From positions 1 to 33,696 of the IMG/VR virus record IMGVR_UViG_3300043432_000128: 33,696 nt of DNA. The stretch is one strand, 5' to 3'. Below are positions 1 through 33,696 of the stretch, piece by piece. The DNA comes from a virus. Lineage: Duplodnaviria; Caudoviricetes. The position numbers were made by a program, and so were the translations under genes. Under the pieces are notes generated by a model. It was given only the letters and a program-made list of their open reading frames with translations. It searched no databases and had not been told where the DNA came from. Within the stretch, counting starts at the first letter, position 1. Every line of letters starts with the position of its first letter.

Positions 1-153
1 CGGTCAGGTGCTCGATGATCGGCGGCGTCAGCATATCGCCGAAGTTGTTCTTGGCGCTCCACCAGAACGCCCGGATCGCTTTCGATGTTGTCATAGCATT
101 ACCTGGTTTGCGGAATTGTATAGGTGGGTCGACTCGTTCGCGTCGTGGACGCT
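1..153. repeat. Terminal direct repeat, left copy (circular assembly overlap)
   Basis: 1-153 matches 33544-33696 except G127 vs T33670. The repeat cuts through two overlapping genes, as expected for a circular overlap. Confidence 0.95.
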
Positions 154-804
154 GAACGCCACGATCGGCTCCCGGTCGTCGATGAACAGCCGGCGCTGGA
201 ACTGGCGGCCAATGACCAGGTGGCTGTCGTCGTATGCGAACACGAACCCGCGCGCCGGCGCGCCCGGCTGGTAGATCGAGTAGAACGCGGATCCCTTCGT
301 CGCGCTGTACAGGATCGGGCATCGGTACGTCCGCAGCGCCGGGACGTGGAAAATGAACGGCTGGAAGCAAAGGTGCGCGGTCTTCCCCTTCGGCACGTCG
401 GCGAGCGCTTGCTCGATGCGGTCGATGAAGTCGAACGTCAGGATCAGGTCGTCGCTGTCGATCGCGGTCTGTATCTCGTACCTGGGCAGCCCGACGACCG
501 CCTCCCACGGCACGAAGTCGACGTGGTATCGGCCGCCGGCGCTCTTGATCTTCGACTCGTAGCCGGGCTTCACCCACCCGCGCCACCGCGGCTTCACGCC
601 GAACGTGCGGATCCGCGGCGACAACCCCGCGATGCGCTTCGCGTGCGCGGGGTTGCAGCGGACGGCGATGTCGAAGTCGTCGCGGTTTTGCCCCAGCAGC
701 CGCGGCAGGACCATCGCCTGGAAGAACGCCAGCCGCCATTCGAACTTGGGGCTGTCGGTGGGATAGTCGAGCCGGATGATGACGGCGTGCCGGGCGTGCG
801 TCAT
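91..804 (-). CDS. Putative GT-A-fold glycosyltransferase (putative rhamnosyl transferase-like)
   Basis: Start re-called at ATG 804 (MTHARHAVIIRLDY), overlapping the upstream stop as ATGA. Contains WRLAFFQAMVLPRLLGQNRDDF and DXD-like IDSDD motifs typical of this family. Its stop overlaps the pyruvyl transferase start across the circle join. Confidence 0.65.
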   Translation of the reverse strand: MTHARHAVIIRLDYPTDSPKFEWRLAFFQAMVLPRLLGQNRDDFDIAVRCNPAHAKRIAGLSPRIRTFGVKPRWRGWVKPGYESKIKSAGGRYHVDFVPWEAVVGLPRYEIQTAIDSDDLILTFDFIDRIEQALADVPKGKTAHLCFQPFIFHVPALRTYRCPILYSATKGSAFYSIYQPGAPARGFVFAYDDSHLVIGRQFQRRLFIDDREPIVAFSVHDANESTHLYNSANQVML

Positions 805-1016
805 AGGTCGTCCTCGATCACGTTCACCGGCTTGTCGGTGACCTCCACGACGCCGACGCTCGGGTCGTCGTCGTTCGCGTTGCCTTCCTCGAACTGCTTC
901 GTCCCCTCGGCCTCGACGATCCGCTGCGCCTTCGCCCTGGCGCCGGCCTCGTCGTTCGCCTCGAGCACGCCGCGCCAGGTCCGGGTCTGCGTCAGGAATA
1001 CTTCGAACTTCTGCAT
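801..1016 (-). CDS. Small acidic hypothetical protein (DpnD/PcfM-like pattern)
   Basis: 71 aa, MQKFEVFLTQTRTWRGVLEANDEAGARAKA. Fits the gene spacing with an ATGA overlap. Confidence 0.7.
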   Translation of the reverse strand: MQKFEVFLTQTRTWRGVLEANDEAGARAKAQRIVEAEGTKQFEEGNANDDDPSVGVVEVTDKPVNVIEDDL

Positions 1017-1028
1017 ATGGGCGGCGCG

Positions 1029-2015
1029 TTACGCTTGCGGTGCGGCCGCCTGGTTCTCCGACTTCGGATCCTCGCGGAATGACCCGACGTATGTCGAGCG
1101 GTGCGCGGTGGTGCGGAAGAACGTCTTCAGCGTGCACGCGGCGCGGAGGACGCGGATCGTGCGGCCGCAATGCTCGCAATGCCGGAGCTTGTGGATCTCC
1201 GGGACGCACGGGCCGCCGCAGCGGTCGCAGAACGCGTGGTGCTTCCAGTCGGTCGCCTCGAGCTGCGCCCTGGTCGGCTTCGGGCAGTAGGCACAATTGT
1301 CCGCGGCGATGATCGCGCGGCGCTTGGCCTCGCGCTCCGCCTGGGCGATCTTCTCGGCCTCCCTCTCGGAAAGCCAGGCGAACGCGACGGCCTCGGCCGG
1401 GGTGTCGGCGCTGATCGTTTCCTCGGTGCACAGCGTGCTCCGATCGGATCCGCCGCCGATCCAGCCGCGGCCGCTGCTGAACCCGCCGTAGCGGTATTCG
1501 ACCGACTCATACGCCTCTCCCCGGAAGCCGATCCTGGTCGCCGGCCGGACGCGGACGTTTTGCAGGGTGAGCACGCGCCTGGCGTACTGCATCGTTTCGT
1601 GGACCTGGGGCGCGTCGTAGCAGCAGGGCGGCTCCCCGGCGGCCGGGTGCTCTCCCCGATCTTCGGGCCGCGCAACCAGCAGCGCGAACTGTTCCGTTTC
1701 CTCCCCGATAACCGGCGACTCCGACCAGGCGATCGGCCGAACGAACGGCGCGCCGGGCACCGCCTGGATCTTCCCGCGGACGATCCTCGCCCCCTTCGGG
1801 ACGCGGACCCACGCGAGCTGCGTCGTGTGCTTCGGGAAGCCGGCGTCGCGCATCCGGGCGCACGTGAGGATCGACGGCACGGGGAGCAGCGGCGCGCCCG
1901 ACGGCCTGACGCCGGCGGCGGTGTACACGTTCCTGTCGTCCGTTCCCTTGCTCCCCGCGGCGATCGGTGCCGCGGCCTTCTTGCCGGAACGTACCGGCGG
2001 TTTGATCTCTGGCAT
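1029..2015 (-). CDS. Hypothetical protein with C-terminal Cys-rich zinc-binding region
   Basis: Start re-called at ATG 2015 (MPEIKPP), in the CACGACCATG context. C-terminal CAYC, CDRC and CEHC motifs follow a coiled segment. Confidence 0.75.
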   Translation of the reverse strand: MPEIKPPVRSGKKAAAPIAAGSKGTDDRNVYTAAGVRPSGAPLLPVPSILTCARMRDAGFPKHTTQLAWVRVPKGARIVRGKIQAVPGAPFVRPIAWSESPVIGEETEQFALLVARPEDRGEHPAAGEPPCCYDAPQVHETMQYARRVLTLQNVRVRPATRIGFRGEAYESVEYRYGGFSSGRGWIGGGSDRSTLCTEETISADTPAEAVAFAWLSEREAEKIAQAEREAKRRAIIAADNCAYCPKPTRAQLEATDWKHHAFCDRCGGPCVPEIHKLRHCEHCGRTIRVLRAACTLKTFFRTTAHRSTYVGSFREDPKSENQAAAPQA

Positions 2016-2026
2016 GGTCGTGGTGG

Positions 2027-2245
2027 TTATCGGCCGCCCTCCTTGGCCGCGCGCCGGCGCTCTCGGCACGGCTTGCATCGGCGCGGCAGGGTCATGCCGT
2101 TGTTTTGGAAGAAGTCGCGCTCCCCGGCCGTGATCGTGAACGGCTGGCCGCATCCCTGCTCGGCGCACGTCGCGTTGACCACGACTTCGTGGCGCCCTCC
2201 GTCGTTCCTGTCGTCGTCCCGGTCTTCGAACTGATCGCGTCGCAT
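2027..2245 (-). CDS. Zinc-ribbon protein (zf-trcl-like)
   Basis: CAEQGCGQPFTITAGERDFFQNNGMTLPRRCKPCR matches the CxxC..F.....E..FF...G...P.RC..CR pattern. Confidence 0.85.
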   Translation of the reverse strand: MRRDQFEDRDDDRNDGGRHEVVVNATCAEQGCGQPFTITAGERDFFQNNGMTLPRRCKPCRERRRAAKEGGR

Positions 2246-2261
2246 ATCGTTTGGGTGGTGG

Positions 2262-3620
2262 TTAGCCGAGGGAGTCCAGGACGCCCTCGATCGTGATCAC
2301 GGGGCCGTTCCAGGTGAACGGCTTCCCGTTGCGGACAAGCTCCGCGTTCTTCGTGTGCCCGACGTACCGGGCGATCATCGCGTCGACGTATCCCGGCGCC
2401 AGCTCGGAAATGCGCGCCCGGCGGCCGGTGCGCTCGCACGCGATCAGCGTCGATCCTCCCCCGCCGAACAGGTCGAGGACGATGTCGCCGCGGTTGCTGC
2501 TGTTGGCGATCGCCTTCGCCACCAGCTCGACCGGCTTCTGCGTCGGGTGGATCGGGTTCCGGCTCGGCCGGGTGAACACCCAGGCGTCGCCCTCGTCGCG
2601 TCCGCCGTTCCACCGGCGATCGACTCCCCCGGGCCATCCGTACAGGATCGGCTCGGCCTTCGCGGTGCGGACCTTCCCGACCTTGCCGACGAGGATCGGC
2701 TCGCTCTGCCGCTGGTAGTCGGATCTCCCCAGCGTGAAGCGGTCCTTGATCCACAGCACGGTCGTCGACCAATGGAACCCCGCGGCGATGAACGCGGCCT
2801 GGAGCGACGGCCACTCCTTGCAGCTCATGCAGATATATACCGCGCCGGCGGTGTTCTCCCGGATCCGCTCGAGGAACGCCGTCACGAAACCGCTCCACGC
2901 GCCGGCGTCCATTTTGTCGTTGGCGATCTTCTCATGCTTGCCCCACTTCTTGTTGCCGTGGTTCCCGTAGTCGACGTTGTACGGCGGATCCGTGAACGTC
3001 ATCTGCGCGACCTCCATCGTCTGCTCCCCCGGGATAGCGAGCAGCGCGGCCAGGGTCTCCTTCGCGGTGCTGTCGCCGCACACGAGCCGGTGATCTCCCA
3101 GCTGCCAAACGTCGCCGAGGACGCTGATGTGCTTCTTCTCCCCCGCGATCTCGTCGACCTGGTCTTCCTCGCTCTTGCCGTCCTGGTCTCCCCCGGCCCC
3201 GTATTCGTCGAACACCTGGTCGAGCTGGTCGCTCGGCATCGCGTGCTCGAACGCCAGCGGGTCTTCGTTGATCAGCTCCCCCAGGAGGCCGCGGTCGAAC
3301 TCCCCGTGGTGGCTGTTGTCCTTCACGTTCCACGCCTTCTCGGTGCGCGCGTCGACGCTCACCTCGACGACGGGGACGGTCTTCCACTCCAGCTCCTTCG
3401 CGGCGAGCAGCCGCATATGGCCGCCGATGACGATCCCGCGGCGCGTCGGGTTCACGTTGACGATGATCGGGCGGACGGCCAGGAACTCCGGGTCGGCCGC
3501 CATGCCGCGCTTCAGGTCCTCGAGGCGGCTCTTGCTGATGCGGCGCGGGTTGTAGTCGGCGAGCACCAGGTCCTCGGTCTTCCACTCCGCGATCTTCGGC
3601 TTTGGCTTTTGGTCGGTCAT
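2262..3620 (-). CDS. ParB-like N-terminal domain fused to an N6A/N4C DNA methyltransferase
   Basis: N-terminal YNPRRI..PIIVN..IGGHMRLLAA (ParB/Srx). Then GDVWQLGDHRLVCGDST, catalytic DPPY, HPTQKP and SAM-binding LDLFGGGGST (beta-class motif order). Confidence 0.92.
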   Translation of the reverse strand: MTDQKPKPKIAEWKTEDLVLADYNPRRISKSRLEDLKRGMAADPEFLAVRPIIVNVNPTRRGIVIGGHMRLLAAKELEWKTVPVVEVSVDARTEKAWNVKDNSHHGEFDRGLLGELINEDPLAFEHAMPSDQLDQVFDEYGAGGDQDGKSEEDQVDEIAGEKKHISVLGDVWQLGDHRLVCGDSTAKETLAALLAIPGEQTMEVAQMTFTDPPYNVDYGNHGNKKWGKHEKIANDKMDAGAWSGFVTAFLERIRENTAGAVYICMSCKEWPSLQAAFIAAGFHWSTTVLWIKDRFTLGRSDYQRQSEPILVGKVGKVRTAKAEPILYGWPGGVDRRWNGGRDEGDAWVFTRPSRNPIHPTQKPVELVAKAIANSSNRGDIVLDLFGGGGSTLIACERTGRRARISELAPGYVDAMIARYVGHTKNAELVRNGKPFTWNGPVITIEGVLDSLG

Positions 3621-3958
3621 GGCTTCGGTTCGTTATCCGGGCACTCGGGGGAGCGGCACTCGATGCCGTTCGCCGCGTGCGCCTCGGTCTTGTCGTAAAT
3701 GACGGCGTAGATCATCCCGACCGGCACCGCGTACAGGGTCTCCCCTTCGTGCTCGATCTCGACGCCGGCGGCCGTGCGGTAGTACACCAGATCGCCGGGG
3801 ATCGCGCTCACCTGGTCGACGATGTCCGCCGCGATCGCGCGGATCTCCCCCACGTCGATGCGCGCCATCGCGGCGCCGGGGAGGACGATGCCGCTCGAGG
3901 TCTCCGCGGTCTTGGGCTTCGGGGCGATGATGACGTTGCCGCCTGTTGGTCTCAGCAT
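3617..3958 (-). CDS. groES: Co-chaperonin GroES (Cpn10) homolog
   Basis: MLRPTGGNVII..ETSSGIVLP (mobile loop)..GDLVYY...GVEIEHEGE...IYAVI follows the GroES pattern. Extra C-terminal Cys-containing tail. Confidence 0.85.
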   Translation of the reverse strand: MLRPTGGNVIIAPKPKTAETSSGIVLPGAAMARIDVGEIRAIAADIVDQVSAIPGDLVYYRTAAGVEIEHEGETLYAVPVGMIYAVIYDKTEAHAANGIECRSPECPDNEPKP

Positions 3959-4251
3959 AGGGTTTTGTTCGCGTGCCGCTTCCTGTTCGCGGCAGCAGCC
4001 ATTTTTTTAAGTCGATCGAGCCGGCCGTCGCTTTTCATGTGGCACCTCCGGCAGCGCCACTTCCAGTCGGCGATGTCGCGGAGGTACCGACCGCTTTCAT
4101 TGCAGATCTCGAGCGGCGCGTTCTCCCCGCAGTCCGGGCACGCGGTCGGCTTGGGAACGTGGCGACGCGCCCATTGATGCAGCCCCTTGTAACTCACTCG
4201 GTCGCCCTTCCATTGCGGGTTTTTGCTCTCGATGTTGCAGCGCTTCCCCAT
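3952..4251 (-). CDS. HNH-like zinc-binding endonuclease domain protein
   Basis: NPQWKGDRVSYKGLHQW...CPDC...N.SG.Y.RD..DW.W.CRRCH pattern. Confidence 0.7.
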   Translation of the reverse strand: MGKRCNIESKNPQWKGDRVSYKGLHQWARRHVPKPTACPDCGENAPLEICNESGRYLRDIADWKWRCRRCHMKSDGRLDRLKKMAAAANRKRHANKTLC

Positions 4252-4252
4252 G

Positions 4253-4987
4253 TTATTTTTCGATCAGCGGACCTTTGCACCCTGGGCACTTCACGTCCAT
4301 GATGTCGACGTCAGCGGCGATCGTGCACTCTCGATCGCAATCGATGCATGTCGCCTTCCGGCCGCGGTCCGAAGGGACCGGGGGAGCAGCGTCGAAGCCG
4401 TCGTCTTCCGGCTTCCGCTTGGCGCGTGATGCGCCGGGGGAGCCGCCGTTGCGGTACTTGGCGACGACGTTCGACGCGCCCTGCTGGGACAGCGCCGCCT
4501 CGGACGCGATCTCGCGGTAGGAAAGGCCGGCGTTCCAGCCCTCGAGGATCTTGCGGTCGCGGTCCTGGATGCCGTCCGGGATCTCGATCGGGATCCGCTC
4601 CGCCTTCGCCGCCTTGGCGGCCGGGGGAGAAGCGGGGGAGCGGTGCGTCGGGGGAGCGATGTCGCGGCGTTCGATGACGTGCGGCTTGATGCCGGCGCGC
4701 TCCAGGGTTTCGGGGGAGACCGATACGTGCGTCAGCTCGATGCCCGTCGTGCGGTCGGGGGAGAAGCGGTCGACGATCTTGCCCAGGTCCTTGGCGACGC
4801 CCTCGAGCAGCTTGCGGTCCTCGTCGTGCCTGGTGAACGCGTCGCGGATCTGTGCGACGGCGCCGGCGAGGTTCGCGGCGTTCACGGGCGGGATGTCTTC
4901 GCGGCCGATCACCACGTCCTCGCGGACGTCGCCGGTTGCCTTCCGGCGTTTCTTGTACGGTCCGCGCTTTTTGGTCGTGGGCTTCAT
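4253..4987 (-). CDS. HTH and zinc-ribbon protein, putative transcription regulator
   Basis: Start re-called at ATG 4987 (MKPTTKK). RDRKILEGWNAGLSYREIASEAALSQQGASNVV is a sigma-r4/LuxR-like HTH. C-terminal CIDC and CPGC. Confidence 0.7.
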   Translation of the reverse strand: MKPTTKKRGPYKKRRKATGDVREDVVIGREDIPPVNAANLAGAVAQIRDAFTRHDEDRKLLEGVAKDLGKIVDRFSPDRTTGIELTHVSVSPETLERAGIKPHVIERRDIAPPTHRSPASPPAAKAAKAERIPIEIPDGIQDRDRKILEGWNAGLSYREIASEAALSQQGASNVVAKYRNGGSPGASRAKRKPEDDGFDAAPPVPSDRGRKATCIDCDRECTIAADVDIMDVKCPGCKGPLIEK

Positions 4988-5427
4988 GCGAGGCGGGTTA
5001 CGCGGATGATGATCCGCTGCTGGTGGTAATGCTTCACCTTCTCGCTCCGGGCGTGAAGGTCGAGGTGGTCTTCGTCGTCCATCGGCACCGGGCCGCTCTT
5101 GGTCATCTTCTCGGGGAGGATGCGGAGCGCCAGGCCGTCGACAATCGCTTTCGTGCAGCCGTACAGGTTGTCCCGGTCCGGGGGCTGTACCGCGAGGTTC
5201 AGGATCTCGACGCGTGCGCGCTGCATCCGGGGGATCCCGGCCTCGAGCGCTGACTGCCACGCGGCGTTCTTGAAGTTGCGGATCCACCACGATTTCGTCA
5301 GCGGGTGGATGCGGCTATTCGGTCCGGGCGGCATGCGCCTGGTCTCGGGCGCGTTGCGGCGGAACCGGGTGATCGGACGGATCGTGATCGTCCACTCGCC
5401 CGGGGTCGGGTTCTTGATGTCCTGCAT
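4984..5427 (-). CDS. rusA: RusA-family Holliday junction resolvase
   Basis: PDRDNL..TKAIVDGL...DD catalytic signature. Confidence 0.8.
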   Translation of the reverse strand: MQDIKNPTPGEWTITIRPITRFRRNAPETRRMPPGPNSRIHPLTKSWWIRNFKNAAWQSALEAGIPRMQRARVEILNLAVQPPDRDNLYGCTKAIVDGLALRILPEKMTKSGPVPMDDEDHLDLHARSEKVKHYHQQRIIIRVTRLA

Positions 5428-5432
5428 ATCGG

Positions 5433-5987
5433 CTACGGCCGTCGCTTTTTGAGGTGGTCGCCGATCTTGCTCCAGCCGCCCGATCGTCGTCCGTACGTCC
5501 TGGGGATAATTTTATCCCCCGTCCGTTTAATCGTTTCTTCCTTCTCGTTTACGTTCCTAATCGTTAGGGTCCCATTTTTGGGACTGGTTACCCGTCCCAC
5601 TTTTGGGACTGGTACCCGTCCCACTTTTGGGACTGGATGTGGATTACTTCCGGCCAGGTTATCCCCAGCCGGCGCGATCCGCTCCGCCATCCCCGCCGCG
5701 TTCTCGGTGTCGTACCAGGTGATGTCGTAGACGTTCGGCCGGCCCGGCACGCGGTGAACGGTCAGCCGGCCGGCGGCCTCCATCGCCTTCACCTGGCGGA
5801 AGATCTTCTTGCGTTCCCAGCCGAGCGCCGCGGTGATCGTCGCCTCCCCGGGGAAGGCGCTGTTCTTGGCGATCGCGTGCAGCTTCAGGAACGCGTAGAA
5901 CCGCAGCTCGTCGCCATCGCAAAGCCGGATCAGCCGGAAGCTGATCACGTCGTACTTGCCTTGGAGGTGGCGGATCGTGCCGCGCAT
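5433..5987 (-). CDS. Phage replication initiator with N-terminal winged HTH
   Basis: FYAFLK....AFPG..TI...LGW....I......E..G.L...R..GRPNVY is the phage initiator wHTH pattern. Internal repeats resemble lambda O ori organisation. Confidence 0.75.
   Translation of the reverse strand: MRGTIRHLQGKYDVISFRLIRLCDGDELRFYAFLKLHAIAKNSAFPGEATITAALGWERKKIFRQVKAMEAAGRLTVHRVPGRPNVYDITWYDTENAAGMAERIAPAGDNLAGSNPHPVPKVGRVPVPKVGRVTSPKNGTLTIRNVNEKEETIKRTGDKIIPRTYGRRSGGWSKIGDHLKKRRP
5505..5637. repeat. Putative replication origin: three palindromic iterons plus AT-rich tract
   Basis: GTCCCA-YTTT-TGGGAC at 5569-5584, 5594-5609 and 5618-5633 (25 and 24 bp spacing), next to an AT-rich stretch at about 5505-5566. 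Confidence 0.7.
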
Positions 5988-6002
5988 GGTCGTGCGTCGC
6001 GT

Positions 6003-6263
6003 TTACTTTTTCGATGCCTTCGCCTTCTTGGTCTTCGCCGGCTTCGCGGCGGCCGGGCGTGCGGTCTTCGCGCGCGACTTCTTGATGCGGACGACCTCGC
6101 TCTCCGGGACGAACCACAGCGTCTTCTTGCCGGCGGTGACCGCGCGGCCCTTGATCCTGCCGTCCTTCAGCATCGTCTGAAGCGTCCGGCGCGGCACGCC
6201 GAGCAGCTCCGCGGCCTCGAGCGTTCCGATCTCCTTCCTCGTCCTCGTCTTCTTCGAACTCAT
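6003..6263 (-). CDS. Helix-turn-helix DNA-binding protein (HTH_17/excisionase-like)
   Basis: TLEAAELLGVPRRTLQTMLKDGRIKG....WFVPESEV with a Lys/Ala-rich tail. Confidence 0.85.
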   Translation of the reverse strand: MSSKKTRTRKEIGTLEAAELLGVPRRTLQTMLKDGRIKGRAVTAGKKTLWFVPESEVVRIKKSRAKTARPAAAKPAKTKKAKASKK

Positions 6264-6301
6264 CGTGGTGTCGTGTGTTCGCGGTTAGATCCCGCGCTCC
6301 C

Positions 6302-6350
6302 CGCATCGTATCACACCGGCGGCGCGTAGCGTTGCCCTGCTTGTGGACAA
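6302..6350 (-). promoter_or_regulatory. Putative promoter: TTGTCCACAA box, shared GC box, extended -10 TGaTACGAT
   Basis: Same architecture and 30-nt spacing as the element at 10104-10152. Lies upstream of the HTH/initiator genes. Confidence 0.6.
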
Positions 6351-6387
6351 ATGCGAAAGCCGCCCGGTGATCGGGCGGCTGTCGTCG

Positions 6388-6618
6388 TCACTTCGTCGTG
6401 GCCCACAGGGCGAGAAGGCACAGCGCGGTGCCGATCTCGATCGTGGCGGCGACGGCCGTCCCGATCGTGCGCGCGGCGTTCGCAACGCCCGGCGGCGCGG
6501 TGTCGAGCTGGCGTTCCACGTCCTCGCGCTGCTGGCGCTGTTCGCCCGGCTTCGCGGTGATCGTGACGATCGCGCCGATCGTGTGGATCAGCGCGAGGGT
6601 GAAAGCGATCCATGCCAT
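6388..6618 (-). CDS. Small membrane protein (two hydrophobic segments)
   Basis: MAWIAFTLALIHTIGAIVTI and IGTALCLLALW. Confidence 0.6.
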   Translation of the reverse strand: MAWIAFTLALIHTIGAIVTITAKPGEQRQQREDVERQLDTAPPGVANAARTIGTAVAATIEIGTALCLLALWATTK

Positions 6619-6630
6619 ACGGTGTCGATG

Positions 6631-6936
6631 TTATTCCCGGCCGGCGTGCCACGGGACGGTTCCGGCCGGCGGCGTAGTCGCCGGCGTCGGCCTCGGTTTG
6701 TCGATCGCCTTCATCGCCGCGGCGACCTCGCGCACGCTGGGCATGGCGATCATCTCGGCCGCGCTCCCCGTGATGCGGTCGGTGCCGTCGCCGGCGGCGG
6801 TGAAGACGCGGTCCTGGTAGAACGTCCACCACACCTGGACGGCGACGGCTCGCGGATCCGCGGCGAACTCCGGCGCCATCCGCTCGCGGACGTGGCGCAC
6901 CTTGCCGGCGAGCGTTCGGGTTTCGATCCTGGTCAT
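6631..6936 (-). CDS. Hypothetical protein
   Basis: 101 aa, ATGA overlap with the upstream gene. Confidence 0.65.
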   Translation of the reverse strand: MTRIETRTLAGKVRHVRERMAPEFAADPRAVAVQVWWTFYQDRVFTAAGDGTDRITGSAAEMIAMPSVREVAAAMKAIDKPRPTPATTPPAGTVPWHAGRE

Positions 6937-7139
6937 GCGGCGAGAAGGTCAAAGCCCGGACGCACCGCGATGCGTCGGCCGTTTTTCAGGTGGATGACGA
7001 GCGTGCAGCTCTCGGCGCCGAGCTGGTCCTGGATCTTCAGCAGCTCGGCCTTGATCCGTTCGCCGCGGAACTCGCACGCGGCGCACCAGCGCTGGCCGGC
7101 GCGCGTCGCGCCGACCGGCTGGCCGCAATGGCACGTCAT
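6933..7139 (-). CDS. Small Cys-rich hypothetical protein
   Basis: Start re-called at 7139 (MTCHCGQP..WCAAC). ATGA overlaps at both ends. Confidence 0.65.
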   Translation of the reverse strand: MTCHCGQPVGATRAGQRWCAACEFRGERIKAELLKIQDQLGAESCTLVIHLKNGRRIAVRPGFDLLAA

Positions 7140-7375
7140 ACGAAGCCGCGGATCTCCTTCGCCGCCTCCAGCTCGGCGCGGTACCGCTCGATCTCGGAAA
7201 GGCGGATCGCGTAGCGCTTCGCCTTGCCGGTGGTGCACACGTTGACCGCGGCGATCGTGCCGACGCTGATCAGCCGGCGGAGGGTCTTCGTCCCGAGGGG
7301 AAGGTGCCCGTCCGGCTTCACGCGCGCGATCGGGATCAACGGGTCGGTGCTCTTGGGTGGGATCTCTTGGGTCAT
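7136..7375 (-). CDS. Small HTH/excisionase-like DNA-binding protein
   Basis: Start re-called at 7375 (MTQEIPPK). GTKTLRRLISVGTIAA...YAIRLSEIERY. Confidence 0.65.
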   Translation of the reverse strand: MTQEIPPKSTDPLIPIARVKPDGHLPLGTKTLRRLISVGTIAAVNVCTTGKAKRYAIRLSEIERYRAELEAAKEIRGFV

Positions 7376-8130
7376 ACGGATTTTCCGATGCGCTGCTGGT
7401 AATGGTGCAGCCAATGGTCGACGGTGTGGCGGACGTCCTCGTCGGTGTCCTGCTTCTGAAGCCAGAACAGATAGCTGAGGTCGTCGCGCGCGACGTCGGC
7501 CCACGTCTTGCCCTTGTGCTTCCCGAACGCGACGACGTGGAGCAGCGACGGCTCGCGGCTGATCTTCTGCATCCACTCGTCGATCGCCTGGTCGTCGCGC
7601 TCGAGCTGCTCCCCCGTCGGATCCGGCGCGAGGCCGAGGTGCAGCCGGGCCTCGGCCGTCAACACGCCGAACACCTGCTCGAGCACCAGGACGTCGGCGC
7701 GCGCGTCGTGCGCGTTGCCGGCGTCGATCTCGATCCCCATCGCGTAGCGGAGGTACTGGAGCGTGTGCTGCGCGAACTCCGGCCGCAGCCGGCGCGCGAT
7801 CTTCAGCGTGTCGATCCACCGCGGGACCTCCACGCCCTCGCGCTTCAGCACCGCGATGTCGAACGGCGCGTTGTGCGCGACCGCGATGACGTCCGGGTGC
7901 AGAAACTGCTCGGCCACGCGCTCGCGGAACGTCCCCTCGAACGGCGGCCGGCCGGCGACGGCCTTCTCGGTGATGTGGTGGATCGCCATCGCCTCGAACG
8001 TGATCGGCACGGGCGGCTTGAACGTGTCGACCAGGAACTCGTCCGGCTCCGGCCCCTTCAGCGCGATCTGCACCAGGCGGCCGTCGACCGCGGCCGTGGT
8101 CTCGGTGTCGAAGAAGACGAAGCGGTTCAT
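7372..8130 (-). CDS. DEDDh 3'-5' exonuclease (ExoX/DnaQ-like) with C-terminal FGKHKG domain
   Basis: Start re-called at 8130. Motifs FDTETT, AHNAPFD, WIDTL and HDARAD. C-terminal FGKHKGKTWADV...SYLFWL. Confidence 0.9.
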   Translation of the reverse strand: MNRFVFFDTETTAAVDGRLVQIALKGPEPDEFLVDTFKPPVPITFEAMAIHHITEKAVAGRPPFEGTFRERVAEQFLHPDVIAVAHNAPFDIAVLKREGVEVPRWIDTLKIARRLRPEFAQHTLQYLRYAMGIEIDAGNAHDARADVLVLEQVFGVLTAEARLHLGLAPDPTGEQLERDDQAIDEWMQKISREPSLLHVVAFGKHKGKTWADVARDDLSYLFWLQKQDTDEDVRHTVDHWLHHYQQRIGKSV

Positions 8131-9437
8131 ACGCTGATGCCGGCGCCGATGCAGCTCAGGCAAACCCCGCACTTGCCGTCGGCGCACGCGTCGCCCTCCT
8201 TCGGCGCCGGTGCCGCGGCGATCGCGGCCTTGCGGTCCTTCGCCAGCCCGGCGATCGCGCCGGTCAGCATCTGCGATCCGAACACGTCCCTGTCGAGCGT
8301 GTTCGCCTGGGTGAGGATGTCGTCCACCTCGGCGTCGGTCTTCGCCGCGGCGAACTTCGCCTGGTAGTCGTTCAGCACTTGCATCTTCGCCTTGCCGGTC
8401 TCGACCTCGGCCGCCGGCGCGGGTGCCGGTGCGGCCGGCGCCGCGAACTGCGCGGCGACGTCGTTCTCGGGCGGTGGCGGGGCCTGTTCTGAACCCGTCC
8501 CATTGCCCCCCGCCGATGCTCCCCCTTCCGGCGGCGGCAGATCATCGAGGTCGGCCGACGCGAGCTTCGCGGCGATCGCGGCCAGGTTCTCGTCCTTCCA
8601 CTCCATGCCGGTGATCGCGCGGACGCGGTCCTTGAAGTCCGGCATCGTCTTCGGGTTGATCTTCAGCCGGTTCAGCTCGGTGGCGATCCGCTGCTTGGCG
8701 ACGGTGTAGTCCGGCGCCGGCTCCTTGCCGAGCTTGTTCCACTCGATCAGCTCCTTGCCGGTCTCGACGCTGATCACGAACTCCGGGCGATCCATGAACA
8801 GGCCGGTGCGGTCCTTCGACGCCTTGGCGAGGTGCTTGTCGTTCGTGAGGTTGAAGTTGAGCGTCAGCTCGTACTCCGTGCCCTCGCGCTGCACCTCCTT
8901 CATGCCGAGCTTGGTCACCTTGGTCTTCTTGCCGTCGGTCTCGACCGCGTAGTCCTGCTTCGTCCGCATGGTGACGATGAAATGGCACGGCGTGTGCAGG
9001 ATCGTGTCGATGAAGCGCCGGTGCCGCGGGGTCACCTTCGCCCAATCCTGATACTTGCCGCCCAAGCTGTCGACGATCTCGAGGCAGCCGCCCTTGCCGT
9101 CCCATTCGTGCGTCGCGCTGTCGACGATGATCACCTCGTACTTGCCGGTCGCCTCGAGCGCGGCGATCGCGGAAACGTACCGCTCCGGGGTGAACGGCGC
9201 CTCCAGCTCGATCGTGTCGAACTCCGGGATCTTCACGCCGCCGATCGTGCTCCCCGCGTACAGCGCCGCGCTGCCGTTCTCGGTGTCGATCACCGCGATC
9301 TTGTCCCAATCCCCGGTCATGCCGTATGCCAGCAGCAGCGCGCTGCCGGTCTTGCCGTATCCGCTCGGGCCGCTCATGCCGATCTTCAGCGGCACCCGCG
9401 CGCGCGATGCGCGCTTGATCTGAATGACTTCGCTCAT
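8127..9437 (-). CDS. AAA-family ATPase (AAA_24/Sak4-like recombination protein)
   Basis: Walker A GPSGYGKT, IDTE, Walker B VIIVDS, KDRTG. Adjacent to the exonuclease. Pro/Ala-rich linker and C-terminal Cys cluster. Confidence 0.85.
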   Translation of the reverse strand: MSEVIQIKRASRARVPLKIGMSGPSGYGKTGSALLLAYGMTGDWDKIAVIDTENGSAALYAGSTIGGVKIPEFDTIELEAPFTPERYVSAIAALEATGKYEVIIVDSATHEWDGKGGCLEIVDSLGGKYQDWAKVTPRHRRFIDTILHTPCHFIVTMRTKQDYAVETDGKKTKVTKLGMKEVQREGTEYELTLNFNLTNDKHLAKASKDRTGLFMDRPEFVISVETGKELIEWNKLGKEPAPDYTVAKQRIATELNRLKINPKTMPDFKDRVRAITGMEWKDENLAAIAAKLASADLDDLPPPEGGASAGGNGTGSEQAPPPPENDVAAQFAAPAAPAPAPAAEVETGKAKMQVLNDYQAKFAAAKTDAEVDDILTQANTLDRDVFGSQMLTGAIAGLAKDRKAAIAAAPAPKEGDACADGKCGVCLSCIGAGISV

Positions 9438-9459
9438 GGTCGTGCGTTGTTACCCGCGC

Positions 9460-10065
9460 TCACTCGAGCACGGTGACGAATAAGGTCTGCCGGCCGAACG
9501 TCCGGGCGCGCTCGATGTCGCTCCCCATGAAGACGTCGACCGCGTAGTGGTACCGCCGGTTCATCCGATCGGCGACGATGCAGCGGATCTCGCGCTGGTA
9601 CTTCGGCCGCGACTGGATCCGCAGCCAGGTGCCGAGCGGGACGAAGTTGGCGGCGCAGATCGTTTCCCCGGCCGCGTGCCGGGCGCAAATGTCCGATCCG
9701 TCGGCCGCGATGCAGGGGGTGTCGTCGGTCTGCTCCGGGACGCTGTTGTATGCGCTCACCTCCCGGGCCACGGCGGCCGCCGGGATCCACCCGATCGTGG
9801 GGTCCTGGGGGGTCTCCCAGGCCGCGATCGCGTTTAGGCCGAAACTGGACCCCTCCCCCGACCGTTTGCCGGGGTCCTCGGCTGGCGTGGCGGGGTCTGG
9901 CTGCGACGCGACCCCCTCCGTGGCTACCTCTCCCCCTTGGTTTTCATCCTGGGGCCGTATAGCGCCCCGGGCGATGATCGCGGCGGCCAATAAAAAGGCC
10001 ACGAGGGCGGCCGCCGCGAACGCTCGCGTGATCCTCGCGGCCTGGGCATCGATGTCGTGCTGCAT
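9460..10065 (-). CDS. Membrane-anchored 3D-domain (MltA-like) protein
   Basis: N-terminal TM FAAAALVAFLLAAAIIA. C-terminal SAYNS..EQTDDTPCIAA..AANFVPLGT..VADRMN.RY...VDVFM. Start at 10065 (CACGACCATG context); 10080 is an alternative. Confidence 0.8.
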   Translation of the reverse strand: MQHDIDAQAARITRAFAAAALVAFLLAAAIIARGAIRPQDENQGGEVATEGVASQPDPATPAEDPGKRSGEGSSFGLNAIAAWETPQDPTIGWIPAAAVAREVSAYNSVPEQTDDTPCIAADGSDICARHAAGETICAANFVPLGTWLRIQSRPKYQREIRCIVADRMNRRYHYAVDVFMGSDIERARTFGRQTLFVTVLE

Positions 10066-10103
10066 GGTCGTGTCGGTCATGGGCGGATATTTCCGTCCTT
10101 GTC

Positions 10104-10152
10104 CGCATTTTGCCACGCTTTGGCGCGTTGCGCTACGTCGGGTTGTGGACAA
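10104..10152 (-). promoter_or_regulatory. Putative promoter: TTGTCCACAA box, shared GC box, extended -10 TGgCAAAAT
   Basis: Twin of 6302-6350. Sits just downstream of a terminator and upstream of the 3D/AAA/exonuclease genes. Confidence 0.55.
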
Positions 10153-10157
10153 CCCGG

Positions 10158-10195
10158 AAAAGCAAAAACCGCCCCTGGGTTTCAGGGCGCGGTTT
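10158..10195 (-). terminator. Rho-independent terminator ending the small early gene block
   Basis: Minus strand AAACCGCGCCCTG-AAAC-CCAGGGGCGGTTT followed by TTGCTTTT. Confidence 0.75.
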
Positions 10196-10652
10196 CCGGC
10201 CGGCGTCGGTACTTGGAAGATCGGCGCGCGATGCCGGGGGGCCTGATGAACTGGTACGTCGTCAGCCGGCGGCACGGCCGGCACCGGCTCGCGCGTCCGC
10301 ACCTCCCCCGCGGCTGCGGCGAAAAATGCGACAGCGGTTTCCAGGTCCAGCAATACGAGCAGCGCTTTGTGATCTCCCCGGATCCCGTTCGGCGCAGCGG
10401 CGGCTTCGCGCTCTTGCACGATCGGCACCGCGCCTGGCGTCCGCGGCGTCCCTTCGGATGCCGGGCGTATGCGTCGAGGGGTAGGTACTTCTCGCAGCCC
10501 AGGCATTGCTTCAGGATCCCGGCGGCCGTGATGCGGATCGGCCGGATGCGCCGGCACTCCTTGCAGATCCCGCGGACGCCGGTCTTGTTGTTCGTCGCCG
10601 GCGAGAATTCGGTCAGGGGCTTTTCGTGCCGGCACCTGATGCAGCGCTTCAT
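10182..10652 (-). CDS. Protein with three tandem C4 zinc-finger repeats
   Basis: Start re-called at 10652. K.CxxC..(K)PL..(F/Y)........G....CxxC occurs three times. Confidence 0.75.
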   Translation of the reverse strand: MKRCIRCRHEKPLTEFSPATNNKTGVRGICKECRRIRPIRITAAGILKQCLGCEKYLPLDAYARHPKGRRGRQARCRSCKSAKPPLRRTGSGEITKRCSYCWTWKPLSHFSPQPRGRCGRASRCRPCRRLTTYQFIRPPGIARRSSKYRRRPETAP

Positions 10653-10849
10653 GCGTCCGGCGGTAGCGATCCGTCGCCGGTCGCGTATGGGCACCCGATC
10701 TTGTGCCGCCAATACGCCCGGGATCCGCAGCAGTCGTGGCGCCACGCCTTGGCGTTCCACTTCGGATCCGATCGGTGCCCGAGCAGCCCCCGCTCCTTCA
10801 CCTTCTCGTATTCGCGCTGCATCCTGGTCTTGTCGACGATCATAGGCAT
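10649..10849 (-). CDS. Small hypothetical protein
   Basis: 66 aa, overlaps both neighbours. HDCCGS...RHKIGC. Confidence 0.55.
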   Translation of the reverse strand: MPMIVDKTRMQREYEKVKERGLLGHRSDPKWNAKAWRHDCCGSRAYWRHKIGCPYATGDGSLPPDA

Positions 10850-11526
10850 TGGATCCCGCGGCGCTCGAGGTGCGCCTTCAGCCGGGGGTTGATGACCGAC
10901 GCGAACACGAGCGGCTTCTCGAGGATCCGCGTCAGCGCGTCGATGAATTCGTCGAAGCGTCCGCTACCTGGTGCGATGCTCTCGATGTTCGGGCAGACCC
11001 ACTTGTCGCCCTCGTCGTAAAGGTCGGCGCTGAACCCCTTCCCTCGAGCGACGGTGAACGGGACGTCGGCGATGCCGTGCCGGCCGCGGATCCGCTGCAT
11101 CCGATCGCCGCGGTTGTACGCCTCGAGCGTCACGGCCTCGAGCTGCACGGCCGGGTGATGCTCCCCCGCGTCCTCGCGCTTCGTTTCCTCATGGATGTGC
11201 GCGTAGAACTTCTGCGTGGTCTGCGGCGCGTCCTGGAACGCGGCCATCATCTGATCCTTCCAGCGGTCGGTGTTGATCGCCTCGCGGAGCTGGTCGAACG
11301 CGTAGTACCACGCCATCGGGTTTCCCCAATTGAAGATCCCGTGCGTGCCCAGGAGCGTGCCGCGCTTGTCGAGCTGAAGGCCGCGGACGACGATCAAGAC
11401 GCCGCCCTCGCTCACGCAGTCCTCGAGCACCTCCCCGGTGATCGTGTTCGTGATCGTGACGCGGTGCGGCGTCGGTCCTTTGTGCGCGGTCACCTTGTTG
11501 TGCTTTTCGACGGTGTCTTGCGGCAT
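10840..11526 (-). CDS. Hypothetical protein, C-terminal region possibly GNAT-like
   Basis: Start re-called at 11526 (MPQDTVEK, preceded by TAACCCCCAAGACC). C-terminal IESIAPGSGRF...VINPRLKAHLERRG. Confidence 0.65.
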   Translation of the reverse strand: MPQDTVEKHNKVTAHKGPTPHRVTITNTITGEVLEDCVSEGGVLIVVRGLQLDKRGTLLGTHGIFNWGNPMAWYYAFDQLREAINTDRWKDQMMAAFQDAPQTTQKFYAHIHEETKREDAGEHHPAVQLEAVTLEAYNRGDRMQRIRGRHGIADVPFTVARGKGFSADLYDEGDKWVCPNIESIAPGSGRFDEFIDALTRILEKPLVFASVINPRLKAHLERRGIQCL

Positions 11527-11537
11527 GGTCTTGGGGG

Positions 11538-11843
11538 TTACGCCGTCTTGTACCCTTCGCCGTTCTCGTTCCTCTGCCACGCGTATGCCGGGCAGCCGCA
11601 CTCGCGGCAATGATGATCCGCGCCGCGCTGGTCGTTCTCGATGAACTCATGCATGGTCTTGACCATGCCGGCGCGCTCGGCCGAGCTGATGTAAAAAATG
11701 GCGCCCTTCCGATCGGTGCGTCCGTTGTCGGTCAGCAGCAGCGTGAAAAAGAAGCCGGTCCCCTCGAGGGCCTGGCCGATCTTCCCGCCGATCTCGTTCA
11801 GCTTCTCCTTCGCGGTCGCGTCCTCGACGTGGTACTTCTCCAT
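11538..11843 (-). CDS. Hypothetical protein
   Basis: Start re-called at 11843 (MEKYHVED). GFFFTLLL....IFYISSAER..M...M.EFI and C-terminal CRECGC. Confidence 0.7.
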   Translation of the reverse strand: MEKYHVEDATAKEKLNEIGGKIGQALEGTGFFFTLLLTDNGRTDRKGAIFYISSAERAGMVKTMHEFIENDQRGADHHCRECGCPAYAWQRNENGEGYKTA

Positions 11844-11863
11844 AAAAAATGGGGTTAGGGTTT

Positions 11864-12106
11864 TTACTTGATGCGGATCTCTCCGGCGATGATCGCGCGG
11901 CGCAGCGCCCGGGCGGCCGTGGCGATCGTGCTCGCGGCGGCGTGCGGCTTCCGGCCGAGCGCCGCGGTGAGCTGGGCGTCGCCGATCTCCCCGGCGAGCC
12001 ACGCACGGGCGACGTCGCGCAGCTGCTGTTCGGGCAGGGCGGTGCGCTTGCCCTTGATGATCGCGCCGCCGGCGGCGTGCGCTTTGTCCAGGAGGGTTTT
12101 TCTCAT
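11864..12106 (-). CDS. Small hypothetical protein
   Basis: Start re-called at 12106 (MRKTLLDKA). Helical and Ala-rich. Confidence 0.65.
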   Translation of the reverse strand: MRKTLLDKAHAAGGAIIKGKRTALPEQQLRDVARAWLAGEIGDAQLTAALGRKPHAAASTIATAARALRRAIIAGEIRIK

Positions 12107-12120
12107 ATTGGCGCGTAACG

Positions 12121-12393
12121 TCAAGCGCGGCGCTTTAGGTGCGCCGCCGCTTCCTCGGCCATCTCCCTGAACGGGATCCTGCCGGCGACCGCCTTCGCGG
12201 TCTCCATGTCGAACTTCGGCGCCGCGATCGCGGTCGCCTTCACGCTCAAGCTGCGGAGGTGCGACTTGGCGTGCGGCTTTGCCAGCCGGGCGCCCTTCGC
12301 CACGGCCGCCTCGATCGTGGACGCCTGGACGATCGGGTTCGGGATCACGACGGTCCCCCGATCGGTGAACGCGTCGATGCGCCAGGTCCTCAT
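12121..12393 (-). CDS. Small hypothetical protein
   Basis: 90 aa, ATGA overlap. Confidence 0.65.
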   Translation of the reverse strand: MRTWRIDAFTDRGTVVIPNPIVQASTIEAAVAKGARLAKPHAKSHLRSLSVKATAIAAPKFDMETAKAVAGRIPFREMAEEAAAHLKRRA

Positions 12394-12644
12394 ACGCCCT
12401 GGCGGTCAAGGGCGGCCGGCACCGGCTCGGCGACGTCGGCGCGTTCGAACGCGTCGAGGTTCGCCGCGTCGGCGCTGTCGATGCCGCCGATGATCGTGCG
12501 GACCTTGCCGGCGATCGCTCCGAAGTTGTCGGCGATGTTCTCCAGCTGCTCGGTCAGGATCTCCGCTTGGCCGTGGTCAATGCGGACGCTGGTCCGCGTC
12601 TTGCCGTTGGCCGACTCGATCGTGATCGTAATGCGGTCTTGCAT
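12390..12644 (-). CDS. Small hypothetical protein
   Basis: 84 aa, start context CACGACACCACCATG. Confidence 0.65.
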   Translation of the reverse strand: MQDRITITIESANGKTRTSVRIDHGQAEILTEQLENIADNFGAIAGKVRTIIGGIDSADAANLDAFERADVAEPVPAALDRQGV

Positions 12645-12665
12645 GGTGGTGTCGTGTTCGGTGGA

Positions 12666-12869
12666 TTAGGAAAGCTTGCGGCCGACCTCGCGCCAAATGT
12701 CGGTGCCGAGCATCGTATGATCGGCGCCGGCGTCCTTCGCGGCGCGGTTCGCCTGGCGGCGTGCCGCGGCGGCGATGATCTCGGCCTGGTGGTCGATGAA
12801 CTCGGCGCGCTCGTCGGCGCTCTGATCGTCGAAATGGATCCGGCACGTCTTGCAGTTTTTGTCGTGCAT
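12666..12869 (-). CDS. Small hypothetical protein
   Basis: Start re-called at 12869 (MHDKNCKTC), context TAACCCCGACCACCATG. Confidence 0.6.
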   Translation of the reverse strand: MHDKNCKTCRIHFDDQSADERAEFIDHQAEIIAAAARRQANRAAKDAGADHTMLGTDIWREVGRKLS

Positions 12870-12880
12870 GGTGGTCGGGG

Positions 12881-13150
12881 TTAGGCGCTGGCGGCGATGC
12901 CGTCGGCGCACGTTTCACAGCTCGCGTTGCCGTGGATGTCGCGCGTGGTCGCGCGCTCCCCGCAGCCGCACTTCGGGGCGAGCGGGTTCTCCTTGCTGAT
13001 GCCGGCGGCGAACTTCAGGATCTCCGCGGCGCGTTCGAACGCGCGCGCCTTGGCGAGCCACTCGCCGGCGATCGCGCGATCCTTCTCGACCTTGGCGCCG
13101 GCGCGGATGCGCTGGGCCTCGGCCTGGACGTGCTCGATGACGTTCTGCAT
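12881..13150 (-). CDS. First gene of the early operon; small protein with C-terminal Zn ribbon
   Basis: 89 aa, KCGCG...CETC, CACGACCATG start. Confidence 0.7.
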   Translation of the reverse strand: MQNVIEHVQAEAQRIRAGAKVEKDRAIAGEWLAKARAFERAAEILKFAAGISKENPLAPKCGCGERATTRDIHGNASCETCADGIAASA

Positions 13151-13371
13151 GGTCGTGCTGGTTATGGATCAAAGGGTAGGGGATCCAACCCGGCCGGATC
13201 CTGCCGGTGCCGGGGTTACCCCCGGCGTTTCGTTCCCCTCCCCTTTGATCCCCAGGCCGCCGCCGATCTTCCTCGGTGCCCTGCGGCTGTTGTTTGGCAG
13301 CGCTTTCCGCTGCGCCCTGCCTGGGCTTGTCTGCCTTATTCTCCTGTAAGGTGCTCCCCTTCCCTTCCTTA
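13151..13371 (-). ncRNA. Structured ~220-nt 5' leader of the early operon
   Basis: Nested stems: 13166-13183 with 13234-13251 (18 bp, one mismatch), CCCAGGC/GCCTGGG, GCCGGGG-GTAA-CCCCGGC, GCAGCG-GAAAG-CGCTGC and GTAAGG/CCTTAC. Confidence 0.55.
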
Positions 13372-13376
13372 CTTAT

Positions 13377-13405
13377 ACAGTACCATATAATCGGTCTTTT
13401 GTCAA
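13377..13405 (-). promoter_or_regulatory. Sigma70-type early promoter
   Basis: TTGACA (13405-13400), 17 nt, TGg-TACTGT (13382-13377), in a locally AT-rich patch. Confidence 0.8.
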
Positions 13406-13452
13406 GGGTGCCGTCCGGCCCCTCCCCTGCCTGGACGCGCCTTGCGCCGACG

Positions 13453-13461
13453 TGGTATCCT
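13453..13461 (+). promoter_or_regulatory. Putative divergent extended -10 promoter (TGgTATCCT)
   Basis: Back-to-back with the early promoter. Predicted +1 near A13468, pointing to the bidirectional terminator at 13575-13607. Confidence 0.4.
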
Positions 13462-13574
13462 GCGGCGATGCGGGACGACAGCGCCTCCGGGCGTGCGGAT
13501 CCGGCCGATGAACCACGGCGTCAACGCTCCGGCGCGGACGTTGGTGATCCCGGCGATCGGTCCGCCACCGCGAC

Positions 13575-13607
13575 AAAAAACCGGCTCCCCTTTCGGGGGC
13601 CGGTTTT
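13575..13607. terminator. Bidirectional Rho-independent terminator
   Basis: AAAAAA-CCGGCTCCCC-TTTC-GGGGGCCGG-TTTT. Confidence 0.8.
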
Positions 13608-13668
13608 GATATACGATCGGCCGATCTCGAGCGTCGTCCGATCTCCCCCGTATTGTTCCACGGGGAAC

Positions 13669-13707
13669 AAAAAAAGACCACCCGGATCCTTTCGGACCCG
13701 GGGGTCT
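13669..13707 (-). terminator. Rho-independent terminator (end of late operon and of the sRNA)
   Basis: Minus strand AGACCCCCGGGTCC-GAAA-GGATCCGGGTGGTCT-TTTTTT. Confidence 0.85.
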
Positions 13708-13753
13708 CCCCGCCACGCACGACCATGCCGGGCGGTGGAAATGAACCCACCGC
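13669..13753 (-). ncRNA. Predicted ~85-nt antisense small RNA complementary to the CACGACCAUG start motif
   Basis: Extended -10 TGaTACGAT (13768-13760). 5' hairpin GCGGTGG/CCACCGC starts at the predicted +1. Unpaired CCGGCAUGGUCGUGCGUGG, then a terminator stem and U7. Confidence 0.65.
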
Positions 13754-13765
13754 GCTCCGATCGTA

Positions 13766-14014
13766 TCACCTCCGGCCGGCGTTGGACAGGATGTCTTGGA
13801 TCTTCACCTGCGTGCGGCTGCGGATGTAGTAGGCGACCGGGGCCAGCGTGGTGATCCCGAGGATGATCTCACGGACGCCGGCGACGATGTGGTTCCCACC
13901 TTCCACGACGGCGGCCTGTTGGTCCGGCCCGATGACGCCCAGGAGACCGGCGAGGGATGCCGCCGTTGCGATCGTGGCGATCCAGAACTCCGACGTCTTG
14001 ATGCCTGGTTTCAT
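13766..14014 (-). CDS. Holin-like membrane protein
   Basis: MKPGIKTSEFW start, two hydrophobic segments, AYYIRSR tail. Last gene of the late operon. Confidence 0.7.
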   Translation of the reverse strand: MKPGIKTSEFWIATIATAASLAGLLGVIGPDQQAAVVEGGNHIVAGVREIILGITTLAPVAYYIRSRTQVKIQDILSNAGRR

Positions 14015-14128
14015 ATTTCCATTGGATCAGCGCGGCGACCGGGAGCGCTCCGGCGGTTCCGGCGGCGACGGTCGACGCGAGAATTATTTTTGCGACCGCT
14101 CGGGCGATCGCCCGGGCGACGCGGCCGG

Positions 14129-15247
14129 TCATAGCGGCCGCTGCGGCAGCTTCGCCCAGGTGTCCTTGTCGACGTTGATCGTGCGCGCGGTGGTGATCCC
14201 CCGCATGATGCACGTCAGCGACGCCTGGCCGGCGCGGTCGGCCGCGATCGTCCGCAGCTCCCCGCCGGCGATGATGCCGAAGGATCCGTCGCCCGGGTTT
14301 TGGAACGCGAGCTTGTTGTCGTGCTGCTTGCAGAAGTCCTTCCCGAACTGGTCCGGCGGCACGATCGCGCTCGGGATGATCGTCCAGCCGTTGAACACGT
14401 AGATCCCCTTCACGAACCCGACGGCGGTCTGCTCGCCGGCTTCGAAGTAGGCCGCGGTGATCGCGCTGTATCCCTTCCAGCGTCCGCTGGTGAACGTGTA
14501 GCGGCCGCCCCAGGATCCCGGGATGAAGATCGCCTTCGTGCCGATCGGGATCCCGCACTCGGCGACGTCGGTCTTGCCGAACGCGTCGCCGTAGACCGCG
14601 TGCCCCCACTTCGGTTCGCCGGCGGCCGGGTGGCGGATGACCGGGCAGCTGCACCAGCCGTTGTTGGTCCCGGTGAACCCGAGGATCGCGCCGAGGCCGT
14701 ACTTGATCGCGGCGGCGAAGATCTCGATGTCGTCGGTGCCGCCCTCGGCCATGCGGTAGTTGTCGAAGACGTCGAGCTTCGTTCCCTCGGCCGCGATCGC
14801 GGCGGTGACGCGGCTCTTGTCGCCGACGACGCTCTCCGGGAGCGGGTTCCCGTTCGCGTCTTCGTCCGGGAGGATCTTCTTCGGCACCAGGCGGCCGGCG
14901 ACGGTCTCCTTCACGCCGTCGCGGAGCGATGCTCCCCCGCCGGGCTGGCGGATGAACGGGTACAGCGACGATGCGCTGAACGTGACGTCGTCGCCCTTGG
15001 TCTTCTTGCGGATGACGCGGCCGTATGCCGCGCACGCCTCGGCGACGCAGCTGCTGCGGCCGCCCTGGTCGCGGACCTCGACCTCGAGGCCGACGGACCT
15101 GGTGGCGCTGAAGCCGGCATCCCATTCCGCCTCGGTCACGGGCGCGACGGCGCCGGCGGCGATCAGGTCGCGGACGCGGTGATCGCGCTCGTCCTTCTCG
15201 TCCCGGATCGCGCCGGTCCCTTCCTGGATCTCTTTTTCTTCGGGCAT
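14129..15247 (-). CDS. Papain-like (C1) cysteine peptidase in the endolysin position
   Basis: Start re-called at 15247. VRDQGGRSSCVA (Gln/Cys), GHAV (His) and IPGSWG (NSWG equivalent). Confidence 0.8.
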   Translation of the reverse strand: MPEEKEIQEGTGAIRDEKDERDHRVRDLIAAGAVAPVTEAEWDAGFSATRSVGLEVEVRDQGGRSSCVAEACAAYGRVIRKKTKGDDVTFSASSLYPFIRQPGGGASLRDGVKETVAGRLVPKKILPDEDANGNPLPESVVGDKSRVTAAIAAEGTKLDVFDNYRMAEGGTDDIEIFAAAIKYGLGAILGFTGTNNGWCSCPVIRHPAAGEPKWGHAVYGDAFGKTDVAECGIPIGTKAIFIPGSWGGRYTFTSGRWKGYSAITAAYFEAGEQTAVGFVKGIYVFNGWTIIPSAIVPPDQFGKDFCKQHDNKLAFQNPGDGSFGIIAGGELRTIAADRAGQASLTCIMRGITTARTINVDKDTWAKLPQRPL

Positions 15248-15258
15248 GGTCGTGGGGG

Positions 15259-15570
15259 TTACTTGCTGAAGCGACAAACGTGCGGGAGCGACGCGCTAAG
15301 CGCCGCCGTCGCCTCCGCGCTCTTTGTCATGGCCGCGGTGTTGCGGTCGATCGTTTCGCCCATCGCCGCGGTGTGCACCTGCATCGCCTCGGCGTGGTCG
15401 GCCGCCATCGCGCGCATCGCCTCGGCCGCCTCCTTCGCCTGGGCGCGCATATCCTGGCTGTGCCGCCACGCGATCACGACCAGGACGACGAGCGCGGCGA
15501 TCGCCACGCCGGTCCCGCCGTATTGGGCGAGGGGCGTCAGCGCGGATGATGCTTGCGTGATCGGTTCCAT
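15259..15570 (-). CDS. Single-TM coiled-coil protein (holin-like)
   Basis: Start re-called at 15570. QYGGTGVAIAALVVLVVIAW then an Ala-rich coil. Lies between the tail fibre and the peptidase. Confidence 0.6.
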   Translation of the reverse strand: MEPITQASSALTPLAQYGGTGVAIAALVVLVVIAWRHSQDMRAQAKEAAEAMRAMAADHAEAMQVHTAAMGETIDRNTAAMTKSAEATAALSASLPHVCRFSK

Positions 15571-15581
15571 ACGTCGTTTTT

Positions 15582-17093
15582 TTAGATCGTCGGAAGGATC
15601 AGAAGGCGCGTCGTCGTGATCGCAATGCCGACCTTTTTGCTGTTCGATCCGGCCGACGTGCCGATGCTGCCGGGCGTGGCGTTGACGTAATACGTCGATC
15701 CGATCGTCAGCCCGCTGAAACCGTCGAGGACGCTGCCGAATTGTACGATGACGTCGGCGCCGCCGGCGGCCGATGCGACGGCGAAGCCGCAGAAGTTGTT
15801 CGTGAGGTTCGCTACGTCGCTGTCGGCCTTGTACGCCTTGCCGGCCACGGTGACGAGCTGCACCAGCATTCTGATGTCGGTGCCGGCGTTCTCCGCCCAG
15901 GTGCCGGTCGACTGGGTGCGGGTCCACATATTCCCGCTCGCGTACGGGTTCGTGCTGGTCGCGTTGATGTCGACGTAATGGCTGGTACTCAGCGCGCCGG
16001 CGCGTTCGATGACGAACCAGTAGGTCGTGCCGTTCGCCAGGTTGATCGCCTGGTTTAGGATCAGCGTGTTGTCGCCGTTCACAAACGACGTGCCCGGCTG
16101 GGTGAAGGACGCGAGGAACGTCCCGCTCGGCGCGCCGGCGCTGTCGGCCTGGATCCCGACGGTGTAGTTATCGCTCGGCGAGCCGGCGTTGTTCGAGCAG
16201 TTGAGGACGATCCGATCGTAATCGTTCCCATCGCCCACGATCTTCTGCGCGCGCTTCTCTTGCGAGTCGGAACGACCGACCGGCGCGTTCGTGTTCGACG
16301 TGGTGGCGATCGTGATCGTGTTGAGCGTCGTTCCGGCGATACCGACCGCCACCGCGTTGTTGGCGGTGATCGACTGTCCGGCCGAAAGCGGCATCCGCGC
16401 CGGCATGACGTTCGCCGGCAGGCTGGTCAGGTGGAAAACGCCGAGCGTCGCGTCGTAGATCATCTCGAGGATCTGTCCCGCGACGAAGTCGCCGTCGTCG
16501 AGGTCGACGGTGCCGCCGTGCTTCTTGATCGACTTCGCTCCCAGGCTGTTGACGTTGACCGATGCCGGCCCCGTGTTGCGCGCATCGGGCTTCACGCGCA
16601 GCGGCATCCCGGCGGTATATGCCGCGGGGACCGGGTCGAGCGTGACCACCAGCGTGTCGTTCCCCGTCACGCTCGCGGCGTAGCAGGGCGTCTGCTGCTG
16701 GACCGCCTTCGCGCTGTTATCAGAAAGACCGGCGATCACGATCCACGCGTCGGCGTCGGTGTCCCACGTGATTAGGTATTTCCGGCCGCTCAGGAAGTCG
16801 TTCGCTGCGAGCGCGACCAGCGCACCGCTCACCAGCTTCTTGATCGTCTTCGCTCCGTACGTCGTGCTGCCAAGGGTCAGGTTGAACGTCGAGGTGTCGG
16901 TGTTGGAAAAGTTGGCCTCGAGCAGCACGCACGTCCCGTCGACAAGCGCCGCGGGTTCGTCGCCATCGTTCCCGCCGAGGTCGAAGTCGCCGAGGTACGC
17001 GTTGGCGGACCCGGTACCGACGATCCGCATGATGCCGGATCCTGCCAGCTTTTTTGCGGACGCTTCTTCGCCTGTCTGCCAGGGGTATCCCAT
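15582..17093 (-). CDS. Tail fibre / receptor-binding protein
   Basis: 503 aa, Gly/Ser/Thr/Asn-rich. Fibre motif NTGPASVNVNSLGAKSIKK. Distal tail position. Confidence 0.8.
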   Translation of the reverse strand: MGYPWQTGEEASAKKLAGSGIMRIVGTGSANAYLGDFDLGGNDGDEPAALVDGTCVLLEANFSNTDTSTFNLTLGSTTYGAKTIKKLVSGALVALAANDFLSGRKYLITWDTDADAWIVIAGLSDNSAKAVQQQTPCYAASVTGNDTLVVTLDPVPAAYTAGMPLRVKPDARNTGPASVNVNSLGAKSIKKHGGTVDLDDGDFVAGQILEMIYDATLGVFHLTSLPANVMPARMPLSAGQSITANNAVAVGIAGTTLNTITIATTSNTNAPVGRSDSQEKRAQKIVGDGNDYDRIVLNCSNNAGSPSDNYTVGIQADSAGAPSGTFLASFTQPGTSFVNGDNTLILNQAINLANGTTYWFVIERAGALSTSHYVDINATSTNPYASGNMWTRTQSTGTWAENAGTDIRMLVQLVTVAGKAYKADSDVANLTNNFCGFAVASAAGGADVIVQFGSVLDGFSGLTIGSTYYVNATPGSIGTSAGSNSKKVGIAITTTRLLILPTI

Positions 17094-17094
17094 A

Positions 17095-17331
17095 TCAGGT
17101 GCGGGTTATTGTCACCGCGGTCTCCGCGGCGATGTGGTCGGAAAGGCGCGACGTCGCCGTCGCCAGCACCTCGGCCGTGCTGTCGGCCGCGATCTCCGTC
17201 CCCTCGCCCTCCCCCTCGAACACGACCTGGTCGACCTCGACCTGGCCGCGGACGTCGGCGTTCAGGAACGACAAAACGCGCAGCGCTGCGCGGAAGTCGT
17301 TCGGGGTGATCTTCAGGGTGATCCGCTTCAT
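17095..17331 (-). CDS. Small hypothetical tail-region protein
   Basis: 78 aa, tightly packed between tail genes. Confidence 0.6.
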   Translation of the reverse strand: MKRITLKITPNDFRAALRVLSFLNADVRGQVEVDQVVFEGEGEGTEIAADSTAEVLATATSRLSDHIAAETAVTITRT

Positions 17332-17927
17332 ACGTCGTTCGAGAATTCATCCTCGTAGTCGATCGTCAGCGACTGGATGCCGGTCTTCGTGATCGACGTC
17401 AGCGATCGGTCCCACAGCGTGCCGTCGTCCGGCGTGCCTTCGTCGGCGTCCATGAAAAGACCCATCTCGGTGTGCGTGCCGACCGCCTCGGCCAATCCGT
17501 AGAACGCGGTGTAGTACGCCTTGGCGCCGGAATAGCTGCGGCTCGCCAGCAGCACGCGCGCGACCTCCCCCTCGAGCGTGGTGTCGCTCGCGTCCGGCGG
17601 CGTGGATCCGTTGCCCAGCGCGTGGACGTTCACGCCGATCTCGTCGACGCTGCCGAGGTTGCCGCTCAGCGCTTTGGTCAGGACCGCGAAGCCGACGGTC
17701 GGCGTGATGTTCTCGAACACCTGGCGGCGCGACGGCGCGATGCCGTACTCGTCGAGCAGGATCCGGGCGCGGTCGGCGAAGCTGAAGCGGTTCGTGTCGA
17801 GCAGCTCGGGGCGGTTCTTGACCGCCACCTCGAGGCGGCGGCCGATCTCCCCGTCGAACCACGAAACGACGCCGATGCGCTTCACCGGCTTCTTCTCCTG
17901 GACGGTTTTTGCGTTGGGGTCCTGCAT
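17328..17927 (-). CDS. Baseplate / tail-fibre attachment protein
   Basis: ENITPTVG...ALGNGSTPPDASDTTLEGEVAR...EAVGTHTEMGLF...ITKT pattern of tail-collar/upper baseplate proteins. Confidence 0.7.
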   Translation of the reverse strand: MQDPNAKTVQEKKPVKRIGVVSWFDGEIGRRLEVAVKNRPELLDTNRFSFADRARILLDEYGIAPSRRQVFENITPTVGFAVLTKALSGNLGSVDEIGVNVHALGNGSTPPDASDTTLEGEVARVLLASRSYSGAKAYYTAFYGLAEAVGTHTEMGLFMDADEGTPDDGTLWDRSLTSITKTGIQSLTIDYEDEFSNDV

Positions 17928-17934
17928 ACTTTTT

Positions 17935-19437
17935 TTATGATACCAGACAGCCCCTGTCCGCGAACAGCACGCGCTTCCGATCGGCCAGGGATGACGGAAT
18001 ATAAGGCCCGGCGACCCATATCGGCGGATCGTCGATGTAGGTCAGGGTATCGCGTGCCACCAGGAGCGGCCGGCTCACGTCGACGGCCGTCCTGATGCTC
18101 GAGGTCCGGCTGACGAGGATCGCGCGGTTCACCCGTTCGGCCGTGGTGATGACCTGATCGCTCGGCGACTCGACGCGCCGGCCGCGGATGATCTCGGCCA
18201 GGAGGTCGATCAGCTCGTAGGTCTTCACGCTCACGACCTCGACGCGCCACTCCATCCGCTCCGGGCTGATCACCGTGCCGTTCATCCGCTGGATCACGAA
18301 GTCCGCGCTGAACGCGTCGACGTCGCTGCTGATCGTGATCTTTTGCCCGGGCGACAGGCCCTGCTCGTAGGTGGTGAAGGATCCCTCGCGCAGCCGCCGG
18401 GCGTACGCGCTGATCTCCGCGAGCGCGCGGTTGCCGGCGTCGGCCCGGCTCTTGATCGTCGGGTCCTGGATGAAATGCTGGCGCTCCCCGTATGCGCCGA
18501 GGGACGTCAGCTCGCGGTACCGCACCGCGATCGGGAAATAGTACGGCGCGGTGATCTCGATCTCGAGGCCGGCGCCGGGCGGGGACGCGGGATCGAAGTA
18601 CAGCGTGTGAAGGTTGAAATCGTACAGGCAATCGAAATCATCGAAGCTGTCGATGTTTTGGATCCCGACCGTCTGCCCCACCGCGTTCACCGTCACGGTG
18701 AGGTCGCTGTATTCGCGCGAAAGCGTGAACGTGTGCTGCACGCCGTCGCCCTCGAACGTGTCGGTTTCCTCGACGGTGCTCAGCTCCTTGCCGCCCTCGA
18801 CCAGGATGCTGTTCCTGATCTGCGAGAAGTCCTCCGCGATCACGAGCGACTCGAACACGTATTTTCCGCCGAGGTCGGTCAGGTTGAACGGCGCGGCCTC
18901 GGTCAGCTTGCTGAAGAAGTGGACGTCCTTGTCCTGGTCGATGAACCACTCGCACCCGAGGACGTCGGCCAGCTTTTGGATCGCCTCGCTCGGCGCGACG
19001 TTGTTGAAGCTGATCGAGGTGATCGCCAGCGCGGCGTCCGGGTCGACGGCCGTGGTGGTGATGCCGGCGCCGCCGTAGTTGGTCACGATGTCGTCGATGA
19101 TCTCGGCCGCGGTCTGCGCCTCGTACCCGACGTTCACGAGCTTGCGATCGAGAAGGTGGACGTAATTTTTCAGCTCGCACTGGTACGTCACGACGTGGCC
19201 CTGCTCCGTGCTGCGCGTCACGCGGGTCATGTACCCGCCGAAGATCTTCGTGTTGCCGGCGTCGGTGTCCCACCAGATCGCCACCTCCTGCTCGCCGGCC
19301 GGGGTGAACTTGGATCCGTAGCGGTCAATCGAAAGCCGGGCGGTGGTGGCCTCCTTGGTCGTCCCCAGCGTGATGTGGACGGACCCGGCCTTCACCGCCT
19401 CGGTTCGATCGACCCCGTCGATGACGACGCGCAGCAT
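17935..19437 (-). CDS. Tail tip / baseplate hub protein
   Basis: Directly follows the tape measure. AIQKLAD..G.EWFID.DKDVHFF, IRNSILVEG and GLSPGQKITI hub-like motifs. Confidence 0.75.
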   Translation of the reverse strand: MLRVVIDGVDRTEAVKAGSVHITLGTTKEATTARLSIDRYGSKFTPAGEQEVAIWWDTDAGNTKIFGGYMTRVTRSTEQGHVVTYQCELKNYVHLLDRKLVNVGYEAQTAAEIIDDIVTNYGGAGITTTAVDPDAALAITSISFNNVAPSEAIQKLADVLGCEWFIDQDKDVHFFSKLTEAAPFNLTDLGGKYVFESLVIAEDFSQIRNSILVEGGKELSTVEETDTFEGDGVQHTFTLSREYSDLTVTVNAVGQTVGIQNIDSFDDFDCLYDFNLHTLYFDPASPPGAGLEIEITAPYYFPIAVRYRELTSLGAYGERQHFIQDPTIKSRADAGNRALAEISAYARRLREGSFTTYEQGLSPGQKITISSDVDAFSADFVIQRMNGTVISPERMEWRVEVVSVKTYELIDLLAEIIRGRRVESPSDQVITTAERVNRAILVSRTSSIRTAVDVSRPLLVARDTLTYIDDPPIWVAGPYIPSSLADRKRVLFADRGCLVS

Positions 19438-19449
19438 ATTGGGTATCGG

Positions 19450-20994
19450 TTACAAGCGGATGTTGCGCTTCGCGTACTTCACGATCGCGTCGCCCAGCGC
19501 CTGGGCCGCCTGGTCGGCGTTGCCGAGGAAGCTGTTCCCGGTGATGTAGATCGTCATGCCGCCGGCGCCGGCCAGGCCGATGTTCGGCACGATCGAGCCG
19601 GATCCGCCCGGGACGAAAAGCTCCGGGCCGCGCTCGCCGACCAGGTACGCGGTGCCGCCGGTGACGGGTCCGCCGCCGGCGCGCGCGCCGCCGAAGCCGA
19701 GGTTCGCGCCGAGGTTTGCGAAGGACGTCGATACCGTGCTCGCCGCGCTCTTGATCTTCGACAGGAAGCTGTCGATGCGCTGCGTCACCGCGTCGATCGT
19801 CCCGACGATCGCGCTCTTGATGCCGTCCCACACCGCGACGGCCGTGGCCTTCGTTTCCTCCCAGATCTGTTTCAGGTTGTCCTTCGCGTTGACCCACGCG
19901 GTGATCGCCTTCCCGGTCCAGTCGATCCACACCGCGATCATCTTCACCAGGAGGTCGATCGCGCCGAGGACGGCGAGGATCGCAACGACGACGACGGCGC
20001 CGAGGAACTGCGCCATCGCCTCGAAGACCGGCTTGTTCTGCTGGACGATCGCCATCAAGTTGCGCCATGCCGGCACGAGCGTGCCCTGGATCGTCGCGTT
20101 CAGCTGCTCGAGGGCCGCGCGGATCAGGGCGACGGCGCCGACGTCCTCGAGCACGCGCCATGCCGCGGTCGCGGTGTCGATCAACCAGCGGATCGAAGCG
20201 ACCAGGATGTCGAGCACCTGGGGAAGCGTTTCGCCAAGCCATGCCGCGAAGACCTGGAAGCGCGGGAGCGCGTCGTCGACCAGCTTCGTGATCGTCGGCG
20301 CGACGGCGCTGCCGACGGTCAGGGCGATGCCCTGGAACGCGGTCTTGAGGTACCCGAGCGCGTCGTTCAGCTGCGCGGCGCGGCCGGCGCTGAGGTCGTC
20401 GAAGCTGACGCCCAGCTCCTTCGCCTTCTTGCTCCATTCGGCCATCGAAAACTGCCCGCCCTCGAAAAGCGGGAGCAGGTCGGTGCCGGCCTTGCCGAAC
20501 GCGTCGAACGCTTTCTGCGCGCGCTGGGCCGGATCCTTCGTCGATGCGATCGCGTTCCCGAGCGCGGCGAACTGCTCGTCCGGCTTCATGGCCTGGAAGC
20601 GCTCGAGGGAAACGCCGATGTCCTTCGTGATCACCCGGCCGAGGCCGCTGCCTTCCTTGCTCGCGTCGGCCATCGTGATCTGCATCTTTTTGACGGCCGC
20701 CTCGACGGTCTCGATGCTGGTGCCGCTTGCGTCGGCCGCGACACGGAGGGCGCTCACGCTCTCGGCCGCGAGGCCGGTGCGCTTGCTCATCTTCTCCACG
20801 GCGTCGCCGACGTCCGCGAACTGCTTCGCGGCCGCCACCGCAAAGGTGCCGGCCGCGATCGCTGCGGCTCCGACGGCGACGGCCGCCGTCTTGGCCGCCT
20901 TCATAACGCCGTCGAGGTTGATGCCGATCTTTTGCAGCTCCTTGCTGACCTCGTCGCGGAGGTCAATGATCGTTTCGAGGCGTGCGGTTGCCAT
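19450..20994 (-). CDS. Tape measure protein
   Basis: 514 aa, helical and Ala-rich with Trp-spaced repeats. C-terminal RAGGGPV..G..YLVGERGPELFVP motif. Confidence 0.9.
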   Translation of the reverse strand: MATARLETIIDLRDEVSKELQKIGINLDGVMKAAKTAAVAVGAAAIAAGTFAVAAAKQFADVGDAVEKMSKRTGLAAESVSALRVAADASGTSIETVEAAVKKMQITMADASKEGSGLGRVITKDIGVSLERFQAMKPDEQFAALGNAIASTKDPAQRAQKAFDAFGKAGTDLLPLFEGGQFSMAEWSKKAKELGVSFDDLSAGRAAQLNDALGYLKTAFQGIALTVGSAVAPTITKLVDDALPRFQVFAAWLGETLPQVLDILVASIRWLIDTATAAWRVLEDVGAVALIRAALEQLNATIQGTLVPAWRNLMAIVQQNKPVFEAMAQFLGAVVVVAILAVLGAIDLLVKMIAVWIDWTGKAITAWVNAKDNLKQIWEETKATAVAVWDGIKSAIVGTIDAVTQRIDSFLSKIKSAASTVSTSFANLGANLGFGGARAGGGPVTGGTAYLVGERGPELFVPGGSGSIVPNIGLAGAGGMTIYITGNSFLGNADQAAQALGDAIVKYAKRNIRL

Positions 20995-21005
20995 AGGGGT
21001 TTCGG

Positions 21006-21224
21006 TTAGCGGCGCTGCTGGGCCTTGGCGGCCGCCTCGCGCTCGAGCGCGCGCCGGGTGGCGATGATCTCCAGGTACGCGTCGAGGTCGTGCGCGTCGA
21101 TCGCGCGCGCCTCGTCCGGCGTCCAGCCGTACTCGCGGCTAAGGGTCTCCAGGATCACCGCCTCCGACGGCTCGGCCGTCCCCGTCAGCTCGCGCCTCAG
21201 CTGGCCGGGGTCTCGGCTTTTGGG
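21006..21224 (-). CDS. Tail assembly chaperone GT extension (expressed by -1 frameshift)
   Basis: No start of its own. The -1 frame encodes LSREYGWTPDEARAID, a tail chaperone motif. Slippery C CCA AAA at 21224-21218. Confidence 0.75.
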   Translation of the reverse strand, partial: PKSRDPGQLRRELTGTAEPSEAVILETLSREYGWTPDEARAIDAHDLDAYLEIIATRRALEREAAAKAQQRR

Positions 21225-21574
21225 GATGTGCGGATCCCGTCGACCGCGGCGCACAGGACGTCGCCGTCCTCGGCCGTCAGGCCCTCGAACCACGCGCGGG
21301 TGAACGGGTGCTCCGTGTCGTCCTTCTCGCGGACGCTGACGACGATCTGCTCGAGCGCGACCAGCGCTTCCTCGGTCTGCGCGTCGAAGTCGTATCCCTC
21401 GAGCTGCGGCTCGAACTTGTCCTTGCTCACGCGGTCGAACTTCACCTTGACGCCGTCGCGGATCGCCTTCTTGATCTTCTCGCGCGCGCCCCAGGTGAGC
21501 TTGGCGCGGATCTTCGCGGTCGCGCCGGCGTCGGGGAGCAGTACGTCCCTGGTCTCGATGTTTGCGTCTGGCAT
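21197..21574 (-). CDS. Tail assembly chaperone (G protein)
   Basis: 125 aa between tail tube and tape measure. CACGACCATG start. Confidence 0.8.
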   Translation of the reverse strand: MPDANIETRDVLLPDAGATAKIRAKLTWGAREKIKKAIRDGVKVKFDRVSKDKFEPQLEGYDFDAQTEEALVALEQIVVSVREKDDTEHPFTRAWFEGLTAEDGDVLCAAVDGIRTSPKAETPAS

Positions 21575-21594
21575 GGTCGTGCGGTTTGGGTTTC

Positions 21595-22614
21595 TTAGCT
21601 CGCGTCGTGGTCGTAGTCCTCGCGTCCGTTGACGAGCGCAACGCGCACGGCGTAGCCGGCGGTCGCGTCGTAGTGGGCCGTGAACTCCAGCGACTCGGCC
21701 GCGATGTCGTCGATCGGGCGATCGAAGTCGTTCGCCTCGAACGTCACGTTGGGGAAGGTGAAGGTGATCGACGGGTGGATCGCGGTCGCCGCGATGTTCA
21801 CGTCGCTGCGGGTGATGACGACCTGGGCGGCGCGGATCGTGCCGGCCTTGAACAGGTCGTACAGTGTGGTGTCGTCGACGTCGATCTTGATCTTGCCGCC
21901 GGCGGTGACCACGGTGGCGATCACGTTACCGGGGTTCAGCTCGTCGACCGCCTGGTCCGGCCGCGCGCCGTTGGCGATCTCGATGCCCAGCTCCTTGACG
22001 CGGGTCGCGGTGGCGGCGCCGAGGCCGGCGACGTTCGCCGCGAACTTCACGCTGACGTCGTAGTGGCGGAAGAAGACGTCGGTGGCGAGCTGCGCGTCGA
22101 GGGCGGTGGTGTCGAACGTGGTCGCCTCGTCTTCCGATCGGGCGATCAGCGGCACGGTCGCCTTGACCAGGTCGCCGGGGACGATCTCGATCGCCAGCGA
22201 TGCCGGCAGCGCGCCGGGGTACTCGTAGTCCTGGACGCCGGGCTGGTGGAGCGCGGCGGTGATCGTCGGGTGCTCGGGATCCTCGGCGAGGACGTCGAAC
22301 TGGTGGTCGACGACGCCGCTCTGGCCGACGCGGGGGGTGCTGGTGACGTCGCCGAGCAGCGCCTTCAGGAAGAAGCCGATCGTTTCGGCGCGGACGTTGA
22401 ACTCGACCGGGCCTTCCGCGTGGCTCATGGCGATGTCGGATCCGCTCGAGGCGATCTTGCTGCCGCGGGTCTCCTTCACCAGGACCTTGTTAAGCACGGC
22501 CTTGATGCCGGACGGGGCGCGTGCCGGGATCCACGCCTGGGGTGCGACCGCGGTGCCGCGGGCGTTCGGGTCCTCGACGCCGACGCCGATGATGATGTCT
22601 TCTCCACGAAGCAT
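21595..22614 (-). CDS. Major tail tube protein
   Basis: 339 aa, beta-rich, IGVGVE...GTAVAP N-terminus, canonical position. Confidence 0.8.
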   Translation of the reverse strand: MLRGEDIIIGVGVEDPNARGTAVAPQAWIPARAPSGIKAVLNKVLVKETRGSKIASSGSDIAMSHAEGPVEFNVRAETIGFFLKALLGDVTSTPRVGQSGVVDHQFDVLAEDPEHPTITAALHQPGVQDYEYPGALPASLAIEIVPGDLVKATVPLIARSEDEATTFDTTALDAQLATDVFFRHYDVSVKFAANVAGLGAATATRVKELGIEIANGARPDQAVDELNPGNVIATVVTAGGKIKIDVDDTTLYDLFKAGTIRAAQVVITRSDVNIAATAIHPSITFTFPNVTFEANDFDRPIDDIAAESLEFTAHYDATAGYAVRVALVNGREDYDHDAS

Positions 22615-22639
22615 AGGGGTGTTGGTTAATTCCGTTTTG

Positions 22640-22648
22640 AGTATAGCA
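22640..22648 (-). promoter_or_regulatory. Extended -10 promoter TGCTATACT upstream of the tail tube gene
   Basis: Intergenic; same TGCTAT core as 27168-27176 and 32869-32877. Confidence 0.6.
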
Positions 22649-22653
22649 CGGGA

Positions 22654-23073
22654 TCAGTTGCGGACGTAACGCACCGCCTTGATCTTCACGACGGCGATGC
22701 GATCGGTCCCGTTGGCGCGTTCGGCGTATCCCCACACGCTGGGGGCCGGCGTGCACCACTCGGCCGCGGATCCGAGCGCGGTGCGGTCCCGGAAAAGGGT
22801 CAGGACCTCGTCGACCGCCTTCTCGAGCGCGATGTCGGCGGCGTCTTGGCCCTCGGTGAAAGGGTACAGCAGCCGGACGTTGAACACGAAGGTCTCCTTG
22901 TTCGACGCCGGCGCGGTTTCGTGGTAGTCGGCCTCGCTCTCCGACGGCGAAACGATCGCCACGGGGTACCCGGCGACCACGGATCGGTCGGTGCGGTAGA
23001 CCTCCTGGATCGTTTCGGCGTCCTCGAGCTTGTCGACGATCGCTGCGCGGATGTCCGCGAACTCTTGGGCCAT
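22654..23073 (-). CDS. Tail terminator / completion protein
   Basis: 139 aa, IRAAIVDKL....YPVAIV pattern, immediately upstream of the tail tube gene. Confidence 0.65.
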   Translation of the reverse strand: MAQEFADIRAAIVDKLEDAETIQEVYRTDRSVVAGYPVAIVSPSESEADYHETAPASNKETFVFNVRLLYPFTEGQDAADIALEKAVDEVLTLFRDRTALGSAAEWCTPAPSVWGYAERANGTDRIAVVKIKAVRYVRN

Positions 23074-23085
23074 ATTTCTTGGGGG

Positions 23086-23571
23086 TTAATCGGCCAGCCA
23101 GTTGACCACGTCCTCCGCGGCGCGGCCGAGGATCTTCACGATGCCTTCCTCGCTCTGCTCCGCGGCGCGCTTCATAAACGGGTTGTGCTTGATGCCCTTC
23201 CGGCGGATCGACGCGCGGACCGCCCAGGGGTTCATGCCCTTCTTCTTCGCCCAGCGGTAAAGGGTCCCGCCGGGCTGCGCCTCGATCTCCGGGATCGTGA
23301 ACGGCCGGGTGCGCTGCGCGATGCCGTCGCCGTGCAGCTTCATGCCGTACTCGAGGTCCGTGAAGATCGCCGCGCGCAAACCCTCCCCGGTGATCTCGCG
23401 CCTGATGCTCTTGCGGAGGTTGCCGACGGATGCCGGCGTTTCCCGGATCGTCGCCTCCATAAGGAACGTCGACGCGTCGAGGACGCCGCGCTCGACAAGC
23501 CGGCGCGCGTTCGACCGTGCGTCCTTCAGCTTGCTGATCAGCTTGCCTTTGAACGTCACGCCGAGCTGCAT
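23086..23571 (-). CDS. HK97 gp10-like neck/tail component
   Basis: Start re-called at 23571. TPASVGNLRKSI...EYG...GIKHNPFMKRA. Confidence 0.8.
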   Translation of the reverse strand: MQLGVTFKGKLISKLKDARSNARRLVERGVLDASTFLMEATIRETPASVGNLRKSIRREITGEGLRAAIFTDLEYGMKLHGDGIAQRTRPFTIPEIEAQPGGTLYRWAKKKGMNPWAVRASIRRKGIKHNPFMKRAAEQSEEGIVKILGRAAEDVVNWLAD

Positions 23572-23582
23572 ATCGTTTCGGG

Positions 23583-23906
23583 TTACTGCGCCGGCGCGAG
23601 GACGAGCGTCGCCTCGAGGCGGCGGAACGGTCCGTCGCCCTGGCGCGTCACGCCCTTCACGTCGAACGTGTCGCCGCCGCCGGTCAGCCGCATCCCGATC
23701 GCCAGCGATGACGCGACGTCGTCGCTGAAGAAGCGGAACACTTTCCCGTACTCCCCGTCGCTCAAGGCCGCGAACTCGGCCGGCGCGACCTCGGTCGAAC
23801 CGGCGATGACCAGGCCGGTGTCGGCGTAGGCCAGCTTCTCGCTCCCCGGTTCGGATCCTTCCGGGGCCTCGAGCGCGTGGATGCTGAACGTGCGGAGGTT
23901 GAACAT
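23583..23906 (-). CDS. Head closure (stopper) protein
   Basis: 107 aa, beta-rich, position after the adaptor. Confidence 0.6.
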   Translation of the reverse strand: MFNLRTFSIHALEAPEGSEPGSEKLAYADTGLVIAGSTEVAPAEFAALSDGEYGKVFRFFSDDVASSLAIGMRLTGGGDTFDVKGVTRQGDGPFRRLEATLVLAPAQ

Positions 23907-23909
23907 ACG

Positions 23910-24506
23910 TCAGGCGATGATGATCTTTGCGTGGGTGTCGAGCGTGGCCTGGATCTCCGGGTCCACGTCCTTGGCGAACCCGACGCTGAAGCTGCCGGCG
24001 TTCGCGTTGCTGGTGCCTTCCGCGGTGCTGCGCTCGTATCCGCGGCCGGCGAGCTTCAGCGTGGCGAACTCGATGTCCTCGGGCAGCGTCTGCGCCTGGG
24101 CGTCGCTGCTGTCGTCGGGGAGGACGTAGCCGGCGGTGTACGTCACGCGCACGTTCTGCTCCCCGGCGTCGAAGCCGCGGTCGCGCGTGATGATGCCGGC
24201 GCCGTAGTCGACCGCGGCCTGGCCGGCCTCGATCTCGGCGTCGAGGTCGATCACGGTGCCGCCGATCGTGAGGACGATGCCGCTGTCGTCGCTTCCCTCC
24301 TGGACGGGGAACTGGCGGAGCTGGATCTGCGTCGTGTCGTCGCCGTCGTGCTTCTCGACGTGCTCCGCAACGCCGAAGGAGCGGCTGCATTGCCGCTCCA
24401 CGAACGCGCTCGCGCCCTTCAGGATCTTCTCGAGCTTCGCGTCCTTCGACGTGTCGGCCAGCGGGATCCCGAGGTGGTTTTTCAGTCGGTCGACGGTGCT
24501 CAGCAT
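23910..24506 (-). CDS. Head-tail adaptor (gp6/gp15-like)
   Basis: TVDRLKNHLGI...D..LE..L..AS..VE..C.R.F and VRVTYTAGY...LPEDI..A. Confidence 0.85.
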   Translation of the reverse strand: MLSTVDRLKNHLGIPLADTSKDAKLEKILKGASAFVERQCSRSFGVAEHVEKHDGDDTTQIQLRQFPVQEGSDDSGIVLTIGGTVIDLDAEIEAGQAAVDYGAGIITRDRGFDAGEQNVRVTYTAGYVLPDDSSDAQAQTLPEDIEFATLKLAGRGYERSTAEGTSNANAGSFSVGFAKDVDPEIQATLDTHAKIIIA

Positions 24507-24518
24507 AGGCGTTGTCGG

Positions 24519-24839
24519 TTAGCGCTTCTTGCCGCCGGATCGCTTGCGCTTGGGCGCCGCGGGGAGCTGCGGGGCCATGCTCGGCGGCTTCGTGGTGGTG
24601 GTGCCCTTGGCGACCGCGGGGACCGGCTTGGCGGGTCCGCGCGCCGCGTCCTTCGTCCATCCCATGCCGCGCGTGCTGTCGGGGTGGATCACCTTCGTGC
24701 CTTCCGGCCCGGCGACGTCGCGGACGTGATCTGCGAAGCCCTGGCGCACCAGCACCTCGGCCGTGCTGCGTTCGAATGTCGCGGTGTCGCCTGGTGCGTA
24801 GACGTGGTACGCCTGTTTGAACTTGATCACGGATCGCAT
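24519..24839 (-). CDS. Small capsid-downstream protein with basic tail
   Basis: Start re-called at 24839 (CACGACCATG). YAPGDTATF....AEVLVRQGFA. Confidence 0.7.
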   Translation of the reverse strand: MRSVIKFKQAYHVYAPGDTATFERSTAEVLVRQGFADHVRDVAGPEGTKVIHPDSTRGMGWTKDAARGPAKPVPAVAKGTTTTKPPSMAPQLPAAPKRKRSGGKKR

Positions 24840-24938
24840 GGTCGTGCGGGTTATGGATGAAGGGGTGGGGTCCGTCTTCTCGGACGGTCCGCCGGCCGGG
24901 AGCACCCGGCCGACGTCGGTCTCTGAAGCGCTGATCGC

Positions 24939-26057
24939 TTAGGACTCGTCGGCGACCTTGACGCCCGTGATCTTCACGAACGCGTCGGTCAACACCATTT
25001 TGGCGTCGACGGCCTGGTAGATCAGGAGCTTGGACTGGAGGCGTTCGATCGTCTGATCGCTCGCCATCTCGAGGCCGGTGCCGTACTTGATGTGGTAGTA
25101 CGACGGGTCGCCGAACCACACTTCGGTGGTGTCGGTGCCGACGCCGAGGTTCTCCGGCATATCGGCGCTCTCGAGCAGCGGCTTGTTGAACAGCTGATCG
25201 AGCGGCTGGCCCGGCTGGAAGATCGGGCGGCCCTGGCTGTCGGCGAGGCCGTGGATCGCGGCGCTGCCGTTGCCGGACGTAAGGAACACCGCGTTCTGGC
25301 GGTACTGCGGGGGCAGGAGGTGGTAAAGGTTCAGGATGTCCTGATACGCGAGACCAGCTCCGGCCTGGGCGATGTTGGTCACGGTCTCCTGGCGGATACC
25401 CTTCGGGCGACCCGTCCCCGATCCACCCACGAACGCCGCTTCCTCGGTCTCGGCGAGCTTGCGCCCGGCGAGGGATGCGACGTAGTTTTGGATGTCGAAC
25501 GCGGACGTGTTGAGCAGCTTCCAGCTGAACTTCACGAGCGCGGCGAGGTAGTGGTCGTCGAGCGTCTTCTTCGACGTGGTCGGCTCGCTGCCGGTCACGA
25601 GGTTCGCGTCTGCCGTGTCGGTCTCACCGACCCAGTAGCCGGTCACGCCGGTGCCTTCCGTGGGAAGGTCGAACGGACCCGCGAGGTTGAAGCTGAACGC
25701 GCGCTGGCGCAGGATGTTGAACTGACCCTTCTTCTCGAGGATCGCGTTCGCCAGCTCGACGGGGACCGTGGATCCCATCGCGCCGGTGTCGGTCGGGAAC
25801 GCCTTCACGCCGTGCTGGGCGTGGAGGTGGGACGGCACGACCATCGACTTGATGAAGTTGGCGCTGACCTCCGCGGCCGCGACCTTCTTCTCCGCCTCGG
25901 TCTTCACCTCGGCCGGCAGCTGCTTGAGCTGGACCTTCCCGTCGTCGCCGATCGGGAAGCCCATCTCCTTGAGCTGGTCGACGCCGGCCTCCTTGATCAC
26001 TTCGCGGAGGTCGACTTCCTTGCCGCCCTCGAGCTGAAGCAAGATCTTGTCTTTCAT
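24939..26057 (-). CDS. Major capsid protein (HK97 fold)
   Basis: VPVELANAI, YWVGE, EEAAFVGGSGTGRPKGI, DSQGRPIF and FGDPSYY. Confidence 0.95.
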   Translation of the reverse strand: MKDKILLQLEGGKEVDLREVIKEAGVDQLKEMGFPIGDDGKVQLKQLPAEVKTEAEKKVAAAEVSANFIKSMVVPSHLHAQHGVKAFPTDTGAMGSTVPVELANAILEKKGQFNILRQRAFSFNLAGPFDLPTEGTGVTGYWVGETDTADANLVTGSEPTTSKKTLDDHYLAALVKFSWKLLNTSAFDIQNYVASLAGRKLAETEEAAFVGGSGTGRPKGIRQETVTNIAQAGAGLAYQDILNLYHLLPPQYRQNAVFLTSGNGSAAIHGLADSQGRPIFQPGQPLDQLFNKPLLESADMPENLGVGTDTTEVWFGDPSYYHIKYGTGLEMASDQTIERLQSKLLIYQAVDAKMVLTDAFVKITGVKVADES

Positions 26058-26114
26058 GCTTGTGGGGCTTGATGAATTATCCGCGCGGCGTAAAGCGCCA
26101 GCGCGTTCCCGGGA

Positions 26115-27158
26115 TCACTCCCGGATCGTCTTCGCACGGACCAGGATCTTTCCGATCTGCTGGTCCACCCGCTTCACGCCGCGGACGATCGCCTTCAGCG
26201 TTTCGTCCTCCTTGCGTGGTGCGCCGGCGGGTTTTTCCGGGGAGGGTGCTCCCTTCCCGTCGTCTTCGGCGTCCGCTTCCGCGAGAAGCGCCTCGATCGC
26301 GTCGGTTGCGGTCCGCATGGCCTCGACCGCGGCTTCGAGCCGCGAGCGGGTCTTGGCGGACAGGACGCGCCCTGCCTTGATGCCCTTCTCGGCATCCTCC
26401 GGGGCCTTGGGCGCGTCAGCCCCGGTCCCCTGACCTTCTCCGCCCTCTCCGGCCGGTGCCGGCGCTGGTGCGGTCACGCCCTCCCCGGCCGCGCCGGATC
26501 CTGCGCCTTCGCCTCCCTCTCCCCCTTCGCCGGCGGCCGGTGCCGCGGCTTCGGGTGCGGGTGCGGGTGCCTTGCCGTCGTCGGCCGCGCCCTCGTCCTC
26601 GACGTTGAACTCCCCGTCGGTCTTCACGTCCTCGATCGCGCTCTTGGCGCCTGTCAGCATCGCCTGGTTGTTCGCGCCGACCAGGACGGGGGACCATTCG
26701 TAGATCGCCAGCTTTTTGAGGTGACGGATGCCGGTCTTCGGGTCGTACTCGTCCTGGACGACCGAGAATCCGAACGACAGGTCCGTGATCGCGCCGCTCT
26801 TAATCAGCGCGTGCGCCTCGACGGCTTTCTGCACCTCGGGGAGCAGCTCGCCGCGGACGAACAAACCGTAGTCGTCCTCGAACGCCTCGAGCGTCGGCCC
26901 GAGGGGGAGCGTCCAATCGTGCGCCCACACCAGCTTCGGGTACCGGGGGAGGTTCTCCTTCAGCCATTCGGTGAACGCGCCGCGCTGCACGATCTCCCCG
27001 TAGCTGTCGACGTTGCCGAACACCGAGGCGTATCCCTCGATGATCCACTTTCCGTCGTCGGCGACCTTGAGCCGGGCGGCCTGGCCGTCCAGCGTCTTGA
27101 GGACGAGGCGGACGGTCTTCCCCTCGACGCGCCGGTTGATGATCTTTGCCTTTCGCAT
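26115..27158 (-). CDS. HK97-family prohead protease with C-terminal extension
   Basis: Start re-called at 27158. IEGYASVFGNVDSYGEIVQRGAF, WAHD, LSFGF and EWSPVLVGAN, followed by an A/P/G/E linker. Confidence 0.93.
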   Translation of the reverse strand: MRKAKIINRRVEGKTVRLVLKTLDGQAARLKVADDGKWIIEGYASVFGNVDSYGEIVQRGAFTEWLKENLPRYPKLVWAHDWTLPLGPTLEAFEDDYGLFVRGELLPEVQKAVEAHALIKSGAITDLSFGFSVVQDEYDPKTGIRHLKKLAIYEWSPVLVGANNQAMLTGAKSAIEDVKTDGEFNVEDEGAADDGKAPAPAPEAAAPAAGEGGEGGEGAGSGAAGEGVTAPAPAPAGEGGEGQGTGADAPKAPEDAEKGIKAGRVLSAKTRSRLEAAVEAMRTATDAIEALLAEADAEDDGKGAPSPEKPAGAPRKEDETLKAIVRGVKRVDQQIGKILVRAKTIRE

Positions 27159-27167
27159 AGTGGTTCG

Positions 27168-27176
27168 ATTATAGCA
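27168..27176 (-). promoter_or_regulatory. Extended -10 promoter TGCTATAAT for protease/capsid
   Basis: Perfect TGn-TATAAT, 9 nt before the protease ATG (near-leaderless). Confidence 0.7.
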
Positions 27177-27197
27177 CCGCGCGGCCGCGCGGCACAA

Positions 27198-29453
27198 TTA
27201 GGAGCTGATGTCGTCGAGCGTCGGCGACACCGAGCATTGGCAATTGATCACGTTCCCGGGCGATCCCGCGGGGTCTCCGGGGTACGCCAGGCGCTCGCTC
27301 CCGACGTCGAAGCTGTCGTCCGCCTTGACCACCTGGCCGTCGGCGTCCGCGTGATCCTCGCGCGTGTTGGAAAAGATCGCCACCCACACCTTGCGCTCGA
27401 CGCCTTGCGCGCGCATTTCCTCGTTCCGTCCGAAGTTTTGCGCGGTGCCGACCTCCGTGCGCGCGATCGTTTCGGCGCGGAAGCCCTCGGCCTCGTCGTA
27501 CACCGAGCTGATGCGCTCGCGGATGCTGCCCAGGTCCTCGCCGGCGTCCAGGCCCTCGCGCATGGTCTCGGCGAGCTGGCGGCGCGTCAGCTCGTTCACG
27601 TCGAGGGTCAGGCCGGTGCGCTTCATGATGAAGTCGTGGACGAACGGCGTCCCGAGGATCCCGCCGCCGGGCGTGGCGACGCCGGTCAGCTTTTGGATCG
27701 CGTCGCTCCCCGCCTGGATATTCTCGCGCGCGTGCTTGGCGGTGATCTCGGCGATGATCTTGTCGGCCTTGCCGGCGTCGAACGTGATCTTTTGGATCCA
27801 GTTACCGACGTTGGCCTTCACCTCCGCGGCGTCCCTCCCCTTCGGCAATCCCTCGGCGTCGAGGTTCGCCAGCACCTCGTCGCGCTGCGTGCCGAAGAAG
27901 CGCTTCACGTCCCGCTTCATCGCGGCCTTGGCCCGGGGGAGCTTCGCCAGAAACTCCATGCGCTCCGCCTCGATGCGCTGGCCGTGCTTCGGCTTGTCGT
28001 CCTCCCCGTCCTTCACGAGCCGCGCGCCCTTGATCGTCACGCGCACGATCCCGTCCTTGGCCTCCCCCGCCTTCTTGGCGATCGCGGCGATGACCTTCTC
28101 GGTCATGCCGTCGACCATTTTGCGCTTCAACCATGTGCGCGCGAGGATGCGGCGCTTGATCTCCTTCTCGCGCTTCGTCAGCCAGCCCTTGCCCTGGCGC
28201 CGCACGGGGAGCCGGGCGAAGCCGGCGCCGTTGAAGCCGAACGTGGAGGCCGCGTCGGTCGGGTCGATGCCGGCGCCGACCTGGGGGATCACGCCGAGCG
28301 GCTTGAAGATAAAGTCGCCGCCGTCGAGCGGCTCCTTGCCGAACAGGTCGCGCTGCTCGTTCACGGTGAGGAACCGTCCGTCGCCGATCTCCGCGATCTT
28401 CAGCTTTTGTTCGGTGTTCTCCGGGACGTAGCTTTCGAAGTCGAGCCACTTGGTCTCCCCGAACTCCGTCACCAGGTACTCGTTCAGCGCGCCGGTGATC
28501 AGCCGCGCCTGGGGGTCAAGCGTGTCGTTTGCGAAGATCCGCTCGGCGGTCTCCATGTTGCTGTACGTCACCTCGGCGCTGGTCAGCAGCGACACCGGGA
28601 CGCCGAGGACGCTCACGATCGTTTCGCGCGCGTTCTTGCGCGTCGCGTCGAGTTGAAGCTCATCGGGGGAGCGACCGGCGGCCTTCATCTTCAGGCCCTT
28701 GTCCAGGATCGTGACGGCGCCGGCGTTCTTGGCCCCCGCGTTGCGCTTCTTCCACGCCTTGATGATCGACTTCGCCTTGTCCTCGTCCAGCTTCCCGTCG
28801 GTCTCGAGCACGACGCCCGGCTCCGCGAAGTTGTCCAGAAGGTGCTTGTTCCACAGCGCGGCCGCGATGTCGGTGTCGACCTCGAGCGCCGCGGCGCCGA
28901 GGGGGGAGAAGCCGTCGGTGATCGAGCGCGGCGACGGCTCGCGCACGAATATGATGTCGTCCGGCGCGTAGACCTGGGTGGATCCGCCGACGCTGTACCT
29001 GTAGCCGGTGACGGTGCCGTCCTTCGCCTTCTCGGTGTGGAGAAGATCCGGGCGCAGCGGCCAAAGCGCCAGCACGCGGTTCGTGCCGGCGCGGTCCTTC
29101 AGGATCGGGGCGCGGCCCCACAGGCAAAGGAAAAGCTCGAGCGTGTAGAAAAACTGATAGCGGTCCTGGGCGGGGTTGACGCGGTCGAGCAGCGCGAGCA
29201 CCTCGTCGTCCTCGATCTCGGCGAGGTCCTGGTTGCGGCGCAGCTCGAAAAGGTGGAGCTGGATCGCGCCGATGCGGCGCGCGCGCTTGCTCACCGCTGC
29301 GTACACCCACCCGGCGTATCCGCCGACGGGATCCTGTTCGACGCTCGCGCCGGTGCGGACGTTGCCGAACTGGAGGGCGCCTTTCACGAAAAATACCAGG
29401 GGTGCTCCCAGGTTCCTGACGGTCTCTTTGATGCGGTCGATGATCTTCGGCAT
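27198..29453 (-). CDS. Portal protein fused to a Mu gpF-like head morphogenesis domain
   Basis: HK97 portal motifs WVYAAV, LWPLRP, GFSPL, GVPVSLL and LTVNEQR, then RAETIARTE, KVW..TREDH and PGDP...NVINCQC. Start at 29453; GTG 29468 is an alternative. Confidence 0.92.
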   Translation of the reverse strand: MPKIIDRIKETVRNLGAPLVFFVKGALQFGNVRTGASVEQDPVGGYAGWVYAAVSKRARRIGAIQLHLFELRRNQDLAEIEDDEVLALLDRVNPAQDRYQFFYTLELFLCLWGRAPILKDRAGTNRVLALWPLRPDLLHTEKAKDGTVTGYRYSVGGSTQVYAPDDIIFVREPSPRSITDGFSPLGAAALEVDTDIAAALWNKHLLDNFAEPGVVLETDGKLDEDKAKSIIKAWKKRNAGAKNAGAVTILDKGLKMKAAGRSPDELQLDATRKNARETIVSVLGVPVSLLTSAEVTYSNMETAERIFANDTLDPQARLITGALNEYLVTEFGETKWLDFESYVPENTEQKLKIAEIGDGRFLTVNEQRDLFGKEPLDGGDFIFKPLGVIPQVGAGIDPTDAASTFGFNGAGFARLPVRRQGKGWLTKREKEIKRRILARTWLKRKMVDGMTEKVIAAIAKKAGEAKDGIVRVTIKGARLVKDGEDDKPKHGQRIEAERMEFLAKLPRAKAAMKRDVKRFFGTQRDEVLANLDAEGLPKGRDAAEVKANVGNWIQKITFDAGKADKIIAEITAKHARENIQAGSDAIQKLTGVATPGGGILGTPFVHDFIMKRTGLTLDVNELTRRQLAETMREGLDAGEDLGSIRERISSVYDEAEGFRAETIARTEVGTAQNFGRNEEMRAQGVERKVWVAIFSNTREDHADADGQVVKADDSFDVGSERLAYPGDPAGSPGNVINCQCSVSPTLDDISS

Positions 29454-29464
29454 AGGGGGTTCGT

Positions 29465-29722
29465 TCACTTCGATGTTACCACGCCGGCCGTGCGCGGCAC
29501 GAACTGGATCCGCTTCGGGATCCCGTCGGGCTGCGGGATCATGATCTCGTATTTCTCCCCGATCTTGTCGACGATCGCCTGAATGTCTTCCATGTACTGG
29601 CGGTCGCGCGTCCAGCGGACCTTGGCGAACAGCGCCTGTATCGCCGCGTGCGCGTCCTCCTTCGTGATGATCGAGCGCAGCGGCTTGATCGCGTGCTCGC
29701 TCGGTGGCGTTTCTTTTTGCAT
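29465..29722 (-). CDS. Hypothetical protein between terminase and portal
   Basis: Start re-called at 29722 (MQKETPP), context TAACCCCCAACGCCATG. Confidence 0.65.
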   Translation of the reverse strand: MQKETPPSEHAIKPLRSIITKEDAHAAIQALFAKVRWTRDRQYMEDIQAIVDKIGEKYEIMIPQPDGIPKRIQFVPRTAGVVTSK

Positions 29723-29733
29723 GGCGTTGGGGG

Positions 29734-31137
29734 TTAGCCGGTCCACGCGCCGGGGCCTTCGTCGGCCTCGCCGGGGAGCAGCGTTAGGATCAAAGCGTCC
29801 GCGGTGTTGGGGGAGGGGACCTTCCGCTTCTTCATGTCGGCCTTGCTCTCGATCTTCACCCGGCCCTGTCGATCGAAAGTATAGCGCGGCTTGGCCAGCT
29901 CGTACCAGCTTTCGTGCTTCTCGAGCGACCCGGTCTTCAGCCATTCCCGCGCGCGGTCCCATCCCTCGTCGCGGAGAAGCGCGAACCGCGACGACGCCGG
30001 CGTGTCCAGGTCCTCGCCCTCGTCCGTCGGCGAATGGGCGACGTTCACGCCGTACACCCGGTCCGCGAACCGCCCGTCCTCCTTCAGCATATCGTATACG
30101 CCGCCGCCGACGCCGATCGTGTCGATGTGCGCGCGGCCCTTGGGGTTCTCGAGCAGCCAGGCCGCCACCTTGCCGGCGGTCTCGGTCGTCGCCTGTCCCT
30201 GCTTTTGGTCGATCAGCTTCGCCCTCTTGCCGCAGCGCTCGACCAGGTCGGTGCTGTCGTCGCCGAACCGCGCGACGTCGACGCCCAGCACCAGGTCGTG
30301 CTTCCTGGTGCGCTCGTCGTCCTGCTCCACGTCCCGGTCGATCGCGTCGGCCACCTCCGTGACGCCGATGTACGAGTCGCTGGTCCGCTTCGGCGGCTCG
30401 CCCTTCACGCGCACGCGGAAGACGTCGCTGTCCTCGCCGTACTTGCGCTTCATTTCCTCGACCCACTCCCAGGTGGAAAGGCCCGGGACGACGATCCGCT
30501 TCTCGATCACGTTCGGGATGTCGTAGGCGCTGATCTGTATTTTATTGAAACCGGGATCCGTGAAGGACGATGCGAAGCTGCCGTCGTTCCTGGTCGGGTT
30601 GCCCACGTACACCTTGCGGACCTGGACGCCGCCGCTCATCGCGCCGTCGATCGCCTCGAACACGCTCTCCTTGACGCCGCTCGCCTCGTCGACGATCAGC
30701 AGGATGTTTTCGCCGTGGAAGCCCTGGAACTTGTCGGCGGTGTCGCCGCCGTCGGTCTCGCGCGTGCTGAAGCCGAACGCGAACCACTCCGGGGTCACCT
30801 CGTAGCGCGTCTTGAAAAGTTTCCCCCCGAGCGGCCGGCGTGCCTTCGCGTGCGCGATGCGGAACTCCTTCCAGTACTGGTGGCGCACCTGGCGGTCGGT
30901 CGGCGCGGTGTTGATCACGATCGCCGGCGGGTAGGCGAAAAGGAACCACAGCGCGACGCGCGCGATCGTGAACGTCTTCCCGATGCCGTGGCACGACCGC
31001 ACGCTGGTGTTGCGGTGGTCCCGGATCGACAGGACGATCTCGCGCTGCTTCCCCCACAGCTTCACGCCGAGGATCTTCTCGAAGAAGAAGTCCGGGTCGC
31101 GCCTGATGCGCTCCTGGATTTTCTCATGCGCTGTCAT
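29734..31137 (-). CDS. terL: Terminase large subunit
   Basis: SCHGIGKT (Walker A), LIVDEASG (Walker B), GNPT, GVDVARFGDD nuclease motif and SPNTADAL. Confidence 0.95.
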   Translation of the reverse strand: MTAHEKIQERIRRDPDFFFEKILGVKLWGKQREIVLSIRDHRNTSVRSCHGIGKTFTIARVALWFLFAYPPAIVINTAPTDRQVRHQYWKEFRIAHAKARRPLGGKLFKTRYEVTPEWFAFGFSTRETDGGDTADKFQGFHGENILLIVDEASGVKESVFEAIDGAMSGGVQVRKVYVGNPTRNDGSFASSFTDPGFNKIQISAYDIPNVIEKRIVVPGLSTWEWVEEMKRKYGEDSDVFRVRVKGEPPKRTSDSYIGVTEVADAIDRDVEQDDERTRKHDLVLGVDVARFGDDSTDLVERCGKRAKLIDQKQGQATTETAGKVAAWLLENPKGRAHIDTIGVGGGVYDMLKEDGRFADRVYGVNVAHSPTDEGEDLDTPASSRFALLRDEGWDRAREWLKTGSLEKHESWYELAKPRYTFDRQGRVKIESKADMKKRKVPSPNTADALILTLLPGEADEGPGAWTG

Positions 31138-31600
31138 CGCCGTCGTCGTCAGCGCCGGCTGCGGCGCCGTCGCCGTCCGGCTTGCCCTCCATGTCCTGGC
31201 GGATCAGATCGGCCAGGCCCTCGACCTCGACGCTGCTTTTCTGCTTCGGCGTGTATCCCTCGACGAGCCGCATCCAGGTCTCGACCTCGTATGCGTCGCC
31301 GCGCTGCATCGCCTTCCGGGCAAGCGCGCGCATGATCGGCCCGGTGTACGCGCGGAGGGCGACGAGGTGCTTGTCGCGGATCGCCCACAGCTCCGGCATC
31401 CCCTTCCAACGGACCAGGGTGTCGCGGTTGATCTTGTATTTCGTGGCGAAGTCCTGATCGGTCCCCTTGGGCACCTTGAACACCGCGACCCGTTCCTCGA
31501 GCGCCATCGAAAGGTACGCGGCGTAGCGCTCGAACTCCGCCTGGCGGTGGATGCCGGGGGGGAGGGAATTGACGGGTTTCGACGGGTTCTTTTTCGGCAT
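31124..31600 (-). CDS. terS: Terminase small subunit (probable)
   Basis: HTH TDQDFATKYKINRDTLVRWK. Overlaps the terL start. Confidence 0.7.
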   Translation of the reverse strand: MPKKNPSKPVNSLPPGIHRQAEFERYAAYLSMALEERVAVFKVPKGTDQDFATKYKINRDTLVRWKGMPELWAIRDKHLVALRAYTGPIMRALARKAMQRGDAYEVETWMRLVEGYTPKQKSSVEVEGLADLIRQDMEGKPDGDGAAAGADDDGDDSA

Positions 31601-31612
31601 GGCCGTGGGTGG

Positions 31613-31843
31613 TTACTGCTCGTCGCGCAGGGGGTATTGGAGCACGATCGCCTTCAGGATCCGCCAAACGATGCGGGGGAGCCATCGCGGCCGCGGCCGC
31701 AGGACCTGGCGGGTGCGCTCGATCGTCGCCTGTCGTGCCGCGGCGATCGCATCCGACGCCTCGTCCCGCAGCCCGGTGACGTGCTGGGCAACGGCCTTGC
31801 GCGCCTCCTTCCGCATGATCTTCAGCTGCTTGTTCCTTCCCAT
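31613..31843 (-). CDS. Small basic hypothetical protein
   Basis: 76 aa, RPRPRWLPRIVWRIL. Confidence 0.6.
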   Translation of the reverse strand: MGRNKQLKIMRKEARKAVAQHVTGLRDEASDAIAAARQATIERTRQVLRPRPRWLPRIVWRILKAIVLQYPLRDEQ

Positions 31844-31855
31844 ATCGCGTGGGGG

Positions 31856-32548
31856 TTATTTTTCGAACCGGCTCTTGGCCGGGAAGCGCCGCTCGATCAG
31901 GGCCTTGAACTGCGGCTGCTGCGCGATCGCGTCGCTCACCGAAAGGAACGATCCCTGCGCGTACCTGGTCAGCTCCGCGAGCGTCTTCGCCTTGTGGTCC
32001 TTCGTCGGCGCCGGGTTGATCCGCGCCGCGTACCCGTACACCGTGCGGAGGTGGATGCCGGCGTCCGGGTATCCGTACAGCCGGGCGACCTCGAGCAGCT
32101 GGTCGCGGTCGAAGACGAACGGCGCGTGGATCTCGAACGACGGCTGGTCCCGTCCGATGCGCGCCGCGGTCGCCGCGGTGATCTTCCAATATTCCCCCAG
32201 CCGTCCGCCGATGCGATCGAGCAGCTCGCCGATCGTGCCGTCGCTGTACGCCGGGATCGAGCGGTGCGGCCGCAGGATGAAGAAGTCGTCGTTCATAAGC
32301 GCGAGCTGGCGCCCGACGCCGGGATGCCTTGCCGCGCGCAGCAGCTTGCCGGCGGTGTCCGCGTACCTGGTGCGGCCGCGGTGCCGGTCCGCGATGACGA
32401 TCGCGCCGGATCCTTCGCGCAGGAACTTCGGCCGATCCCCGACGATGATCAGCCGGCGGAACGTCAGGTGCGCGCACGCGCTGCGGATCGAGTAGCGCAG
32501 CTCGTCCTCGCCGTGCTTCGGTCTTCGGTAAACGTACACGATGTCCAT
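31856..32548 (-). CDS. Stealth-family-like sugar-phosphate transferase
   Basis: Start re-called at 32548. CR1-like DIVYVY, CR2-like ELRYSIRS...LMNDDFF and CR4-like RFPAKSRFE. Confidence 0.75.
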   Translation of the reverse strand: MDIVYVYRRPKHGEDELRYSIRSACAHLTFRRLIIVGDRPKFLREGSGAIVIADRHRGRTRYADTAGKLLRAARHPGVGRQLALMNDDFFILRPHRSIPAYSDGTIGELLDRIGGRLGEYWKITAATAARIGRDQPSFEIHAPFVFDRDQLLEVARLYGYPDAGIHLRTVYGYAARINPAPTKDHKAKTLAELTRYAQGSFLSVSDAIAQQPQFKALIERRFPAKSRFEK

Positions 32549-32559
32549 ATTGTGTGCGG

Positions 32560-32862
32560 TCAGGGTTTCGTGCGTGATGCTTCCCGCCGGCGCGCGGCCT
32601 CGAGGTGGAACGCCAGCCGGCCGTCCTGGAGCAGCTGGTGGATCTCGATCACGTCGTCCGGGCCTATGGGGTCCCGCCGGATCGCCGGCAGGACCTCGTC
32701 CCGGCCGATGTCGAGCACCAGGGCGACGCTGTGGATCCCGTCGGCCGTGATCTTGACCGCCGCGACCTCCGCGTGCGTCGCGTTCTCCGAAGCGCAAAAG
32801 GGGCAGGCGACTGTCGCCTTGGCCCCTTCCGCGACGAAAAATGTCGGGATCGCGGGGGCCAT
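32560..32862 (-). CDS. Hypothetical protein with CPFC motif
   Basis: 100 aa; ATG lies 6 nt after an extended -10 (leaderless). Confidence 0.6.
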   Translation of the reverse strand: MAPAIPTFFVAEGAKATVACPFCASENATHAEVAAVKITADGIHSVALVLDIGRDEVLPAIRRDPIGPDDVIEIHQLLQDGRLAFHLEAARRREASRTKP

Positions 32863-32868
32863 GCGCTA

Positions 32869-32877
32869 AGCATAGCA
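32869..32877 (-). promoter_or_regulatory. Extended -10 promoter TGCTATGCT (leaderless)
   Basis: Intergenic. Hexamer followed by 6 nt then ATG 32862. Confidence 0.55.
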
Positions 32878-32890
32878 CAACCCGCCGGCG

Positions 32891-33637
32891 TCACGCGCCC
32901 TTCTCGAGGTGCGCGATGAACGCGTCGAGCAGCCGCCCCTGGATCTTCTCGAGGTCCGGGATCGGCGGCAGCGCCGCGGCGGGGTCGTGCGCGTCGCCCG
33001 GGCGCTGTCGCTCGCGGTCGGTCCCGAGGAAGTAGTCCTGGAACTTCAGCTCGCCGCCGGCGATCTTGTCGCCGAGCACGAGCCACGTCGCCGGGATCCC
33101 GTACGCCTCGGCGATGATGATGCCGTGCAGCGACGAGCTGGCGATCCGCTCGCACGCCGTCACCTGTTTGATGATCTCCTTCCAGTGGCCCTGGATGTCG
33201 ATCGTGATCCCGTCCGGCCCCGGATCCGGGGCGACGTCCTTGTCGACGTAGTGGGGGATGATGCCGAGCTTGTACCGCTTCCGCTGCTGCGGTTTGTAGA
33301 TCGCCGGGATCAGCAGCGCCGGGTCGCCGTACACCTCCGGGATCGGTTCGGCGCTGATCAGCCGCTCGCGCGTCAGTGGTCCGCGCAGCGCGAGGATCTT
33401 CGCGCCCGTCGGCACCGTGATCTTTTCCTCGGTCTTCGTCCCGGATCCCCACACGACGTCCTTCGGCTGGATGACGTGGATGATCGAGCCGACCGCGAGC
33501 AGCTTGCCGCGCTCGTCGCGCTTCGCCTGGGTGGGACGCGCGCCGGTCAGGTGCTCGATGATCGGCGGCGTCAGCATATCGCCGAAGTTGTTCTTGGCGC
33601 TCCACCAGAACGCCCGGATCGCTTTCGATGTTGTCAT
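32891..33637 (-). CDS. Polysaccharide pyruvyl transferase family protein (ExoV-like)
   Basis: NNFGDML, AVGSII, VWGSG, ALRGPLT, GDPALL, GIIPHY and SSSLHGIIIAEAYGIP. Confidence 0.9.
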   Translation of the reverse strand: MTTSKAIRAFWWSAKNNFGDMLTPPIIEHLTGARPTQAKRDERGKLLAVGSIIHVIQPKDVVWGSGTKTEEKITVPTGAKILALRGPLTRERLISAEPIPEVYGDPALLIPAIYKPQQRKRYKLGIIPHYVDKDVAPDPGPDGITIDIQGHWKEIIKQVTACERIASSSLHGIIIAEAYGIPATWLVLGDKIAGGELKFQDYFLGTDRERQRPGDAHDPAAALPPIPDLEKIQGRLLDAFIAHLEKGA

Positions 33638-33696
33638 AGCATTACCTGGTTTGCGGAATTGTATAGGTGTGTCGACTCGTTCGCGTCGTGGACGCT
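33544..33696. repeat. Terminal direct repeat, right copy
   Basis: Matches 1-153 with one mismatch. Confidence 0.95.

Follow-up and report, generated by a model that had tools for sequence, protein, structure and literature searches.

A candidate small antisense RNA with a predicted loop complementary to eight start codons of its own phage

Why do eight dispersed genes of one phage open with the same word, and what could read it? The window analysed is the whole 33,696-nucleotide stretch of the viral record IMGVR_UViG_3300043432_000128 (Caudoviricetes), a circular phage genome of 33.5 kb. The genes of this phage are SD-less, as Shine-Dalgarno (SD)-like words precede 1 of 52 starts, and the host is likely to be found among ultra-small bacteria (Patescibacteria-linked relatives). 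A preliminary description had reported eight plus-strand copies of CATGGTCGTG, each at the best start codon of a gene. All eight are present (Table 1) and each ATG opens a called minus-strand gene; the best start is ambiguous only at 10065, which another in-frame ATG precedes by 15 nt. The reported variants were also verified, with one mismatch at 11524, 12642 and 31598 and two at 12867; an additional one-mismatch copy, at 11652, corresponds to an internal Met and not to a start. That the word is no Shine-Dalgarno sequence stands, as it contains no SD word and includes the ATG.

Chance copies are as rare as had been estimated. Exact matches on both strands are nine, against a mean of 0.12 and a maximum of 2 in 100 dinucleotide shuffles. 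CACGACC is common to 8 of the 52 starts, and to 8 of 35 when only non-overlapping starts are considered; in 200,000 column shuffles of the phage starts the top multiplicity was 5 in both sets, and 8 was never reached. A matrix built from the other 27 free starts predicts 0.02 copies. The word therefore exceeds the start-site composition of the phage itself. Copies away from starts had been named as a possible objection: the sense strand has none, all eight copies being in exact AUG register, and the opposite strand has a single one, which had been overlooked.

This ninth copy, inverted relative to all genes, is complementary to the eight starts over 11-14 nt, across each AUG. Among 370 plus-strand ATGs examined, the other 369 match at most one start at 10 nt or more. 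A post hoc estimate of how often the inverted copy would arise by chance gives 0.001-0.002 for the 1,571 non-coding bases and 0.02-0.04 for the plus strand as a whole. Sense copies, inverted copy and complementarity are, like the SD-less starts, read directly from the letters.

Table 1. Coordinates of the word, of its variants and of the putative small RNA unit
Feature	Position (strand)	Start	Match to inverted copy	Remarks
Ninth exact copy, CACGACCATG	13718..13727 (+)			In non-coding DNA after lysis genes
Candidate small RNA gene	13669..13753 (-)			About 85 nt; 5' hairpin, seed hairpin, intrinsic terminator
Predicted extended -10 promoter, TGATACGAT	13760..13768 (-)			Overlaps stop of holin-like gene; predicted +1 about 13753, first base of 5' hairpin
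Predicted 5' hairpin	13732..13753 (-)			8 pairs, 6-nt loop
Predicted seed hairpin	13710..13731 (-)			Loop 13723-13718, GUCGUG, complement of invariant CACGAC
Intrinsic-terminator-like hairpin with U7	13669..13709 (-)			Also predicted late-operon end
Holin-like gene	13766..14014 (-)			Last late gene; stop overlaps predicted promoter
Word	24837..24846 (-)	24839	13 nt	106-aa gene directly after major capsid gene; weak hits to PHROGs of unknown function
Word	21572..21581 (-)	21574	14 nt	Gene between tail tube and tape measure
Word	15245..15254 (-)	15247	12 nt	Cysteine-protease-like gene ahead of holin-like gene
Word	13148..13157 (-)	13150	12 nt	First gene past TTGACA-17-TACTGT promoter (13405-13377)
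Word	10063..10072 (-)	10065	11 nt	201-aa protein, hydrophobic N-terminus; alternative ATG 10080
Word	9435..9444 (-)	9437	13 nt	AAA_24/Sak4-like annealing protein; leads four further overlapping genes
Word	5985..5994 (-)	5987	14 nt	Leads chain of five closely coupled genes
Word	2013..2022 (-)	2015	12 nt	328-aa protein, no assigned function
Variant, CACGGCCATG	31598..31607 (-)	31600		Gene before and overlapping large terminase gene
Variant, CAAGACCATG	11524..11533 (-)	11526		Mismatch inside predicted loop pairing
Variant, CACCACCATG	12642..12651 (-)	12644		Mismatch inside predicted loop pairing

Since a predicted promoter and a predicted terminator flank the inverted copy, the phage likely makes a small RNA from it. 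We favour, with a probability of about 0.6, the reading that this unit produces an 85-nt RNA able to pair across the eight starts, likely blocking their translation. The tract 13666-13753 is predicted to fold at -54.9 kcal/mol (z -5.40), none of 200 shuffles being equally stable; the opposite strand folds at -39.0, and the coding strand is favoured by 16 kcal/mol. The putative terminator is the strongest minus-strand hairpin-plus-T-run in a genome-wide scan. The pattern TGnTAnnnT, to which the predicted promoter conforms, matches nine times on the minus strand and twice on the plus strand, and seven of the eight other minus-strand matches precede genes; the nine letters of the promoter recur at 6313, ahead of an HTH_17 gene. 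A -35/-10 scan gave no promoter within 12800-14200, a point against the reading. No Rfam family reached the gathering score, four sub-threshold matches (E 0.5-2.3) were obtained within 13100-13900, and a tRNA scan found nothing. The holin-like gene next to the unit had no significant family match, and is so called from its position and hydrophobic N-terminus.

The predicted structure fits the targets closely. The invariant part of these, CACGAC, stops at -7, the same point at which the predicted loop ends, and the 5' stem strand of the seed hairpin, CAUG, is complementary to C-AUG. When predicted pairing is computed including opening costs (about 10 kcal/mol for the seed), the best nine of the 52 starts are the eight starts with the word plus 31600, where the base change is G-U compatible with the predicted loop; net pairing is predicted to be favourable. 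In longer read-through transcripts the predicted fold changes and the seed is buried, which, like the cost of opening it, speaks against the reading. The unit is unchanged in contigs of two DNA runs from one sample, one of which may be the source of the phage DNA, and no joints are listed over 13050-14150; contigs of a third run do not reach the unit. An invertible segment or MITE between 13148 and 13727 was considered and discarded: these two copies form the only inverted pair, the other seven are partnerless, and no joint is listed for the region. No GIY-YIG match was found among the phage proteins.

In the proposed mechanism the loop of the RNA would pair first with the unstructured start region and pairing would then extend over the AUG; the 30S subunit would be excluded from the start, and coupled downstream genes may be silenced as a knock-on. 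The idea that the GGAG of the RNA provides an SD in trans and so activates translation was set aside on logical grounds: the AUG itself would be base-paired, and the strands have the wrong polarity.

The genes carrying the word are a mixture of early and late ones and do not form a clean temporal class, a further point against the reading. Starts 24839, 21574 and 15247 belong to the virion and lysis arm. The second of these, which had no significant match in family searches, is by position a putative tail assembly chaperone; the family profile of the third matches the cysteine protease PDB 3ois (E 4e-8), and its product may be a lysin. The 5987 gene possibly encodes an HTH replication initiator, as suggested by weak hits to HTH_36 (E 0.13) and to a PHROG of replication initiation proteins (E 0.084). 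Family searches and an atlas look-up named no family for the 13150 protein, and a significant family match was absent for the 10065 protein. The gene at 31600 is by position a putative small terminase, and matches the PHROG terminase small subunit weakly, at E 0.22. An RNA repressor of this kind would touch the recombination, probably replication, packaging, head, tail and lysis modules. It might damp lytic growth in a carrier state; it might otherwise act as a late feedback brake, an option raised because the sequence of the unit is also the predicted end of the late operon. The wider proposal, that the lytic programme is under a single small RNA repressor, with one start-codon address shared by the modules and one loop as reader in place of a protein repressor, is tentative, and the odds are somewhat against it. 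If true, the single-loop repressor would be a device of phages in general; it would then account both for the orphan inverted copy and for what the start-associated sequences of mycobacteriophages do.

Two suggestions of the preliminary description fared differently. A target site for an RNA translational regulator finds support in a candidate regulator encoded by the same genome, which had gone unnoticed. A dedicated initiation signal does not agree with the 44 of 52 starts that are devoid of the word, nor with the absence of its complement, GGTCGTG, from the 16S genes (three full, two partial) of class-level host relatives. That the word is the generic start context of the host, or an alternative ribosome-binding signal, is very improbable on the genomes sampled, which are incomplete and stand in for the true host. 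Across 251 class-level genomes its density never exceeds 16 copies per 1.1 Mb; none of 39 copies fetched falls at a called start, and the word is absent from all 552 starts called. In sets of 301 and 401 genomes no genome has TAAC-N2-10-word more than twice, against five times in the 33.5 kb of the phage; the 251- and 301-genome counts are not independent, the genomes being largely the same. Even less credible is the notion that a 34-codon ORF on the plus strand (13725-13829) truly starts at the inverted copy. Such an ORF has the word and an ATG, and a plus-strand extended -10 is present at 13453, but its codon score is -0.15, versus 0.02-0.54 when the first 34 codons of each of 50 real genes are scored, the holin-like gene is overlapped in antisense, and no other plus-strand gene has been called in the phage.

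The remaining alternatives are less improbable. The word could be a start dialect peculiar to this genome, which duplication or gene conversion has spread among SD-less, A/C-rich starts, with the inverted copy as a functionless relic. In favour of this are the Sak4-like protein encoded by the phage, the frequency of ACC-ATG starts in GC-rich relatives, the start words of their own that relatives too repeat, and an agreement at 20 of 28 upstream bases between starts 24839 and 13150 that is likely due to duplication. Except for this pair, however, the eight starts resemble each other outside the word at background level only (mean 9.2 vs 8.8 of 28), the words of the relatives are low-complexity A/T runs rather than a mixed 7-mer, and a relic leaves promoter, loop register and terminator around the inverted copy unexplained; we regard this reading as unlikely. 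Somewhat less likely still is that the word is a DNA site, of stoperator or operator type, for a phage protein such as the HTH_17 product at 6263, the inverted copy being an extra site near a promoter. Asymmetric sites dispersed in short intergenic gaps are known in cluster A mycobacteriophages (PMC9283540), and the phage has two HTH_17-like genes, one of which, at 6263, has a promoter with nine letters in common with that of the unit. Against it, all eight sense copies are in exact AUG register and none lies elsewhere, a DNA site would not need loop display or a G-U-compatible variant, and no repressor or integrase family was matched among the 52 ORFs. The inverted copy could also act only in cis: within a read-through transcript it would pair with the 13150 start, which follows some 570 nt later, and so shut the first early gene. 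The two copies do pair in the minimum-energy fold of 13770-13130, yet two terminator-like hairpins and a promoter intervene and the other seven copies are left unexplained, which makes this improbable.

The system was also searched for in relatives. None of 61 relative loci, mostly partial and distant (tail tube identity 28-60%, capsid at most 67%), repeats the word or has a similar antisense site, so there is no covariation support for the RNA; locus L001 holds one copy of the word. Loci shorter than 7 kb and redundant loci were left out, and starts in relatives and hosts were taken from our own gene caller, which recovered 49 of the 52 starts of the window. Low-complexity start words of their own, repeated without an antisense partner, are found in L185 (7 of 20 starts), L205 (5 of 28) and L180 (4 of 16); start words can therefore converge without such an RNA. 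In viral contigs the 33 hits of TAACCNNCACGACCATG were all single, with no repetition at starts, and the 17-nt seed pattern gave 10 exact hits, none with further copies. The 21 loci of AAA_24 relatives have no copy, a tail tube scan with a single protein found nothing, and a peptidase profile added two more loci, both without the word. No homologue of the unit is present in 301 genomes, where seven short matches are at chance level.

A search of the literature found no description of a phage RNA system masking start codons in this way. A close known case is the C4 antisense RNA of P1 and P7, of about 80 nt, whose stem-loops pair in trans with the phage's own mRNA and cover an initiation region (PMC5320573). 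The predicted loop of the candidate RNA is similarly complementary to initiation regions of its own phage. C4 has two loops and one target region, whereas the candidate has one loop and eight or nine dispersed AUG regions; moreover C4 is released from a precursor by RNase P cleavage, is part of a protein-based immunity system, and the Rfam C4 model does not match the candidate. The predicted promoter, short seed, intrinsic terminator and several targets near initiation sites recall trans-encoded base-pairing sRNAs (PMC12197685). Known multi-target sRNAs pair imperfectly and often depend on Hfq, and the phage sRNAs reviewed act on host genes or on one or two phage genes (PMC12197685); the putative targets are here the phage's own genes, converged on one perfect word. 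In Cluster A mycobacteriophages, stoperators are short and asymmetric, occur in many copies within intergenic gaps and follow the direction of transcription (PMC9283540). They are DNA sites for a two-domain repressor and are not described in a fixed AUG register, unlike the word. No such two-domain repressor was detected among the 52 ORFs, HTH_17-like proteins being present. The candidate would be a multi-target RNA regulon within a phage genome, and would provide an initial view of how a phage of SD-less Patescibacteria regulates its genes; covering the AUG also suggests a design for silencing SD-less genes.

Cluster K mycobacteriophages and Cluster EF Microbacterium phages carry start-associated sequences (SAS), phage-specific asymmetric words found at a subset of starts and rare in host-lineage genomes (PMC3203893, PMC7302621, PMC11373665); as late as 2024 these were described as having no known role (PMC11373665). 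For such repeats, one antisense loop that reads a common address offers a concrete mechanism. The word is likewise short, asymmetric, in one orientation and limited to 8 of 52 starts; it is rare in the class-level genomes sampled in place of the host, and a single inverted copy lies in a predicted hairpin loop. The two differ in that SAS are 13 bp long, have an SD core and lie 3-9 nt before the start, whereas the word is G-poor, has no SD and includes the AUG. SAS mark only non-structural genes and are often accompanied by ESAS inverted repeats; the word marks structural and early genes, without ESAS, and its inverted copy has, unlike that of SAS, a predicted promoter and terminator of its own. 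K1 phages have one inverted SAS copy unlinked to a gene (PMC3203893). There are exceptions that weaken the parallel: no inverted copy was found in AnnaSerena, nor in the examined parts of Pixie. The parallel with Cluster K makes the idea testable now in cultured phages growing on M. smegmatis. In Adephagia and Anaya the single inverted SAS makes up a hairpin loop within a non-coding gap, an arrangement found in 130 phage records, and late transcription appears to begin there (PMC11373665); in Ekdilam the loop has two mismatches to the SAS, which is itself unchanged.

The eight copies of the 10-mer spanning the ATG of phage genes were found at the positions claimed in the preliminary description, and all coincide with called gene starts. 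That each marks the best start codon holds for the called starts, but is ambiguous at 10065, where an alternative ATG lies 15 nt upstream. The excess over chance was borne out, 9 matches being found against 0.12 expected from composition. The core CACGACC, without ATG, occurs five additional times on the coding strand. The initial observation is thus confirmed, and is extended by a ninth exact copy, previously overlooked, which lies on the opposite strand in the gap separating the last late gene from the first early gene. On the coding strand this copy reads as the complement of all eight starts, the matches extending over 14, 14, 13, 13, 12, 12, 12 and 11 nt. Of 369 further plus-strand ATGs examined, each matches at most one start at 10 nt. 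Markov models, applied post hoc, predict 0.02-0.04 such 10-mers for the plus strand; for non-coding DNA alone (1,571 bases) the figure is 0.001-0.002.

The window carries a 153-nt terminal repeat, and is therefore a circular phage genome of 33,543 bp, with a GC content of 67%. Terminase, portal, protease, HK97-type capsid, tail tube and tape measure were identified by family searches, which gave no match to integrase or repressor families among the 52 ORFs. The 52 ATG starts counted are all on the minus strand, and no plus-strand genes were called in the window by our own gene caller. Starts are A/C-rich and an SD-like word precedes only one of the 52, so that the phage is regarded as SD-less. 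The phage also has a GroES-like gene and two genes for glycan modification.

The TGnTAnnnT sequence occurs nine times on the minus and twice on the plus strand. One minus-strand occurrence places a predicted +1 at about 13753; a stricter -35/-10 scan found no promoter in the region. The predicted fold of the RNA beginning there comprises a hairpin at the 5' end, a weak hairpin carrying the seed and a U7 terminator (z -5.4); the opposite-strand fold is less stable by 16 kcal/mol. The predicted seed loop GUCGUG is complementary to CACGAC, the part invariant among the eight starts; beyond -7 pairing is only partial. When opening costs are included, which for the seed come to about 10 kcal/mol, predicted pairing ranks the eight motif starts and the variant 31600 as the top nine of the 52. 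The 31600 variant pairs with the loop through G-U; variants 11526 and 12644 mismatch within the loop. In longer read-through transcripts the predicted fold differs and the seed is buried.

Positions of features in the phage genome and in the phage loci compared
Feature	Location	Strand	Remarks
Starts with the word	24839, 21574, 15247, 13150, 10065, 9437, 5987, 2015	minus	
Starts with variants	31600, 11526, 12644	minus	
Inverted ninth copy	13718-13727	plus	
Candidate RNA (predicted)	13753-13669	minus	about 85 nt
TGnTAnnnT, nine	13768 (one of the nine)	minus	6 predict a start <=35 nt from a gene; 1 with TTGACA 17 nt upstream; 1 inside the portal gene; 1 at 13768
TGATACGAT and downstream GGAGCGCGG	6313, 13768	minus	HTH_17 gene and candidate RNA promoters
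TTGTCCACA	6350, 10152	minus	in intergenic gaps ahead of genes
Second terminator-like hairpin	13575-13610	minus	A and T runs on flanks
Long imperfect hairpin	~13490-13570	minus	
Extended -10	13453	plus	
Structured leader	13370-13150	minus	220 nt
Open frame without own ATG	21197-21006	minus	between 21574 gene and tape measure start
Short palindrome	11650-11670		within 11843 gene, ~130 nt before start 11526
GroES-like; rhamnosyl transferase-like; pyruvyl transferase	3617-3958; 91-804; 32891-33637		
Inverted SAS, Adephagia	L356:29683-29695		gap between genes 92 and 93
Inverted SAS, Anaya	L358:30871-30883		
Adephagia gene 39	L356:2329		
Own exact start word, relative L185			AAAAAAT, 7/20 starts
Own exact start word, relative L205			TATATAT, 5/28 starts
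Own exact start word, relative L180			TAAATTT, 4/16 starts

Several other elements were noted. Sequences common to the HTH_17 gene and candidate RNA promoters suggest duplication or co-regulation. Downstream of the candidate RNA are found a second terminator-like hairpin and a long imperfect one; a plus-strand extended -10 is directed into these hairpins, and a second small RNA is therefore possible. A structured leader precedes the first early gene; its long stem stops a few bases before the motif, and the last 28 bases upstream of 13150 resemble those before 24839 (20/28). The palindrome within the 11843 gene includes a motif copy with one mismatch, together with an antisense piece of 9-10 nt. 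TTGTCCACA, found twice, is a sequence which we take to resemble a DnaA box.

The best reading, to which we assign a probability of about 0.6, is that of an antisense RNA acting in trans, whose targets have converged on one start-codon address. The candidate RNA would pair loop-first with the open start region, pairing would then extend across the AUG, and translation initiation would be blocked. Because chains of overlapping genes begin at starts 9437 and 5987, silencing could spread along them. Lytic growth could be damped from entry, or the RNA could act late, forming the 3' end of the late operon. The putative targets include a Sak4-like protein and a cysteine-protease-like lysis gene, so named from family or profile matches, and a replication initiator, a tail chaperone, a head-completion gene and the small terminase, assigned by position or weak hits only. 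The open frame following the 21574 gene would fit a tail-chaperone frameshift extension of it, although a slippery site was not located.

The word might alternatively reflect a start context, of the phage or of its host. The phage's own start bias is insufficient, as 200,000 column shuffles yielded no more than five identical 7-mers, against the eight observed. Named capsid relatives lie in Colwellbacteria, Falkowbacteria and Pacebacteria records, and of eight genome contigs with capsid relatives five are labelled as Patescibacteria groups, two as Gammaproteobacteria and one as Bacteroidia; since most are Patescibacteria-labelled, we infer a host of this group. The preliminary description had named a generic start context of the host genome as a case that would refute its proposal. 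Across 251 genomes belonging to the class of a host-relative genome, no more than 16 copies of the word per 1.1 Mb were counted, none of 39 fetched copies lies at a called start, and none of 552 called starts in class-level host relatives carries it. TAAC-N2-10-word, present five times in the phage, does not exceed two copies in any of 301 genomes of the class or 401 of the phylum. The 16S genes compared (three full, two partial) end in the canonical anti-SD and lack GGTCGTG; loss of the anti-SD in part of Parcubacteria is reported in PMC9297842.

Three relative loci have their own A/T-rich words at 4-7 starts and no antisense partner, which counts against the antisense-RNA reading. Among 61 non-redundant relative loci, each of at least 7 kb, none has the repeated word or a comparable antisense site, top scores being low-complexity runs. 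In the nearest locus the word stands once, where the tail tube gene starts, and the region following the holin lacks an inverted copy; flanks of its peptidase start are the same as in the phage, the word differing at two positions. Within the protein collection, the relative closest to the phage shows 80% capsid identity.

The candidate RNA would work like C4 antisense RNA (PMC5320573) and trans-encoded sRNAs (PMC12197685), but falls outside both on tested features; similarly, the word resembles the start-associated sequences (SAS) of Cluster K mycobacteriophages, but does not belong with them on tested features. In the literature covered, including few subscription papers, no description was found of a phage-encoded antisense RNA directed at a start-codon word common to several genes, and the candidate is known here from one genome.

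PMC3203893 describes SAS and mentions that K1 phages have a single inverted copy. Allowing up to two mismatches, the right halves of Adephagia and Anaya each host 16 sense and one inverted SAS, that of Pixie 18 sense and none inverted. In Cluster K1 phages the one inverted SAS corresponds to a conserved C-rich hairpin loop, lying in Adephagia and Anaya within a non-coding gap. The hairpin is present in 130 phage records, and the loop is displayed in seven of eight further loci with a match. In a consensus fold of 11 sequences, 11 of 34 pairs are changed on both sides, a count uncorrected for kinship. Two cases speak against the parallel: AnnaSerena has 10 sense and no inverted copies, and in Ekdilam the loop mismatches the SAS of that phage, which is itself unchanged; that loop may therefore be a general anti-SD mimic. 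According to PMC11373665, late transcription appears to begin in the hairpin-bearing gap, the role of SAS is unknown, and Adephagia gene 39 (Table 1) is SAS-bearing, with a predicted fold matched to Hfq. Its product is possibly an RNA chaperone for the Cluster K loop. A similar loop with a different stem is found in Larva and Miryou at a different locus, after tRNA-Trp.

Follow-up and report, generated by a model that had tools for sequence, protein, structure and literature searches.

The late-operon end and the control region

The DNA analysed here, referred to as the window, comes from a freshwater phage; it covers an entire virus record (33,696 bases) and carries about 52 genes on its minus strand. 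Because of a 153-nt terminal repeat (positions 1-153 and 33544-33696, one mismatch), the record is probably a near-complete circular assembly; its CheckV completeness is 45%. The late genes follow the order terminase, portal, protease, capsid, tail tube, tape measure, hub, a C1-peptidase-like gene and an 82-aa gene, and a 600-nt intergenic control region lies between the last of these and an early region that encodes a Sak4-like ATPase, an exonuclease, HTH proteins, GroES and a methyltransferase. Many of the window proteins have no family in Pfam or PHROGs, and a Shine-Dalgarno-like word is present at one of 52 starts. The host may be a member of the Patescibacteria, a guess from two traits, the lack of Shine-Dalgarno sequences and extended -10 elements close to starts. 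Before the terminase stands a block of glycosyl/pyruvyl-transferase-like genes (91-804, 31856-32548 and 32891-33637) that is common to two relatives, G021 and G005; a 248-aa pyruvyl-transferase-like gene spans the terminal-repeat junction region. One DNA sequencing run, possibly the source of the window, reproduces 13041-16467 without difference.

The control region and the end of the late operon contain the following predicted features.

13377-13405, minus strand: early promoter-like element TTGACA-17-TACTGT, read from the sequence
13453-13608, plus strand: second promoter-terminator unit of about 140 nt, found by scan, with its promoter at 13453 and its terminator at 13577-13608
13760-13768, minus strand: extended -10 promoter-like element TGATACGAT, from the sequence and a promoter-plus-terminator scan
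13668-13753, minus strand: predicted small RNA of about 85 nt with three hairpins (fold -54.9 kcal/mol, z -6.15)
13732-13753, minus strand: 5′ hairpin of 8 pairs with a 6-nt loop, from the fold
13710-13731, minus strand: seed hairpin, from the fold, with loop GUCGUG (anti-CACGAC, 13723-13718) and a stem containing CAUG (anti-AUG)
13669-13709, minus strand: intrinsic terminator with U7 (13675-13669), from the fold

A simple scan of the window returned only two promoter-plus-terminator units. One is the RNA unit, which closes the late operon and shares its direction. The -10 element TGATACGAT of this unit overlaps the stop codon of the preceding 82-aa gene (13766-14014); a sigma-70 scan that required a -35 element found no promoter there. 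The terminator is probably shared with the late operon. The other, at 13453-13608, is the only such unit on the non-coding strand of the window, and no start-site targets were found for it; relatives G005 and G002 likewise carry a reverse-strand unit. Downstream of the early promoter, a highly structured 220-nt leader (13151-13372, minus strand), a possible attenuator, extends to the first tagged gene, and its last long hairpin ends just before the tag described below.

By its sequence, the unit is a predicted stand-alone RNA gene with its own promoter and intrinsic terminator, and with one seed for many mRNAs. The initial annotation had placed a -10 element at 13768-13760, a 7-bp hairpin beginning at 13753, an unpaired seed at about 13731-13713 and a strong terminator with U7. 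The -10 element and the terminator were borne out, and the 5′ hairpin is present with 8 pairs instead of 7. The seed, in contrast, is not a free strand: the fold shows three hairpins in series, with a hairpin at the seed position, and exposes only the 6-nt loop GUCGUG. The seed alone folds into a 7-pair hairpin of -11 kcal/mol, and the unpaired probability is 1.0 for the loop and 0.0 for CAUG. Loop-first geometry is common among antisense RNAs, and an open GUCGUG loop combined with a paired CAUG corresponds to that arrangement. Searches of Rfam gave no family for the predicted RNA; for the window at E up to 5 there was one unrelated weak match.

The start tag and its predicted targets

The promoter-hairpin-terminator unit at 13668-13768 (minus strand) holds, at 13718-13727 and away from annotated gene starts, the sole exact inverted copy of a 10-mer, CACGACCATG, that an exhaustive motif search of both strands found in eight coding-strand copies, each at an ATG opening an ORF (8/8). 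With up to one mismatch allowed, matches to the 10-mer numbered 16, against a mean of 2.70 in 100 shuffles, none of which reached 16. The shorter word CACGACC precedes eight of the 234 minus-strand ATGs, all eight of them ORF starts. The single antisense copy noted earlier holds for the exact 10-mer; three inverted copies with one mismatch (4292, 15475 and 25836) are all opposite coding sequence. By chance, 0.025 inverted copies of the 10-mer would be expected on the whole strand and 0.0016 in the 2209 non-coding bases. When binding was calculated net, with both structures paid for, values of -12 kcal/mol or lower were obtained for 12 of 52 starts and for 4 of 182 other ATGs (p 4e-6); the second and third early genes are among these starts, and so is the putative small terminase. 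The predicted targets are as follows.

5985-5997, minus strand: start tag of the HTH_36-like putative replication initiator gene (5433-5987), 14 pairs
21570-21583, minus strand: start tag of the tail assembly chaperone gene (21197-21574), 14 pairs
9435-9447, minus strand: start tag of the AAA_24 / Sak4-like ATPase gene (8127-9437), 13 pairs
24836-24848, minus strand: start tag of a 106-aa gene behind the major capsid gene, 13 pairs
13147-13158, minus strand: start tag of the first early gene (12881-13150), 12 pairs
15243-15254, minus strand: start tag of the C1-peptidase-like putative lysin gene (14129-15247), 12 pairs
2011-2022, minus strand: start tag of a 328-aa gene (1029-2015), 12 pairs
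10062-10072, minus strand: tag at ATG 10065 of the gene at 9460-10065, 11 pairs, alternative start at 10080
31594-31611, minus strand: imperfect target at the putative small terminase gene (31124-31600), 16/18 with one G-U
12642-12876, minus strand: weaker start tags of the second and third early genes (ATG 12869 and 12644), net binding -18.0 and -14.0 kcal/mol

On recounting, the contiguous pair counts given earlier (14, 14, 13, 13, 12, 12, 12 and 11) were all correct, and so was the 16/18 match at 31600, where one G-U and one mismatch over 18 nt were read from the sequence. The stretch 12642-12651 is a one-mismatch copy of the tag, and the first three early genes are all tagged. Several of the gene names are provisional. 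The small terminase was named solely by its place before the large terminase, and the tail chaperone by its position behind the tail tube gene and before an ORF with a PHROG tail-chaperone match; the product of 21197-21574 aligns with its positional orthologues in relatives. A short ORF after it (21006-21158) matches a tail assembly chaperone family, as expected of a frameshifted extension. For the initiator protein, Atlas gave matches to HTH_36 clusters at 0.96 and PHROGs a weak one (E 0.084), while the product of 14129-15247 had Atlas structure rows named Peptidase_C1 and no Pfam or PHROG match. Pfam gave no confirmation of the label "3D protein" originally attached to the gene at 9460-10065, in which another in-frame ATG lies five codons upstream of 10065.

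Predicted RNA units, seeds and tags in relatives

Relatives were gathered by tail-tube alignment, which yielded 74 viral and 45 metagenome loci, and 25 were analysed (19 records and 6 single loci). G-numbers denote the genomes of relatives, G000 is the window, and gene starts in relatives come from a custom caller. G001 was used without bases 40001-46802 and G010 without bases 1-20000; the far part of G001 resembles a second phage. No relative was returned when GTDB genomes were searched with the tail tube and the terminase, or GenBank phages with the tail tube.

Behind the last late gene, 11 relatives have a -10 hexamer, a short predicted RNA and a terminator, four further candidates were added later, and in 10 of the 25 relatives no RNA unit was found. 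Six relatives also have a TAnnnT hexamer in contact with their last stop codon. The units stand at the same place but have no sequence in common with the window RNA, and the relatives carry their own start tags, CCATGCAA, CTATGCAA and CATTGAGA, which are matched by their own seeds. CTATGCA opens an ORF at 7/7 of its sense copies in G006, where the loop reads UUGCAUAG / AUUGCAUAG; CCATGCAA does so at 5/5 in G001, where the RNA reads UUGCAUGG / UUUGCAUGG. Between these two phages the tags differ by C/T and the RNAs, correspondingly, by G/A, a compensatory change. The seeds of G009 and G004 are identical at 22 of 23 nt, with flanking hairpins that diverge on both sides, and their complement, CATTGAGA, is found 8-12 nt before the ATG, at 5 of 60 starts in G009 and at four starts in L263, the carrier of the G004 RNA. 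The signal is weaker in G007, where CAACACA occurs at 5 of 56 starts and the best 8-mer at 2 of 56 (shuffle p 0.065), and in the fragment G022. In the five relatives checked, the seeds are mostly unpaired. The search for co-variation thus revealed seeds and start tags changing together in four other lineages, which supports the earlier idea of one antisense RNA for many gene starts, except that in the window a hairpin loop takes the place of the free-strand seed.

Since pairing of the G009/G004 seed falls upstream of the AUG, which it does not cover, the RNA might be a guide or activator that brings ribosomes or a phage protein to tagged starts, an option already raised in the initial annotation and in keeping both with the lack of Shine-Dalgarno sequences at those starts and with the many window proteins that have no family. 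In the window, G001 and G006, however, the duplex covers the AUG; about 40 untagged genes, including those for capsid and tail tube, need no guide; and Cas, Argonaute and TnpB families were absent among 53 ORFs searched against Pfam and PHROGs, with no repeat array around the RNA unit. We regard a guide as the least probable of the explanations considered. An RNA-guided effector system (CRISPR, TnpB or Argonaute) is not supported, as no effector family or array was linked to the RNA in these searches, which left some proteins unnamed.

The predicted targets that recur across lineages are the tail chaperone, the replication initiator, the Sak4-like ATPase and the first early gene. G006 and L263 have a tagged initiator, L263 a tagged ATPase, G001 and G006 a tagged first early gene, and G001, G006, G007 and G022 a tagged 200-aa phrog_10477 gene. 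In 6 of 12 phages (G000, G001, G006, G009, G004 and G022) the tail-chaperone start is complementary to the phage's own RNA over 8-14 nt, and in the remaining six over 3-6 nt (permutation p 0.018 with G000 and G004 excluded); duplex energy calculated without regard to accessibility failed to tell own tail-chaperone starts from foreign ones. The lysin was rejected as a conserved target, the orthology between the window and G007 lysins being weak (E 0.007).

In a further comparison, the 8-mer with the most start-site targets was taken from each RNA and compared across 20 genomes. The own genome was strictly best for G001, G006, G007 and G009, that is, for 4 of 13 relatives (p ~0.003 at 1 in 20), and also for the window, and it was not preferred in 9 of 13 (G002, G008, G012, G013, G015, G021, G010, G026 and G005). 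The fragments G004 and G022, neither of which was best, are left out of this count, as is a unit of G008 (G008a) with short ORFs led by Shine-Dalgarno sequences, which matched all genomes alike. Shuffle p values were 0.008 for G001, 0.0045 for G006, 0.065 for G007, 0.0125 for G009 and 0.0235 for the window, with a range of 0.005-0.036 for the window alone. Because units were picked by eye after some complementarity had been noticed, neither the own-genome nor the seed/tag tests were blind. A scan proceeding from start-enriched 8-mers to their inverted copies lands on the RNA unit in G000, G001, G006 and G009; in AT-rich genomes it gave many uninformative matches.

The tag is absent from the three closest relatives by structural proteins (G018, G021 and G005; capsid 62-67% identical), so that the system is either patchy among relatives or its pairing too weak for the tests used. 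In viral contigs the seed 16-mer has 26 exact loci, and neither a tagged start nor the hairpin layout accompanies any of them; the seed plus a T-run gave 12 loci, with the sense tag in 0/12, and no close relative with the same seed was found. Relatives sought through the ATPase (21 loci) were all distant and nothing in them was usable.

Three other observations were made at these loci. Directly upstream of the RNA, a similar gene of 67-87 aa is present at L059:18748-18951, L058:13428-13646, L081:12702-12965 and L085:19684-19914, also in L066, L102 and L113, and not in the window; its product is a possible protein partner. Long hairpins with large U/G-rich loops lie behind the lysis genes at L079:19700-19770 and L100:18130-18195, and their complementarity to A-rich start leaders was not significant when tested. 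At L066:16400-16560 and L119:16780-16960, small transcription units contain very short ORFs preceded by a strong GAAAGGAGGTG Shine-Dalgarno, whereas the other genes of these phages have none.

The comparison also bears on two explanations that require no antisense RNA. In one, the unit is a mere terminator of the late operon, the tag a favoured start context, and the inverted copy a product of chance or the start of a 34-codon plus-strand ORF (ATG 13725). The tagged ATG does open a 34-aa ORF on that strand, a plus-strand promoter is present at 13453, and many relatives are without the signal. Against this stand the expectation of 0.0016 chance copies in non-coding DNA, the separate terminator of the plus-strand unit at 13577-13608, and the co-variation of seeds with tags in four other lineages; furthermore, the inverted copy in relatives opens 67, 6 or 81 codons or has no ATG, and the 34-codon ORF is not conserved. 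We consider this explanation highly improbable. In the other, to which we also give little chance if slightly more, the tag is bound by a protein, either as a DNA operator or as an mRNA site recognised by a translational repressor, with the inverted copy as an extra site or a remnant. The stoperators of cluster A mycobacteriophages are an example of such DNA operators. The tag motif is asymmetric and repeated at gene starts in one main orientation, as such a site could be, and three HTH-type proteins are encoded (6003-6263, 7136-7375 and 5433-5987). The register to the ATG, however, is fixed in 8/8 copies, the early promoter at 13377-13405 has no copy of the tag, and the sense motif, not its inverse, would be expected in a decoy for an mRNA-binding protein. 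Moreover, in five lineages that differ in their tags, the inverted copy is found within a promoter-terminator unit, in a loop or a free linker.

Proposed mechanism and relation to known systems

The feature itself is real, and the unit probably encodes a multi-target antisense RNA that is functional, with comparative support from four further lineages. The reading that we favour, with reasonable though far from full confidence, is that 13668-13753 encodes a trans-acting antisense RNA that represses translation initiation, likely with a quiescence threshold. To take its parts, functional pairing between RNA and tags appears quite probable from the sequence comparisons, and repression, if the two do pair, very probable. 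A role in quiescence or immunity, if there is repression, is only marginally favoured, and which state the RNA serves is the least certain step.

In the favoured mechanism the RNA would be transcribed from the extended -10 promoter of the unit, and the 3′ end of the late transcript might be a second source. The exposed loop GUCGUG would kiss CACGAC in a tag, the stem would unzip and CAUG would cover the AUG, giving 11-14 perfect pairs for which no chaperone would be needed; the anti-AUG bases lie in a stem costing 11 kcal/mol, which counts against this pairing model. Since the starts lack Shine-Dalgarno sequences (one of 52 has one), masking of the A/C-rich leader and the AUG is proposed to stop ribosome loading. 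One tagged gene per module would be affected, comprising the first early genes, the Sak4-like ATPase, the initiator, the small terminase, a head-region gene, the tail chaperone and the lysin. The RNA would be the equivalent of a repressor with operators, its targets being 8-12 of the phage's own mRNAs, and it would hold off the lytic programme until target mRNA exceeds RNA, a quiescence or carrier threshold. A constitutive sRNA that is consumed by its targets gives such a threshold, and the phage would therefore commit only under strong transcription. An incoming phage with the same tag would be silenced too, and we propose that tags differ between lineages because a resident RNA would silence newcomers that share its tag.

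The same pairing might instead provide a lytic timer or dosage control, with RNA that accumulates late as the late operon's 3′ end, shuts early genes and trims low-copy late proteins (small terminase, tail chaperone and lysin). This would suit the position of the RNA unit, which follows the last late gene in the same orientation and has its -10 on the final stop codon, as well as the tags on the first three early genes. It would also suit the absence of PF00589 (tyrosine integrase) and PF07508 (serine recombinase), which, like PF01381 (HTH_3), were not found in the window, G001, G006, G007 or G009 (5/5 RNA-bearing phages), in agreement with the earlier remark that a protein repressor is missing. 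The unit's own promoter, however, suggests expression independent of late transcription, and the tail chaperone, which is needed late, is the most conserved target. Since early and late genes alike are tagged, a lock on the whole programme fits better, and we consider a timer unlikely. The tagged late genes, a poor fit to a simple timer, are no proof of quiescence, and a dormant state without an integrase is unproven.

If the antisense reading is true, the RNA would form a genome-wide, RNA-only switch over replication, recombination, packaging, tail and lysis genes in phages without a detected integrase or classic repressor, and would suggest a compact, chaperone-free way of silencing many genes. 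The co-varying seeds provide comparative evidence beyond single-genome sightings. More tentatively, and with somewhat less than even confidence, we suggest that phages of hosts lacking Shine-Dalgarno sequences replaced a protein repressor and its operators with an RNA of 60-90 nt that locks one gene per lytic module, that seed and tags drift together to produce RNA-defined immunity groups, and that the start-associated sequences (SAS) of cluster K mycobacteriophages, discussed below, have the same explanation.

Phage antisense control of this kind appears to be new. Described phage antisense RNAs, as far as the sources available to us extend, act on one phage target or on host genes. In the accessible text of one such source, sar of P22, OOP and aQ of lambda and STnc6030 of BTP1 block translation of phage mRNAs or destabilise them, in lysis/lysogeny decisions or superinfection exclusion, and each has one target and no cross-module tag (PMC12197685), whereas the tag in the window extends across modules. 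A literature search, with most subscription papers outside its coverage, found no phage RNA antisense to a shared start tag.

The c4 antisense RNA of P1 and P7 acts beside a protein repressor. It is described, in the portion of the source available, as a three-stem RNase P product that acts on the immunity region through loops a′ and b′, and it resembles the window RNA, as proposed here, in being a trans-acting phage RNA that pairs through exposed loops near ribosome-binding sites, with a specificity set by a few variable bases and a role in immunity and lysogeny (PMC5320573). The window RNA, in contrast, has one seed, 8-12 dispersed targets and its own -10 element and terminator. Membership of the c4 family was rejected, as Rfam gave no match in the window and none at the gathering score in five relatives, and the predicted RNA has three serial hairpins with one seed loop instead of a two-loop, three-stem junction. 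GcvB is a host RNA whose pairing is imperfect and aided by Hfq. In enteric bacteria its single G/U-rich seed silences many mRNAs by masking an A/C-rich enhancing sequence, according to the accessible part of PMC3879156. The window RNA is alike in its single seed, its many predicted mRNA targets and the proposed masking of A/C-rich leaders; GcvB targets metabolic genes, whereas the window RNA would pair perfectly over 11-14 nt across the AUG of the phage's own tagged genes. By its predicted action the window RNA would work like c4 and GcvB, yet it belongs to neither family.

Among published layouts, that of the cluster K SAS comes closest. In the accessible text of PMC3203893, which also names the cluster A stoperators, these are an asymmetric motif present at many gene starts in 11-19 copies, with a single inverted site in four K1 phages, and the authors leave an RNA or a protein partner open; the available part of a 2024 paper still calls the role unknown (PMC11373665). 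The window tag shares with the SAS its presence at many starts and the one opposite-orientation copy away from any start. The two have no sequence relationship: the SAS, as far as the accessible text goes, is 13 nt long, has a Shine-Dalgarno core and stands 3-7 nt before the start of non-structural genes only, whereas the window tag abuts and includes the ATG, has no Shine-Dalgarno core and is also present on packaging, tail and lysis genes. No inverted SAS was found within 28000-61100 of Pixie. In Anaya (L259:31850-31905) and CrimD (L260:30815-30870) the inverted SAS makes up the 10-nt loop of a long hairpin, with a second hairpin upstream of it; the stems around the loop differ between the two phages, and the region is conserved in 150 phage records. 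An antisense RNA acting on shared start tags would offer a concrete answer, in culturable mycobacteriophages, to the role of the SAS, a published question since 2011.
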